Shown: piece by piece, positions 1 through 64,000 of the stretch
Layout of the letters: each line of letters opens with the position of its first letter
How positions within the stretch are numbered: the stretch's first letter is position 1
Program-made: the position numbers and the translations under genes
Source of the DNA: a virus
Direction: 5' to 3' (one strand)
Virus record (IMG/VR): IMGVR_UViG_3300009008_000029
Location: 11,784-75,783 of that record
Length of the DNA stretch: 64,000 nt
The notes under the pieces: model-generated
What the model was told of the DNA's origin: nothing
Database searches by the model: none
Seen by the model: only the letters and a program-made list of their open reading frames with translations

Positions 1-146
1 TATGACCGTGGGCGTGGCCCGCTGGATTGACAGATAGAGAGAGCAGCCTCTGCGGCCTTGTGTAACAGACCGACAGATGGAAATGTGAACGAACAAGTTG
101 TGCTGTAGTTCCCCTGCTTTTTGCGGGTGGTTAGATGGGAAAGGAC

Positions 147-230
147 GAAACAGATAGGCACAGATCGCATCTTTGCGCTGTCCATAGGCTCGTCGCAGCC
201 GCTGTTTCTCTATAACACGGATTGGAGGAA
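147..230 (+). promoter_or_regulatory. Candidate structured 5' leader RNA (three-way junction, alternative RBS-sequestering stem)
   Basis: GAAACAG 147-153 / CTGTTTC 202-208 encloses two hairpins (157-183, 187-200). TTTCTCTA 205-212 can alternatively pair with TGGAGGAA 223-230. Confidence 0.35.
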
Positions 231-233
231 GGG

Positions 234-1448
234 ATGCAGATCTCTCTAGAGGCACTGGGTCAAGCTATTGCACCCATTGAACAACTGGGACAGGGGGAGT
301 TGACGTTTAAGGTGGGGGCCACCCCTATCACCTTGAGGATTATGACTCCTGAAGCTGAAATCGATGTGCAACGGTTTGCCAACGAGACCTTGGACGATGA
401 CGGGAACATGGCTGCCACAGCGGATTATCTGGAACGCTTCAAGTTGGCGGTGTTGTCGCATGCCATCGTTCAGGTCGGGGATCTGGATCTCCGGGGTGTG
501 AAGACCGTTGAGACGGGCGAGTTTCTGGATGATGGGACGACGCCCAAGAAAATCACGAAGATTAGGGCTGTCCGGGAAACGATCCTCAAGTGGTCCGGTT
601 CCATCCGGCTCGCTGTGTTCCGTAAGTACGGGGAACTGGTAGAAGAGGTGGAACGCAAGGCTGAGAAGGCCGTTGAGTTCAAACCTACGGACATCGATGC
701 TGAAATTGAGCGGGTTAAAGCCCGGCTCAAAGAACTGGAGGATGAGAAAGCCAAGGGGTTGGAGAATCCCGTTGAGACCCCCGTGGGCCGAATGTCCAAA
801 GCCGTAGCCGCCAATGATGCTTTGGAACAGGCGGAGACCAGCGAGAAGCTGAGTCGGATAGCCGCCGGGCAAGTCGAGCCTGAAGAGGTAGAACCGGCAC
901 CCACACCGCAGAAACCGCCCCAAACGGCCCGACAGCCCGTCACACCGACCCAAGCGGCCCCTCCGCCCCCGCCTAAGCCACAGGAGCCACCCTCGGCCCC
1001 TGTCGCACCCCAACAGGCACCTGAGCAGCCGTTACCGGCCCCTCCGCCCCCGCAGGACTCATTTGTAGATTCATCGGACCCGGATCAGATGAACGCAGCG
1101 GTTGCGGAAGAGAATCGCCGGTTGATGGCGGCCCGGATGGGAACGTCGGCGGCCCAGATGCCGGACTCGGTACTTGCTGCCGCCGCTCAGGTTGGAATCG
1201 CCAAGCCTCCGCACCTTGAGGCCCAGAAAGCGATGGAAGAGTTGGAGAACACCCCGACGGAGGATGCGACTGCGAAACCCGAACCGGACCCCCAGCCGGA
1301 TCAGCGTCCCACTTTCCGGCTGCCCGTCGAAGAAGTTGGGCCTCATACAGGGGGCCAGACGGCGGGTGAAGCACCTCAAGTGACGTTGAATGATCCAAAT
1401 GCGGGGAAAGGAACACGTAACCCTCGTTTCAGGACGCCGCAACAGTAG
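234..1448 (+). CDS. Putative tail/baseplate assembly chaperone with Pro/Gln-rich disordered C-terminal half
   Basis: ATG at 234 follows GGAGG (224-228), preferred over TTG 222. The N-terminal ~170 aa pattern (TLRIMT..E...LSHAIVQVG...ILKW...VFRKY) resembles tail assembly chaperones. It lies two genes upstream of the tape measure, and a coiled coil and a Pro-rich tract follow. Confidence 0.55.
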   Translation: MQISLEALGQAIAPIEQLGQGELTFKVGATPITLRIMTPEAEIDVQRFANETLDDDGNMAATADYLERFKLAVLSHAIVQVGDLDLRGVKTVETGEFLDDGTTPKKITKIRAVRETILKWSGSIRLAVFRKYGELVEEVERKAEKAVEFKPTDIDAEIERVKARLKELEDEKAKGLENPVETPVGRMSKAVAANDALEQAETSEKLSRIAAGQVEPEEVEPAPTPQKPPQTARQPVTPTQAAPPPPPKPQEPPSAPVAPQQAPEQPLPAPPPPQDSFVDSSDPDQMNAAVAEENRRLMAARMGTSAAQMPDSVLAAAAQVGIAKPPHLEAQKAMEELENTPTEDATAKPEPDPQPDQRPTFRLPVEEVGPHTGGQTAGEAPQVTLNDPNAGKGTRNPRFRTPQQ

Positions 1449-1464
1449 ATGATGGGAAGGGCTG

Positions 1465-2649
1465 ATGCAGAGTGCGTTGCAGAGTACCACACCGGATCAA
1501 CGCCACCCTTTGTACCGGGATGTGGAAACCCTCATCGCTCCGGGGTTCCTGAGTCAGCACGTCACCGTTAATGATGTCCCTCTAGCCCTACGGTCCCTTT
1601 TTCCGGGAGACATTTATCTCCTCCAAGCCCGAGTTGGTAATGGCGGAGATTCCGAATGGAAAAACTGGGCCATCGCTTCTTCCATCTGGTTGGTTCAGGG
1701 GTATATGGTCTCGGACCCGAATCTTGTCCCTCGTCTGTACCGGATGATCAAGGCACTCCCCAAACGGGCGAGAGACCGGCTCTTTTCCATCGTAGTCTCG
1801 ATGTTCGACCGCCAAGGAAAAGCACTGGAGGCTACCGAGTCCTATTGCTACGAGACCTTTTCCCGATACCAATGGCGAACCTACGGAGGTCATAACCCAA
1901 CGGATCACATGGGAATCTCCGGGTTGGAGAAGCTGGGGACAAATCACATCCAGAGAATGTGGACCTTCTACAACTCGGTTGAAGATCAACGTATCCAAGA
2001 TGACCGAATGTGGGAGGGGTTCAAGCTGTCTATCTCGCCCCACACCAAGGGCGTCAAGAAGATCGACCAGAAGGATATTCAGCAGCGGCGGGAAGAGTTG
2101 GCACGGCGTCAAGAGGTCCAAGACAAGTTCTTCTACACTGCAACTGGCGTGTTGGAAATTGGACCCAAGGGCGAGGTCAAGGATGCACCTCCGGGTATGG
2201 CGGTCAAATCCGTCGAGGATTTGGAGCAAGAGATGTACCGGTGGGTGACGGGTCAGGAGGACCAGCACGACGAGATTGTCAGGGCGTACAAGGAACGCAT
2301 TTCACGGAAGCATCAGGCCGCCAAGGAGGAGCGGGAACGTCGGGCTGCCATGATGCGTGAAGAGTATGACGACAATGCGGTTTTGGCATCGACTGCATTG
2401 GTTGGTTATACGGCGGACCAGTTGAGAGAGGTTTTGAAGGGCCGCAAGACGGGTGTGAAATCCGTTCTGCCGGGAGGCGGTGGTGTCCGAGATTATCTCT
2501 ATGAGAAGTATATAGAGAGGCCCGCTGATGCTGGGTTGTTGAAAGCCGAGAACGGCCAGTTGAAGGCGGGGGGTGGTAAAAACCTGACACCCCACTTAGA
2601 TGGGCGTCAGGTTCCTTTCCAAGTGGATGACTCGGGGAGCGAGGAATAA
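1465..2649 (+). CDS. Second putative tail assembly chaperone-like protein with charged helical C-terminus
   Basis: 394-aa ORF immediately upstream of the tape measure. Its N-terminus (LALRSL...AIASSIWLVQG...IKALP...LF) parallels that of the preceding gene. Confidence 0.45.
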   Translation: MQSALQSTTPDQRHPLYRDVETLIAPGFLSQHVTVNDVPLALRSLFPGDIYLLQARVGNGGDSEWKNWAIASSIWLVQGYMVSDPNLVPRLYRMIKALPKRARDRLFSIVVSMFDRQGKALEATESYCYETFSRYQWRTYGGHNPTDHMGISGLEKLGTNHIQRMWTFYNSVEDQRIQDDRMWEGFKLSISPHTKGVKKIDQKDIQQRREELARRQEVQDKFFYTATGVLEIGPKGEVKDAPPGMAVKSVEDLEQEMYRWVTGQEDQHDEIVRAYKERISRKHQAAKEERERRAAMMREEYDDNAVLASTALVGYTADQLREVLKGRKTGVKSVLPGGGGVRDYLYEKYIERPADAGLLKAENGQLKAGGGKNLTPHLDGRQVPFQVDDSGSEE

Positions 2650-2652
2650 GCC

Positions 2653-5600
2653 GTGGCAGGTGCAAACCAAAATGTTGTTGATGTCCTTTTAGGAATTGAA
2701 CCCAAAGGATTAAGCAACTTCAACAAAGCACTGACTCAGGTCTCCATCGATGCCATGACCACGATGTCTAAGCGTGGGGCAGAGAAATTCCTGAAGGAGA
2801 TGAAAACCACCTACGGGAAGCTGGAAAAGGCTCAGATGGAGTCGGCCAGAATCCTGCACAAGCTCAAGAAAGAGGAACTCACTGATATCCAGCGGCGGGA
2901 GTTGACCCACCGTCATCAGATGCTGCAAGGGGACATCAAGGACATCGAGAAGCGGTCCAAGATGGAACTGGAAGCAGCCGATAAGGTTGCCAAGCGTCGT
3001 AAGGCCCACTTTGAGAAACAAGCCAAGGCTCAGGAAAGGATCGGCAAAGTAGGAGAGGTTGGGGAGCAATTCGGGGAGGAAATGGCGAAAGCCTTTGCGG
3101 ACCTGACCTCCAAGGACATCGGACAGATGTTCAAGGGTCCATTGACCCAGATGGGTACCCTCACCAAGAAAATGGGAGAGGGTATCGGTAAGCGGGCGAA
3201 GCCGGACAGTGCAATAGGCAAGATCGGGGGCATGATGAGCAAGCTGGGGCCAGCGTTGATGGCTATCGGGGCCATCGCCGCCGGATTTGCCGCACTTCTC
3301 AAAATCTTTATTGATGCCGATGCTCAGGCCAAAGAGTTCAACCGAACGTTGATGGAGTCGGGTGCCGCAGCCGGGGAACTGACGGACAATTTAGGGGTTA
3401 TCGGGACTAACCTTACCACTATTCGAAGTGCCTTTACTGATTTCTCGTTCAACCGGATATGGGGTACTACCGCCAAAGATCATCTTGAGATTCTGGGTGC
3501 CTATGCGGGAGCGGGGATGACCTTCAAGAAATTAACCCAAGGCATCGACGACGCTGCGGGCAAGATGCAGACTCTTCAGAAAGCGACCTCCCAGACGCTG
3601 GCCTACGCCAAGCTATTTGGACAGACCAATACGGAAATGGCTGGGAACATGGGGATGTGGATGGAGGAATTGGGGCACAACTTTGAAACCATTGAAGAAG
3701 CGTTATCGGGCATTCATGATGCTGCGATGGAATCGGGTTTTGGTGTCAAACGATTTTACGGAATGATCCTTCAGGCCACCTCCGGGATGTCAATGTACAA
3801 TGTCCGGTTGAACGAGACCGCAGGGCTTTTGATGCAGTTGTCTAAGGTGCTGGGGCCAAATAAGGGGGGTGAGTTCTTACAGAACCTGCTGGGTGGGTTT
3901 AAAGAAACTAGCACCGCTGATCGAACAAAGACGGTGATGCGGACGGGGGAAGACCGCACGATTGAAATTCTCCGTAAAGGTGCGACAGATGCGGTGGGGG
4001 ACTTTAGGGACAAGATGAAATCTAGCAAGGCAGGGGAGGAGGTAGCGGCGCAGATTGAGAACTCCTTGGGTTTGAAGAAGGGTGAGAGTCAAACGATGTC
4101 ACCCGAGAAGCTGATGAGTAAGCTGGGGAATCTCCCCGATAATGCTCGTGATGACTTGGTATTTGCAATCCAGGCGTTGGATGAACCTCTGGCCCGCCAA
4201 ATGGCTGCTGTGACAAACAAAGCATTGGTGGCCCAAGGGGGGCGGGGAGGGGCGCAAGCATCCTTGCAGTTTGCTTCCCCTGCGGAGGCACTCGCCATCC
4301 AGTTGAATGAGCTTCAAGGTGTTTTGGGTAAGCGAGTGGACCAGATCGATCTGACGAATGAAGAGGAGCGAATTGCTTGGGAGAACATTACTGGAGTCCA
4401 AGGTGAGGCGGCACTCCAATTGTGGGAGGTTGGGAACAACGCCTCTGCTGCAAGCCGGATGCTGAAAGAGGCTCAGTCCCAGTTGAAAAAGACCCCCAAG
4501 GACATAGACAAAATCAATGAGAGATTACATAAGCAGGGGTACGAGATTGGTGCCTCCGGGGATGTCTATAAGGTCCGAAAAGAAGTGGATGATGAGGGGG
4601 AGAAGCATTGGGTTCAGGTGGGGAACATCATCGGAACTTCGGTCGAGGATGTCATTTTGGGTTCCGGTGATGAACTGGCCCAGATTGCAAAGGAAAAGGT
4701 GCCCGTCGATATTGCCCTCGCTCAGGAGGTAGCACGCAGTACGACTGAGATGACCAAGATATTGGAGCAGGGCGTTGAGTATTGGTTGGAGCGTATCCAC
4801 GGGGGAGTCGAGGATCTTATCAATATGTTCGGGGGCGGCAAGGAACGTAAGGCCCGTGACAGTTTGACGAGAGACAATAGGATACAGACGAAAGAGGCAC
4901 GTACTGCTTTACGTGACACGGAACGTCAAATAGCGGCTTTAGAAGTGGAAAAGACATCCACGACTTCGAAAAAAGAAAAGGAAGAATTGCAGCTCAAAAT
5001 CGATGCCCTCCAAAAGGGGGCAGACCGGCAAAAGGCCGCCGTTGAGACGCTCATGAAGGATGCTCAGAGATTGCAGCAGGTGGAATCGAGAAAAGGGTTC
5101 GGCAGTAGGCAGAGAAGCAAATCGGAACTGCGTATCGCAGCAAAGATGGGTCGTGGAGATGCTTCCTTTTTCCATCAACGACCTCAAGTGGTACGGGATA
5201 TCGGGCTGAATTTGGCGAGCGCAAAAGGGGCTGGGGCGGGTCTTTCCCAGTTGGAAACGGATTTCGACGGTGCGGCCTCCCCTGATGGTGATTTGGGGAA
5301 GGAATATAAGCGGTTAGGGGAGGAATTTGCAAAGACACTGTTTTTGGCGGCGGAAAAAGGCGCACAGCCCCAATTCCTTGCACGGGGCGACAGCGCACTT
5401 GACCCCAGTTTCCAAAAGAACATCTACAAGAATGTCAAGGAAACATTAGGTGCCGACGAGATCGTTAAAACTCTCGATGAGATACAGACAAGAAACGAGT
5501 TTGCGGCACAGAAGCGGGAAGAGGTGTTGGCGAAAGCCGACAATGACTTCTTCACGTCCCGAGCGGAAAAAAAGCGAGCGACGGAATTAGCCCAGAAGAT

Positions 5601-6081
5601 TGTTGAGGAAGGTAAGGGTTGGGAAAAAGAGAAACAGGAAGACGATATCGCCAAGTATCTTGAGATGACGGGCCTAAGCAAAGGTGATGCGAGGAGAGGA
5701 GCAAAAGCATTAACTGGGACGGGCAGTTTCGACAACAACAGGGGTTTGTTCACCGATGAGAGAGCCTCGGCAATCCTCAGAGATCTGGGTGATTCCAGAG
5801 CACTCGATTGGGGTAACAAATATATGTTGGAGGAACAGGTCAAGAATATCGGTAGTACCCCACCCGCCGGTGACCTCGTCATGCAGATTGGCAGCGAGGG
5901 CGTCAAGTTCGCCCAACGAGTCGATCCCGGAGACGTTGGAGTCTTTGCTAAGGCCGGGGGTGCCCTCGCAAATGCAAAGGGTGGCGGTGGCGGTGGTGTG
6001 AACGTCTATCACCTCTACGGTGAAGGTCCGGGTGTTTTGAACACGATTACGAAAGCCCAGCAGTCCGGGCTGTTGTCTTGA
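2653..6081 (+). CDS. Tail tape measure protein
   Basis: 1142 aa, GTG start after GAGGA. Ala/Gly/Lys/Glu-rich and helical, with one hydrophobic stretch (LMAIGAIAAGFAALLKIFI) and a Gly-rich C-terminus. It sits between chaperone-like and hub genes. Confidence 0.8.
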   Translation: MAGANQNVVDVLLGIEPKGLSNFNKALTQVSIDAMTTMSKRGAEKFLKEMKTTYGKLEKAQMESARILHKLKKEELTDIQRRELTHRHQMLQGDIKDIEKRSKMELEAADKVAKRRKAHFEKQAKAQERIGKVGEVGEQFGEEMAKAFADLTSKDIGQMFKGPLTQMGTLTKKMGEGIGKRAKPDSAIGKIGGMMSKLGPALMAIGAIAAGFAALLKIFIDADAQAKEFNRTLMESGAAAGELTDNLGVIGTNLTTIRSAFTDFSFNRIWGTTAKDHLEILGAYAGAGMTFKKLTQGIDDAAGKMQTLQKATSQTLAYAKLFGQTNTEMAGNMGMWMEELGHNFETIEEALSGIHDAAMESGFGVKRFYGMILQATSGMSMYNVRLNETAGLLMQLSKVLGPNKGGEFLQNLLGGFKETSTADRTKTVMRTGEDRTIEILRKGATDAVGDFRDKMKSSKAGEEVAAQIENSLGLKKGESQTMSPEKLMSKLGNLPDNARDDLVFAIQALDEPLARQMAAVTNKALVAQGGRGGAQASLQFASPAEALAIQLNELQGVLGKRVDQIDLTNEEERIAWENITGVQGEAALQLWEVGNNASAASRMLKEAQSQLKKTPKDIDKINERLHKQGYEIGASGDVYKVRKEVDDEGEKHWVQVGNIIGTSVEDVILGSGDELAQIAKEKVPVDIALAQEVARSTTEMTKILEQGVEYWLERIHGGVEDLINMFGGGKERKARDSLTRDNRIQTKEARTALRDTERQIAALEVEKTSTTSKKEKEELQLKIDALQKGADRQKAAVETLMKDAQRLQQVESRKGFGSRQRSKSELRIAAKMGRGDASFFHQRPQVVRDIGLNLASAKGAGAGLSQLETDFDGAASPDGDLGKEYKRLGEEFAKTLFLAAEKGAQPQFLARGDSALDPSFQKNIYKNVKETLGADEIVKTLDEIQTRNEFAAQKREEVLAKADNDFFTSRAEKKRATELAQKIVEEGKGWEKEKQEDDIAKYLEMTGLSKGDARRGAKALTGTGSFDNNRGLFTDERASAILRDLGDSRALDWGNKYMLEEQVKNIGSTPPAGDLVMQIGSEGVKFAQRVDPGDVGVFAKAGGALANAKGGGGGGVNVYHLYGEGPGVLNTITKAQQSGLLS

Positions 6082-6089
6082 GGTAGGTA

Positions 6090-6710
6090 ATGGGGCCGAA
6101 CGAGACAAGCATCTTCCAATCGGCATTTCAGTCGCCGGAGGATGAGTTCAACACCAATCTCGGTGTCCGTCCGTTTGTCTTTGACATTCTGGGGCCGGAC
6201 ATGGAGACCAGTGTGTTGCCCCGCAATTTGAGAATGGTCCTTCATGCACCCCCTCAGTCCGTCAACATCAGCTACAGCAAGCAGATTGAACGGATTCAGA
6301 CGAGAGGTGGGTTCGTTGAGCAGCATTGGGGTGAGGGTGCCCGGACCATCGATTTCAGTATGGTCACAGGGGGCTTTATGCGGCTTTTCTCCGGGCTTTC
6401 TAATGTCACCGGGGGTCCGGGTGCGGAAGACACCGGTGGAAGCCGACGTGAGTCAATCTCGTATGACAAGTATCTGGATTTCCTAGCCCTCTTCCACAAC
6501 AACGGGTCCGTTTACGATGCGACCGGCAAGATTGTCTTTCAGGGGATCATTCAGGTGACCTTTGATGGTGGCATCTACAACGGGTGGTTTTCTGATTTCA
6601 AAGTGACCGAGGATGCATCACGCCCCTATCTGTTTTCCCTGACCACGAATTTCACAATCGACCGGGAGATCCAGAGATTCAGGACACCACTTCCGGCAGG
6701 GGGTGTGTAA
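6090..6710 (+). CDS. Tail tube initiator / baseplate tube-like protein
   Basis: The motif PQSVNISYSKQIERIQTRGGFVEQHWGE..TIDFS...YNGWFSDFKVTE...FSLTTNFTI is typical of tube-fold proteins encoded after tape measures. RBS GAGG. Confidence 0.6.
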   Translation: MGPNETSIFQSAFQSPEDEFNTNLGVRPFVFDILGPDMETSVLPRNLRMVLHAPPQSVNISYSKQIERIQTRGGFVEQHWGEGARTIDFSMVTGGFMRLFSGLSNVTGGPGAEDTGGSRRESISYDKYLDFLALFHNNGSVYDATGKIVFQGIIQVTFDGGIYNGWFSDFKVTEDASRPYLFSLTTNFTIDREIQRFRTPLPAGGV

Positions 6711-8278
6711 TGGCTCCGACTACGGATTTTGCACCCATACCGGGGGGTCAACACCCCAGCACGAAAGAAAGTGATAGGAGGGCGAGGACTCCGGCCCCAA
6801 AACAGTTCAAGGCGGCCAAGAAAGCCAAGGTGAAACAAGAGCGGGTACTGGATACGGTTGAAACCACTGCCGTCGCCGAGGTCATGCCCCCGGCTCCTGA
6901 AACGGGCGAGGACGTGCAGATCGGGTCCATCGATGCAGTCCAGAGAAAAAACCTCAGTGAGAATGCACAGGCCCGCCGTGAAGCCGACTACGAGGAGCGG
7001 TACAACCAAGCGGTTGCGAACTCCGTCAAGACACCCCCGGACCCCGATAAGTATGTAGGGCTGCAAGCCGGACCAGAGTTGCAGATTCAGGTGGAAAACA
7101 GCCTGACCCGTCCGATGGACATGACCTCCTCGTTGCTCCGGCGTCTTTCCCCCTTCATGATCCAGTTGGAACCTCCTCTGGTGTACGGGGAAGATGGCGG
7201 CTTCCTGAACAAGGGCGGTAATCAGATCAACACCTCGGCCTTTGATGCGGCACAGCGAGGTGCTAGAGGGTATGAGAGTGCCCGCACTGCTTTGTCTCAG
7301 TCCGCCCTCTCTGTAGGGGTCAACAGCAATGTGACTTCGGCGGACGCCTTTGTGTCCGCCAACTCCCAGATTGCCCCCACGAAGGCGGGAAGCTCGGATT
7401 CCAACCCGTCAGACAATTTGGGGGAACCGGCAATCGCAGATCTGATGACCGCCGCTGACATCGCATGGCAGTTATCTACCGTGTTGAATGCTCCACCTTT
7501 GGTGTTGCTTATCAATCCAACCTCGATGGAGATCACCTACACGAAGGTTCAGCAGTTCCAAGACAGGACTCGTTACGGGTTTTTGTTTCAGGCGTGGGGC
7601 GAGGAACAACCCAAGATCACGTTTTCTGCCCGGTGCGGAGCCTTCGTGACGGGTGGCAAGGGCGTCCAGTATGCCAGCAAGCGGGACTCCCGTGCGTGGC
7701 AGAATCTGATGAACGCCTTTCACTTCTACAAGAACAACGGGTACATCTACGACACCATCGGGAAATCCAACGCCCATCTCTTTGTCGGTGCTTTGTCCAT
7801 CCATTACGACCAGATGGTCTACTACGGCAACATGGAATCTTTCGGGTGGGGTTACGACGAGAACAACCAGTTGGGTGGGGTGGAGTTCTCGATTGAGTTC
7901 ACCGTTACCGCCATGTTGGATACGGCCCAGCAGAAGTTCGTTGTGACCCCTATGAAATCTCCAATCCCCAGTCTGAGTGACCCTCGGTATTCCGGGATTG
8001 AGTCCAAATCGAAGAACGCCCCCGGTGAATTCTCGGTGGGGGCCGATAGTGATGGTCTCACGTTGACGACCGGCGGTCGGGATGTGAGCGTGGATGAAGC
8101 CTTCAGCAGTACGGTTGGGGCCGACTTGTATGATCAACCTCCGTCACCGGGGGGCATTGGGGATTCGGGGCCGTCTGAAAAGGGCTTCACGGAACCCACA
8201 GAAACGACTGAACCGGGAGAGCGTGAGGTTACGGTTGCGACGGCCACCTCCACGACGAAGCCTTTCGGGATGAGGTAA
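6710..8278 (+). CDS. Second tube-initiator-like protein with acidic, low-complexity N- and C-terminal extensions
   Basis: TAATG overlap. The central domain INPTSMEITYTK..DRTRYG.LFQAWGEEQPKITFS...YYGNMESF..YDE...FSIEFTV aligns by eye with the preceding gene. Confidence 0.6.
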   Translation: MAPTTDFAPIPGGQHPSTKESDRRARTPAPKQFKAAKKAKVKQERVLDTVETTAVAEVMPPAPETGEDVQIGSIDAVQRKNLSENAQARREADYEERYNQAVANSVKTPPDPDKYVGLQAGPELQIQVENSLTRPMDMTSSLLRRLSPFMIQLEPPLVYGEDGGFLNKGGNQINTSAFDAAQRGARGYESARTALSQSALSVGVNSNVTSADAFVSANSQIAPTKAGSSDSNPSDNLGEPAIADLMTAADIAWQLSTVLNAPPLVLLINPTSMEITYTKVQQFQDRTRYGFLFQAWGEEQPKITFSARCGAFVTGGKGVQYASKRDSRAWQNLMNAFHFYKNNGYIYDTIGKSNAHLFVGALSIHYDQMVYYGNMESFGWGYDENNQLGGVEFSIEFTVTAMLDTAQQKFVVTPMKSPIPSLSDPRYSGIESKSKNAPGEFSVGADSDGLTLTTGGRDVSVDEAFSSTVGADLYDQPPSPGGIGDSGPSEKGFTEPTETTEPGEREVTVATATSTTKPFGMR

Positions 8279-8281
8279 CGG

Positions 8282-11200
8282 ATGGGGTTGGAACACAGAC
8301 CGTATATCGGCAGTTGGACAATGGGGTCACGAAAGGTGATCCAGCATACCCCCGATGCCTTGGTGTACATCAATGGTGATATGAGTGTTCCCGGTTGCGT
8401 CAAATGCAACAGCCACATCAACATTCAGGAGTTCATCACATCTGTTTCCGTAGATGCGGGGACAGATCCTGCGGGGGCGTCGGCATCTATTACATTGTCC
8501 GTCCCCGTCCACCATTTGGACTCGTTCGCTAGGGACGCTCAGTTCATTCTGCATCCCGGTCTTGAGGTTCATGTCTACCAACGGGGTTACTTCCCGGTGA
8601 AAGGCATGTTCTCCAATCTAGCTGGTGCCACCAGCCCAGAAAAGATGGAGATCATCTCCGGTACCGGACCTATCCAAGAGGGCAAGTACGAGGGCAAATA
8701 CGACCCGCAAGATCTGATGGGTAGTAGCGAGGGTTCCTACAAGGATCTCCCGGAGGGTGTGCGGGAAAACTTGTGGGCCATGACCTACAACATGGAGACC
8801 ATCGATCAGTATTTCACGGCGAGGGCCGAGCGTGGAGATTTCGGGTCTTACAATCAGGGGTCATTGAGAATCCACGTTGGTGATGGCTACGCACCTCCGA
8901 AAGCCAATGACAAACGCAAGAACACCAGCCAACATCGCAAAGGGAATGCCCTCGATTTCAACATCCAGTACGAAGATGTGAACGGGCAGGTTCGGATGAT
9001 CCCCCGAGATGACACTTGGGCGGGCCTGATTAAGATGCAGGGTTCCGGTTACATCGAGCACGGAGGGATTGGTTCCTATCTGGAGGTCGATGATGCGGGG
9101 AAACCAACCGGACGCTGGTACGTCAATCCTCATTATGACCGGAGAGGGCTGAACTCACGTGACCAAGATCCCCGCTGGAATAGGCACAAGAAAAAGAGTG
9201 AAGAGAACTGGACGGGCGGCTTTGCTCCAACAGCCTCCATGAACAAGGCATTGAGTGAGAGTCCCGAACCCGGTGACCTCGGTGGCGTAAACACCTATGC
9301 CGGAAACAAGGACAAGAAGTGGCAGATCCCTCAGAATGTAACGATTGCGGGGGAGTCTACTCAGCCGCAGGATCCCAAATGGGAGCCATCCCCGTTGGAA
9401 CAGATGGGGATGTCGGACAAGGATTTGGAGAATCTGCTGGCGTACCCCTACTATCACACCTTCCACGGGGTCGTTACACAGGTGTCTTTCTCTTGGAGTC
9501 CCGGCGTGCAGGAGATTACCCTCCAGTGTGCCTCGATGCTCCACTTCTGGCAGTACCACCAGATGAGCACCAATGCTTCGGTGTTCGGTGCGAGGCCGCA
9601 CAATTCCAAGGCCCGTGTGTCGATGGTGGGTCACAACTTCACCGGAATGCACCCCTACGAGATTATCTACTACCTCCACAACGACACAGCGGGTGCTGCC
9701 GGGGGTATCTCATGGGCACTGTCCCAAAAGACGAATCAGAAGGCACGTAGCCCTGTTACGGGCGAGTCCTTGTTCAGTATGAACTTGCGGTACTGGCAGC
9801 AACGGTTCAATCAGCGTGAGATCAAGCTCCGACTACATGGTGCCACGGGTGAAATCTACAATACGGCCCAAGCCACTTTCTTGAGCCGCATGAAGGGCGG
9901 CAGCCTTGCGAGGCTCATCAAGAAACGGTTTAACCTTCGGGAGGATCGGGCCGGGGCGGACATCCTCACCGATTCCGTGTTGGAGGCGTTGATTTGGGGT
10001 CGTGCTCATGCTGGAAAGGCAGACTCCAAAAAGCCCCAGTTTGAGCTAAACCTCGCCGAGATGATTGCCTTTGTGTCCAACATTTCGGAATGGGGTAACA
10101 TCCAGCTATTCGAATCCACCTATGAGTCCAAGCTCGATATCGCCCAGAAGGTCTGCGAGGTTACCGGGTTTGAGTTCTATCAGGACGTGGATGGGGATTT
10201 CGTTTTCAAACCTCCCATGTACAACCTCGACACTTCCAGCAGCCGGGTTTACCGGATCGAGGACATTGACCTCATCAACATCACCTTTGATGAGAAGGAA
10301 CCCGAAGTCACTTACATGACGGTGAAGGGTTCCGGGATGAAGAATCAGCTAGGGGCGGGATTGGAGAACGAGTGGGGCAAGCAAGGTCAATACATTGACT
10401 ACCGGCTGGTAGCCCAGTTTGGCTGGCGACCGGGAAACTACGAGGCCGAATACTTCAGTGATCGGGCTTCGATGTTCTTTGCTGCCGTCAACCGTCTGGA
10501 CATCATGAATGCCCCCGTCAAATCGGCGTCGGCAACGATTCCGGTTCGTCCTGAGATTCGGCCCGGCTACCCTGTTTACATCCCGTATCTGGATTGCTTC
10601 TACTACTGTCCCAGCTTCGCTCACAGTTATCAGGTGGGTGGGCAATGCACTACATCCCTCCAACTTATCGCCAAACGTGCCAAATTCTATGCCCCCGGCG
10701 ACCCGACGAAGGGCACGAAAGGTATTGAAGCAATCAACATGGGGTACCCGGCGTTCCCTCCGATGCCCTTGCGGGTGGAGGATAACGACGGGCGGCCTCG
10801 TCTAGCGGGGTTCCCTAATGTTGTGATGGCTCTGGACCCCCACCAGTTGAGTCCTACCTACTTCATGGTGGGGGCCGACATTGATCTGATGAACACCACC
10901 GAGGCGTTGGGAAGCCTGTTGAAGATGGCTGTGGACCTCAACGTACTCATTACCGATGACAAGGGCGGCCCCGGACCGGAGTACTGGATGGAAACCCCCG
11001 TGGGGGATGCTCAGTTGAAGTTTTGGTATGACCCGGATGGGAAAATGGCTCCCGAAGGGTTTGCCGACCTGACTGAGGTTGCCAAGCAGTATCAGACGGC
11101 ACTTGATAAGTTCAACGAGTCACAGTCGGAGAAGACCAAGGAGATGTTGGGTCAGACCGAAAAGGTAGCTGAGTTGGACGAGAAGCTGCGTGAGGTGCTG

Positions 11201-13324
11201 GTGGACCCGAAACGGACGGAAGCCAAACTGAACAAGGTGTTGGGGAAGGCGGAGGCAGCCCGCAAGAAACTCCACAAAATGGAGTTGAAATTCGAACAGG
11301 CTCGCCAAGCGTTCAACACTACTGAATCAAAGAAGTTCCCGCTGAAGGGGACATTCCTAAAGTTGATCCAAGAGGTCGGTTCCAAGTTCTTCTCTAGCAA
11401 GCAGTTTGGATCAACCTATGGCAACCCAAATGCCACCTCTGCACTGTTGGAGATGTTGTCGGATAAGAAAGCCATCATGACTAATGGCAGTTTGCCGGGC
11501 ATGTATCGGTACTACTCGGCCTCACACCCTCATAAAGAACAGCAGGGGCAGCCCCCCCTGACCATCAAGGATACGGACACGGAGAAGAGTACCATCGTCC
11601 ATACCCCTTTTGTGTCGGGAGCGAGAGCCGTCCCTACGTTCATTCCTTCGGGGCAGATTCAGGTCACGGGTGACACTTCAAACCCACCGGATGCAAAACT
11701 GGAGGACCGCCAACCCATCTGGGGTATTCGTGTTTTGACAAACCGAGTCCCGAATGGGGAGTTTCTACCTACCAGCGAGATACGCCAGTTAATGTTCGGG
11801 GTCCACCAAGTTCATCTGACGACTACCAAAGGAAAGGGTCGGGTTGTCAAACGCAAGGTGGATTTAGGCCGAGGCATCGGCAAGAGGGTTCATGGTTCCT
11901 TCTGGGAGACCAAGGATGTGGCATGGAAGAATGATCCTCTGAGGACCGTCCCTTCTGATTTTATCACCTCCGTTTTGGACCTCGTGAATGAGGCTTTGTT
12001 GGGAGTCGGAACCGATCATGAGGGTAGTTGGGGGTGGGCCGCTGATGTCATTGAGGAGGCTGGTTGGGACCGTAGTAGCGTCCCGAAGATCGATGTTATC
12101 GAACTCAAAGAAACCTACCTCTTGTACCGTGGGGTTGGGGTAGAATTCAGTAAATCCTTGGACAACTACAAGTTGGCGGACAACCCGGAGGCCGAGGATT
12201 TGATGTTTCCGGGTTCGGACAGGTTCACATCGCTTCAGATTTGGCAGGATCTAGGGGAGAAAATCGCCAACCTTGTGATCAAGGTTGTGACGAGGGTGAA
12301 GGATGAATGGGTTGATGCCCTCGATGAGTTACAACTTCCGGGTGCCGTGAAAGCCAAAGCCATAGGGAAAATTTACGACGGACTCCAAAGGTCGATGGGC
12401 AATCCGAACACAAGGGTCAAGGTAGTTCGGACCCGCCAACGCAAGCTGTTCCGGGATGTTGTGTACAGTCCTGTGTTCCCCATCTCGGATGCTCAAGGTT
12501 ATGAGGTAATCGGGTCATACCGGTACGGGCGTGACGTTGATATTGACCCCTCGGGTGTTTTCGATGTGTTCCACCGGAAAGACCCCTTCTCGTTGTTGAA
12601 TACCAAGTTGGTCGAGGAGTTCATCGACGTTGTATACAACAAGAAAGGTACATGGGAGGAGGAGGAGGTCGAGAACGTCAATTCCAATACGGGAGAACCA
12701 GCGACGGTCAAGAATTTCATCGATGGACCTTACGCCCAAAGTGTTGTGGAGCAGAAGGTCATTGATGCCCTGCGGAAGAACATGACCGACAAGCAGATTC
12801 TGGATCTAGGGTTGGCCGTGACAACGGGAGACCCGAATGTCCTGCAACTCGATCTGGCGAACTGGTATGCCTCCAAGAACAAAGATGGGCTTCAGAAAAT
12901 CCCGCTGGTGAATGCTGGATTTTCGTTGGGCGACCTCCAGATACACACCGGGGCTAATATGTGCCGTTGTAAGGCATCCGAGGCCGATGTCCTACTCCAT
13001 GTGGCAGGTACGGACGATTTCGTTGCTGTGGAGGCTTCAGGGGCCGTCCTGCCGGAAGCATGGAGCGACTCGGAACTGGACCCGATTACCCGTTGGGAAA
13101 TGATCAACGCAGCTCGAAGCGCACCCGAATGGCAACAGGCACAGGAAGCTCTCAGGGGTGTACGCCCCATTGTGGATAAGAGCAGCATCGTCAAATCCTT
13201 CAAGGATCTGGGTGAAGCCTATGAGAACTGGTCCGATGAGATGGAGAACCGGCAGGAGACCCTGACGAATTTTGCGACTGAGGGCACGGCGGATGCAATA
13301 GACGCTTTTGACGAGGACGATTGA
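8282..13324 (+). CDS. Baseplate hub protein (gp27/late-control-D-like) with inserted M15-type peptidase domain
   Basis: Hub motifs include FHGVVTQV, SKLDIAQKVCEVTGFEFYQDVDGDFVFKPPMY and IPVRPEIRPGYPVY...FAHSYQVGGQCTTSLQL. Peptidase motifs are SQHRKGNALD, GGIGSY and PHYD. Confidence 0.75.
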   Translation: MGLEHRPYIGSWTMGSRKVIQHTPDALVYINGDMSVPGCVKCNSHINIQEFITSVSVDAGTDPAGASASITLSVPVHHLDSFARDAQFILHPGLEVHVYQRGYFPVKGMFSNLAGATSPEKMEIISGTGPIQEGKYEGKYDPQDLMGSSEGSYKDLPEGVRENLWAMTYNMETIDQYFTARAERGDFGSYNQGSLRIHVGDGYAPPKANDKRKNTSQHRKGNALDFNIQYEDVNGQVRMIPRDDTWAGLIKMQGSGYIEHGGIGSYLEVDDAGKPTGRWYVNPHYDRRGLNSRDQDPRWNRHKKKSEENWTGGFAPTASMNKALSESPEPGDLGGVNTYAGNKDKKWQIPQNVTIAGESTQPQDPKWEPSPLEQMGMSDKDLENLLAYPYYHTFHGVVTQVSFSWSPGVQEITLQCASMLHFWQYHQMSTNASVFGARPHNSKARVSMVGHNFTGMHPYEIIYYLHNDTAGAAGGISWALSQKTNQKARSPVTGESLFSMNLRYWQQRFNQREIKLRLHGATGEIYNTAQATFLSRMKGGSLARLIKKRFNLREDRAGADILTDSVLEALIWGRAHAGKADSKKPQFELNLAEMIAFVSNISEWGNIQLFESTYESKLDIAQKVCEVTGFEFYQDVDGDFVFKPPMYNLDTSSSRVYRIEDIDLINITFDEKEPEVTYMTVKGSGMKNQLGAGLENEWGKQGQYIDYRLVAQFGWRPGNYEAEYFSDRASMFFAAVNRLDIMNAPVKSASATIPVRPEIRPGYPVYIPYLDCFYYCPSFAHSYQVGGQCTTSLQLIAKRAKFYAPGDPTKGTKGIEAINMGYPAFPPMPLRVEDNDGRPRLAGFPNVVMALDPHQLSPTYFMVGADIDLMNTTEALGSLLKMAVDLNVLITDDKGGPGPEYWMETPVGDAQLKFWYDPDGKMAPEGFADLTEVAKQYQTALDKFNESQSEKTKEMLGQTEKVAELDEKLREVLVDPKRTEAKLNKVLGKAEAARKKLHKMELKFEQARQAFNTTESKKFPLKGTFLKLIQEVGSKFFSSKQFGSTYGNPNATSALLEMLSDKKAIMTNGSLPGMYRYYSASHPHKEQQGQPPLTIKDTDTEKSTIVHTPFVSGARAVPTFIPSGQIQVTGDTSNPPDAKLEDRQPIWGIRVLTNRVPNGEFLPTSEIRQLMFGVHQVHLTTTKGKGRVVKRKVDLGRGIGKRVHGSFWETKDVAWKNDPLRTVPSDFITSVLDLVNEALLGVGTDHEGSWGWAADVIEEAGWDRSSVPKIDVIELKETYLLYRGVGVEFSKSLDNYKLADNPEAEDLMFPGSDRFTSLQIWQDLGEKIANLVIKVVTRVKDEWVDALDELQLPGAVKAKAIGKIYDGLQRSMGNPNTRVKVVRTRQRKLFRDVVYSPVFPISDAQGYEVIGSYRYGRDVDIDPSGVFDVFHRKDPFSLLNTKLVEEFIDVVYNKKGTWEEEEVENVNSNTGEPATVKNFIDGPYAQSVVEQKVIDALRKNMTDKQILDLGLAVTTGDPNVLQLDLANWYASKNKDGLQKIPLVNAGFSLGDLQIHTGANMCRCKASEADVLLHVAGTDDFVAVEASGAVLPEAWSDSELDPITRWEMINAARSAPEWQQAQEALRGVRPIVDKSSIVKSFKDLGEAYENWSDEMENRQETLTNFATEGTADAIDAFDEDD

Positions 13325-15744
13325 TGACTGGACCACTAGATTACGGGCGTAGACGCCCGACAGCCCCGCCTACGGTGACCCGTGGGCAGATGCGAGCCAC
13401 CTCCCAGAAAGCGAAGAAAGATCTGGAGAAGGGCAGCCCCGATTTCAATTTGGGGTTGGGTCTCGCCAAGGTCATCGGGATCGATTACGAAGGTCACTTT
13501 GTGAGTCTCCGTACTCTTTCCGGTGCCTCTCAGCAATATGACCGAGTCCCTGTGCCGATGACCTATCCGGGAGCGGGTGCAAGACACTTCCTAGGGGCAA
13601 TGCCGCAGGAAGGCGACCATTGTGTCGTCGGTTGGGTGCCTACGGGGGGTCCGGGAGGTGGGACCAAGACGCCCATCATCTTGAACTGGGTCATTCCGGG
13701 CGTGTGGCCCGGACGAGACTGGTTGACGACCGCCGAGGTAGAGGATTCAGAGTACGACCCCACACCCGGCCAAGAGGCTTTTTTGGGGGCTTCCTTTGCC
13801 CGTGTTCGCCACAAGCTCCGGCATATTCAACCGGGCAATATCGTAGCAAGCTCCGCACAAGGTTCCGATCTTGTGTTGGATGAAGGCATCACGATTTCCA
13901 ACCGGAGGGGAAACGAGGTCCGACTGCGGGATCAGGATCAAGCTCTGGTAACACGTAGCCTCCAGCAGTTTCATGCAATGGCGGGTACCCGTATCTACGG
14001 AGGGATGGTCCAAAGGGATGCGACATTCTTGCCCGAAATGATGGTCTCCGATGGGAACGTCTGGGATGGCCCAATTCAGGCTATTCTAGGTGAGCCCATC
14101 AAGGACTATCAGTTGCATCCTGATGTGAATCTTCCCGAAGGGTTCCTGACCCCGGCCCGTTTGTTCCAACGTGACTCGATTGACGCTGATGATGGGTACT
14201 TGGACCGGAGTTCCCTACGTGTGAGTCCCTACCTTGACCCGTATCTGTTCCTGAAGGCTGGCAGTTTCATCGACGACACCGGCTATGTGGTGGACAGCAG
14301 GTACTCAGCGGACGGGGTCTACGGGGGCAAGCCCTTGTACCGGGTGGCATCCAAAGCCAAAGAGAATGCCGTTCTCAACCCCGATGCCGCAACTCTCACA
14401 GAGTACCGAATCGAACTGACCCACACCTCAAAGGGACGTTTGCCTGTCACGGAACAGACCGATATGTTGGACGCCGAGAGGCTTCCCGGCAGAGACCCCA
14501 ACATGGCGATGGGCGCACCGCCTCCCAATGCACCTTTTATGGAATGGGTACTGGGGAGTGTGGTCGGGAACGATCCCTTCTCACAGGATGGGCGAACGAA
14601 GTACGGGATGCCGCTGGTGGCATCCATCTTTGACGGGAATGTTCCGAATCCCCGAATCGAACCAGCGAAGTTGGCGGAAGTGGGGGAGACGGCGACCCCC
14701 ACCCCGTTACTGGAGCAAGCGGCGACGTTGTTCCGGCTCACACCTCCTGCCGGACAGTTACCCAGCACATTCTGGTCCGTGAATAAACAAGGGCAACTCA
14801 GAGCCGCAATCGGTGGCAATGCCCGTGAGAATTCCATTGAGGCATTCACCACGGGTGGCTTGAAGCTCGGCGTAGCGGGCAAATTCCAGTTGTTGCTGAA
14901 TGGGCACATGGAATTAGGCACTTTGAGCAAATCGAGTATGGCACTGACGGCGGAAGAAGGGGCCGTCAGAATCTATGGCGGTGGTCCGCTGAAGGGGCTT
15001 GAATCCGACACTGAGACTCTCACAGGAGAACCCGGTGATCTCCCCGCTGTTGATATCGAAGCCAAGACGAACGTTCGGATGAAGGCCGGGCAGAAAGTAA
15101 TCGTGAACGGGACCAGCATGGAGATGAACGCCGGTTCTATCTCGATGGTGGGTCGGGAGGACATTTCCATTGGGGGGTCCAAGCGGACCATGCTGGCGAC
15201 CGAGGGGCTTCAGGTTGCCGTCAATGGAAAGGCACAAGAGTCCTACGGTGGACCCAAGTACAACATGCCTACGGCGGGTGCTCTCCACGAGCGAACCTAC
15301 TCTCCGGCTTATCCGGGATTGGTTTGTGAGAAGGTCGAGTACAAAAGCGGGGATCGGGAGGAGACCTTCACCCTCGGGAGTCACTCGACCACGGTCAAAA
15401 TTGGCAACCTGACCTATGAAACGAGCCTCGGGACATGGAAAGCCAAAGGGACGACGAGCGAGTTGAAGCTAAGTGCCTCCGGGTTTGAGGGTAAGGCTTC
15501 GACGGGCGTTGTGTCCTTGAAGGCACAAGCGGGATCAGCCTCCATGACTGGGTCTGTCGACGCCAACGTGAAAGCAACTATGGGTACGGCCCGTGTCACT
15601 GGAGGTGCTGGGGTCTACCTTGGTGGTCCGATTACCGGACCAGATTCTGGTCCGATTATCTGTGCGGGTTCTTTGGAGCCCTTCACTGGCTTGCCGTTCA
15701 CCACTTGGGGAATGGGGGCCAAAGCCCACAACGTAGGTCCATAA
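13324..15744 (+). CDS. Central spike protein (T4 gp5 / P2 gpV / VgrG-like)
   Basis: TGATG overlap gives ATG 13324. The N-terminal OB-fold-like motif is AKVIGIDYE..VSL...GAMPQEGDHCVVGW. The C-terminal third is short Gly/Ser/Thr beta-strand repeats typical of a triple beta-helix. It follows the hub gene. Confidence 0.75.
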   Translation: MTGPLDYGRRRPTAPPTVTRGQMRATSQKAKKDLEKGSPDFNLGLGLAKVIGIDYEGHFVSLRTLSGASQQYDRVPVPMTYPGAGARHFLGAMPQEGDHCVVGWVPTGGPGGGTKTPIILNWVIPGVWPGRDWLTTAEVEDSEYDPTPGQEAFLGASFARVRHKLRHIQPGNIVASSAQGSDLVLDEGITISNRRGNEVRLRDQDQALVTRSLQQFHAMAGTRIYGGMVQRDATFLPEMMVSDGNVWDGPIQAILGEPIKDYQLHPDVNLPEGFLTPARLFQRDSIDADDGYLDRSSLRVSPYLDPYLFLKAGSFIDDTGYVVDSRYSADGVYGGKPLYRVASKAKENAVLNPDAATLTEYRIELTHTSKGRLPVTEQTDMLDAERLPGRDPNMAMGAPPPNAPFMEWVLGSVVGNDPFSQDGRTKYGMPLVASIFDGNVPNPRIEPAKLAEVGETATPTPLLEQAATLFRLTPPAGQLPSTFWSVNKQGQLRAAIGGNARENSIEAFTTGGLKLGVAGKFQLLLNGHMELGTLSKSSMALTAEEGAVRIYGGGPLKGLESDTETLTGEPGDLPAVDIEAKTNVRMKAGQKVIVNGTSMEMNAGSISMVGREDISIGGSKRTMLATEGLQVAVNGKAQESYGGPKYNMPTAGALHERTYSPAYPGLVCEKVEYKSGDREETFTLGSHSTTVKIGNLTYETSLGTWKAKGTTSELKLSASGFEGKASTGVVSLKAQAGSASMTGSVDANVKATMGTARVTGGAGVYLGGPITGPDSGPIICAGSLEPFTGLPFTTWGMGAKAHNVGP

Positions 15745-15745
15745 C

Positions 15746-16351
15746 ATGGCATTGACCCCCACAGGCGTCTATAACGCCCTCGTAGCGAATCGCCTTGCGG
15801 GGGTTTTCCCTTTTGGCGGGGTGGCCTACGACAAGTTAGCTTTGGGGTTGGCTCTGGGGGTTTGCCAATGGGGTGTGAACAACCCGGCGAATCTAGCCTT
15901 GAAAGGGGTGGCTACCGGGTCCGCCGGGGTGGGTAAAATCCTACCCGCTGCCAGCAAAATCGTATTGGTGAGTTCCGGGGCCGTGACTGCCGGGTTGCAA
16001 GGGGCGGGGATGGTTGGGCCTCTGTCACAGGCACTGGGAACCGCAGTCGAGGCCGGTCTATCCCAAGCCTTCTCCAGCTTGGCACAATACAATGGTCAGA
16101 GTCCTACAGTGGCCGTTGGGACCGATACCAGCAAAGTTTCCGTCGCCAATGCCGCCTCGTTGGTCGGTATCTTGAATCAGACGATGGGAGCGGTAATGGG
16201 GACCGGACCGGCATATGGAATGATGACAGCGGGACTGGGGAATGGGGTGGCAGCACTCCTTCTTACTGGGACCGGTTCAGGGGCTGTGACGGGGACACCC
16301 GTAGTTCCAGCGGCCCCCGCAACGGGAACGACAACATCAGTGGTGATATAG
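15746..16351 (+). CDS. Small Gly/Ala-rich three-repeat protein, candidate spike-tip
   Basis: 201 aa, nearly uncharged, with three internal repeats. It lies directly after the spike gene. Confidence 0.5.
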   Translation: MALTPTGVYNALVANRLAGVFPFGGVAYDKLALGLALGVCQWGVNNPANLALKGVATGSAGVGKILPAASKIVLVSSGAVTAGLQGAGMVGPLSQALGTAVEAGLSQAFSSLAQYNGQSPTVAVGTDTSKVSVANAASLVGILNQTMGAVMGTGPAYGMMTAGLGNGVAALLLTGTGSGAVTGTPVVPAAPATGTTTSVVI

Positions 16352-19300
16352 ATGGGCGTTAGATTCCAAGGACACGTACTTAGGGGGGCTCGTATTGCCC
16401 CCAGTAATTCTATCACCACCGGTGAACCCAACACGGGGGTCGTTCGTTTTCCGATTACCCTTCCGGCGGCGTATACCCTAGATGCCCCCGAGTTTGTGGA
16501 CCCAGCGGCAGACCAGTACAGGGCGTCCATCCTTCAAGGTCCGGGGACAACCCCCACAGAATATCTGGTGTGGGCGCAGAACTCTTCCCAGTTGGCATTG
16601 CTGGACGATGGTGACTCATGGTGGACTGAGGACGGAGTAGGAACAATTCCGCAAGGGACCATCCCGGTCACCAACAATGATCCCCCTGAAGTTGCCGAGG
16701 GTGCCACCGTACCCACCACTTACGGGACCGACCGCATCGTGGTTACGGATAACGGAGGTCGCAACATCTCCAACATCATCGTTATCGTCGTTGCCCGAGG
16801 TGACGTGGACTATGACGACGATGGTTGGAAAGACGATGATGAAGAGAGTGTCCTCCCCAGTGACTGGGCGGGACAACCGAGGGACGGCGACACCCCGTAC
16901 ATCACATTGGAGATCGATAGTCTCCAGCAAGTTCCCGACGCTGGGTTGGTCTACCTGACGGAGGCACAGAAGACGGAACTGGGTGGCGGTGTGTCCCTTG
17001 AACGAGGTGACCAGATCATCTCAGTCAGGTACACGGCGGCCCCTGCTCGATTCTGGTGGACCCGCAATGATCGTTATGAGACTCGGTTTGGTTGGAATGG
17101 CAAGAAGCAGCGGTGGCAGCCCTACAAGGGTACCGGGGCTATCAACGTAGGCACCCTTCAGTTTGGTGTCACCTACAAGATGGACCCGCCAATTAGGAAC
17201 ATGCCGGTGGGTTCCTACCTGCCGGGGGACAGCACGACCCCAGATTCCTACAGCACTCTGCGGGTTGGTTCCGATGCGGGGGCTACTGGGGTTCCCGTAG
17301 GTAACGTCCGGGTCAAGAACAACTCCGAGTTGGAAGAGTTTGATTTCTCTACCGAGCCTGTCCTGAACGCAGTGATGGGTCAGAGCAATGGGGAACTCAA
17401 GTTCAACCCCTCGTTCGTCCAACAACATGCTGGGAAAACCATCTGGTTCAACTACAGCGGTTTTCAGGAGAAGGCCGACGGAGTAGTGGGGGCGTTGTAT
17501 CAGGCGGATTTGAATCCCTTGTATGTTGCGCCGGTTCCCGGTCCTACTGATTTCCCCTTCATCCGTCTAGGTTCCCGGAGACCTCTCCAGCCGACACTGG
17601 TTGCAACTGAGGCGGCTTTGGAAAATGCCGATGCTCCCGCTTCCGGTTCCGTTTTGGTTGCCTTGTCCACAGGACGACTCCGCCTTGCTCTGGATGATGT
17701 CAGGAAGGCGGACCCGGACCGTGAGGATGATTTCGATAAGAATTATCTGGGTGAGAACGTCTACTACGACGGGGTGGCCTTGAATGCCGTCCCGCAATCT
17801 GTCCGCCCGGCGGTTCAACTGTTAGACGGAGACGGGGATGAAGGGGTTGCCAACAGTGACGTTCTTTACGTGCCCGACGCCGAGTACCTGCCCTCAGAGT
17901 TTGCCGCAGACGACCAATGGCGTGGGTTAGGGGTCTCCGGGATTCTGGATGTGCCGGATGGAACCGGGTCACTTCCGGTGCTGCCCGGTGTTGCTGCAAG
18001 TGTGCGGCCCGGCGGTGATACTCTTGCTGCGGCATCCACGGGCCGTATCCGTCAGGTCAGTGACGGGATCGGCGACACCATCATTTTCACCCGGAAGGGC
18101 GCAATCGAGACTCTTGTTGAGGAGAGTACCGATGCGGACCTGCCCTCGATGGGTTTTCAGGTCAAATCGAGCAAGGCGTACATTGCCCTTGAACGTGGGG
18201 CGCACGGGTCAAGGGTCTTCATAGGGAAGAAGGATAGGAAGCGGTTCGGTGACAGTCCCATTTACTTCCTTCAGGCGTCCCTGACCCCGGCGGTTCGGAC
18301 TACGAGTGCCGAGATATACTCCCGGAACCGTACAATCTTCCGATTTGACGGAACTGAGACCCTGTACTTTGCCGTCGATGGTGTGTCACACGTCTGGACT
18401 CCTACCACGTTGATAGGATCGGACCTGACAGCATCCTTCTTTACCCCCACACAGGTCGCTGCTTCGCTCAATGCGGACAGTGTCCCGGCTGGAACTTTTG
18501 CCAGTGAACTGAACGGACGTATCCGGTTGTATGGTGAGACCTCCGTTGAGATTGGTTTCGGGACAACCGAAGAAAAGGATTTGACCGGGTGTGCCGCACT
18601 GGGGTTCGCACCGGGTTGGCGTGTTGTTAATGGCGTTTCCAATTGGTTGCCCGACTCAGGTGTGTCACTGGGTTTGACCCGCAGCCCCGTGAATCTTGAC
18701 CGCAGCCAGTCGGACCCCGATTTCAAGGCGGATGTCCGGGTAGAGGACATGTTGCTGGTCAAGAGTGTCCAAGAGGCACCCTATGTGTTCCTTGACAACC
18801 CGCCCCTTCAAGACGTTGCTGGGGTCGATTTCAATGTGTTCTTCAACCTGACGACCACGGTGCTTGAAAATCTGACCCTTCGGGTCATCAACACCCCTTT
18901 GCGCCACTATGAAGACATCATCCATAGATTCGGCAATGACCGTTTTGACTGGGTAGAAGAGGGAGCCACCGTAGCACCTATCGAGCAGCCGACCTCCACG
19001 TTGACATTGGGAACCCCGAATCTGGTGTTGGACTCAATGCGTGCGGCTCCGGGAATTGGCGGTGGTCTTTGGATCACCGGGGACACCGGAGTCATGGGTT
19101 TCCAAGACCCGGATACCGATTACGTCTTGCCCCTTGATGGTTTGCCGGGGAGCGTCACCCTGATTGAGAGATTCGGGAACCGTGTTACCTATGGGGGTCT
19201 GGGTACTTGTGAGGCAGGAGGAATAGTCTTTACGGATACCGCTGCTGATTTCTTGTCCGAACTGGCACCAGTAGAAGAGGGTTATCGACTCAAGATTTCC

Positions 19301-22300
19301 TCTGGGGAGAATGCTGGTTCCTACAAGATTGAGGACGTATCTACCACTTCCTTGATGGTTACACCCCCTTTCCTAGCCTCGACCGACCGACCCGTAGCAT
19401 GGGAGGTTTTCCGGGGGTACACCGATGATGTGTATGACCCGGCCCTCGTAGCGGACATCACCTACAAGAGTTTTGATCACCTGCCAGAAGAACCTTTCAA
19501 GATTCGTTTGCTGCATCCTGTAGGGACTGTGGGTGACATGACGAACGCCCAAGTAGAGGGTGCTGTCAGCAGCGGACGTATCGTCACCTTACGGTTCGGT
19601 CTGGTGGCCCCCACGTCGTCCACTGAGGCCACTTTGACGCCTTTGGGCACCGAGGGGTTAGGTCCGATGGCAAACGGCTCCTTGGACCTTCCTGACGTGA
19701 CCTCGGCGAGATTCACGGGACAGGCATTTGCGATCCAGATTGGGACCACGGAGTACAGCGGTTCGAATGTGGTAGGGGTCACGGAGTTCAGTGCCGATCC
19801 CGCATGTATCGAATACATGACTGCGGCGGGCGTTGAGAACGACGTGGCGGTGCCCAAGGGACGGCTCAAGTTCAGCACAACCCTCATCAGTCAATATGGC
19901 ACGGCTCCCGTCACCTACCGGGAAACCTTCATGGCTCCTGCATCACTCACAGCAGGAGAAGCAGAGTTCAACCCCGTGTCAGGTGCCTTGAACATTTCAG
20001 CAGCCGATGCTGTGACCCATGCGGGCAAGAACCTGTACTTTGTAGAGCAACTCATCACCGAGGATGAGAAGGATGTAGCCATCAACCCCCAGTCTGGTGC
20101 TTTTGCTCCCAACGTCCCAGTGCCGAAGGGGGCTGTTGTGGAGGTGGAGTATTGGAAGGCGGACCTTGAGGGTCGGAAAATTGGGTCGCTTGAGACCGAG
20201 TTCCTCTCGGTGTTCATCCAGCGTGAAGCAGCCACCCGTGAAAAGGAGAACGTCTACCGGTTCAACTCTGCCGGGATGACGATAGATGAGCGGGTAGACC
20301 CGACCGTTTGGATCGGGGCCATGATGCAGAATTTCGGGCAGGTCGATTGTATCGTAGATTACCCCGATGGTGCTACCGGAGAGGGCCGCATCACATTCGT
20401 CAGCAAAACGGTTGATGCAAATGACCCGGTAGCGGTGACCTATGCCGTCTTTGAGGCCCAAGGTGGGGAGCGGACTTTTGAAGCCAGTCAGAAACCCCTT
20501 TACCGTCCGCCCTTCTTCATCAAAGAAGCCCAGTACCAGTTCGGGTTGCGGGGGGATCGGGTTGATGAGTTCTTGCCCGGCCAGATGCTTCGGATCGGGG
20601 AGGACTGTTTCTACATCAAGAGTCTCAAATACTTCCCGGAGACGGATACCGGCGGGGATGTGACTGCCGTTCGGATTTTCCCTCACACGGTGGGGGAGGT
20701 AGGCAGCCGGTCTCCGGGTAACGATGTACTCAGACTGATTTCTACAATCCCGGTGACGACGGTTGTGGACCCCGACGGGGAAACTCCTGTGGCGACTACG
20801 GCTCCCGCCGGGTTCATGTCAACGATTGACTGTACCGTGTTCCCGTTTGAGCCTGTGAGTAGGGGCCAGAAGACCATCGTTTTCAAGGGCGACCTGACCC
20901 AGTTTGCAGTTCCCGGACATCTTCTGGAGATTGCCGGGTGCCCACATGCAATCTCGGACACCAAGATGTCCGAGGATGGCTCCTACACCCTCATTACGGT
21001 GACGGGTGGTTTTGTGCGGGGCTACGATGTGCTGGAAGCCCCCACCATCAAGCTCTCCTACCGGCCTGTTTACCCACCAGAGACACGAGATTTCCTCGGT
21101 TGTGGGCCGATGTTGGAGTCCGAGAATGTTGAGTTGGTTCTGTTCGGCGAGACCAACGCAGCGGGACAAGTGAAGCCGGGGCGTACATTGGTTCCCGGTG
21201 TTGAGTACTTCGCTGACCCCACCTCGGGGACTATCAACCTTCTGAGCCCCTCTCAAGATGCTCTGGGGGCGGGGCAGACGCTCACCCTTTCGTTCACACG
21301 GTTGCGGACAGTTGGGCCTGTCATGAAGGATCAGGCTCTGACGATGCCCTCGTATAATGCCACGTATCTCTACAACACTCTCCCTAGCGTCTCCAACGGA
21401 TTCCTGAATGGTCAGGTGACCGCCACATACACCTTCCACAACCCGGACAGCTTTTATTTCCGGGCGGTTTCTTTGCAGCAGTTCTTGGGGGAGGCCACAA
21501 GGGAAGCGGTTGCAGAGATCACTAGCAAGGTTCCGGCGGGCGGGGCCGTAGGGGGGCAGCCCGCATCCGAGAACTGGGAGATGGGCCGGTTTGGGATACT
21601 GGGGGAACGGAAGCACTTGTTGGACAAGGACCGTGCGGCACGGGCGTTCCTATCCTTCTACAACGACAGCATCGTCATGTTTGAGCAGGTGAAGGAGGCC
21701 ATTTCCGGCGGGATTGTTGGTGACCGAGATGGGAAGTTCCGATTCTGGGTAGGGCATGACAGGGAGTATCCCACGCCGGGATACGAGGATGAGATCAGTG
21801 GACTCCTGACCCCCCGTAACGTGTGGGCAGATGTGTTCCAATCGCACCGGTACAAGACGCTCTATGTTGACTCCAGTGACTACCTCACGACCCCTATGTC
21901 GGCGGGCCTCACCAACGCCGAAGTGTCCGGGACAAGTCCCGATAGTGATTACCTGAACAGTCTGCTGGCGGAGCAGGGGTCAATGGTCCAGAACGACATT
22001 GACGACATTGTGATGTTCCGTATGGGCAAGACGACGTATACCTTCATCCCGACGTTCCCGTTCTTCCGGTTCCGGGCAAAGGGTGTGTTTGCGGAGATGG
22101 GTTCGGAACACCGTTTCTCACGGCTGTACCCCACATTGAGCAAGGCACTTTTCCGGCTCCTTCCCGGTGTGGGTGCCGAGATTGATGCCGGAGATGGGTT
22201 TGATCCCGGAGTCTACACCGCTGGACGAGAAATTGGCGGCAAGGACGCCAAGACTCGCAAGAATCAGATTGGCCAGTTGTCCAATCCGGTACTGGGCGAG

Positions 22301-25300
22301 ATCGATGGGGTCAAGAGTGCTGCACTTCAGGTTCGGCGGGCCAGAGGCAGGATCTGGGGCTACTTCCCGAATGGCATCCCAGCAGGAGCTTTTTTGGACG
22401 GTGCCTCCGCAGCCATCTCCGGGCCTTGTGTTATTGCGTTCCCCACATTGTTGGGTGAGGTGCCAATCAACCCCAACACAGGGTTCCCGGATGAGACCAA
22501 GTTGATGTCACACTCCGGGCAACTGGGTTGGGTTCCTGATTCCACCGCTGGCGACCCCGAATTGGCAATCCCCGGTTTTGAGGCTGGGGATCAGGTGGCA
22601 TGGGGTAAACCAGATGGTACGTCCTACAAGGTGGTGACAGGTTCCCCTATCACCCTTTTCGGCACGTCTCTGCTCGCTAGTGCCTTTGTCTATGGCGAGG
22701 TACTCTACGGTTGTGTCATTCGGTTCCGGGATTTTCTTGGCAACCACGTTGAGAATCCAGACCTGTTGATGGTCGCAACCGAAACGGCGGGCGGGATTCC
22801 GGCTCATGAGTTTCCAATCGAACGGGGGGACACCCTGTATGCGGTCCCGGCTACCGGGTTCCGTCCCAGTAGCATGGAGGATGAGCCGGAACTTACGGAC
22901 TCACCTACGTTTGAGACCTATTCCCAGATGGCTGCGGGGTTGGACACCTATCGAGAGAACTTTGACCTCGATGTGAAGAAGGACGGTCGGATTGTAGACA
23001 AGACGCTCTGGTCATGGGATGACCCGAACTTCTTTGGCCTCAAGGAACTGTTTGGTCAGCACCCGCCCCAGCCCATGAGTGCGTTGGAAGGGCCGGTGGA
23101 GTTTACCTACGGGCTTCAGAACCCGTTGTTGATTCCCGCTTTAGAAGGCAAGTATCAGGACGATTCTGGTGACTACACCATCCCGTACTTGAAGACGGGC
23201 GTCACGGAGATGGATCGTTTTGACCAGATCTCCACCGGGCTGTCGGAGATTATGAGTTCCGAGTCAGCCGGGGGCGAGTCCGTATACCCGGATGAGTTCC
23301 TAGGGGCTGACGGGTCCGTTGTTGGTTCCGGCGTGAACCCTGCCGCATTGCTGACCGATGTGGATGTGTTGCCGGGGGCTTCATTGGGTGTAGGTGACGC
23401 ACGCCCCTTCGATTTCATGTTCATACAAGCCCCCGCAACGGGTCAGGATGCATCTTTCTCTACAGGTGCGGGGTTGACTAAGGGACCGCACGGAATCTGG
23501 TCTGTGGCGTCTGTGGCAACGTCAGCGGGTGGGTCTTCCATCGTTGAGCCTCCCCGGTTCATTACGCACAGCAGGGCACCACAGGCGGGATCGACCGATA
23601 CTGGGGATGCTATCCGGTACACGTTGGACAACGCCATCGTCCACTTGTTCGGTGCCGAGTACCCGCCGACCCCGCAGGGGGAGGACGTTTCTGGTGTTCA
23701 AATCTACGAGCGGGCGGCGGGTACAACCGTTCTCGATCTCACCTCTACGACCATTGCCTTGAATGATGGTGAGACCATCGGCACTGGGAACTTCAACGAT
23801 ATCGATACGGATGGTGCCAGCATTACCATTCGGCTCATTGCATACCCGGATAACCTGATTGAGTTCGGACCTGACGGGGCAAACCCTCTGCCCTCCGCCA
23901 CGGGTGGTGTCGAGGCACTCAGAATCCGTATCACAGGTGGGACGCTGGAGGTTTGGACCTATCAGGACGACCCGGAAGGTGCCCCCTCCTACAGCGGGGC
24001 GTTAGGTGCCGCTGTCCAATGGGGTGTGAAAGAAGCGGCGGACCCGGCTCCGGGTTCTGTACTGGGATACCGCAAGGTCATCATCCCTCTGACTGGGTTC
24101 ATTCCTTGGGTTCCCGGTGTACTGCCTCCGGGCTGGGATGACAGCAAGTGGTTCTTACCCTACGAAATGAACGGGGCGGACTACGAAATGCTGTACCCGT
24201 TTGAGGTTGCGATTGACATTGATGCCCACGACGGGAAGTTGTCGAATCGGGCTTGGGTAGATGAGGACCGCCTGACGTTCCATGAAATCTGTGACCTCCG
24301 ACATGCACAGGCGAGGGATACAACACACCCCCTGACTGATCTGTCCCTTGAGACTCAGTTGGTTGTGTACGGAACACAACTGGGTTTGACGGGTGGGACC
24401 GAAGTTTGGAGTGAGGCCAACAAATTTGCGAACGGTCTGGATGGTGCCAATCCCGTTCCATTCACCATTGTCGCCCGTGACTCTGTGGTCGGTACATGGG
24501 AGGTACGAGACGGGGATACCACCGAACGTGGTTCCTTGAAGGTGATGGGCTTTGAAGGGTGGGACAACACACCGTTGACAGCCGAGGATGTGACCTTCTC
24601 GGTTATCCCCGGCAGCGATTATGCTACGGGGGAAGCCACCCCGATCCTCCTCGGTACTGGGTTGATGGGTAGCCGTTTCAACATTGAGATGGGTGTACCC
24701 GACCGGGACAGCATCGAGAGCCGGGTCAAAGAGGTCGGTGTCGTTGTTGGAGACGTTGCGGATGTGCAGCCCGGAGATGTTGCTGTGGTTACCGGGTCGG
24801 CGAACTCGGACCACCCCGGATCACTTCATGTCGGAACGTATCTAGTTCGCCATGCCATCGCAGCAAATGAGGAACCCCTCGTCGGAGAGTTCCGTCAGGT
24901 TAACCCCTTGTCCCCGATTGACAGTACGACGGACTGGTGCCGAGTCTCTTTCCCGGAGGTCGTGTCCTACGATTCTGGGGAAAGTAAACTGACAATCAGC
25001 CATCTGGCTCCGACGGGGTCTTTATCAAGCGGGTTTGCCCCGCCGGGGGCCGATACTCGTATCTATGTACTGGTTGACTACCCCAAACTGGCTTCAGGGA
25101 CGGAGTTGACCTTCCGGCGTGCCGTCATCAGTGCCTTGTACACGGCGGTGGAGACAGGGCCGGACGGCGAAGGCATCTTCACTGTTACCGATTGGAAAGA
25201 CGCCAAGGGTGAGTCCCCTGCCGAGGGTGACCCGAACTACACTGATTTCGAATCCCTTCTGGAGGCTGGTCAGCAGGTGTCCGGGATGGTCTACCTTCCG

Positions 25301-27724
25301 GTTGTGATGGGTGGTTCCAACTATGGGTTGCCAGAGAACAATACGGTGGGCTGGGACAGTGTGGAAGCGGGTAAGGAAGCTGCTTACGGTTGGCGGCGGC
25401 TCACTTTGAACCCCCCGTTGGAGTTGCGGAACTTCTCTGCCGATGCAGACAAGGCCCAGCCGATTCGGTTCAATGTTGCTGGGGCACTCGGTGACGCTGA
25501 CGGTGGGATCGATAAGGTCGGGGCTGCGGGGGATATTGTTCCGGTAGTCACGACTCCCGGAACAAGCAAGGAGTTCTATAGCGACCCCATCACTTCCGTC
25601 TACCACTGGGTTACGGACCTGTTGATGGTCTCGCTGTTGACGGATGCCCAATGGGACAAGTTGAATATCCCGACCGGGTCTGCCGGGGCGGGTGCCGGAC
25701 TGGTCAACTGTGTTCTTCCGGGGTCAGAGTTCAGATGCACCTCTTACAACGATGCCGCCGAGCCAGTGTTGGAACCCGGATTTTTGGCTCAGGCTGGTGT
25801 GTTCTTTGAGCCTTCCGTACCCCGAGCCGTTGCTGACAGGGCACAGGATTTCGTTCATGTGGTAGACAGGGACCATTCTGTGCCGGACCCGGTAGCGGAA
25901 GACGATTGGGACCGGGTTATTGGTTCCCGTGAGGCCAACGCATACAATCCTGCCGCCGTGGTGTCTGCACCCGAGATGGTACAGTTTGAGATCCGGCGTA
26001 TCCGGCGTTTCCATGACGTTGCGGAGGTTGAACAGAATCTGAAGCCTCTCCGGTATGCCTATGAAATCCGGCGGGGGATGATCACCTCGTACACACAGGA
26101 CGACAAGCAGACAGGATTCGTGACGGCTGAGTCGTTCACAATGAACTGGGAGACGGTTAAACCTGCGGGTGCTCCCAAGGCCAATGATGCTTGGAATGAC
26201 GGTCTGACACATACGGGAACGAACCTTGGTCCTTTTACGGACCCTGACGTGAATATCCACCCCGGAGATATGTTCCGGCTGTTGGATGAAGACGGGGTAG
26301 CTGTGGAGGAGGCGAGGGTTGTTTCTGTACTGGGCAACAATCAGTTGAAACTGGCTGCTCCGGGTTTGACCCAGTACGATGCGGACACGACCTACAGGTT
26401 TGAAATATGGTTGCGTCAGGCACCGGTTCCGCATGAGCAATCCAACGAGAAGCTGTTGGATCTCATTTCGGACTCCGAAGTCACTCGGACGGATGCCGCA
26501 TGGGGTGAGGCTTCTGAGACCGGTGGGTATGCCTTGCAGGTCTCAGGTGAACTGACCTACGAGGATTGCGTCAACAAACTCTACGATGACCAGAAAGCTC
26601 CGGGCACTGGGGGTCAGACCTTCGCTGCATTGGGTGTCCGGGCGGGTGACATTGTTGTGATCGACCCCGTAGGGACTATCCCGCAGAAGGGCGGCCTTCC
26701 GGTCGTTCAGGAGACGGGGGTAAGACCTCTAGGCGATGAGGGTGTTGCGGGTCGGGTAGACTGGGACGGTAACCCCGTGTTTACGGCGGGGGCACCGAAC
26801 CCCTTGGATGACAACCGGGGCTACTACAGGGTTGTGTCCGTAGTTGACACTGAGGTACCGCCCTATCTGGTTGTGGACCCAGTATCCGAGTTCTCCGGGA
26901 CAGCAGCCGCACCCGTGACGTTCGACTCTACGGACTCCTCCCGTGAGTATGCGGTGTACCCCACGGTGAACGGTTCTACGTTGTCAGAGAACAACAAAGA
27001 GGGTCAGATGGACCTCCGCCCCACGAGGGCTAGAAACGCCGTTACGGGGTCATTCAAGACGTATGACGAGGGGTTGAGCAACCATTCTATCCGTCCCTTC
27101 TCATATCGGGTGTTACGTCCCTCCGCCCTGTTTGTGGATGAGTCCATTGACCTTGTGCTTTCGACCCGTGAGAGGATGCAGAGTCTCATAGAGTTGACCC
27201 GACGGATTAGCCGGGGCAAGGGTGGGTCGTACTTCATCTTCCAGAGGGACGTGCATATCGGCGAGTTGGGAGACCCCACCGATGCCGAGTTGGGTCTGGG
27301 GGTGATGTCCAACGACTTCCTGACAATGGTCAAGGGTCGTGTGGACGTGATGCCTTACGCCAACAATTCTGGGTGCCTGTCCGTTCTGGACCGTAGATTC
27401 TGGACCCTCGATTTGCGGTTGGATTCCCTGACCTACGATGCGACGACACACGGCATGAAGAAATCTTCACCGGGCGATCCTACCTACACCGCCTATACGG
27501 ACGATGTGGGTGGGCTGGTTCGACCGGTACTCCCGGACCTCATTGACGGGGTTCTGGATTACGATGAGCGGTTCCGGGCGGTTCGGTATGTCTGGTTGTC
27601 ATACCGGGTTCATACCGTTCTGGGGACGTTGGCAGCGATTCGGCGATTCGATGCGGAGTTACCTGACCGCCTTGCCGAACAGGAGCAGTTGCTGTTGCAG
27701 TTGAAATCGACGGAGGACGTTTGA
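16352..27724 (+). CDS. Giant (3790 aa) virion structural / baseplate-associated protein
   Basis: Uninterrupted 11.4-kb ORF, acidic and Gly/Thr/Pro/Val-rich, with recurring beta modules and a helical C-terminus. It lies inside the baseplate cluster. Confidence 0.7.
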   Translation: MGVRFQGHVLRGARIAPSNSITTGEPNTGVVRFPITLPAAYTLDAPEFVDPAADQYRASILQGPGTTPTEYLVWAQNSSQLALLDDGDSWWTEDGVGTIPQGTIPVTNNDPPEVAEGATVPTTYGTDRIVVTDNGGRNISNIIVIVVARGDVDYDDDGWKDDDEESVLPSDWAGQPRDGDTPYITLEIDSLQQVPDAGLVYLTEAQKTELGGGVSLERGDQIISVRYTAAPARFWWTRNDRYETRFGWNGKKQRWQPYKGTGAINVGTLQFGVTYKMDPPIRNMPVGSYLPGDSTTPDSYSTLRVGSDAGATGVPVGNVRVKNNSELEEFDFSTEPVLNAVMGQSNGELKFNPSFVQQHAGKTIWFNYSGFQEKADGVVGALYQADLNPLYVAPVPGPTDFPFIRLGSRRPLQPTLVATEAALENADAPASGSVLVALSTGRLRLALDDVRKADPDREDDFDKNYLGENVYYDGVALNAVPQSVRPAVQLLDGDGDEGVANSDVLYVPDAEYLPSEFAADDQWRGLGVSGILDVPDGTGSLPVLPGVAASVRPGGDTLAAASTGRIRQVSDGIGDTIIFTRKGAIETLVEESTDADLPSMGFQVKSSKAYIALERGAHGSRVFIGKKDRKRFGDSPIYFLQASLTPAVRTTSAEIYSRNRTIFRFDGTETLYFAVDGVSHVWTPTTLIGSDLTASFFTPTQVAASLNADSVPAGTFASELNGRIRLYGETSVEIGFGTTEEKDLTGCAALGFAPGWRVVNGVSNWLPDSGVSLGLTRSPVNLDRSQSDPDFKADVRVEDMLLVKSVQEAPYVFLDNPPLQDVAGVDFNVFFNLTTTVLENLTLRVINTPLRHYEDIIHRFGNDRFDWVEEGATVAPIEQPTSTLTLGTPNLVLDSMRAAPGIGGGLWITGDTGVMGFQDPDTDYVLPLDGLPGSVTLIERFGNRVTYGGLGTCEAGGIVFTDTAADFLSELAPVEEGYRLKISSGENAGSYKIEDVSTTSLMVTPPFLASTDRPVAWEVFRGYTDDVYDPALVADITYKSFDHLPEEPFKIRLLHPVGTVGDMTNAQVEGAVSSGRIVTLRFGLVAPTSSTEATLTPLGTEGLGPMANGSLDLPDVTSARFTGQAFAIQIGTTEYSGSNVVGVTEFSADPACIEYMTAAGVENDVAVPKGRLKFSTTLISQYGTAPVTYRETFMAPASLTAGEAEFNPVSGALNISAADAVTHAGKNLYFVEQLITEDEKDVAINPQSGAFAPNVPVPKGAVVEVEYWKADLEGRKIGSLETEFLSVFIQREAATREKENVYRFNSAGMTIDERVDPTVWIGAMMQNFGQVDCIVDYPDGATGEGRITFVSKTVDANDPVAVTYAVFEAQGGERTFEASQKPLYRPPFFIKEAQYQFGLRGDRVDEFLPGQMLRIGEDCFYIKSLKYFPETDTGGDVTAVRIFPHTVGEVGSRSPGNDVLRLISTIPVTTVVDPDGETPVATTAPAGFMSTIDCTVFPFEPVSRGQKTIVFKGDLTQFAVPGHLLEIAGCPHAISDTKMSEDGSYTLITVTGGFVRGYDVLEAPTIKLSYRPVYPPETRDFLGCGPMLESENVELVLFGETNAAGQVKPGRTLVPGVEYFADPTSGTINLLSPSQDALGAGQTLTLSFTRLRTVGPVMKDQALTMPSYNATYLYNTLPSVSNGFLNGQVTATYTFHNPDSFYFRAVSLQQFLGEATREAVAEITSKVPAGGAVGGQPASENWEMGRFGILGERKHLLDKDRAARAFLSFYNDSIVMFEQVKEAISGGIVGDRDGKFRFWVGHDREYPTPGYEDEISGLLTPRNVWADVFQSHRYKTLYVDSSDYLTTPMSAGLTNAEVSGTSPDSDYLNSLLAEQGSMVQNDIDDIVMFRMGKTTYTFIPTFPFFRFRAKGVFAEMGSEHRFSRLYPTLSKALFRLLPGVGAEIDAGDGFDPGVYTAGREIGGKDAKTRKNQIGQLSNPVLGEIDGVKSAALQVRRARGRIWGYFPNGIPAGAFLDGASAAISGPCVIAFPTLLGEVPINPNTGFPDETKLMSHSGQLGWVPDSTAGDPELAIPGFEAGDQVAWGKPDGTSYKVVTGSPITLFGTSLLASAFVYGEVLYGCVIRFRDFLGNHVENPDLLMVATETAGGIPAHEFPIERGDTLYAVPATGFRPSSMEDEPELTDSPTFETYSQMAAGLDTYRENFDLDVKKDGRIVDKTLWSWDDPNFFGLKELFGQHPPQPMSALEGPVEFTYGLQNPLLIPALEGKYQDDSGDYTIPYLKTGVTEMDRFDQISTGLSEIMSSESAGGESVYPDEFLGADGSVVGSGVNPAALLTDVDVLPGASLGVGDARPFDFMFIQAPATGQDASFSTGAGLTKGPHGIWSVASVATSAGGSSIVEPPRFITHSRAPQAGSTDTGDAIRYTLDNAIVHLFGAEYPPTPQGEDVSGVQIYERAAGTTVLDLTSTTIALNDGETIGTGNFNDIDTDGASITIRLIAYPDNLIEFGPDGANPLPSATGGVEALRIRITGGTLEVWTYQDDPEGAPSYSGALGAAVQWGVKEAADPAPGSVLGYRKVIIPLTGFIPWVPGVLPPGWDDSKWFLPYEMNGADYEMLYPFEVAIDIDAHDGKLSNRAWVDEDRLTFHEICDLRHAQARDTTHPLTDLSLETQLVVYGTQLGLTGGTEVWSEANKFANGLDGANPVPFTIVARDSVVGTWEVRDGDTTERGSLKVMGFEGWDNTPLTAEDVTFSVIPGSDYATGEATPILLGTGLMGSRFNIEMGVPDRDSIESRVKEVGVVVGDVADVQPGDVAVVTGSANSDHPGSLHVGTYLVRHAIAANEEPLVGEFRQVNPLSPIDSTTDWCRVSFPEVVSYDSGESKLTISHLAPTGSLSSGFAPPGADTRIYVLVDYPKLASGTELTFRRAVISALYTAVETGPDGEGIFTVTDWKDAKGESPAEGDPNYTDFESLLEAGQQVSGMVYLPVVMGGSNYGLPENNTVGWDSVEAGKEAAYGWRRLTLNPPLELRNFSADADKAQPIRFNVAGALGDADGGIDKVGAAGDIVPVVTTPGTSKEFYSDPITSVYHWVTDLLMVSLLTDAQWDKLNIPTGSAGAGAGLVNCVLPGSEFRCTSYNDAAEPVLEPGFLAQAGVFFEPSVPRAVADRAQDFVHVVDRDHSVPDPVAEDDWDRVIGSREANAYNPAAVVSAPEMVQFEIRRIRRFHDVAEVEQNLKPLRYAYEIRRGMITSYTQDDKQTGFVTAESFTMNWETVKPAGAPKANDAWNDGLTHTGTNLGPFTDPDVNIHPGDMFRLLDEDGVAVEEARVVSVLGNNQLKLAAPGLTQYDADTTYRFEIWLRQAPVPHEQSNEKLLDLISDSEVTRTDAAWGEASETGGYALQVSGELTYEDCVNKLYDDQKAPGTGGQTFAALGVRAGDIVVIDPVGTIPQKGGLPVVQETGVRPLGDEGVAGRVDWDGNPVFTAGAPNPLDDNRGYYRVVSVVDTEVPPYLVVDPVSEFSGTAAAPVTFDSTDSSREYAVYPTVNGSTLSENNKEGQMDLRPTRARNAVTGSFKTYDEGLSNHSIRPFSYRVLRPSALFVDESIDLVLSTRERMQSLIELTRRISRGKGGSYFIFQRDVHIGELGDPTDAELGLGVMSNDFLTMVKGRVDVMPYANNSGCLSVLDRRFWTLDLRLDSLTYDATTHGMKKSSPGDPTYTAYTDDVGGLVRPVLPDLIDGVLDYDERFRAVRYVWLSYRVHTVLGTLAAIRRFDAELPDRLAEQEQLLLQLKSTEDV

Positions 27725-27969
27725 TGACCAAGGATACCAAACAGATGTCCCCTGAAGAGGTTTTGGAAGAGTTGAAGAAGCTGGGTGTTGATGCTGGTGG
27801 GTGGGGCAAGGTGGAGAGTCATACCGCTCAGCCTCAGTTCTTACGGCGTCAAGGCGAGAGTCTAACGAAACTCCGGGACATCTTAGAATCGGTAGTGGCC
27901 AAGGATCAGGCGGATGTGGCTCGGTTGCGAGAGCAACTTACTCGGCTTGAACAAGGCGGGGGGTCATAA
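27724..27969 (+). CDS. Small coiled-coil protein
   Basis: Overlaps both neighbours (TGATG, TAATG). Heptad pattern LTKLRDILESVVAKDQADVARLREQLTRLE. Confidence 0.65.
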   Translation: MTKDTKQMSPEEVLEELKKLGVDAGGWGKVESHTAQPQFLRRQGESLTKLRDILESVVAKDQADVARLREQLTRLEQGGGS

Positions 27970-30869
27970 TGGCTGATAATTGGGGCACAATCACATTTGA
28001 CGTTCCCGATTTCTTAGAGGACACCCGAGAGTGGATCAATGACGTAGCCGATTTCTTGGTCACGATGTTGGATATCGCATTGATGGCCTTGGAGTTCGCC
28101 AAGGTCTACCTAGTGGGGTTTCTGGACCCCATCATGGCCCTGATCCAAGCGATTGTGGACGAACTCAAAGCCCTGCTTCGGGATATCCGCCAAATGGGGC
28201 TGTATATGACGGGGGATTGGGGGCTTCTGACGAAGCCCTACGAGGAGTTGCTGGGCGGGTTTCAGGAGTACGAACGGCGTATGATTGCCCGGCTGACGGA
28301 CCGGACAGACCCCACCCGTCCCGATTTGTCCAGCAAGACGACCGTGCTGGCTTTGTTTTTCTACCTCTCGGTGGACATCTCGGACATTCAGCGTCTGATC
28401 AAGTTCATCAAGCAGTTGATCAAGTATTTCAAGCAGTCCTACGACAACGCCAGCGGCTACCCCATCTGCAATATCACCGATGTCCTTTACGGGACCAGTG
28501 CCGCTACGATTATGCAAGCACAGGACATTGGTAGTTTCTTTACTACAGAATCGACTCCCCCTCCGATCTCGTTGGTCAAGTGGGGGGTTCAGTCCCCAAC
28601 CCAGAGGTCACCTTTCAATCCGTTCCCGCCCGGCCCGCCCGACGGGTTCATTGTTACGGTCTCAACCCTCCGTGAGGGGATTCAGCTTGTCTATGACCGG
28701 CCATCCTCCACGGGACAGATGAAACCTGCTCCCGTAGGTGAAGGGCAGGTTCAAGGGCGTGAGTACGGGATGGTCAAGGACAGTGCGGGGAAACCGGTTG
28801 TCCTGATGGGTGGCAAGGAGATGTTGGACGACCTTGCACCGATGCTGCACTACAACGCTGGGTTGGATACGGACGGGACGGTGAAGCCCGGTGCTGTTCG
28901 GGTGTACGGCCTTGATCCCAGTACTAAGACCATCATCCCGTTGGACCAACTCAAACAGGGTGACAACTACTACTTCCAGCGGACGTTCTATGTGTCCCCC
29001 ACACAGGCGGGGGCCGCTTGGATTACCGGTGAGTACACGGTGCTATTGAAGCAGGAAGAGATGCCCAAGGCCGGGCGTGTCGTGACTGCTACGGATCAGA
29101 CCCTGACCATTGAAGACGACGGCGTCCCCGCTGTCCTGTACGTCCGGGTAGCGTGCTGTGCCAAGAATATCGCAGATACGGAAGTGTTCCAGTATTCCTT
29201 TGACCCGCAGGGGAAGGATGTTGTCGGGGACAATATGATAGCCCTGAACTTGGGTGCCAGCCCCAAGGACATCCCGGCACCTACGGAACTGGGTGATTGG
29301 AGCATACCCCGTCAGGTGGTGTTCCCTAACGCTAATACCAAGGCGTATCTAGATGCTCTCAAGACGGCCCTCATGGTTCTGGTCTTGAGTCGTCCTGATT
29401 TGACACCCCTCGACAAGCTGGAGGATACTTTCTCGGCGGATGATGTAGCCCGCATCAAGGCAAACAAACTCCTTGTTCCTCGTATTGCGTTGGAACGGAG
29501 CGGTCTGGAGAAGTTCCTCCCGCTGGCGGATCTGGTAGTGGGGGGTGATTATTCCGAGTGGGTCGAGTCCTATGAGGATACAGACCCGCTGGCGTGGCGA
29601 AAAGATCTCTTCAAGAAGATCGAGAAGGTTGCTCATGACATCTACAGCAAGACTGGCCCGATGCCAGAGGCGGAGGCTGTTGTTGCCCAGCGGACCGAGT
29701 TCCTTCGCACTGCAACTTGGTATGACGTAATCGATGCCGCCCATACAAGTTCGGTTATCGATGTCCTGTATGAAAAGGAGATACCGAAGTTGAAGGCTGG
29801 ACCTCTTCTGGATTCCTTGAAGCCGGAAGAGGATCAAGGCTCTCTCCTTGTGGCTGGGTTGGCCCGGAACCCCGTGGGGATTGCGGGTCAGACGGACCAC
29901 CTTGAGACCATCGTGGGCCTTCCTTACGTCACAATGGACCGTTCACCCCAGATGCAAGAGGTCAAGATAGGTGGGAATGGTCCTCTCTGGGCGGGTGAAT
30001 GGGAAGCGGAGGTGGCAGCCAAAGATGTGCCCGCATTATTGGCCGAGTCGCCCACCGGAATACGGTGGCTCTATGAGAGGTGCATCCAAGATGATGGGTC
30101 CATCAAGGTTCCCGAGGACTGGTACCCAGCTATGAATGCTATTACAAAGGAGACACCCGAGCATATGGGGTCCGCTGACATATCCCCTGTCTTTTATTTG
30201 AACCGTAAATACACCACGAGCCCCAGTGAAGGAGATTGGGCGTTTGCTCGGATTCTTTATTGCCGGGGGCTTTTCGCTAAGGCCAACAACGGTCAGATAC
30301 TGGAGGAAGCCGCAATCGCATTGGGGTTGGCGGGTGCTACCCTACGGTCACCAGATGATGGTGCATGGCTCAATATCCGGTATGTGGATTCCTTCCCCGG
30401 CATTGACCGGGTTGTCTCGATGATCACTAACTGGGTGGAGGCGGTTATGAAATCCCTCCAGTCGATCATTGACACGTACAAGAAGTACATCGAGTTCCTT
30501 GAGGCCCGGATCATTGAGATGCAGCAGTTGATCCGGCGTATTAACGGCATGATCCAAACCATTTTGGGCACGACAGTTCAGATTCCGAAATGCTCCGCCC
30601 TCACGCTTGTTTCGGATGGCACAAACGGTGTCCTGACCGATCTTGTGTCCGCCGAGACAAAACCCAGTGACGGCCCCCGTGCTTACGGTGCGGGTGTGGC
30701 GATTGTGATTCCAATCGGGCCGACATGGATCATGGATCTCATCAAGGCAGCGTTGAAACAGGAAGAAGGCTCACCTGTAGAGGGGGAATACCTAGCGGGA
30801 GCAGGGATCACAGGGATCACTGGCATCCCGGAGGACTCCCCCGAAAGTGATGAGCCTGATGTCCTGTAG
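27969..30869 (+). CDS. Virion-associated protein with long amphipathic helices at both ends
   Basis: 966 aa, with helical N-terminal ~65 aa and a helical segment near the C-terminus flanking a beta-rich middle. TAATG overlap. Confidence 0.6.
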   Translation: MADNWGTITFDVPDFLEDTREWINDVADFLVTMLDIALMALEFAKVYLVGFLDPIMALIQAIVDELKALLRDIRQMGLYMTGDWGLLTKPYEELLGGFQEYERRMIARLTDRTDPTRPDLSSKTTVLALFFYLSVDISDIQRLIKFIKQLIKYFKQSYDNASGYPICNITDVLYGTSAATIMQAQDIGSFFTTESTPPPISLVKWGVQSPTQRSPFNPFPPGPPDGFIVTVSTLREGIQLVYDRPSSTGQMKPAPVGEGQVQGREYGMVKDSAGKPVVLMGGKEMLDDLAPMLHYNAGLDTDGTVKPGAVRVYGLDPSTKTIIPLDQLKQGDNYYFQRTFYVSPTQAGAAWITGEYTVLLKQEEMPKAGRVVTATDQTLTIEDDGVPAVLYVRVACCAKNIADTEVFQYSFDPQGKDVVGDNMIALNLGASPKDIPAPTELGDWSIPRQVVFPNANTKAYLDALKTALMVLVLSRPDLTPLDKLEDTFSADDVARIKANKLLVPRIALERSGLEKFLPLADLVVGGDYSEWVESYEDTDPLAWRKDLFKKIEKVAHDIYSKTGPMPEAEAVVAQRTEFLRTATWYDVIDAAHTSSVIDVLYEKEIPKLKAGPLLDSLKPEEDQGSLLVAGLARNPVGIAGQTDHLETIVGLPYVTMDRSPQMQEVKIGGNGPLWAGEWEAEVAAKDVPALLAESPTGIRWLYERCIQDDGSIKVPEDWYPAMNAITKETPEHMGSADISPVFYLNRKYTTSPSEGDWAFARILYCRGLFAKANNGQILEEAAIALGLAGATLRSPDDGAWLNIRYVDSFPGIDRVVSMITNWVEAVMKSLQSIIDTYKKYIEFLEARIIEMQQLIRRINGMIQTILGTTVQIPKCSALTLVSDGTNGVLTDLVSAETKPSDGPRAYGAGVAIVIPIGPTWIMDLIKAALKQEEGSPVEGEYLAGAGITGITGIPEDSPESDEPDVL

Positions 30870-30880
30870 GAGAAAGTGAT

Positions 30881-31765
30881 ATGGCATCCTTTGGAAAACT
30901 CTGTGTCTGGCCGGTGGGGTACTTTCGGGCGTATTCCAGTTGGCTTCTCAGGAATAGACGGGAGATAGTCTCCAGAATCAACGTGCTGACGGCTGAGATT
31001 GAACGGATTGGTTTCATTACGGTGGACTATGCGAAAGAGGAGATGGATGACGGGTCGGTATACCGCACTGAACAGCGTTTAGGCATCCGTGTAACGGAGG
31101 GCTCATCACTGGGGCTGTTGCTGCGGGCCTACGTTGCAGGTGGGGGCGACCCTTTGAACATTTCCCCTTTCATGTACCCGAACACCTCGGACATTGAGGT
31201 CAAAGGGACGAGTGACCCGATAATCACGGAGACGTACCCTCATGGCGGTGTTGTGGCCCCCATATCGGCGTCCCCAATAGGGTCGGAAGCATCCGAGACA
31301 AAAACGGGTTTTGAGCCGGACCCCGGCGGCAATATCCGAATGGAATCCTACTACCCGGCTCGGCAGGGCGGCAAAATCGATCCCGGCTCTTATGACCACG
31401 ATGCTATTGTCCGAACCATGCACCTCATCCGAGGGTGGGCAAATCAGGACATTAAGGAACGATTGCAGGACATCGAGTGGCGAATCGTCAAGCTCTGTGA
31501 CCTACGAGAACAGTTGCTCAAAGAGCGGGATGAAGTGTTGGTAGCGGCTTTTGGTGGAACGATGACGGGACTGGGTACTTTTGATGACACCCAGTTTGAC
31601 CCGGCCCTCCGGGTCCAAGCACTTGTCCAAGATATGTACGAGTTAATCTACGACATTACGGACTCGGGAGATGCTTCATTCCGTGCAAGGGAGGAGGTCC
31701 AGTACCTCCAGTTCACGTTCCCGGATACGGCTGCGGAGGCCGTGAGAGACCCGTTAGGCTGCTAG
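30881..31765 (+). CDS. Hypothetical baseplate-cluster protein with coiled coil
   Basis: 294 aa, RBS AGGAG. Coiled-coil segment IKERLQDIEWRIVKLCDLREQLLKERDE. Confidence 0.65.
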   Translation: MASFGKLCVWPVGYFRAYSSWLLRNRREIVSRINVLTAEIERIGFITVDYAKEEMDDGSVYRTEQRLGIRVTEGSSLGLLLRAYVAGGGDPLNISPFMYPNTSDIEVKGTSDPIITETYPHGGVVAPISASPIGSEASETKTGFEPDPGGNIRMESYYPARQGGKIDPGSYDHDAIVRTMHLIRGWANQDIKERLQDIEWRIVKLCDLREQLLKERDEVLVAAFGGTMTGLGTFDDTQFDPALRVQALVQDMYELIYDITDSGDASFRAREEVQYLQFTFPDTAAEAVRDPLGC

Positions 31766-31771
31766 GTCTTT

Positions 31772-31805
31772 CGGTGTCTCGTCTATATCGGGCGGTATGT
31801 AGACG
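31772..31805 (+). promoter_or_regulatory. Candidate late promoter/operator, copy 1 (CGGT-N4-CGYCTAT-N12-GTAG, hairpin-forming)
   Basis: cggt gtct cgtctat atcgggcggtat gtag. CGTCTATAT (31780-31788) pairs with ATGTAGACG (31797-31805). The same motif occurs at 41896. Confidence 0.5.
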
Positions 31806-31822
31806 ATGGAGGCCGGAAGGCT

Positions 31823-32977
31823 ATGACACAAGAATTCCAACTGGCGTGGCCTTGCCCGCACACGACGGTGGAGGAACACGTTGCCCTAGGTGATGACCGC
31901 CGATCTTTGCGGACTCAACAGCCCGTTGCCGGTGCCGCCACTATCCGTCTCCTTGTGAATGACGAAATGTTCATCCCTCAGTCGGGGTTGTTTTCCTACG
32001 CCGCCCTTGCGAGTGCCGTTTCTGGACCCTACGAGTTGGTCCCAAACGAGGACACCATCACCATTTTGACCTCTGAGGGGTCTACGACTCATACCTTCGG
32101 GGTGTCCCGAACTGTCCGCTATACCGCAACCCAGATCATCGAGTTGCTTCAGCGGGCGAATGTTCGGGTCTACATGGAGAACGAGAATGGGCATCTGGTG
32201 TTCTATGACACGGCTGCCGTAGGTCCAACCTCCCGTGTGAAGGTTACCGGGACTGCGGCAGCGTCACTGGGCTTTGGGTCTCCCGGCGTCAACGAGTACC
32301 AATGGCAAGCTGTTGGAAGGGAGTTGTACCCCGGCTGGCACCTCTACACGCCCGATGAAGAAGTGACGACCCGGTTTCCTAGATTCAACCGTATCATTAG
32401 GGGGAACCAGAACTTCAAAGCCACCTACACGACGGCTCCGAACAGGTGCCTCCGCTGTGGTGCCTCCTATGTAGAGAATGATCTGCGGTTCGATTCTCAG
32501 GGTCAGAGCCTCATGATCGAGAACGAGAATCTTCTGTATCAGGCAGCCTTGAAGGTTCTGTTGACGGATAAGGGGTCCAATCCGTACCACCCGTGGTACG
32601 GCACGTCCCTACGCTCACGGATTGGAAGCAAGACGGTTTCGGGGATAGCCTCGCTCATCAGTGAGGATGTCCGCAAGGCGTTAGAGAAGTATCAGAAACT
32701 GCAAGAGTCACAGGCAAAGTACCAGACCGTGACATTCAAAGAACGGCTGCTTGTGATTCAGTCCGTTGACGTGAAGCAACACGAACAGGATCAGACAACT
32801 TACTTGATCGATGTGACTGTGAGGAATGCCTCCTCACAGCCGGTCTCCTTGTCGATTGTTTTCACCGTCCCCTCCGTTGTTGCCCTGATGGGTTCCAACG
32901 GTTTGATGTTGGGAACGGAACCGACCGGGATACTGCCAGAAAATCAGGGCCAGTTGTTCCTGACAGGACAGAGGTAG
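31823..32977 (+). CDS. Baseplate wedge / sheath initiator (T4 gp25 / P2 gpW-like) with N-terminal extension
   Basis: The C-terminal LYQAALKVLLTDKGSNPYHPWYGTSLRSRIG...ERLLVIQSVDV...YLIDVTV matches the gp25 pattern. It precedes the baseplate J gene. Confidence 0.8.
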   Translation: MTQEFQLAWPCPHTTVEEHVALGDDRRSLRTQQPVAGAATIRLLVNDEMFIPQSGLFSYAALASAVSGPYELVPNEDTITILTSEGSTTHTFGVSRTVRYTATQIIELLQRANVRVYMENENGHLVFYDTAAVGPTSRVKVTGTAAASLGFGSPGVNEYQWQAVGRELYPGWHLYTPDEEVTTRFPRFNRIIRGNQNFKATYTTAPNRCLRCGASYVENDLRFDSQGQSLMIENENLLYQAALKVLLTDKGSNPYHPWYGTSLRSRIGSKTVSGIASLISEDVRKALEKYQKLQESQAKYQTVTFKERLLVIQSVDVKQHEQDQTTYLIDVTVRNASSQPVSLSIVFTVPSVVALMGSNGLMLGTEPTGILPENQGQLFLTGQR

Positions 32978-32980
32978 CAG

Positions 32981-35900
32981 ATGGCGACGACACCTACTTT
33001 TCTTGGCCCCGACGGTGTGTACCGGACCCAGTATATCTTCACGACTGACCAGTCGACCCGTTTCTTCACCGGTCAGATGGATGCCGATACTATCGACATG
33101 AGGGTCTCTATCCGAGGCGGGGCCGAGAGTTCCGACCCGGACATGATTGCCTTTGAGGGTACCAGCTTCACAATCCCCAACCCTTCGGCCTTCCCGGATG
33201 GGTTGCCTTTGTTGGCGGGCAACAACCTGATCACCGTCCGGTCAGTTCTTTCCAATGGTGAGACAACCCCTTACGGGACGATTCAAGCGAATCTGGCGTT
33301 GGATCGAGACACTCGATCCCTTATCCCACCCCCCACGGGTTTGTACATTGAACGCAAGGACCAGACAGTAACCGTTTCCATCACGGGAGATGAGGGTGGC
33401 AACATCCTCGGCTACCATTTCTACGCTGCCTCCGCACCGGGTGGGGGGATCACTGGGTATAAGAGAATCAACCTGTCCTTGGTGACCGCTTACGAGACCG
33501 AAGAGGAAGTGACCACCATCGGGACAATGACGGCAGATTCCGTTGTTGACACCAATGACGACGGCTCACCCGTTACCGACCCCCTGTATTTCCGTATCAC
33601 AGGGGCACAGACAGATGAAGATGCCGACGTTGTGTCTACCGATTTTGATGAGCAGATTGAGGTGCCTGAGACCGCCGGGCGTTTGCGTACTGTAGCGTAT
33701 ACAGGCGTTGTGGCCACCGTGAAGCGGTTCTCTTTCACTCATGACCGGGGAGGGTCTGCAAACTCCACGTACCCCACGATTCCCAATTCCGAGTTCACCA
33801 CTATCCCTTCGGAAGACCCCCTCTACTACACGGCGACGGCGGTGTACTTGCTTGATGATGCGGAATATGAGTCACCCATGTCACAGGAGGTGGCGGGAGG
33901 CCCGTTGAAGGTGACAACGGTGGTGGCGGACCTGCCGGTCGTTTCCCGTCAGCAGATCATCCGGGACTCGACACTCTCTATCTTCCGATCCCGCCCAGAC
34001 GTTGATGTCAAACCGGGTTCGTACCTCCGAGACACGTTCCTTGATCCGTTTGCAACGGAGTCGGAGAGAATTCGTTTCATCATCAACTTCCTACAGGCGG
34101 CACAGAGTTTCAGCACCCTGTTGTCGATTGATGACCCCAACAACTCTGGGGTCTCCGTTTCGGTTCCGCAGTCGCCGTACAAGATTGCCTTGAAGCAAGC
34201 GTTCTTCCTGCAAGATAACCTGTCGACTCAGAACCTCATCGACAATGCCTTTGACCACCTTGCGGCTCGCAGAGGAACGACAAGGCTACTGGGTCAGGTA
34301 TCGAAGGGCGAGGTGACCTTCTATGTGACGACCCGTCCTGTTTCCACCCGGTACCTTCCTATTGGTACGGTCGTTACGGGCGGGGGTCTGCGATTCAGGA
34401 CAATCTCTGCGGCCCGGATCACATCCTCTGGGGCCGGGAGCATTTACAACCCCGGAACGGGACGGTGGTCTGCGAATGCCTACGTTGAGGCCGAGGATGT
34501 AGGTTCCGCCGGAAACTTGGCGGGCGGGCAAATCAATTCCGTTACCGATGGACCCCGAGGGGTCCGGGTGACAAATGCCTCCGCCATGTATGGCGGTAAG
34601 GACTCGGAAAGCAACTATGACCTTGCTGTCCGGGCAGACGGAATCCTCTCTTCCGTTGATACCGGAACGTATCGGGGGTACGTCCAGACCGCTTCCCAGA
34701 CGTCGGGAGTTCGTCAGGTCAATGTCGTTGACGGGGGCCATTCCTTGATGATGAGGGATATGGACCTGACCACAGGTGAACACTGGGGCGGCAAGGTCGA
34801 TGTGTGGGTTCGGGGTGTGAACCTTGCTACCGTGACGGATACCTTTGCCTTCTCTTTCCAGACGGTAGAGAACGGCGGGTTCGTACCGGTGGGGGACATT
34901 CAGAACTTGCGGTTCCGGGTGGTAAACACCTCGGTCAATGTGGACAACCCCATTATCGAGATGCTGGACAATTCCGAGTGGGGCTATGAGTTCAAGGCGA
35001 TCAATGCCAGCGACGGGTCCACGACGGTTCTGGACCTGACGGATGCAACGATTATCGCCCCCGATGGTTTGCAGCTTTCTACGGACTACAATGATCCAAC
35101 CCTGCTACACCTGACGGATACCTTTGAGGGAACCTACCGCTACCGGACAAGCAATACATATGAGTTCACTCGGCAGCCTGTGACCGAGATTTTGAGCTTC
35201 TACCGGGTTGACAGTAACGGTGACCAGCAGGTCGTATCAGATTCAGCCTACCGGTTGTTCCACCCCAGTGGTCCGTTGGAGTCCGGGCGGTCTACGGAGG
35301 CTGGCAACTATTTCCAAGTGATCCAGCCCACGGACGGAACGGCACCGGTCAATCTGCCTTCCGGGGATGCGATTGCGGTAACGGGCGAGTCCCACACGTT
35401 GTTGGATGGTCCCGAGTACCTGCTCAACCTAGGGGTGAACAAGAGAACCGTCAGGATTTGGAACGTGGCCCGGACGGTTGAGTACCGGGGGCCGTACCAT
35501 CCGGGTTCCGCCCAGCGTGATTTCAGTTTCACCAATGAGACCGGACAGAGGCCGGTGGCTTTCAACATGGTCACAGGCGGTGACCTTGAAGCGGGCATGA
35601 CGGTTGTTGTGGACTATGAGCATGACGAAAACTACGTCATCAAGTACAAGACCAATTCTTTGGTTGGAATCGTTCAGACGGCCATCGATGATATGCGGCA
35701 CTCTACGGCGGATGTACTGGCCAAATCCGCATACTCGGTGGGTGTCGATATTCAGGCAACCGTAGTCCTACAACAGAATCAGACAGCTTCGGTTGTAGAC
35801 GGGGCTATCAGGACGGCACTGGGACGTTTGGTAGGGCGTCTAGGGTTAGGTATGCCCCTACGCCAAGGTGACGTTATTCGGGAGATTGAGGCCACGAGCG

Positions 35901-36454
35901 GGGTCTCTTATGTGTCCGTACCTCTGATTGAAATGGACCGCCAAGATGAGTCCGTTGTTGTTCAGGAGCCGGTGATAACAACGACCGATGCGGATTACGT
36001 TGAGATCACGGCTTGGAGTACCGACAACGTGAAGGTCTACCTGTTGACCAACCCCCTTCTTTACGGGACGGCCAACGGGGGCGGGGATTTCAACGAGTTC
36101 CGGGGTGTCAGGATGAATGACCTCCCGCTGACGGTGAACAGGGGTGTCCCAGCGGTAAGCGGTTCACCTTTGAAGGGCGTGTCTATGTCGGCCTGTATCA
36201 TCGGTGACGGCGGAGCTTCGATTCCGAACTACACGGGGTTGACCGCCCGCAGGGTGCTGGTAGCTCTTCCTGTAGGAACCGACCCCTCGGATGGAGAATT
36301 CAAGGTCACGTACATTGTGGACAAAACGAATGTGACGACCCCCGAGGTCAAGAACATCGAACCCGGTCCCTTGGGGTATTTGGAACTGGGGGACTTGGAA
36401 TTCACCTACGATGAGGATGAAGACTTCGCCTCACAGGTGACGAGGGAAAGATAA
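32981..36454 (+). CDS. Baseplate J-like wedge protein (T4 gp6 / P2 gpJ) with N-terminal Ig/FN3-like domains
   Basis: Motifs DVKPGSYLRD, FDHLAARRGTTR...SKGEVTF, VEAEDVGSAGN, VTNASAMYGGKDSES and LGLGMPLRQGDVIREIEATSGVSYV. Confidence 0.85.
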   Translation: MATTPTFLGPDGVYRTQYIFTTDQSTRFFTGQMDADTIDMRVSIRGGAESSDPDMIAFEGTSFTIPNPSAFPDGLPLLAGNNLITVRSVLSNGETTPYGTIQANLALDRDTRSLIPPPTGLYIERKDQTVTVSITGDEGGNILGYHFYAASAPGGGITGYKRINLSLVTAYETEEEVTTIGTMTADSVVDTNDDGSPVTDPLYFRITGAQTDEDADVVSTDFDEQIEVPETAGRLRTVAYTGVVATVKRFSFTHDRGGSANSTYPTIPNSEFTTIPSEDPLYYTATAVYLLDDAEYESPMSQEVAGGPLKVTTVVADLPVVSRQQIIRDSTLSIFRSRPDVDVKPGSYLRDTFLDPFATESERIRFIINFLQAAQSFSTLLSIDDPNNSGVSVSVPQSPYKIALKQAFFLQDNLSTQNLIDNAFDHLAARRGTTRLLGQVSKGEVTFYVTTRPVSTRYLPIGTVVTGGGLRFRTISAARITSSGAGSIYNPGTGRWSANAYVEAEDVGSAGNLAGGQINSVTDGPRGVRVTNASAMYGGKDSESNYDLAVRADGILSSVDTGTYRGYVQTASQTSGVRQVNVVDGGHSLMMRDMDLTTGEHWGGKVDVWVRGVNLATVTDTFAFSFQTVENGGFVPVGDIQNLRFRVVNTSVNVDNPIIEMLDNSEWGYEFKAINASDGSTTVLDLTDATIIAPDGLQLSTDYNDPTLLHLTDTFEGTYRYRTSNTYEFTRQPVTEILSFYRVDSNGDQQVVSDSAYRLFHPSGPLESGRSTEAGNYFQVIQPTDGTAPVNLPSGDAIAVTGESHTLLDGPEYLLNLGVNKRTVRIWNVARTVEYRGPYHPGSAQRDFSFTNETGQRPVAFNMVTGGDLEAGMTVVVDYEHDENYVIKYKTNSLVGIVQTAIDDMRHSTADVLAKSAYSVGVDIQATVVLQQNQTASVVDGAIRTALGRLVGRLGLGMPLRQGDVIREIEATSGVSYVSVPLIEMDRQDESVVVQEPVITTTDADYVEITAWSTDNVKVYLLTNPLLYGTANGGGDFNEFRGVRMNDLPLTVNRGVPAVSGSPLKGVSMSACIIGDGGASIPNYTGLTARRVLVALPVGTDPSDGEFKVTYIVDKTNVTTPEVKNIEPGPLGYLELGDLEFTYDEDEDFASQVTRER

Positions 36455-39400
36455 TGGCGGATAAGCCTGTTGACAAAAACCTGCTGCCGGGACTGCTTGA
36501 ACAGAACCCCTCCCCTTGGAAGGAGGGCGGTCAGGACCGGAAGACCCGGATTCAAGAGCAGGTCGACCGGGTTATGGGCATCTTCCGTCAGTTGATCCCC
36601 AGCAACTATGTGAGTCGGGTTTCGGGTCCATGGTACATGACCCAGTTCCAAACAATCGCCGAACGCCTTGCCGATTTCCAGATCACCGCACAGGAGACAT
36701 TCGCCGATAGTTCGCTCGATTACACCCGCCCGGAGGTGCTGTATCAGATCATCGGTGACCTGATTTTCCCAGAAGCCGAGAAGGGATACCCCACCCTTGA
36801 AGGTGACCTGACATATCGTGAGTTCCTGTACAACATGGTATCCCTCCTACTGGGTGGTTCGACTACCGAGGGCATGAAGGCTGGGATTGAGCTTCTGACA
36901 GAGGCCACGGTAGAGATTATCGAGCGAGGGCGGCAAGCTCGGCTACTGGGAGACAATGCAGCGTGGGGGGCCGCTGACACTCACGTTGACGAGATCAATA
37001 TCAGTCAGGAAGCGGCGACCATTACGGTTGGGGACCAAGATATTGTCCTCTACCGTTTCCCGGAGGAGCCCTTCACACTCTACCGGAACGTCAAGCTCGT
37101 TTTGCGGGCGTTGAAGCCGGGCCACGTCATCTACAAGTATCGGCATCTGTTCCAAGATACTTTCGGCACCCTGTTCACCGAGTCCTCAAGTTGGTCAATG
37201 GACTCGTACTACTATCAGGATTTCCGGCGGTACTGGTTCGGGGCCGAGAAGATTACTGGGACAGCGGGTATCACTTGGACGGGCAATCGCAATGTCTTCA
37301 GTGACCATACAAGAGATTTCTCAACGGTTCGTGCTGGGGCAACGCTTACGGTCACGACCGGGGTCAACTCGGTAGGCTCCTCCACAACGGATGAGTCCTA
37401 TGTGGGACGGTACAAGGTAGCTTCGGTTCTTGCCTTCCTTCAAGATGACACGACCGCCCGTGCGTATACGACAGCCCCCACCGGTTTGTCTGGGACGGCT
37501 ACGGTGTCCGGGGATGAAGTTACCGACAGTGAGCAAACCGACTGGGCTACCGTTGAGGAAGGTGAGGTACTAACCTTTACAGCGGGGCCAAACGCAGGTT
37601 CCTACCGAATCAAAGACATCTTGGGCCTCAACGGTGGTCCCGCCGGTTTCGCAACCTCGGCTACTGGGACGACAATCAGAATTGCACCTAGCATCCTTCG
37701 ACTGAACCGCAGAATGGGTCTGGCTGCGACGGGTCAGTCTTACGAGGTGACCCTTGACCGGCTGGGTGTTCAGAATCCCAGAGAGGCCACCGAGGATGTG
37801 ACTGAGTACTTCTTGGGTCCGGGTTCCGCCAAGGATAGCTTCTCAACCCGGCGTGGTCCTCTCGTCAAAGACTGGGGCAGCATGACCCCGGCGACGAAGA
37901 ACGACGTTACGGTGACGGTTGATGATGTTGAGGTGACGGTTGAGTCTGTCAACCCCTTCACTGGGAAGGTGACGCTGGCTAGTTCCATTGGGCCTTTTGA
38001 CCCGGCGGAGCCTGAGTCCACCGTTAGCATCACGTATAACTGGTTCCCCACACCGATTCTGCCTCTTTCGGAGTTGAACCTTGAGGGTGCGGTACTGGGA
38101 CAGTGGGACATCCCGTTGGGACACCACTCTCCACCGGCCCACGGGGACCAGATTCAAGACGCTACGCACCCCAAGGGTGCCGTAGGGCTGTCCCGGTTCC
38201 CAATGTGCGTTGTTCTGGGGCCAGTAACACCCCTAGAACCGCTTTTGGTAAGCCACCGGTACATCGGCTTTGAGAAGGGCTACTCGGCCTTACTGAACAG
38301 TCCTACAACCCTCAAATTGAACCAGAGCCCTTGGGTGAGTCAGATTCCGAGCTTCGACTACCCTACAGCGGGCGTGTCCGTAGCCTATGAGGGAGATGTA
38401 CTCCCGACCGCCGCAACGAACGCTTGGTCATTGGTTGGTTCCGATGCAGGAGGTTTGAACGGGGACGGGACAATCACGGTGAGCGACATCGTAGGGGCCG
38501 CACCGGACCCCGACTCCCTCAATGTCACGATGTATCAGCGTGAGGTTGATCTGTCCTTCCCGGCATCCCTCTACGTTGTGGGCCGCATGGACATCCTCAA
38601 ATATGAGGCATCGGGTGTTTTCACGGGCGTCTCGATGGGGGTGCATGACAACAAACACCTCTATGCGATGGGTGCTCTGGAGTTTGATTCCGGGGATACC
38701 ACTGTTGAGTCCGTAAAGGCTGTTGGTCTATTGACGGATGCAACCCGCCCGGATCTTCTGGCCAGTTGGGAGGTTGGACCCAAGGCAACGGGGAGTGTCA
38801 CAGCCAGTGCTACGGTGAGTTTCACCACTACGGACATCCCGGATGGCGTTGAAGAGGACAGCAGATTCCAAATCCTGACTGGGACACAGGCTGGTGTGTA
38901 TACGGTCTCCAGTATGGTGGAACAGACGGATGGGACGACCACCGTCACCGTCACACCTGATTTCCCCGCCAACTACCGGTTGTATGGAAACAAGACGGTT
39001 GTAGCGGTCTTTGAAAGCTGGGGTGTGAATCCGAATGCCGAGGGTGAGGTGTCCGCCTCGGACGTTGTGACCGTGACCACTACCGATATCCCAGTAGGGG
39101 CAGAGACTGACACCACTTTGGTTATCCCAAGGGGTGAACAGACTGGAACCTACACGATTACGGACCTGAAGGCACATCTGGACGGAACGACCTCTATCTA
39201 TGTCTCACCCGCATTCCCGGCGGACTACAGCATTGAGGGAAACGCTGCCGTAACGATCATCTTCCAGATCAATACCGCAGACCCTGTGACCTACCGGCTC
39301 GTTGTAGACCCAGATCAGAAAACGGGAACTCTGATGGTCTCAGGGGCCATTACTGGGACGGTAGCCAGCTTAACGGGTGAAACCTCCTTGCCGAACCCTG

Positions 39401-41895
39401 CCGATGCGGGAGAGTTGTTCACGACAGATGAGAGGGGCCGGGTTTGGTGGGGGTCCATCAACTCCCTTGCGACTTCGGACACCTCATGGTCTTTCCTACG
39501 GTACGGCGTTGTCCCGGACCAGACTGCCATTAGGGGGTATTCCACCTCCGTCAACACCGACATGACAGTCCTGCCGGAAGCAGACAGCCCAGAGTGGTAT
39601 CTGGAAAGAGCCTACGGGTACTCCAAGATCGATTCAGGACTGCTCCTCAAATCAACTGCGGGGAGTAGTTCCTCTACCTTCTCCTATGATTACAAGAGGA
39701 TCGAACCCTACGCAACGCCCGCCAGCAATATCGAACTGCGTGGAGAGTTGCAGGTTCAGACTGGGACATGCGGGAGTTTGGATGGTGGGATAACCCTGAC
39801 GACAACGGAACGTCAGGTTGTACTGGGGACGCTCTTGTACAGCGAGAGCGGATTGCAGACTCCTTACCGTCAGTTGTTGGATATGCCTTTGACGAGTATG
39901 ACCGCAGAGTACTCGCCTTTGGATCAAGGTTGGGTGTTGAACTCGGCGACCGGTTTGGAGGGTGAAACTCTGGGTCGGGATCTGGTACTTGCGGTCGAGG
40001 AGGAGCAAGCCAAGGTCTACCGCTCTTCCGTTGACAGTTCCCAGAGCCATTCCGGTTGGGTCTTTGAATCTCGCATGGCGGTTGATCTGGCTACGGGAGA
40101 TCCCGGTTGGATTATGGGCCTCCTGACGGATGAGGCCAGCCTGTACCTGAAGTTGACGGGGCCGACCACACCGACAATCCAATTGGTCAAGACTGACGGG
40201 GATGTGGTGGTTCAGGAGTACTCGTTTGACTGGACCGATGAGGAGCTTCATTCCATCCGGCTCGTTGAGTCTTCCGGTGTGATCACGGTGTTCTTGGATG
40301 ACACCGTGCAAGTTCCAACTCTCACGACCGCTGATTTTGCACCGGACGTACCCCCGAGTCCCAACACATCCTACATTCTGTTCGGCACCTCAATAGCAGC
40401 GGGTGGGGCGGACGTGACGACACGGTGGCGGTCAGCCTCTTTGTCCTTGCTACCCCCGTCCACAGCGAAGCGGACACTGGGGATTTGGAAGGGTGGTCTC
40501 CAGACTGACATTGATAACTGGGAGATTCCCCGGACGGATACGAGTTCGGCTGCCAACTCGGAAGAGGTCGGTCCGGTCATTGAAGAGATCGACTGGCGGT
40601 CCTCAACAAAGGTCAGGCTGCTTTGGACCCCCGGTTGGGGCGTTACGATGTTCTTGCCGGATGAAGACCTGCCCCCGTACTACGACCTTGAGGAGGACGG
40701 GGTGGCTGGGACGGGGTACATCCACGAGTCCAACCAGCCTTCAGCGGGTTGGATTAATGTGGAGCAACCCAACATTCCGGTACACACCAGCACCTTTGGG
40801 GGTGTTTCGTTCGGGGCGTTGAACCCCAGTGCCGTAACTCAGCAGAAATGGGCTGACATCCGGTACACCATCTTCCGGGAAGCCTCTGGGGACCACAAAT
40901 CCCCGGAACACATGGTGCTGAACCAGTTCAATGTGATCACCAGTGGTGAGATGCTTCGGGATGTGACGTTGGAGTCCGAAGCTATTCAGGTGGTTGACAC
41001 CTCAACCCTGAACCTCCGTCCCTGCCACATCAATGCAAAGGACGTGTACACGGTCGTAGACGGGAGTTCCACCTATGATCGTTCGTACTGGTCCTTTGAC
41101 CCGGAGACCCAAACGGTCACGATGAACGAAGGGTTCACCTTCTCTTCGGCGACAGCAACGGTGACCGTATTCTTCATCCCCAGCAAGCCGGTGACGACAA
41201 CATACCTCCAGAAACAACCTTTGGCGGACGGTGTGACCCAGTTGAATGAGGGGACACCTCCAGTACCCAAAGGTCAACTTGCTGAAGCCTCCCTGTTTGA
41301 TTCCTCCGGCGAACTGCTGGAGGTTGAGGGGGCGTTGATCGATGACGACACGGATGAGTTGGACAAGGTTGTTGCCCCGCAGGACGATCCAGATGCTCTA
41401 TACGAGAGCATGGAGTTCATCGAGGTCACCAATGATGGCCTCACGGGACTGATTACGACCATCAACGAGGGCCAGCTTGCCGAGGGTACTACCGGATACA
41501 GTTCTCTTGAGGGTGAGACAGTCTACAGCCCGGAGGGTACGGGGGCATCACTGGGTGGTGTTGGATGTTGTGAGGGACTGAAAGCAACGGACACGAAGGT
41601 GGGTGCCGTTTCCGGGGGCCATGTCCTAGGTCTTGAAGGGACATCGTACTGGGACAAGGGCAGGACACTAAATGACCACGGGTTACCTCAAGTTGGAGGT
41701 GTCCCCGGTGGTAGTATGACAAGTGGTATCTGCGGGCCGGTAGATGCTGGTCTGATGTATTGCAATAACGCCCAGAAGGGTGCTCCCGGACCCGGCCCAG
41801 TGACGAATGGGATGGGGGCTGCCCGGATGACGTTGAAGGATACCGAGACGGGAGATATTACCTCTTGGCTCGTTGAAGCCGATCCCCCCTTGTAG
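36454..41895 (+). CDS. Baseplate wedge protein (P2 gpI / T4 gp7-like N-terminus) extended by many beta domains
   Basis: N-terminal YREFL..MVSLLLGGST..GM..GIELLT...VEIIE...RALKPGHV. It follows gpJ with a TAATG overlap and carries internal repeats and LamG/ConA-like strands (FDWTDEELHSIRLV..GVITVFLDD). Confidence 0.65.
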   Translation: MADKPVDKNLLPGLLEQNPSPWKEGGQDRKTRIQEQVDRVMGIFRQLIPSNYVSRVSGPWYMTQFQTIAERLADFQITAQETFADSSLDYTRPEVLYQIIGDLIFPEAEKGYPTLEGDLTYREFLYNMVSLLLGGSTTEGMKAGIELLTEATVEIIERGRQARLLGDNAAWGAADTHVDEINISQEAATITVGDQDIVLYRFPEEPFTLYRNVKLVLRALKPGHVIYKYRHLFQDTFGTLFTESSSWSMDSYYYQDFRRYWFGAEKITGTAGITWTGNRNVFSDHTRDFSTVRAGATLTVTTGVNSVGSSTTDESYVGRYKVASVLAFLQDDTTARAYTTAPTGLSGTATVSGDEVTDSEQTDWATVEEGEVLTFTAGPNAGSYRIKDILGLNGGPAGFATSATGTTIRIAPSILRLNRRMGLAATGQSYEVTLDRLGVQNPREATEDVTEYFLGPGSAKDSFSTRRGPLVKDWGSMTPATKNDVTVTVDDVEVTVESVNPFTGKVTLASSIGPFDPAEPESTVSITYNWFPTPILPLSELNLEGAVLGQWDIPLGHHSPPAHGDQIQDATHPKGAVGLSRFPMCVVLGPVTPLEPLLVSHRYIGFEKGYSALLNSPTTLKLNQSPWVSQIPSFDYPTAGVSVAYEGDVLPTAATNAWSLVGSDAGGLNGDGTITVSDIVGAAPDPDSLNVTMYQREVDLSFPASLYVVGRMDILKYEASGVFTGVSMGVHDNKHLYAMGALEFDSGDTTVESVKAVGLLTDATRPDLLASWEVGPKATGSVTASATVSFTTTDIPDGVEEDSRFQILTGTQAGVYTVSSMVEQTDGTTTVTVTPDFPANYRLYGNKTVVAVFESWGVNPNAEGEVSASDVVTVTTTDIPVGAETDTTLVIPRGEQTGTYTITDLKAHLDGTTSIYVSPAFPADYSIEGNAAVTIIFQINTADPVTYRLVVDPDQKTGTLMVSGAITGTVASLTGETSLPNPADAGELFTTDERGRVWWGSINSLATSDTSWSFLRYGVVPDQTAIRGYSTSVNTDMTVLPEADSPEWYLERAYGYSKIDSGLLLKSTAGSSSSTFSYDYKRIEPYATPASNIELRGELQVQTGTCGSLDGGITLTTTERQVVLGTLLYSESGLQTPYRQLLDMPLTSMTAEYSPLDQGWVLNSATGLEGETLGRDLVLAVEEEQAKVYRSSVDSSQSHSGWVFESRMAVDLATGDPGWIMGLLTDEASLYLKLTGPTTPTIQLVKTDGDVVVQEYSFDWTDEELHSIRLVESSGVITVFLDDTVQVPTLTTADFAPDVPPSPNTSYILFGTSIAAGGADVTTRWRSASLSLLPPSTAKRTLGIWKGGLQTDIDNWEIPRTDTSSAANSEEVGPVIEEIDWRSSTKVRLLWTPGWGVTMFLPDEDLPPYYDLEEDGVAGTGYIHESNQPSAGWINVEQPNIPVHTSTFGGVSFGALNPSAVTQQKWADIRYTIFREASGDHKSPEHMVLNQFNVITSGEMLRDVTLESEAIQVVDTSTLNLRPCHINAKDVYTVVDGSSTYDRSYWSFDPETQTVTMNEGFTFSSATATVTVFFIPSKPVTTTYLQKQPLADGVTQLNEGTPPVPKGQLAEASLFDSSGELLEVEGALIDDDTDELDKVVAPQDDPDALYESMEFIEVTNDGLTGLITTINEGQLAEGTTGYSSLEGETVYSPEGTGASLGGVGCCEGLKATDTKVGAVSGGHVLGLEGTSYWDKGRTLNDHGLPQVGGVPGGSMTSGICGPVDAGLMYCNNAQKGAPGPGPVTNGMGAARMTLKDTETGDITSWLVEADPPL
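38785..39270 (+). repeat. Tandem duplication of an 84-aa module inside the 1813-aa wedge protein
   Basis: ATGSVTASATVSFTTTDIPDG...TQAGVYTV..DGTTTVTVTPDFPANY versus AEGEVSASDVVTVTTTDIPVG...EQTGTYTI..DGTTSIYVSPAFPADY, period 252 nt. Confidence 0.85.
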
Positions 41896-41931
41896 CGGTA
41901 AAACGCCTATCTGATAAGGGGGGTAGGGCGT
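41896..41931 (+). promoter_or_regulatory. Candidate late promoter/operator, copy 2 (CGGT-N4-CGYCTAT-N12-GTAG, hairpin-forming)
   Basis: cggt aaaa cgcctat ctgataaggggg gtag. ACGCCTATC pairs with GGTA(G)GGCGT. GGAGG follows at 41934-41938. Confidence 0.5.
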
Positions 41932-41944
41932 CAGGAGGACGGCG

Positions 41945-42601
41945 ATGATCCAGCGGGAGCACCTGAGACAGATACGGCAAGGAGTCAAAATGGGGATGAA
42001 TATGGGCACTCACGTTGAAGCCGAGGTCTTGACGGACCGGGCGGAGGGCGTGTTTTACTTCAAGATGACGGATGCCCGGTCCGGTGATGTCCTGAAAGAG
42101 TGGACGGCCAAGAACCGTATCACAAGGGATGCTGGTATTCTGGTTGCCCGTTTGTTGAAGGATAGCACCAGCCCGAACGCCGGGGTCAACAACGGCCTCA
42201 AGATGCTTGCCATCGGGACGGGGGCGACGGGCAACATTCTGTCGCCAGACTCACCGCAGGATACGCAACGGAAGCTGAACACAGAGATCGCCCGCAAAGC
42301 CTTCTCGACTACCCAGTTCAGGAATGCAGCGGGCATCGCAGTGTCTATCCCGACCAACATCGTAGATTACACCGTTGTTTTCGGTGAGGCCGAAGCGGTC
42401 GGGGCGTTGAACGAGATGGCCCTCATCAGTCCATACTCGGCGGACCCTGAGACCACGAATCCGATTGACAACGGGCCGGACGATTATGATGCGACGATTG
42501 ACGTGAGTGCGTTGGACCTGATGGCCAACTACCTGACGTTCCCGGTCGTGTCCAAACCCAGTACCGCCATCCTGACGATCACTTGGAGGATCACGGCCTG
42601 A
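41945..42601 (+). CDS. Tail-collar / fibre-attachment baseplate protein (DUF3751-like pattern)
   Basis: The pattern NRITRDAGILVARLL...MLAIGTG...TQRKLNTEIARK...VFGEAEAVGALNEMAL...TFPVVSK...LTITWRITA matches this family. RBS GGAGG. Confidence 0.7.
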   Translation: MIQREHLRQIRQGVKMGMNMGTHVEAEVLTDRAEGVFYFKMTDARSGDVLKEWTAKNRITRDAGILVARLLKDSTSPNAGVNNGLKMLAIGTGATGNILSPDSPQDTQRKLNTEIARKAFSTTQFRNAAGIAVSIPTNIVDYTVVFGEAEAVGALNEMALISPYSADPETTNPIDNGPDDYDATIDVSALDLMANYLTFPVVSKPSTAILTITWRITA

Positions 42602-42984
42602 TGACCACGGAACTTGAAAGAAAGTGGTTCGGAAAGGTCGGATACCCGGTACGGGATGACGACGTGACCGAGACCTTCAAGGTCACAGCGAGTCCGAAGG
42701 TCATGGAACGCTTCAAGCGGTTCCTGACATTTCTAGCCTACAATGGCGGGCACAGCGGGATTTTTGGGCTGTATTTCGACGGTGATGGTTCGGATTTTCT
42801 GCGGGTCGAACCCAAACTGGACAGGAAATACACCAAAGGGATGCATGCCATCGGCGGCACTGGGGCAGATGTAGAGATTGCGGGGGGTGAAGGCTACTCG
42901 GGCCGGTTCCTTGATTGGGATCGTGCTTCTTGGTCTGCTGCGGATGATAGCAAGGAAGCACATAAAGAGGGTGAGGCTGAGTAA
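42601..42984 (+). CDS. Small hypothetical protein, non-structural in character
   Basis: ATG 42601 overlaps the upstream TGA and its TAA overlaps the next ATG. 127 aa, motif GGHSGIFGLYFDGDGSDF. Confidence 0.65.
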   Translation: MTTELERKWFGKVGYPVRDDDVTETFKVTASPKVMERFKRFLTFLAYNGGHSGIFGLYFDGDGSDFLRVEPKLDRKYTKGMHAIGGTGADVEIAGGEGYSGRFLDWDRASWSAADDSKEAHKEGEAE

Positions 42985-45900
42985 TGGCCATAAAGGACTA
43001 CGACAAACACTTTGAGGGTCTAGCCGATCCGGGTTGTGTCATCGAGACACCAAATACGGTGTCTCGTAGCCTAGCTGTAGGAGACCGTTCCTTCCAGACC
43101 GCCGTTTGGCAATCCGGGAAACCGATTCTGGATTCGGACCTTCTCCTTGGGCAAGACATCCGGGAATGGAACCAACGTATGTTCCGTCGGTGGCAGATCC
43201 CCTCTGGGTGGCTGCGTGCAACGGGTCACTTTGACGTTCGGAACGACTACACACTGGGGACGGCACCGACGGGTATTTCGGACAACCTCCCCTCTGGTGG
43301 CGATGCCTCCATCAATGTCGCCGATGACACCCTCATCAACACTATCGTCCTCCCCCGGCTTGAAGCAGCGATTGCCGGGATGCCCTTGGTCGTTGAGAAC
43401 ACCTACACCGAGACCTCGGGCTACAACCTGATTGCACTGGAAGCCCCAACCATCTACGACGGCACCTCCGATACCGTCAAGCGTACCGATTTTGTCTTTG
43501 TTGAGGCATGGCTCGCACTGGTAGCACCCAGCCCGGCGGCCACCGGATATGTTGAGATTGCTTCCAATGATGATCTGGAGGCCGGGGACAAGATTACCAT
43601 TGACGGGAATGACCTGACCGCAGTAGCAGGAGCACCCGGAATAGATCAGTTCCAGATTGGTGCCTCGGCTGTGGTCACCGCCGAGAACATCGCCACCGCA
43701 ATCAACACTACAACCAACTCCTTTGAGGAGATTGTCTACGGGCGAGCCTCAGAGGGGGTCGTTTACCTAACCGCAATTACGGTCGGGACGGCAGGAAACG
43801 CCATCACTTTGTCCGTGACCGTCACAACACCGGGAACAATGGTTGCGTCTGGCGCAACCTTGACCGGGGGTGCGACTCGCCCCAGCAAGCCTTCTACGGC
43901 ACAGGACAAGATTTACCCGCACGGGAACGTCATGTCGCCGGAGAACACATGGTTGGACGATGATCTGGTAGACCCAACCTTGCGGCTGGAGAGCACCCAG
44001 AGAGTTCAACTTCAATACCGCATCCGGGTGACGGGTGCGACGGAAGCTGTCAATTACAAGACGCACCCGGATGGCTTCTCAAACCGTTCAGGGGGTCTGC
44101 CCACTATCAAGGCTATGGGCGGAGGATCTTCCGTAGTAGACGATTACCCCTTCATTCCAGCAGACGGTTCCAGCACATGGATCAGTAGCTCTGCTGCGGC
44201 TTACGGTCTCGTAGATGATGGCTTGTGGGTTGCGGGGGATGGCACAACGACATCGGCAGAGGCACTGGGGGCGTTGGATGGTTACGTCTATGCGATTCCG
44301 ATTTGCTTCATCCACCGTCACAATGATTGTTCCGATGAGACTGCTGGGGTGCAGGGGTTCGATCCGCTGGTGAATACGAATGGGGGGCCGACATACCTCC
44401 ATGATGAGTTCACTGGGCAGCTAGGCACCGTCCCGGTAGGGGCTTCCGACCGACCGGATGGGAATTTCTGCGATGTCATTGTGGACTCCAACATTCTGGA
44501 CCTCCGGCGTCATGTCATGATGGCGGGGTTGGATTCGGCGAGCGAGTTGAGCTACCAGATTCAGTCCTTGCTGGACGGGACGATGAAGACATGGTCCATC
44601 GATACCGCTTCCAAGCAGGAACTGGGGGACGGGTCCGGCGACGTGTCGGTTCAGTACCTTGTCTGCGATGAGGTGGGGCGAAGCACGGCTCATAACGGCA
44701 ACGGTACGACATCTGGTACGACTACCCGTGGCGAGTTCATCCGTGAGTTTGATCATATCGCCCGGCGGTTTGCGGACCAGTCCATCATCGAGCGTGTTGT
44801 CATCAGCTTCTATCCGGGAGACCGTGCAGAGGGTCCGGTTGTAGCACCCGGCACCATCAATCCCGGCAAGTATGTCACGAAGGTAGCGGGGGAGAGTTCT
44901 ACTACTTGGTATGACGGGGATGTACTCCATCTGGATCTGTCGAACCTCGATTCCTCTACACTGGGGACCATCTTTGACGGTCGGGACGGTGCGGGGGCAA
45001 CCTACGATACGGGACTGCCTATCAGCGAGGTTCTGCCGGAGGGGACGGTGATTACGGATGTTCTTTCCGCCTATCACGATGATGGAAATTTCACCGCTGC
45101 GATTGAGCAGTCAGTTGAGATGTCCGTTGTCAAAGGTCTGGGTACACTCCACTTAGCGGTCACACTGGATGCAAATGACCGTGAGGCTACCGGTGGGATT
45201 GATGCTGCGGCCTATAAGGTGGTTGAGTCCAATACGGGAGATGACGGGTCGCCCCGGCGGATCTTCCTTGAGGTAGAGATCACATATCCCATTGGTTCCG
45301 GGACAACGGATCACCCCGATTTGGAACTGACCCCTACTCCGGCAATGTACGACGGTTCCGGCACGACCGGTCAGGTTCCCGGTCCGGGGCCAGTGATCGA
45401 GGACGATGCCGACCAGAGACCCAATGATTTGAATGCACTGATGGCTCCCCGGTTCCGTGAGGGTTACCGGGAGGTTGGGCTGGAGTACATCCCGAATGAT
45501 ACCGTCACCCATGACCCGGCGGAGAAACGGACCAGTGAGAAGGTGGGTTCAAATGTGGACACCACGGAGACCCTCGTAAGCCGGGGTATCCGTACCCTCT
45601 ACTTCCCACGACGTATCTGGGGGAGTTCTACGGTGGCCAACAACCCGGTCGTGACCGATACGGTGGCTGCGGCTGCTGTACCAGTAGATGACACCCTTAC
45701 GGAATATGGGAGTAGTTCCCGGAAGCTGATTTTGGATGATGCCTTGTCAGCGGCTCAGACGTTGTGCGAGGTTGAATACTACCCGCAAGACCCGATCCCC
45801 AACTACGGTGCTCTAGGCGGCGGTTACCAGTTGAGTGTCTACTATCGGAGTAATGCTCCTCAGACCGCCGGAGTGAAGGAAGGTGCTATCGGTACGGGTG

Positions 45901-46541
45901 AGACCGGTGTGATTCCGACAACCTTGAATGTCGAGCCTCTGGCACTGGGTTCCGTCTTGTGGACAGGTCAGGTGAGTTCCGGGTCCGTTGATCAGGCTTA
46001 CCCTTACGGCCAACCGCTGGATCAGATTCCCATCAATGATGGGGCTTCACCCTCGATCCGTGAGTGGTTCTTCTGTGCCACGGCGAATATCAGCATTGAC
46101 GATTTCAATGCTGAGACGGGGTTGTTGAATCTGCACCCCTTCACCGCTCCTGATGGGCAGAGTCTGTTCCAGTTTGGCGGGACGGATAATGCCCGCAAGC
46201 CCCGCAAGGATGCTGAGTTGCGGGCCTATTACCCCTTTGCCGCCGATTGGGTGTACCGACCTACAATTCTGTCCCAGCCTTTGTACGGTTCGGTCAGGCA
46301 CAAGGTCATCTACCCCATGCTGGTGAGGATCACAGAGGAAGTTGCGGGGACGGACGGTGGGTTGCTGTTCCGCAAGAACGAGGTTGCCTTGATGGTGTTG
46401 ACCCGGTTTGCGGAACTGGATGAAGAGAACGACGTCCGGTTTACGGATGCGGACAACACAACCTGTGCGGCCTTGTACCGCAGCAGGAATCTGCTGATGG
46501 TTGTGGGCGATAAGACGACTGCGGTCCCCGCAGAAAGTTGA
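42984..46541 (+). CDS. Tail fibre / fibre-network protein, paralogue A
   Basis: The N-terminal VWQSGKPILDSDL motif recalls DUF4815/DUF6519-type baseplate-anchoring N-termini. It shares many blocks with 56614..62886. Confidence 0.65.
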   Translation: MAIKDYDKHFEGLADPGCVIETPNTVSRSLAVGDRSFQTAVWQSGKPILDSDLLLGQDIREWNQRMFRRWQIPSGWLRATGHFDVRNDYTLGTAPTGISDNLPSGGDASINVADDTLINTIVLPRLEAAIAGMPLVVENTYTETSGYNLIALEAPTIYDGTSDTVKRTDFVFVEAWLALVAPSPAATGYVEIASNDDLEAGDKITIDGNDLTAVAGAPGIDQFQIGASAVVTAENIATAINTTTNSFEEIVYGRASEGVVYLTAITVGTAGNAITLSVTVTTPGTMVASGATLTGGATRPSKPSTAQDKIYPHGNVMSPENTWLDDDLVDPTLRLESTQRVQLQYRIRVTGATEAVNYKTHPDGFSNRSGGLPTIKAMGGGSSVVDDYPFIPADGSSTWISSSAAAYGLVDDGLWVAGDGTTTSAEALGALDGYVYAIPICFIHRHNDCSDETAGVQGFDPLVNTNGGPTYLHDEFTGQLGTVPVGASDRPDGNFCDVIVDSNILDLRRHVMMAGLDSASELSYQIQSLLDGTMKTWSIDTASKQELGDGSGDVSVQYLVCDEVGRSTAHNGNGTTSGTTTRGEFIREFDHIARRFADQSIIERVVISFYPGDRAEGPVVAPGTINPGKYVTKVAGESSTTWYDGDVLHLDLSNLDSSTLGTIFDGRDGAGATYDTGLPISEVLPEGTVITDVLSAYHDDGNFTAAIEQSVEMSVVKGLGTLHLAVTLDANDREATGGIDAAAYKVVESNTGDDGSPRRIFLEVEITYPIGSGTTDHPDLELTPTPAMYDGSGTTGQVPGPGPVIEDDADQRPNDLNALMAPRFREGYREVGLEYIPNDTVTHDPAEKRTSEKVGSNVDTTETLVSRGIRTLYFPRRIWGSSTVANNPVVTDTVAAAAVPVDDTLTEYGSSSRKLILDDALSAAQTLCEVEYYPQDPIPNYGALGGGYQLSVYYRSNAPQTAGVKEGAIGTGETGVIPTTLNVEPLALGSVLWTGQVSSGSVDQAYPYGQPLDQIPINDGASPSIREWFFCATANISIDDFNAETGLLNLHPFTAPDGQSLFQFGGTDNARKPRKDAELRAYYPFAADWVYRPTILSQPLYGSVRHKVIYPMLVRITEEVAGTDGGLLFRKNEVALMVLTRFAELDEENDVRFTDADNTTCAALYRSRNLLMVVGDKTTAVPAES

Positions 46542-46554
46542 TAGGGAGACGGAT

Positions 46555-49500
46555 ATGCCACGGAGAGTGAACCCCGGATCAATCAACACCGGCCCCGGCA
46601 AGACCGTTCCGGGCGACTCGGATAATCTTGTTTTGTACGGGGATGGGATGTCAGGGGTAGGGCCGAATATCGGTGTTCCCGGCCACATCCCGCCGGGTGG
46701 TTCTGCGGAAGCAGGATGGCCCAAGCCGTTCATTGAGGGTGGGGGTGGAAGTGGGCTGGAGATGCTCAAGATTCACCTTGAAGACCCCAAGAACGCACAC
46801 CCTGCGATTGCCATCAGTATTGATGGATATCCGCCGCTGGTCCTGTCCAACAATGTCGAGGGTGCCCTCGATGAGTTGATGGCTAACATTCCCCCCGAAC
46901 CCCCCAAGATTGGGCAGTACAAGCCCTACCTTACCTTGAACGGAATCCCCGACTGGGGTTACTTGCGTATGAATGACGGCCCTCTGGCTGTCCACACCGA
47001 CATTGGGTCCAACGAGACTGGCGACGGTGTCTACCCCTACTACTGGACGGCTCCTTCGCCGACTGAGGACGCTGTATTCACCACGCTAGGCAACGATCCT
47101 ATTACCGATACCCTTTGGAACGGCCCCTTGGTGAGTCCCCCCGTTGCGGGAACGCCGACGGGAGTTGCGGGTGCCTTCACCAACTCTTCGGATGAGGTTG
47201 TCCGTACCCGATTGTTCATGCCGATTGTTGTTGATGACGCTGTTGTAGAGACAATCTCCAACTTGTCCGGGGTCATTTACCCGGCGGACCGTGGTGTAGT
47301 AGCACTTCTGCACTGGCCAGCGGGCGGAACGTTGGTGACGGAGTTTCTGACACAGCCTCTGCTCGACCGGTGTTGGGGTGCTCTCCTTCTAGGTCAAGGC
47401 ATCATGGGCGGACAGCAGTGCATCAAAACGGTCGAGGATGCTGTTGAACTATGTGACGGAGACCCCGGCGGCATCTTTGCTCAGGGCACCACAGACGGCC
47501 ACTATGACCCGTTTACCTATCCGGGTAGGGCTACGGGTCAGTATGACCTCAGAGAGCTACACACGGGCGTTTCGGGCATTGACGGGACGGCCTTGCCCTC
47601 ACCTTGGGATTCGGGTGTGCCGAGGGTCTTGAATTCGGAGACACCGGGGGCCGGTCAGGTGCGTCTGGGAACGGACCCCTTGGCAGGGTCAGACCTGATC
47701 CAACCCTATGGGATTCCCATTTTGGGTGCCACGGTTGGTGCCTACAGCCCAGAACCGGCAGACACCATTCTGGATGACACCTACAAGTACGTTGGTCATA
47801 TGGCTTTGACCAGCGGCAACTTCATGAGATACCGGCTGCCCTACCTGAAGGACTACACGGTGGCCACGGGACTCAAGTACACACCAAAGGGTGTTGATCC
47901 TTACCTGACAAGAGAGTCGGCACGGTATTTGGAGGTCGCCGAACCTTATGACCCGGCCTCATCGGACATTGAGTCGGTAGGTGGGGTTGATGTACTCCGG
48001 CAAGGTGGGAACTATCCCAACTTTGAAGAGGACTACTGGGTCTGGCAGCTTGCTCGTATGCGTCAGATGATTTGGCGGGGTCCAGATGCGGTAGGGACCG
48101 AACTGGGAACCTTGTGGCTGGCCCATTTCAAGACAGAGAAAGATTTCGAATCTTGCGTCCGGGATGGGGTGATGCCTTGGGACGCCACCGACGGGTATGA
48201 GATGTACGGGATGCAGCTTGTGGCGGGTATTCCTCCGGTTGTCGGCAATCTGGTGAACGTGGATACCGGATTAACGGCAACGGATTTCCCAGCACCTACT
48301 TATGGGTACGGCTCGTTGTCCTACCATATCCTTCGGTCTTCCGGGTTCGTTGCTGACTATTCCACGTTGCCTACGGCGACGACAGCAACATGGTCCTACT
48401 CCGTTCCGGGGGCGACCTCGCCGGGCGTTGTCTGTGTCTCTGGGGTCTGCTACTTCACCCCCCTGACGACGGCTGGTGTTCAATCCTTCCAGATTGATGA
48501 TCTCGATGCTGTCTATTCTGATGCGTGGAAAGACGGATACCGGACCGACGATAATCCGTTGACTAATGATGCGTCACCCGCAGCCCCTGTAGTTCTGTCC
48601 AGTGCAAACCCAGCGTTCTTGGGTTTGGCACCCTTCAGCTATGCGACTGAGGCTGCTGTTCCCACATTCGATATCCCGATTGGGTTTACGGATGCGAGGG
48701 GTAAGCGGCTCCAACGGGTTGAGTTCCCCTACACCAAACTGGGTAGCAATGCGGGTGGGGATTTCGCTGAGGACAATGGGCCACAGGATGCAGATGACCT
48801 TGAGGTCCATCTGGATGGGACACTCAGCCCTCTGGGTGACAAGAGTGTTGCGGCGTTCAGTACGGATGCTGCGCCCCGATTCTTCATCCGGCGGCCTTGG
48901 ATTGTTGACCCGATTCAACCCGTAGACGGGACCAGTCTGGGTACTAAACTGGCTCTGGCAGATACCTCTGGCCATAAGGTCATGTTCCACTCGGGGTACT
49001 TTGACGAGTCCGAGGGGTCTTACGGAAACCATGTTGATGGCAACGATAGGGTCTTTGCCTGTTTGTTGACCTCAGCGAAGGATTCCGCCGAGGTCTTCTT
49101 GGATGAGACCTATCGTATCCGGGAAGAGTGGCATAGTGACCTAGGGACAACGCAGACGGTCCTTGCCGGTCCGGGAATGAAGAACTGGGTCGGCGACGGC
49201 ATAGCGGTTCCTGTCCGCATGGGCGATTTGACAGGGTACAACGGGACCATTGAAGACCTATGGAAGACCTCATGCTTCGTTCATGAGGGGCTTCACGCTG
49301 CGGCACTTCCCAGCGGCGAGCTTCGGGTGGGTGGTTTGCCTGAGCGTAATCCTCCGGCTACGAACTGGTTGACGGACCCCTTCCCTGCGGCGGGGCTGCT
49401 TTGTTACCCCCAGACGGATTACAGTTCTGACTACCGGCCTTCCTTTGCTGAGACGGGGTATGCACAGCCCGACTATTCTGGGGAGACGGGACGCAAGAAG

Positions 49501-50121
49501 TTCGTTCGATGTCTCGATGCCTCGTTTGTTCGTAATGCAACCCAACGAATTGATGCTGCGGGGCAACCCTTCTTTGTCATTCAGATTGATGGCCTGACCC
49601 TTGACGATTTCAAGTATCAGGCACCGGGACCGGGTAAGTACAACGATGCCAACATCGGGATCGCTATTTCGGTCAAGATTCCGGGTTTGACGACGTGGAT
49701 GGATCTGGGTCGGCTTGACGGGGACGGACCCGGAAAGCAGGACAATACCGTTGATGGTGCTGGTTGTCAGGTAGCTGGGCCTTACACATACACGGGCGTC
49801 AGTTCCTCCACAGGGATGGTGTTCAGTCAGGTCCAAGTGCATGTGGGGCCGGATGTAGCATTGGCTTACGGTGCCTCCTATGACGACGCTGGGACAACTC
49901 GGTATGAGGTTCCAGTTCTGGTCAAGGTTGAAATGACGGAAGCGGCTGTAGACTACAACCTGACGAAACCTGCCACGGGGGTGGGGACGTTTGGTAGTGC
50001 CGACCCCTCGGCGTTGGCACACCAAATCCGAGGGGTCACCGGTATTTCGATTCTACACCCCTCCCGGTGGGTTGCTTTGACGGAAGAGATGAAAACCCTG
50101 TACGACACCCTGCTGGGATGA
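46555..50121 (+). CDS. Tail fibre-associated structural protein
   Basis: ATG 46555 after AGGGAG, preferred over TTG 46501. Carries the fibre-type motif HLEDPKNAHPAIAIS...NVEGALDEL and is acidic and Gly/Pro-rich. Confidence 0.65.
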   Translation: MPRRVNPGSINTGPGKTVPGDSDNLVLYGDGMSGVGPNIGVPGHIPPGGSAEAGWPKPFIEGGGGSGLEMLKIHLEDPKNAHPAIAISIDGYPPLVLSNNVEGALDELMANIPPEPPKIGQYKPYLTLNGIPDWGYLRMNDGPLAVHTDIGSNETGDGVYPYYWTAPSPTEDAVFTTLGNDPITDTLWNGPLVSPPVAGTPTGVAGAFTNSSDEVVRTRLFMPIVVDDAVVETISNLSGVIYPADRGVVALLHWPAGGTLVTEFLTQPLLDRCWGALLLGQGIMGGQQCIKTVEDAVELCDGDPGGIFAQGTTDGHYDPFTYPGRATGQYDLRELHTGVSGIDGTALPSPWDSGVPRVLNSETPGAGQVRLGTDPLAGSDLIQPYGIPILGATVGAYSPEPADTILDDTYKYVGHMALTSGNFMRYRLPYLKDYTVATGLKYTPKGVDPYLTRESARYLEVAEPYDPASSDIESVGGVDVLRQGGNYPNFEEDYWVWQLARMRQMIWRGPDAVGTELGTLWLAHFKTEKDFESCVRDGVMPWDATDGYEMYGMQLVAGIPPVVGNLVNVDTGLTATDFPAPTYGYGSLSYHILRSSGFVADYSTLPTATTATWSYSVPGATSPGVVCVSGVCYFTPLTTAGVQSFQIDDLDAVYSDAWKDGYRTDDNPLTNDASPAAPVVLSSANPAFLGLAPFSYATEAAVPTFDIPIGFTDARGKRLQRVEFPYTKLGSNAGGDFAEDNGPQDADDLEVHLDGTLSPLGDKSVAAFSTDAAPRFFIRRPWIVDPIQPVDGTSLGTKLALADTSGHKVMFHSGYFDESEGSYGNHVDGNDRVFACLLTSAKDSAEVFLDETYRIREEWHSDLGTTQTVLAGPGMKNWVGDGIAVPVRMGDLTGYNGTIEDLWKTSCFVHEGLHAAALPSGELRVGGLPERNPPATNWLTDPFPAAGLLCYPQTDYSSDYRPSFAETGYAQPDYSGETGRKKFVRCLDASFVRNATQRIDAAGQPFFVIQIDGLTLDDFKYQAPGPGKYNDANIGIAISVKIPGLTTWMDLGRLDGDGPGKQDNTVDGAGCQVAGPYTYTGVSSSTGMVFSQVQVHVGPDVALAYGASYDDAGTTRYEVPVLVKVEMTEAAVDYNLTKPATGVGTFGSADPSALAHQIRGVTGISILHPSRWVALTEEMKTLYDTLLG

Positions 50122-50134
50122 CGTGGAGTGACTG

Positions 50135-53100
50135 ATGACGACGATCAATAAAGATGCATGGCAAGAGCGATTGACCACACGGACTACGGTGCCAGCTTCC
50201 GAGGTGGTACAGGCTGTGGAGGCCATTCGTGGCCTTGCGGGTTCGTGGGCCGCTGCCTATGCCTTTGATCTGGGGGTCCGTTCCACTACGGCACAGAATT
50301 CCAGTGCCCCCTCCCCGATCCTTGCCAAGACCTCCAAATTGGGACAGCCCGGCTTCCCGGAGATCAACTTTGCACCCTACTCCCACGGCACCAACCGTTT
50401 CGGAACCAAGGGCGGTTCTTTCATCGGGCACCCCATTTCCTTCTCACCGGTAGGTCCAACGGGGAAACACTCGGACGTTGTTTGGCGGTGGAAGGTCACG
50501 GATAACTCCGGTGAGGCCGAGGGCGATATTCTGGAGATGGAAGATCAGACTCTGAATGAGCAGGTCACCACCCTCTACGGGATTGAGGATGCAACCTCCG
50601 TGTACTTCCCCGGCGGCCTGTACGTTGTCATTTCCCAGACGGGCGACCCCGGTTTGCTGGGCTCATCAGCGGGTGGTTTGGGTGACGGGTATCTGAGGAA
50701 TCAGGCTGCGGGTGACGTGCCCTTGACCCCTGCGGATTCCACCAGCAAGTACGAGATCTTCCGGGTCATTTCACTGGACCGGGTTACGAGGACCAAACTC
50801 ACGTTGGACCCCGCCAAGCGTTTGGCGGACTACTTCACCATCGCCGAGGGGCCGGATGTACCTTACGTAGACAAGATCATGCTCCTTCAGCCCCAAGCAA
50901 CTCGTTTGGTTGCGGTTCCCACCCCCGGTGAGACAAAGGGTGCGGAGCAGACCTTTGCGGTAGTGCCGCCCCCTAGGGCACTCAACACGGATGAGCAGTA
51001 CCCCTTGAACCAATGGAAAACGGCGACATGGCAAGAGGACGCTTTCCCGAACCACGATCTGGCTGCGGGAACGGACTTCGAATACACCAACAAGCCGTTA
51101 ACCCCGTTGGCCAAGCCCACCGGCAAGAGCACTCTTTGGTTGTACGGAACTGCCGGTGATACCGCTGCGGAGGCCATCCCAGCGGGCCGTTTTGCTGTGT
51201 TGGAAAGGTACGGGGATTCCGCCCGTGTGGGAGACATTATCCGGGTCCATGATGTGAATGCCCGAGGTGATGCGGTGATGAACCCGGACTCCGGGACGGG
51301 TCGTCGTGCTTCGTTGGACACGCTTCTGGGTTACTTTGAGGTCATGGAACTGTTCACCGGGGGCTACTACGTCCGGCGGATGGAGGAGATGTCCCCAGAT
51401 ACGGGACAGATGTTTGTTGGTAGCTGGCCGAGTCTCTGTCAGGAAGGAACCCCCAGCAATACGAGCCACATCGAACTTCAGGTCACCATTCATAGTTCTG
51501 TATCCTCACTATGGACGGGCACATATTATGATGTGACGGAGTTGGAATCCGTCCGACTTCGGAACCTGATCGACCCCTCACAGGTCAAATCCACGGCGAA
51601 AGTACCAGAGGACACCCTCGTTACCAGCACGACACGGCTATTGGGTCAGAGCAAGGGCCGGGCGGACCGGGCCGTCTTTGATACCAGTTCTACAAACTCG
51701 GGTGTTGCAAACTCCAATGCTGATCCCGGCAACCTGCTGGACCTTGGATTCCGCATGGTCTTGTACCCGGCGGTTGCCCGGACAGAGACCATCAACCCAG
51801 CCGGAGATACCGCAATCCTGACGGCACCCGATTGGGATCGTCCTATCAAGACGAACGAGGTCGTTCTCGATCCTTCCAAGCCGGAGGAGAAGCAGTACAT
51901 CGAGGTGGACTACTCCAACGGAATGGTTCACCTTTCACACGTCCCGACAGAAGGCAGTGACGTGTGGCCCGGTGACATGACGGACGTTACCGACAACCCC
52001 AGAGGCGAACTGGTCCTGTTTGCTTGCTGCGTGCCCTACTCCCAAGAGGAAGGGCAGATGGGAACGGGTGTCCGGGCGACGGCTTCCGCTATCACTGGAG
52101 TCCCTGACCAGTGTGTCCCAGACCCGGTAGGTGGGGCCGACCAGAATCAGACGGATGCATTCAGTACCCGTCTTTGCTACCCCCTGATTGCTCAGACCAT
52201 CACAACGAACCACGACGGCACAGGAACCATCACACTCTCTGGAGAGGTCAAGGACAACATCCCCATGTCGGGGTTCATTGACATCCTTGCGGGTACCACA
52301 CCTCTGGGTGAGCCCCTCTTTGCCGACTACGTGAATTATACGAACTGGCGGGGGACTACTTTTGGGTACTCCGGGGTGGCAGAGGTCGGTGGCAACACTC
52401 TCCTTTACAACGTCTACGGCGGCGGCCAGACGGGTAACACCTTTGATGTGACGGTGGCGGCCCCTGCGGTAGCCGTGTGGCGACGTGACGTGACTCTACC
52501 GCAAGACAGCCGGGGTGACGTAGGGACACCTTATCAGTACGACACGACCTACGGTGGGGCCAAGCGGTCTGGGGTACTGCGGTTTGAGGATACCACCTTG
52601 CGGGCCAATGCTGATGGGTCCACAACGGTCATCCCGAATCAGTCCAAAGCCGAGGCAAATCAGGCTTTGATGGGAGACCTGTTCTCATCTTGGGTTCTCA
52701 GCGGCCTTCAGGTGTCCACCCACACATCCGAGGACGTCAACTACATCTACTGCCCCTACACCACGGGCACGATTCTCATGCGAGGTGTGTACCAGACCGT
52801 TCCGGCATCGACGGTAGCGATTCCCCGTGAAGTTGGGACCAACTACGTCTATCTCAACAGCACCTCTGGAAATATCTGTGTGACGGCTCAGAGTCAGGTA
52901 GCCCTTCCGCTGCCGGACCCGGAGGACATCTTGCTGGCCAAGGTTACGGTCACGGTGGTGGGCGAGCCGTCCACCACCGTAGTGACGGACCTCCGGTATT
53001 TCCTGCGGGACGTAGACCGCCGGGCGGACATCTACGTAGGGGAATATGCAGATGGTTGGGATGCTTCCTTTCAACCTCATTTCAAGACGTTGAAGGCGGC

Positions 53101-55780
53101 AATCGACTATGTGAACGAGTTGGGGGCACCGACAGCGGGTTCCTCAATCCAAACCTTCCGTATTAGGGTGGTGGGCCGGACAGTTGAATCGGACCCAATT
53201 TCCATCGGGGTTGACGGATTGGTAGTCGAGGGTGCGCTACAAGCGGATGGTGCGGCACCTTTCCCGGAGATTTGCTGGTCTAGAGATGATGATCTCATTG
53301 ACCTTGCGGGGCACAACGACATCGTATTCCGCAACGTGCCTTTCCGGTACACGGGGTCGGCCACCCCGACTGGCAAGTATGTGTTTACAGATTCGGTTGG
53401 GAGTAACCAGAATCTTGTCATCGAGCATTGCGTGGCTAGGGGTTACGTTGATGGACTCATCCACAGTGAGGTGGCTGAGACCATCAACGCTCGGATCACT
53501 CACAACACGGTCCCAGAGGCATACATCACGGGTGTCTACGGGTACTTCAAGGGTTGCACAATCCAGCACAACATCATTACGGCTGCTGCGGGCATCCCGG
53601 AGGATTTGGCTGCGATCCAACTGACGAGTTTGAGTGGGGATGCGTGGGCGGGGAATACAACCTCTCACAATATCACGACCGGATTCAAACATGGGGTGTT
53701 GGACCAATCCCGTGGAAGCCGGGTTGAAACGAACTACGTGGTGGACAGTACCAACATTGGGATCGTAGGCGAGGGGCTGGCATCCATCAGTTACAACTAT
53801 TGCTCCAACGTGTTCACGACTGATCCAACGACCTCCGCCATGCGGGTTGGTCTCTATGCCAAGATCCCTGCGGCCCCCACTCCTGCAACACAAGTGGTTG
53901 GGAACTACGTTGTTATGACGGATGATTTCGATCCTCTGGGGGGGACAGCGGGCAATCAGGCTTACCGGGCTGCTATTCTTGTGGAGGCGGTGAGCGGGGC
54001 GAGTGCCTCGGACCGTAACCCTCTGGTCGTAGGAAACCATTGCCTGTACAACCCGGCGTCACCGACACTCGCACCCATGTTGATTCTGGGTGACCATGTG
54101 GTAGTTGAATCCAACCCCTGTGACATCGTGGTCTGGGGTGGGGGCAACAAACTTGTGGCCAACTCCTCCAACGTGATTTACGTGAATTATGACGTGTATC
54201 ACTGGTGGTACAACGATCCCAGTCAAAACGGGGAGCCGGGCGGTGACCCTGCGCCTCCTCCTACAACACCCAATACGTTGATTGGCAACACGACCATCAC
54301 AGCAGCGGCGTTGTCATATTACACGATTGCCCAAGGCAATGTGTTTGGGGGGACCGGAACCATCGGGATTGGGACATATGTCGCTTCCCTTTGCCAGCTT
54401 ACGGGGAACAAAATCACTCACCTCAAGGATTTTGAGGAATGGGAGACAGGATTCGTATTGGTTACGGGTGTTGGACTGCATGGGAACAATATCGTTTCGG
54501 TGGGGGAAGATAATCTTGGTGCCACCGATAACATCTGGCCCGGCTTGAAGACCAAGGCTGTTGGTAATGATTGGGACTCCGATGTGGTTCTCTCCGGGGG
54601 TTATCTGCTTCTCGACGGGAATTCCTTTGACCAATCCTTATCCTGCACAGCCGCAAGTAACAGCCTCATCTGTAACAACCGGGTGGGTGACCCCATTTCG
54701 AATGACAACACTACGTTTACTGTCATTGGAGGGCTTCTTAAGGTCGCAAACAATCTGGTCATGGGTAAGGACTCGGTCACCGGAACATTGACCTTCTCAG
54801 GGGGCTACAGCCAGGCCGTTGGCAACACTTTCATTCAGGGTGGAACCCTAGGCGGTACGGTTACCGTATCGGGGTTGTCCGCCTCGGTCCAAGGCAATCA
54901 GGCCCAGAACCTCGTTGGAACTTCCATCTATCAGGCTGCCATTACGGGCAACACCATGTTGGATGGGATCACACTTAGCGGGAACAATTTGACGGTCACG
55001 GGCAACACCGTGACGAATACGGACGGGTTCATCCAAACGTCCCACGGGGCCACCTACAAGGACATTGCGGTTGTTGGGAACAAGGCCGAGATCATCAATG
55101 TGTACACCAGTGAGACCTCGGCAACGGGGAACGTATGCTTGACGATGAACGTAGGCAACGGGGCCGATGACATTACTCGTCTGGCGGTAGAGGGGAATGT
55201 CGTTGAGGATGACATCATTTTCAATGGTGTTTCGGAACTGACGGTTCTCGGTAATGTGTTGCCCTCCGGTGGCAAGATCACCTTGAACGATGATGTGTAC
55301 CATTTCACGGTCCAAGGCAACAGGTCACAAGAATTGCAGATCGACGGTGATTTTGGGGCCATCAATGGCAACTTGGTGTGGTACGCCAACGGGACTGATG
55401 CTTTGACCCTCGGTGGGGGTAACCTTACTGTCGGGGGCAACTTTGTTTGGGGAAATATGGTCTTGAGTCGGGTCACCGGCTACACCACCGTCTCCGCAAA
55501 CCGAATCTACTCCAATGACGAGGCCACGACTGAAAGCAACATACGGATCGAGAAGGACGGGTCTTATACCCCCGATGGCTTGATCGTCACCGATAACTTC
55601 GTCAACGGTCAAATTTTGCTCTGGGATACCGTTGCGGGTGCGGGCATTTCGCCACCCCAGGGTGGCTGGTATTATGTTGTCAGGAACAATCGGGCGACGG
55701 AGATCTTTGAGACCGTCATCACTTTGAAGCAGCTCCCTGTCCCGGCCGATATCGATGTTGAAAACATCTTGAGTTCGTGA
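50135..55780 (+). CDS. Tailspike-like protein with C-terminal right-handed parallel beta-helix (putative receptor binding/depolymerase)
   Basis: The cap motif IYVG...FKTLKAAIDY precedes many hydrophobic-x-(G/H/N)-N repeats (ITHN, IQHN, VVGN, LTGN, VQGN, ITGN, VEGN, VLGN, VTDN). RBS GGAG. Confidence 0.75.
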   Translation: MTTINKDAWQERLTTRTTVPASEVVQAVEAIRGLAGSWAAAYAFDLGVRSTTAQNSSAPSPILAKTSKLGQPGFPEINFAPYSHGTNRFGTKGGSFIGHPISFSPVGPTGKHSDVVWRWKVTDNSGEAEGDILEMEDQTLNEQVTTLYGIEDATSVYFPGGLYVVISQTGDPGLLGSSAGGLGDGYLRNQAAGDVPLTPADSTSKYEIFRVISLDRVTRTKLTLDPAKRLADYFTIAEGPDVPYVDKIMLLQPQATRLVAVPTPGETKGAEQTFAVVPPPRALNTDEQYPLNQWKTATWQEDAFPNHDLAAGTDFEYTNKPLTPLAKPTGKSTLWLYGTAGDTAAEAIPAGRFAVLERYGDSARVGDIIRVHDVNARGDAVMNPDSGTGRRASLDTLLGYFEVMELFTGGYYVRRMEEMSPDTGQMFVGSWPSLCQEGTPSNTSHIELQVTIHSSVSSLWTGTYYDVTELESVRLRNLIDPSQVKSTAKVPEDTLVTSTTRLLGQSKGRADRAVFDTSSTNSGVANSNADPGNLLDLGFRMVLYPAVARTETINPAGDTAILTAPDWDRPIKTNEVVLDPSKPEEKQYIEVDYSNGMVHLSHVPTEGSDVWPGDMTDVTDNPRGELVLFACCVPYSQEEGQMGTGVRATASAITGVPDQCVPDPVGGADQNQTDAFSTRLCYPLIAQTITTNHDGTGTITLSGEVKDNIPMSGFIDILAGTTPLGEPLFADYVNYTNWRGTTFGYSGVAEVGGNTLLYNVYGGGQTGNTFDVTVAAPAVAVWRRDVTLPQDSRGDVGTPYQYDTTYGGAKRSGVLRFEDTTLRANADGSTTVIPNQSKAEANQALMGDLFSSWVLSGLQVSTHTSEDVNYIYCPYTTGTILMRGVYQTVPASTVAIPREVGTNYVYLNSTSGNICVTAQSQVALPLPDPEDILLAKVTVTVVGEPSTTVVTDLRYFLRDVDRRADIYVGEYADGWDASFQPHFKTLKAAIDYVNELGAPTAGSSIQTFRIRVVGRTVESDPISIGVDGLVVEGALQADGAAPFPEICWSRDDDLIDLAGHNDIVFRNVPFRYTGSATPTGKYVFTDSVGSNQNLVIEHCVARGYVDGLIHSEVAETINARITHNTVPEAYITGVYGYFKGCTIQHNIITAAAGIPEDLAAIQLTSLSGDAWAGNTTSHNITTGFKHGVLDQSRGSRVETNYVVDSTNIGIVGEGLASISYNYCSNVFTTDPTTSAMRVGLYAKIPAAPTPATQVVGNYVVMTDDFDPLGGTAGNQAYRAAILVEAVSGASASDRNPLVVGNHCLYNPASPTLAPMLILGDHVVVESNPCDIVVWGGGNKLVANSSNVIYVNYDVYHWWYNDPSQNGEPGGDPAPPPTTPNTLIGNTTITAAALSYYTIAQGNVFGGTGTIGIGTYVASLCQLTGNKITHLKDFEEWETGFVLVTGVGLHGNNIVSVGEDNLGATDNIWPGLKTKAVGNDWDSDVVLSGGYLLLDGNSFDQSLSCTAASNSLICNNRVGDPISNDNTTFTVIGGLLKVANNLVMGKDSVTGTLTFSGGYSQAVGNTFIQGGTLGGTVTVSGLSASVQGNQAQNLVGTSIYQAAITGNTMLDGITLSGNNLTVTGNTVTNTDGFIQTSHGATYKDIAVVGNKAEIINVYTSETSATGNVCLTMNVGNGADDITRLAVEGNVVEDDIIFNGVSELTVLGNVLPSGGKITLNDDVYHFTVQGNRSQELQIDGDFGAINGNLVWYANGTDALTLGGGNLTVGGNFVWGNMVLSRVTGYTTVSANRIYSNDEATTESNIRIEKDGSYTPDGLIVTDNFVNGQILLWDTVAGAGISPPQGGWYYVVRNNRATEIFETVITLKQLPVPADIDVENILSS

Positions 55781-55788
55781 GGTAATCC

Positions 55789-56604
55789 ATGAGGATACTC
55801 GTTGATTTGAAAAGCCATGTAACCGGATCGCCGGTCGTCACACAGGTGGAGAAGGTTCCACCCCCCGGCGTCGGCGTGGCCATCAACGGCAAGTACGTCC
55901 TCCCAATCCTGACGGGGGCCGAGTTTCCTGTGGATTCTACCTCCTATATTCTGCATGGGGCGGGCGAGATTGACGGTGGAGACCTATCCAGCATTTCCTT
56001 TGCCCATTTGTTGGCGATGTACCCCGGCTTTGGCCACATCTACTTCAACCCCCTCCTGACTGCGGACAATGTCGGAGAGTTGGATTTCACCAAGGAGTTC
56101 ATCGATCAGTCCTTGGACCCGGTTGCAACCTTCACACCCCGGCTTCAGACGGGGCGAGAACCGGGTGACGATGAAGGCCAAATGCCCACCCACACGGCTC
56201 TGCTGGCAGCCAACAGTGCGATGGACCCCGCTCGTCCGGGTCTGATTATTTCGGACCTGATCGATATCGGACCCTACACCTTGGATAGTCAGGGCAATGA
56301 GGTAGGGACTGATGAGTTCATGCTCTACTGGAAGATTCTGGGGTTCTCGGTCAGTGACGATGTTGCGGCTGATTATGGGGCGTTAGCGGATACCAACACC
56401 CCCGCAATTCGACAGGTCACTGAGGTGGATCAAGAGCCGGATGGGTTTTCGGCCTATATATCCCCGGATGATGGAGCGAACTGGTGCGAGGTAGGCTTGC
56501 TTGAACCAGTAGCCTTTGTTGAAAAGACGACCCAGATCCGGGTGGCGTTCAAGAACACGTCATCGAGTAAGGTGTTCTTGGCCCACTTTGCGGTTTTGTT
56601 CTAG
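55789..56604 (+). CDS. Fibre-associated beta-sandwich protein
   Basis: 271 aa, RBS GAGG. An Asp-box-like SPDDGANW lies near the C-terminus. The gene sits between two fibre genes. Confidence 0.6.
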   Translation: MRILVDLKSHVTGSPVVTQVEKVPPPGVGVAINGKYVLPILTGAEFPVDSTSYILHGAGEIDGGDLSSISFAHLLAMYPGFGHIYFNPLLTADNVGELDFTKEFIDQSLDPVATFTPRLQTGREPGDDEGQMPTHTALLAANSAMDPARPGLIISDLIDIGPYTLDSQGNEVGTDEFMLYWKILGFSVSDDVAADYGALADTNTPAIRQVTEVDQEPDGFSAYISPDDGANWCEVGLLEPVAFVEKTTQIRVAFKNTSSSKVFLAHFAVLF

Positions 56605-56613
56605 GAGACGAAT

Positions 56614-59600
56614 ATGGCTCTTGACTATGGAGACGGAGTATCCCGGACGCTGGCTGCCGCCCAACGACAGTACGGGCTGGTTGTCTGGCAAAAAAACAAA
56701 CCCCCGCTGGATAGCGAACTGAACTTGATGTCACAGGCATCTTGGGATGCGTTGCGTCAGGCTGTCAATGCGGGTGCGCCGTCGGGTTTCTTCATGGACC
56801 CGGCTCGCAGTCTCAACGACTATTTGTTCGACCCCAACTGGTCGAACTTCTTTTCGTTTGGGAATCCCCGCACTCCTATCTGTGAGGGTGAGTCCGCTGA
56901 GTCGGTAGCTCCGGTATGGGCCTCCGTCAATGGTTGGATTCTTCCTATCGCTGGCTCCAATGTCAGCACCGAGGGTGATCTACGGAATCTCATCAAGCTC
57001 TACCCGCCCCCGGACACGGATGCACGGATCGATTTCGTGTTCTTGGAGGCATGGGCAACACTGGTCAAGCCGAATCCGTCCACCACGAACAAGCCAAGTG
57101 CCTCTACCATCTACAAGTACGGGAACGTCGAGTACGGCGGAACCAATATCGCTGATGACATCGAAGACCCCACCGTAGGGATGGAAACGACGGCACGAGT
57201 TCAGATTCAGTACCGCCTCCGAATTTACGGGCAGGGTGCTGGTTTGGGTGCGGGCGTCACTTTGGATGTGTATCCCGAAGGGCTGGATGACCCCAATGTT
57301 CTGGGTCAAGGGACAGCTTCGTCACCCGTTGCGGGTGTCACCTTCTCCAACATGCGTGAGGAACTGGGCGACCCCGGTCTCTGGCGTGCTGGTTCCGGCG
57401 ACCCCAACAACGACCTTGGCACGATTGACGGTTATGTCTACGCCATTCCCATTTGTGCGATCTTCCGGCGTTCCAGTGAAGCCTATGTTGCGGTTGAAGA
57501 GGCTGGCGCACCCAGTCACAACGGCGGAAAAGACCGTACACCCAGTACGACGGCACCGAGCGGGGCAGCGATTCTGACTACCGCAACATTGACTTCGGCG
57601 TTGAGTGCCTCAACAGCAGTGCTGGCCGAAGCGGATATCTCCGTCACCAATCTGGTTGGGTCCGGGTTCGATGATGAGAGCCATACGATGGCCAGCACCT
57701 TCATGGTCATTGGCAACGAGATTATCGGGATGAGTGCCGTAGATACGGTAGGTGGCACCATTACAATCCCAGCAGCGGGCCGTGGACGCTACGGAACGGC
57801 TGCTGCGGGTCATGCTGCGGGTGCCACCATCACATTCTACAACACCTGTCCTGACGGCCTCTATTCGGACCAGATTGCCGAGCAAGACCTTCTGGACCTC
57901 CGCCACGCCGTAACACCGGGTGAGTGGGATTACGGTCGGTTGCTGGAGCACAATGTTGCGGCTCTGTTGAAGGGCGAGTTGCGGTCCACGTGGAAGGGGG
58001 CTGCCGAGGGAGACACGCAGGGTGTTGACGTACATGAGGTCACCTACCTCTACAGTGACGGTTCGGTAGATGAACCCAGCGGCACGGAACCTGCGGACGG
58101 CCCGGATGGGATTCGTACCGTCTGGTCCGATGCGGCAACGATTCAGCCAGATGTGACGATCCTGTTGGATAACACTGCACCCACAGACAACAATCAGGTT
58201 GGGTTGACCAATGCCAACACTTTTACGTCCGGGGCTGGTTATGCTTGGGACGTAGGAGCCGGGTTCTACCCCAGCGGGTACTTGAATCTGGCAGCGGGAG
58301 AGACCGCACGGTTCACCAACGGTTCGACCATCCTTCTGTTCCTTGGTGGGGCCGATGGTACTGGTGGGGCGAGGGCTACCTTCAGGGATGGCACCACAAG
58401 GGCCGTAAGAGCCGTCATGCCGCCGGAGTACTGGAAATCCGGGTATCCCATCGTAGACCCGACAAACGGCAACCAGCACCCCGTTAGCTTGCGTTTCCTG
58501 ACCGAGCGGGCGTTGGAGGCCGTACCCACGGATTTGGAGACGACCTTCTCGGACCGGCATCCCGGTCCGATGTACCCTTGGCGGGAACACAACTTTGAGA
58601 AGCCCTTTATCGTGCTGGGCGGAATCCTGTCATCGGAACTCAAGAAGGCTATTGCCGCCACAGGGCTGTCATCTTCCGGGACGGTGCATGAGATCAATCT
58701 GGGCATCAATTTCGATACCGATGGGGTCTATTTCACCAAGGACGCCAACGGGGATTTCGTAGGCGACCCGACTCAGATCACCAACCCCCTCCTCCGGGGT
58801 CAACGTACCTTGTTTGATATGTTGACAAGGGGTGGGGAAGACCGGACGGGTAATTCCTCCGAAGTCTATGTCGTCTTGTACGGGGACAACGCTGACCGCA
58901 ACAACAACGGGGCATTCAAGGTTATCGGTGCTGGTTTGACGGCGGGGTACACCAACAACGCAGCCTCGGCAGCCACCTCGATTCGTGTCGTGTCCTTGTG
59001 CCCTGAGTTCACTGGCTTTGACGATGCTACCGGGAACACGGTTACGGTTGAGTTCCGGTCACAGTATCACAACTCGGATGACACCTCTTCGTACAACGCC
59101 AAGGTTGCGGATATGGCCATTGTCCTGACGGACATTGGTGGTTTGACCGATCATCCTTGGAAGCGGACGACTCTGGGTTACAATGCGGTTCCGCCGGACA
59201 ACTACGACGTGTCCATGCCCTTCTACCCGGATGAGAATGGGCACGCTTCGGTTCCGTCCAAGATGCTGATCAACATGACCCTGATGTACCACCCCGGACG
59301 GGGTGGGACAGTCAGAGTGCCGGGCGAGATTGTCCGGTTCGCCATGAAGGGCGGCTTGGAAGAGGACGAGGGGGCTTACCTCCGTCAGTCCCCCGCTGCT
59401 ATTGACTCCACCTTCTCGGCTGTCACGGGCGCACCGGACGATGAGACATTCTGGGATGCCGCCCACGTCCAGTTGTGGAACCGCCTACCCTCGTTGGGCT
59501 GGCACGCTCCGTTGGCCACTGATTATGGTGGCAATGTTGTAGGGTACACCGAGATTGATCGAGAGCACGAGTTGCTCATCGACCGTGGTTCCAAGACGGT

Positions 59601-62600
59601 TCTGTTCCGGCCTTTCCGGGATCGCCAGATGACCCTACAGGCAATGTCGTGGAATGCCGAGGGGGTTCTGAGCGGGACCAACTGCCTCTTGGGTTCTTAC
59701 GAGTACCTGAACACCAATGACAAAGACGCTTTGCGGATGTGGACTGGCACCTCCGGTATTGATCAAGGTGGTACGGGCAAGCAGATGGGTTTCCCGGTTC
59801 CACGGGAGTTCATGCCCCGATTCGGTCGTCAGGATATCCCCTACTATGTTGACACCTCGGATGGTGCGGGTCCGTTCCTTCCCGGTATCAACCACTTGTT
59901 CCGGGATGCTTCCAATTCGGCCTCCCCGGTATTCCAACTTATCGGTGGAGATCCGGTAGCCTCTGGTGAACCGGGCGTCAACTCGATGCTCTTTGCCACC
60001 GGCGGGGTCGGGGAACTGACCCCAGTGTATGGCAAAAACGACACGATGCCCGCCGAGATCAATGAAAAGGCATTCATCTGGGCACGGCGGACCGGTGACA
60101 TTGATTCTGAGGTTGAGTACGCCCCGGCTATCATTGCCAGCTTGAAGGCGGTCAACTCTTCGGACTTCGGCAAGGGTCTGTCTGGAATCCAGTTGCCTCC
60201 CTACTACGGTATCGCCCGTCTATACGGGGTCTATGATGCCCGTGATTACGACACCAAGGGCGGTCGGACCTTCAAATCGAACCGGTATGAAGTAGATGAT
60301 GATCCGGCACCGAACCTGATCCGTGAGGATGCGGACCAGCAGACCTTGTTCATTCTGCAAGACGGGGCCAAGGATGCTACCGGTGAGGACGGAGACCACA
60401 CCTACCTCATCCCCTACAACGTGTTGGACATCACCCGTGCCTTGAACTACGAGGCGGGGGACGAACCTGCGGACTATCAGTACGTTGTTGAGTGCGTTGT
60501 TTTCGGGTTTGCACAGGGCTTCATCAACGAGAACAATCTGGTCGTCGTGAGGAAGTTCGGCGGCACCGGGCTGGCTATTGACGGCGGCACCGATGGCAAC
60601 CAAGACGGCGACGATGCTGAACTTGAGGGCGTCCACATGGTCTTGCCTTGTGCGGCGGGATATCATGACCAGTGTTACGCTGCCTACAACCGGACTGTGT
60701 ATCAGGGTGACCCCTACATGAGCCGGGGCGGAGCCAAGGCTGACTCGGACTACGAACACCGCTACGGTCAGTTGTCCATTGCGGCTCAGTACGCAATGCG
60801 GATGCCCATTGAGCAGTATGATGCCAGCGGTGACTTCGTCCCCCAGATTCCCAACCCCAAGACCTTTGAGGTTCTGGCCTCGATGGATTTCTTCACGACG
60901 ATGGGGACCGGGAAGATCGGTGGTCAGTTGTATGCGGGCACTCCGCTGGACGTTGGATACACGCAGGACACCGCCAAATCCTCTATCCGGTCGATGAACG
61001 AAACGGACGTGGGGTGGCGGATCGAGCCACGGGCTTTCACCGAGGGGCAGAAGACCAACACCTCCCGTGCTGGTTTGACACTGGAACTCGTAGACAACGA
61101 CGGATTGAACCCCGCTGACGGTGACAACGCCATCATCAGGGTTGGTTTGCTGGATGACACCGTACTGGACCTCTATGCTTGCAAGACCGAGTACCAGTCA
61201 GCCCTCATCGCCGGGGGTGTACCTGCGGCGGACATCTTCACCGTTGACGTAACCAAAACGGTCCGGGAACTGACAACCTCCTATACCTTCAGTGAGGCGA
61301 CCGAGGTTGCACCCGGTTCCTCTGAACTGTTCACCACCATGTTGATCGAGGATGCCGCACTTGGTGACGCCGTTGTTGTCAATTTCGATGGTGAGGCGAT
61401 GCCGCCCATCATTGCACAGGGTTGGGTTGATGCCGCCGGGTCGGTGAAGGTTCTGTTCACCAACACATGGCCCACGATGCCCTTTGCAATCGATTCCGTA
61501 GCAAACGCCATTCAGACGGTCACGTTGGGTGGTGCTGCACAAGAGGTTGGAGCACACGCCACCATGACCTATCAGACGGGTGTGGCCTTCACGGGTGCGG
61601 ACACTGCGGAAGTGCAGCAGTACGTCGTACAGACGCTGGCTGGCGGTGACATTGACGGGATTGTCTGGCGTGCGGTTGCTTCTGACGCCGACGAGATCAC
61701 TATCTATGCAACCAACACTACAGCGACACCTATCACGGTGGAGGCCGCACTTGAGCTTCAGGTTGCGTTGCTGGAGGAGACCGTTGCCGCAGATCACACC
61801 TATGACCTGAACGGGACGGTTCTGTACATCAAGGTCATCAAGACGGACATCTCTACCGGACTGCCGGAACGGACCGCCGACAATCTGGCGACCTTGATCA
61901 ATGGCCACGCCAGCTTGACCCGGTCCCTGCGTGCCTCGGCGAACGGGAATGTTGTGACCCTTTCAGCAGTTCCCGTTGGAGCCGAGGGCAACGGAATCAA
62001 CATTGCGGTACGCCACACGGGGACCACACCTGATATTCAGGACGTGATCCACCTCATCAAGCCGTTCTTCAACGTATTCCTGAACCCGGACACGACCAGT
62101 TGCAACCTGTTCGGTGGGGAGGATATCCCTGTCAATGCGGGCGATGGCACCAGTCAGATTCGATTGACGGGTATGACGGAACGATTGCCGATGGGTGCCT
62201 TGCTGCAAGATTCCGATTTCTTGTGCGAGAATATCCTCGGTGACGATGCGACGGCGGTCAAGACGAGTCCAACGGGGCCACAGCCTCTCCAGACTGTCAT
62301 GCCTATGACGGTTGACGGGGGTGAGTTCTCCCGGTTCTTTGGAAACCCCGGCGAGTTGGTTGTTCTTGCCGACGGTTCAATCTCGGTAACGAGCTTTGCG
62401 GCATGGCGTCAGGTTCCTGAAGGTGGTGGTGGTCCTACAGGTTCCCGCAAGTTCCGGTTGTACCGGGGCGGCGGCTCGGCGTTCTTGCTGTCCGGGGACC
62501 ATCCGGGTGGCCCGTTGGACTGGGTTTCTGAGAGTTTCCCCAAGTCGTTGACGCCTGTTTTGAAGGGTGGCGTGTTGTCCTGCAAGGCATTGCTGGTACG

Positions 62601-62886
62601 CAACTTCCGGGAGGACAAGACCCCCGATGCTGGTGCGGTCAAGGTTTCCGAGGGCGATGAGATCCAGATGGTTGTGTTGACTCGTGCCCTCCTCGGCGAC
62701 GGCTCTGTGACGGATGAGGGTTTGTCTCTGGGCGGAACTATCTCACCTTCCGGGTATGGTGAAGGGTGGGCCGCAGCGGATCGATACCGGTTAGCGGGTA
62801 AGCCTTTGTACAAGGGCTTCAACCGTGAAGTGCCGGACCCGACGGCTGTTGAACTGGTTGTGTACCCCGATGAGCAGAGGCCATAA
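56614..62886 (+). CDS. Tail fibre / fibre-network protein, paralogue B (2090 aa)
   Basis: RBS AGGAG. Blocks VWQKNKPPLDSELN, RIDFVFLEAW, ETTARVQIQYRLR, DGYVYAIPIC and PDGLYSD...DLR are shared with 42984..46541. Confidence 0.65.
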   Translation: MALDYGDGVSRTLAAAQRQYGLVVWQKNKPPLDSELNLMSQASWDALRQAVNAGAPSGFFMDPARSLNDYLFDPNWSNFFSFGNPRTPICEGESAESVAPVWASVNGWILPIAGSNVSTEGDLRNLIKLYPPPDTDARIDFVFLEAWATLVKPNPSTTNKPSASTIYKYGNVEYGGTNIADDIEDPTVGMETTARVQIQYRLRIYGQGAGLGAGVTLDVYPEGLDDPNVLGQGTASSPVAGVTFSNMREELGDPGLWRAGSGDPNNDLGTIDGYVYAIPICAIFRRSSEAYVAVEEAGAPSHNGGKDRTPSTTAPSGAAILTTATLTSALSASTAVLAEADISVTNLVGSGFDDESHTMASTFMVIGNEIIGMSAVDTVGGTITIPAAGRGRYGTAAAGHAAGATITFYNTCPDGLYSDQIAEQDLLDLRHAVTPGEWDYGRLLEHNVAALLKGELRSTWKGAAEGDTQGVDVHEVTYLYSDGSVDEPSGTEPADGPDGIRTVWSDAATIQPDVTILLDNTAPTDNNQVGLTNANTFTSGAGYAWDVGAGFYPSGYLNLAAGETARFTNGSTILLFLGGADGTGGARATFRDGTTRAVRAVMPPEYWKSGYPIVDPTNGNQHPVSLRFLTERALEAVPTDLETTFSDRHPGPMYPWREHNFEKPFIVLGGILSSELKKAIAATGLSSSGTVHEINLGINFDTDGVYFTKDANGDFVGDPTQITNPLLRGQRTLFDMLTRGGEDRTGNSSEVYVVLYGDNADRNNNGAFKVIGAGLTAGYTNNAASAATSIRVVSLCPEFTGFDDATGNTVTVEFRSQYHNSDDTSSYNAKVADMAIVLTDIGGLTDHPWKRTTLGYNAVPPDNYDVSMPFYPDENGHASVPSKMLINMTLMYHPGRGGTVRVPGEIVRFAMKGGLEEDEGAYLRQSPAAIDSTFSAVTGAPDDETFWDAAHVQLWNRLPSLGWHAPLATDYGGNVVGYTEIDREHELLIDRGSKTVLFRPFRDRQMTLQAMSWNAEGVLSGTNCLLGSYEYLNTNDKDALRMWTGTSGIDQGGTGKQMGFPVPREFMPRFGRQDIPYYVDTSDGAGPFLPGINHLFRDASNSASPVFQLIGGDPVASGEPGVNSMLFATGGVGELTPVYGKNDTMPAEINEKAFIWARRTGDIDSEVEYAPAIIASLKAVNSSDFGKGLSGIQLPPYYGIARLYGVYDARDYDTKGGRTFKSNRYEVDDDPAPNLIREDADQQTLFILQDGAKDATGEDGDHTYLIPYNVLDITRALNYEAGDEPADYQYVVECVVFGFAQGFINENNLVVVRKFGGTGLAIDGGTDGNQDGDDAELEGVHMVLPCAAGYHDQCYAAYNRTVYQGDPYMSRGGAKADSDYEHRYGQLSIAAQYAMRMPIEQYDASGDFVPQIPNPKTFEVLASMDFFTTMGTGKIGGQLYAGTPLDVGYTQDTAKSSIRSMNETDVGWRIEPRAFTEGQKTNTSRAGLTLELVDNDGLNPADGDNAIIRVGLLDDTVLDLYACKTEYQSALIAGGVPAADIFTVDVTKTVRELTTSYTFSEATEVAPGSSELFTTMLIEDAALGDAVVVNFDGEAMPPIIAQGWVDAAGSVKVLFTNTWPTMPFAIDSVANAIQTVTLGGAAQEVGAHATMTYQTGVAFTGADTAEVQQYVVQTLAGGDIDGIVWRAVASDADEITIYATNTTATPITVEAALELQVALLEETVAADHTYDLNGTVLYIKVIKTDISTGLPERTADNLATLINGHASLTRSLRASANGNVVTLSAVPVGAEGNGINIAVRHTGTTPDIQDVIHLIKPFFNVFLNPDTTSCNLFGGEDIPVNAGDGTSQIRLTGMTERLPMGALLQDSDFLCENILGDDATAVKTSPTGPQPLQTVMPMTVDGGEFSRFFGNPGELVVLADGSISVTSFAAWRQVPEGGGGPTGSRKFRLYRGGGSAFLLSGDHPGGPLDWVSESFPKSLTPVLKGGVLSCKALLVRNFREDKTPDAGAVKVSEGDEIQMVVLTRALLGDGSVTDEGLSLGGTISPSGYGEGWAAADRYRLAGKPLYKGFNREVPDPTAVELVVYPDEQRP

Positions 62887-63224
62887 TGCCATTCGTTCGG
62901 ACAGAAGACATTGACCCCAAGGTTCGCCAACGGCATATCACTCGCCGTAAGCAGCAACTCCGGGAGTCGTTGGGTAATCCGGGACTGACCGCCGAACAGC
63001 GGGAACGTATCCAAGAAGAGATTCGGGGGTTGGGGGGCCGCAAGGTCTACAGTGCGGATAGCCCACCCCGTCCGGGTGCAATGTCATTCCCCTACCAAAT
63101 TCCTTCTGAGGAAGTTCTGAGCAAGATGTTGAAGGGCGACCTCATGGAGGCTGCGTTAAAGGCTGGTGTCTCACCTGAAGGCACGAAAGCCGACATCAAG
63201 GAGCGGTTGAACGCTGCTCGATAG
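62886..63224 (+). CDS. Small basic protein with C-terminal SAP/HeH-like nucleic-acid-binding motif
   Basis: LSKMLKGDLMEAALKAGVSPEGTKADIKERL fits the SAP consensus (L..L...EL...L...GL...G.K.DL..RL). TAATG overlap. Confidence 0.65.
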   Translation: MPFVRTEDIDPKVRQRHITRRKQQLRESLGNPGLTAEQRERIQEEIRGLGGRKVYSADSPPRPGAMSFPYQIPSEEVLSKMLKGDLMEAALKAGVSPEGTKADIKERLNAAR

Positions 63225-63238
63225 CGAAGGAGGAGAGT

Positions 63239-64000
63239 ATGAGGTTCAAGATTCTGTTGTTGACGTGTGCGTTTCTCATGGTGGCATCCCCGCTGATGGC
63301 GGAGGACGTCCAACTGGCACCGGAAAAGGTTGATGTTCTGGAGAAGGCCGAGGTTCCGACCGCAGCAGAGGCTCCGGCCCCCATTGCCGAGGAAGCACCA
63401 GTAGTCGAGCCAGAAAAGGATGCGAAGCCGGAAGAGGAACCCAAGGATGTAGTGGACAAGCCTATTGTCCCGACCGAAGAGGCTCCCACACCAGAGGCCA
63501 AAGAGGAACCGGTAGTTGAGGAAGCCAAGGAAGAGCCGGTGGCCGAAAAGCCCAAGGAAGAGGCACTGGTAATTGAAGAGGCTCCTGCCGAGGAACCCAA
63601 GCTGGAAGAGGCCGTGATTGAAGAGGCCAAGCCGGAGGTGCCAACTGAGATCAAGACGGATGCCGAAATGGGTGAGGCACTTGGAATGGTCATCGACATG
63701 GCCAAGCAAGGGAAATGGATGGTCGCTATTGGTCTCTTGCTCATGATTCTGGTCTATGCCGCCCGACGTTTCAAGCTGCTGGCTTTGGCCCCCAAGAAGG
63801 CGATCCCTTGGATCACCCTCGGTTTGGGTCTCACCACCTCGGTAGCAATGGCTTTGATCACCGAGCACGGTTGGATGGCATCACTGTTCACCGGGATTGG
63901 TGGGTCGGTAGGGAGTATCGGTCTGTGGGAACTGTTGGGTAAGCACTTCCTGGGTCTCCCCGAATCCAACGATGACAAGGCGGAAGAGCCTTCGGATTCG
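63239..64000 (+). CDS. Partial gene (runs off window): signal peptide + Glu/Pro-rich linker + 3-TM holin-like domain
   Basis: Not in the ORF track because there is no stop. AGGAGG at 63228-63233, ATG 63239, open for 254 codons: MRFKILLLTCAFLMVASPLMA-EDVQ...WMVAIGLLLMILVYAA..KKAIPWITLGLGLTTSVAMALI..WMASLFTGIGGSVGSIGLWELLGK. Confidence 0.75.
   Translation, partial: MRFKILLLTCAFLMVASPLMAEDVQLAPEKVDVLEKAEVPTAAEAPAPIAEEAPVVEPEKDAKPEEEPKDVVDKPIVPTEEAPTPEAKEEPVVEEAKEEPVAEKPKEEALVIEEAPAEEPKLEEAVIEEAKPEVPTEIKTDAEMGEALGMVIDMAKQGKWMVAIGLLLMILVYAARRFKLLALAPKKAIPWITLGLGLTTSVAMALITEHGWMASLFTGIGGSVGSIGLWELLGKHFLGLPESNDDKAEEPSDS
63490..63645 (+). repeat. Degenerate ~9-aa Glu/Lys/Pro coding repeats
   Basis: EAKEEPVVE EAKEEPVAE KPKEEALVI EEAPAEEPKL EEAVIEEAKPE in the 63239 frame. 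Confidence 0.6.

Follow-up and report, generated by a model that had tools for sequence, protein, structure and literature searches.

Contractile tails compared with the locus

Almost all knowledge of huge phages comes from metagenomes, and what their extra DNA serves for is a general question. The solved baseplates of Mu and P2 (Mu, 9ki1; Mu gp44, 1wru; P2 gpV, 3qr8) have the same core set of proteins, in the same order, as is read in the locus described here, with the hub fold in common and, on weaker evidence, the spike fold and the gpI-type protein. However, Mu differs greatly in scale. Its five core proteins amount to 1,261 aa against 5,841 aa for their five counterparts here, and to this same Mu set, hub to gp48, corresponds a stretch from hub to gpI of 11,092 aa here. 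Mu also lacks a hub lysin, and nothing is added between its spike and gp25 genes.

The only cultured phages with detectable homologues of the large proteins are phage G (Donellivirus gee, 497 kb) and Tunturiibacter phage Tunturi_5 (309 kb). In phage G the tail genes follow the same order (sheath, tube, chaperones, tape measure, and then gp184, the hub gp185, gp186, the gp25-like gp187, gpJ gp188 and the gpI-like gp189), and profile comparison links its sheath, tube, gp184, hub, gp187 and gp189 to proteins here, from 88% for the hub to 99.7% for the sheath. However, its parts are smaller (sheath 579 aa versus 1770 aa, hub 840 versus 1680, gpJ 619 versus 1157), the stretch after the tape measure (gp184 to gp189) occupies about 11 kb versus 57 kb here, and its tape measure is longer (2893 aa versus 1142 aa). 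Tunturi_5 is a myovirus with a tape measure of 1106 aa and a tail of 167 nm, and its hub carries the annotation of a tail protein with lysin activity (PMC11924767). Its gpJ (1239 aa) and sheath (~1200 aa) are also large, and its fibres have the N-terminal anchor in common with those here. It differs in its 23–32% identity in the core domains, its hub of 883 aa and its tail module of about 40 kb.

Precedents for large baseplates, many fibres and decorated sheaths exist among phages above 200 kb, in the 80 x 35 nm baseplate of phiKZ, the hyperbranched fibres of phiKp24 and the hairy sheath of Erwinia phage Y3 (PMC13282480). These phages (genomes about 240–350 kb) show no detectable sequence kinship with the locus, and none is reported to have a ~3,800-aa protein in the baseplate operon.

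The window analysed here is a stretch of 64,000 nt, positions 11,784 to 75,783 of the IMG/VR virus record IMGVR_UViG_3300009008_000029. From 222 to 62886 the ORF listing gives a single tightly coupled gene run, all on the + strand; positions below are those of the window unless the contig is named. An earlier note on this DNA had described one coupled run with ten proteins of 800–3790 aa, ~16,500 aa in sum with the tape measure left out. The measured lengths (807–3790 aa, sum 16,575 aa) agree, and downstream of the tape measure 17 genes encode 18,671 aa over 56,797 bases. The coupling is borne out as well, because small coupled ORFs at 27721–27969 (82 aa) and 42583–42984 (133 aa) fill the two apparent gaps. 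For almost all genes of the run, dozens of viral contigs contain a homologue of similar length, so that the ORFs are real genes rather than chance readings; the exceptions are a 1881-aa protein, with no match in these searches, and a 271-aa protein, with one homologue. Chimeric assembly or readthrough under a wrong code would be suggested by the unusual sizes only, and is hardly credible for ORFs of the same length, at 29–83% identity (table 11), in independent contigs from many samples, with GC content even throughout the window.

We consider it very probable that the window is the tail-tip half of the tail operon of an uncultivated huge myophage that keeps the usual baseplate plan, with enlarged parts and clade-added genes. 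It is an extreme variant of the myophage baseplate, known here from genes alone, and not a new kind of system.

From the sheath to the gpI-like wedge

Both sheath and tube, for which the earlier note had proposed a search of the flanks, are present upstream of the window. The sheath (1770 aa, contig 751–6063) has a C-terminus that matches 217 annotated sheaths (tblastn) and falls into one group with those of phage G, Tunturi_5 and mycobacteriophages. It is linked to phage G gp178 (hhalign 99.7%), and the Pfam sheath models give no match to it. Its size also qualifies the view that enlargement is a property of the tail tip: the tip proteins are indeed large, but enlargement is not confined to them. 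The tube (284 aa, contig 10919–11773) matches the phage G tube gp179 (94.5%). Between tube and tape measure are genes for a 408-aa protein (222–1448) and a 394-aa protein (1465–2649), an order kept in 42–49 related loci. Neither protein matches Pfam or PHROG; by position the pair may represent tail assembly chaperones or another tail protein.

The 1142-aa tape measure (2653–6081) is recognized by phrog_24 (E 4.3e-5), and its Lys/Glu/Ala-rich composition differs from that of the adjoining proteins. Homologues of 936–1264 aa occupy the same position in 55 loci, upstream of the hub, an order also seen in Mu, P2, phage G and Tunturi_5. It would set a tail of about 170 nm, as had been estimated before, and this estimate fits Tunturi_5, where a tape measure of 1106 aa goes with a measured tail of 167 nm (PMC11924767). 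All of the large proteins presumably belong to one baseplate, and the tip would then be large relative to the tail.

The next two genes encode proteins of 206 aa (6090–6710) and 522 aa (6710–8278). The smaller matches residues 236–421 of the larger (blastp, E 1.7e-14), and by this similarity the two are a paralogous pair placed between tape measure and hub. The 522-aa family is linked to phage G gp184, the gene after that phage's tape measure (hhalign 92%, E 5.7e-7). A PDB search with the pair gave no match; a role in the inner baseplate or at the tube-hub junction is likely.

The 1680-aa protein (8282–13324) is identified through its predicted structure as a baseplate hub of the gp27/Mu gp44 type over residues ~22–800. 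An AF2 model of residues 1–880 (pLDDT 65.5) matches Milano, 7-7-1, Mu gp44, PVC, AlgoCIS, VgrG and T4 gp27 in Foldseek (E 6e-9 to 1e-4). VIA aligns 270–320 residues, spanning residues 22–800, with the hubs of the S. coelicolor CIS, phi812, PVC, pyocin R2 and Mu (Z 22.9–20), and the profile match to the phage G hub, gp185, is 88%. The fold is interrupted twice. At about 135–321, inside the first hub domain, is an insert whose model resembles the DD-peptidase 1lbu (VIA Z 9.4 over 125 residues) and also the Hedgehog N-domain, and which carries H218-x6-D225 and H284, the LAS zinc-ligand pattern. This insert has the predicted fold and activity of an M15/LAS zinc peptidase; the Pfam M15 models give no match to it in this hub and do match two relatives. 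The second interruption, at about 450–610, is helix-rich and poorly modelled, and the C-terminal extension of 800 aa has no assigned fold.

The relatives carry lysozyme, SLT, M15 or amidase domains at the same insert site, and on these domain matches the cell-wall enzyme of the hub appears to be exchanged like a cassette. The atlas lead for the hub was E217_GP41 with Peptidase_M15. The hub of Pseudomonas phage E217, gp41, likewise bears an M15 peptidase (fold match 8eon_E, Z 16.1), and the gp5 lysozyme of T4 similarly places a peptidoglycan hydrolase on the central hub/spike complex. In contrast to these, the enzyme here interrupts the first hub domain, in a protein about four times as long, and its type varies among relatives. 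The trimeric hub would carry its own cell-wall peptidase.

The gene of the probable spike (807 aa, 13321–15744) directly follows that of the hub. Its AF2 model is poor (pLDDT 51), and a PDB profile search found nothing. Within the model, the OB domain (residues 36–131) has its best matches in Pa193, Mu gp45, P2 gpV, pyocin R2 and phi92 (Z 7.0–7.7), so that the top matches are phage spikes, mixed with generic OB folds, and residues 637–726 resemble the phiKZ spike 6orj (Z 6.9). The C-terminal segments are strand-rich, and relatives are 44–83% identical.

Further downstream, the 384-aa protein (31823–32977) can be assigned by profile as a gp25-type sheath initiator. The Pfam model Sheath_initiator matches it at E 1.6e-4, under the curated cut-off, and matches 17 of 20 family members (best E 3.2e-6). 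PHROG baseplate families match it at E 2e-6, all seven PDB profile hits are of gp25 type (phi812, pyocin PA0617, T4 gp25 and diffocin among them; E 0.016–0.44), and phage G gp187 is linked at 98.6% (hhalign, E 1e-15). The gp25 domain lies at about 218–345, behind an N-terminal extension of 215 aa. The 1157-aa protein (32981–36454) is by the same kind of evidence a wedge protein of the gpJ/T4 gp6 type, with matches to Pfam Baseplate_J (E 9.5e-19, 68.1 bits against a cut-off of 21.1) and phrog_6 (E 2.2e-26) and 68 complete orthologues of 1124–1276 aa.

The 1813-aa protein (36454–41895) appears to combine a gpI-like wedge module (residues 1–454) with a large distal part, an assignment supported transitively. 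The family of its N-terminus is linked to the corresponding end of phage G gp189 (hhalign 97.6%, E 2.9e-12), a protein detected in virions whose annotation is P2 gpI-like plus a C-terminal appendage (PMC12484599). Direct comparison with Mu gp48, P2 gpI, PF10076 and PF09684 gave no significant match. Many relatives split the gpI-like and distal parts into separate genes, as in the one relative inspected, with genes of 457, 702 and 1870 aa. The following 218-aa protein (41945–42601) matches phrog_5417 (unknown function; E 1e-16), and 14 orthologues lie after a gpI-like gene.

Fold and profile searches thus support the canonical order of hub, spike, gp25, gpJ, gpI and fibres with enlarged parts that had been read from the ORFs. 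The assignments of hub, gp25 and gpJ all hold, while those of the spike (OB fold, weak model) and of gpI (position after gpJ, link through gp189) are supported more weakly. The assembled tip would consist of the hub, an OB-fold spike, then a gp25-type initiator, a gpJ/gp6-type wedge, a gpI/gp7-type wedge and several long fibres, each core part being three to ten times the length of its P2/Mu counterpart.

Genes added between spike and gp25

Five genes, for proteins of 201, 3790, 82, 966 and 294 aa, lie between the spike and gp25. The 201-aa protein (15746–16351) has only nine charged residues and is rich in G (16%), A (17%) and V (12%). It is kept in 51 loci at the same position after the spike, and is possibly a spike tip or membrane-active part. 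The 966-aa (27969–30869) and 294-aa (30881–31765) genes have 43 and 61 complete orthologues, respectively, at the same position upstream of gp25. Neither protein has a Pfam or PHROG match, and the 966-aa family has no PDB match; both are probably extra wedge or inner-baseplate parts. The 82-aa ORF is coupled on both sides: it begins just before the 3790-aa gene stops and ends where the 966-aa gene starts. Its product would be charged and, by eye, helical; its expression is putative.

The largest of these, the 3790-aa protein (409 kDa, 16352–27724), has 12 full-length relatives of 3437–3926 aa (29–82% identity, 75–100% coverage), and its gene is syntenic in 55 loci, within the baseplate gene order. 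No Pfam domain, enzyme motif, PDB-sequence match or atlas lead was found, nor any match in Tunturi_5; in these sequence comparisons it is specific to this clade. It contains 2.6% Lys and is rich in G, T, V and D, a composition like that of the wedge, fibre and sheath proteins and unlike that of the tape measure. Its most likely role is that of a beta-rich scaffold at the periphery or of a fibre-like part, and at three or six copies it would add 1.2–2.5 MDa.

In phage G the place of the 201-, 3790-, 966- and 294-aa proteins is without genes, and none lies between gp186 and gp187, where the 966- and 294-aa genes sit here. This bears on the earlier proposal that the apparatus grew by domain accretion: inserted domains are present, but about 5,300 aa consist of whole extra genes absent from phage G. 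Added as whole genes in this clade, they could form extra baseplate layers.

The tail of phage G works without genes at that position, and so the block could be one operon but not one apparatus, with the 3790-aa protein (perhaps also the 966-, 201- and 1881-aa proteins) ejected, internal or a decoration elsewhere on the virion. Pilot or channel-forming proteins such as T7 gp15/gp16, or the N4 virion polymerase, are models for the ejected or internal role. No fold or family could be assigned to these proteins, and the place of the 3790-aa gene after the spike, with a nearly uncharged 201-aa protein, is a plausible site for membrane penetration. However, its composition is not that of a helical tape measure, the narrow range of length maintained across divergent relatives suggests a fixed structural span, the gene stays inside the baseplate order, and both enzyme motif and Pfam domain are absent. 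On balance we regard a role outside the baseplate as rather unlikely.

It is conceivable, and we suggest it only tentatively, that the added genes form a baseplate layer or host-envelope device without counterpart in any solved contractile system. Around the spike, such a structure might take the form of a central fibre or of a cage of several megadaltons, and in that case the 3790-aa protein would found a new structural family with new folds. As structural targets the locus offers this 409-kDa orphan conserved over its full length, a hub with a cassette enzyme, and a wedge gene found both fused and split.

Probable fibre block and viral context

Conservation drops steeply in the block from 42984 to 62886, which encodes proteins of 1185 aa (42984–46541), 1206 aa (46501–50121), 1881 aa (50135–55780), 271 aa (55789–56604) and 2090 aa (56614–62886). 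N-terminal domains common to the 1185- and 2090-aa proteins (blastp E 1e-15) match the Tunturi_5 tail fibre gp247, and the 2090-aa protein has a weak match to the tail protein family phrog_1101. Neither the IMG/VR loci fetched nor the GenBank phages contain a match to the 1881-aa protein, as is expected for receptor binders. These features suggest a fibre or receptor-binding block, to which the 1206-, 1881- and 271-aa proteins are assigned by position.

The contig is 75.8 kb long and rated 14% complete by CheckV. Its relatives include contigs of 536 kb (CheckV 100%), 497 kb and 402 kb, the last with direct terminal repeats, and the genome is probably 0.4–0.55 Mb, with the contig a fragment of it. 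The hub is found in more than 100 viral contigs (IMG/VR), with the block laid out in the same order, and a gpJ relative is encoded in 116 stretches, again in that order. About a tenth of a ~0.5-Mb genome would be spent on sheath, baseplate and fibres in this clade. The parts far exceed those of phage G at a like genome size, which suggests a host envelope that is demanding or variable and gives a starting point for work on host range.

Genes for capsid, portal or terminase were not seen on the 75.8-kb contig, itself a fragment, and three Pfam terminase models gave no match in four large relatives. The basis of the virus call is therefore IMG/VR and CheckV, the terminal repeats and the phage-type sheath. 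The lack of such genes in these results, the equal match of the hub model to eCIS, pyocin and phage hubs, and the provirus flag on one 381-kb relative could point instead to a defective prophage or a contractile injection system of bacteria (eCIS, tailocin or T6SS-like). However, IMG/VR lists the contig and its more than 100 relatives, of up to 536 kb, as viruses, the nearest record in GenBank is that of an uncultured phage of 485 kb, and the sheath C-terminus groups with those of phages. An Afp15-type AAA+ ATPase was absent from Pfam scans of all ORFs of the contig (a fragment), and after the block follows an ORF of the next module (63239–64000, running off the contig end) with a weak holin-like segment (phrog_1299 and phrog_1129, E 1e-4 and 2e-3). 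Such an origin is thus very improbable. On the virus records and huge relatives, the jumbo phage of the earlier note is much the likelier reading, over the giant injection system offered beside it.

Close full-length homologues were found neither in a structurally described phage nor in cultured phages. A full-length match among 50,697 GenBank phage records is confined to one, the uncultured 485-kb LR745208, the matches in Tunturi_5 and phage G being restricted to core domains. In LR745208 the same genes are spread over about 240 kb, which indicates that their co-location is not obligatory.

Gene order and conservation of the tail block

The window covers bases 11784–75783 of a single contig of 75,783 bp. 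IMG/VR lists this contig as a linear virus record, and CheckV rates it 14% complete. The ORF listing of the window contains 20 large ORFs on the + strand, running from 222 to 62886 with near nil spacing, and what look like two gaps in the run are each occupied by a small coupled ORF (82 and 133 aa, respectively). GC content is even across the window (54–58%). The ten proteins of at least 800 aa pointed out in the earlier note sum to 16,575 aa in this listing, and the tape measure (1142 aa) is followed by 17 genes that together encode 18,671 aa in 56.8 kb.

A pattern scan of IMG/VR identified 103 relatives of the 1680-aa protein on contigs reaching 536 kb, 80 of which were retained. Gene order is constant across these loci: tube, 408 aa, 394 aa, tape measure, 206 aa, 522 aa, 1680 aa, 807 aa, 201 aa and the 3790-aa giant. 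A scan based on the alignment of the gpJ-type protein added 116 further relatives, whose loci include the genes for 966, 294, 384 and 1157 aa plus the next gene downstream. One contig of 217 kb and another of 74 kb carry both halves of the block, in the same order as in the window and with 45–62% identity. Judged from sequence, the genes of the block are real and almost all of them are conserved.

The search of 50,697 GenBank phage records yielded only one phage, the uncultured 485-kb LR745208, with full-length or nearly full-length matches to the large proteins. Matches in the 309-kb Tunturi_5 and the 497-kb phage G are limited to core domains, so that among these records no cultured phage carries the close full-length homologues that would have counted against the earlier note. 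The same tail genes are dispersed in LR745208.1 and do not form one block, with approximate positions of 230 kb for the giant, 264 kb for gpJ, 308 kb for a fibre, 315 kb for the hub, 330 kb for the sheath and 470 kb for the spike.

Four large relatives were also identified in IMG/VR: one of 536 kb (CheckV 100%), one of 497 kb (94%), one of 402 kb that carries direct terminal repeats, and one of 381 kb. The Pfam models Terminase_6N, Terminase_6C and TerL_nuclease have zero matches in these near-complete genomes, and the packaging genes of the clade are either very divergent or else unusual. One of the four carries a provirus flag.

Sheath, hub and wedge proteins

The earlier note had proposed looking for sheath and tube genes in the flanks, and predicted genes for both lie upstream of the window. 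The sheath is a 1770-aa ORF (contig 751–6063), about three times the length of its counterpart in phage G (gp178). Its last 390 residues match gp178 at 99.7%, and tblastn matches 217 annotated sheaths, while the Pfam sheath models have zero matches on the contig. An ORF of 284 aa matches the tube protein of phage G. A search with an HMM of the sheath only retrieved nothing beyond a module of ~95 aa that is duplicated within the sheath itself (residues 199–291 and 1092–1192). Tests by sequence for small modules common to the sheath, gp25-like and giant proteins were negative (hhalign 0.6% and 4.8%). The length of the sheath and its duplicated module suggest that the tail tube may be heavily decorated too. 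The interval between sheath and tube (contig 6765–10773) is unusual for the interior of a tail operon, as it encodes a regulator of the MerR type and a VIT-VWA protein of 845 aa; five relatives have VWA homologues at the equivalent place.

Profile searches of the PDB by sequence returned nothing usable for the sheath, tube, hub, spike, gpI-like, 522-aa or 966-aa families. The AF2 model of the first 880 of the 1680 residues of the hub protein (window 8282–13324) has a pLDDT of 65.5. Foldseek gave E-values down to 6e-9 for this model, and VIA gave Z-scores of 20–22.9 against the hubs of Streptomyces CIS, phi812, PVC, pyocin R2 and Mu (gp44), with fold matches extending over residues 22–800. The ESM atlas lead for this protein was also correct. 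On the strength of the predicted fold, the N-terminal 880 residues are assigned as a baseplate hub.

In the same model, an insert within the first hub domain (about residues 135–321) matches the zinc DD-peptidase 1lbu (VIA Z 9.4) as well as Hedgehog N-domains, and H218-x6-D225 and H284 are present. The insert site (about residues 110–388) was compared across homologues in 80 loci of relatives (L007–L086), where it holds Phage_lysozyme2 (3), SLT (2), Peptidase_M15_3 (2), Amidase_2 (2) or Hedgehog-like LAS domains. Because differing lysin domains occupy the same site in relatives, the predicted cell-wall enzyme of the hub appears to be an exchangeable cassette.

The 1157-aa gpJ protein is clearly named by both Pfam and PHROGs. 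Naming of the 384-aa gp25-like protein from its single sequence is weak in both databases. The assignment is firmer at the family level, since 17 of 20 relatives match Pfam Sheath_initiator, all seven PDB profile matches are gp25-type proteins, and the gp25-like gp187 of phage G matches the family at 98.6%. The hub, gp25 and gpJ assignments of the earlier note thus hold in fold and profile searches. Two relatives have a single ORF that unites the gp25-like gene with gpJ (L137:8885–13513, 1542 aa; L149:8846–13522, 1558 aa).

Residues 1–454 of the 1813-aa gpI-like protein (window 36454–41895) match the N-terminal part of gp189 of phage G (97.6%, E 2.9e-12). The phage G study annotates gp189 as similar to P2 gpI, with an appendage at its C-terminus, and reports its presence in virions (PMC12484599). 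Direct comparisons of the protein with Mu gp48, P2 gpI and their Pfam models gave nothing significant, and these models have zero matches on the contig. Matches of the family to ACE2 in the PDB profile search were judged to be chance. The 1813-aa gene is fused from parts that lie apart elsewhere: many relatives encode the counterpart of residues 1–454 in a gene of its own, of ~460 aa. The ORFs of one relative were read (L143:13477–22617); there, genes of 457, 702 and 1870 aa stand in place of the single gene, and the remainder of the 1813-aa protein corresponds to the C-terminal part of the 1870-aa gene, beyond the 702-aa gene. This difference reflects either deletion and fusion in the window or insertion in the relatives.

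Putative spike, giant protein and neighbouring families

The model of the 807-aa putative spike protein is poor (pLDDT 51). Among the fold matches of its OB domain, the spikes of Pa193, Mu, P2, pyocin R2 and phi92 rank highest (Z 7–7.7), and a C-terminal sheet in the model matches the phiKZ spike. Comparisons of the spike family with Tunturi_5 gp253 and with phage G gp186 were not significant. The 201-aa protein directly downstream (window 15746–16351) has only 9 charged residues, consists of 46% Gly, Ala and Val, is kept in 51 loci, and may be membrane-active. Upstream of the hub (window 6090–8278), the 206-aa protein is a paralogue of residues 236–421 in the 522-aa protein (E 1.7e-14), and phage G gp184 matches the 522-aa family. 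A relation of this family to Mu gp43 or to the tube family was considered, but comparisons gave no relation.

The 3790-aa protein (window 16352–27724) lies between the spike and the gp25-like gene and has 12 full-length relatives of 3437–3926 aa with 29–82% identity. Pfam assigns it no domain, PDB sequence searches along its entire length brought no match, and the ESM atlas gave no lead. Its composition is like that of the wedge, fibre and sheath proteins and unlike that of the tape measure. When 120-residue segments starting at positions 1–1201 were compared with all later ones using hhalign, no internal match exceeded 80%, and the motif [ND]xxxGx[LIVM]xF reported in the earlier note has zero exact copies. 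From its sequence, the protein is best described as one large orphan family of this clade. Most proteins of the block have no match in Pfam or PHROGs, and the positions of the 966-, 294-, 218-, 206/522- and 201-aa proteins are conserved among relatives. The tripeptide Asp-Gly-Tyr, counted in every protein of the contig, is not enriched: each has 0–3 copies, and the sheath, gpJ and the 3790-aa protein have none. In the predicted fibre block, no search run (the IMG/VR loci fetched and GenBank phages) brought up a relative of the 1881-aa protein. The N-terminal domains of the 1185-aa and 2090-aa proteins are related to one another and also match the tail fibre of Tunturi_5.

Size of the apparatus and routes of enlargement

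Both the original observation and its main reading, an enlarged contractile-tail baseplate of a huge phage, stand, and the block is a conserved and extreme variant of the baseplate of myophages, present in a clade of uncultivated huge phages. A 2026 review (PMC13282480) lists phiKZ, phiKp24, Y3 and phage G as cases of large or ornate tail tips. Al-Shayeb et al. (2020) mention huge-phage proteins as long as 7,694 aa, some of them tentatively assigned as structural, with nothing further on them; no description of this clade's baseplate was found in the literature. Five core proteins of Mu amount to 1,261 aa, whereas their counterparts in the window amount to 5,841 aa. Phage G has a genome of similar size and parts whose homology is detectable; there, the genes following the tape measure span about 11 kb, compared to about 57 kb here.

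Domain accretion, to which the earlier note attributed this enlargement, accounts for part of it. Insertion and extension of proteins are shown for the hub and are evident for the sheath and for gp25, which has a 215-aa N-terminal extension. However, accretion is not the sole route, as about 5,300 aa between spike and gp25 consist of added genes. No such genes are present in phage G, where gp186 directly adjoins gp187.

Assuming the usual copy numbers, the five core proteins would by themselves have a mass of about 3.7 MDa, and the 3790-aa protein, at an assumed 3 or 6 copies, would add 1.2–2.5 MDa. The tape measure of Tunturi_5 is 1106 aa long and its contractile tail measures 167 nm (PMC11924767). 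At the resulting 0.151 nm per residue, the 1142-aa tape measure would imply a tail of about 172 nm, in agreement with the earlier estimate of about 170 nm.
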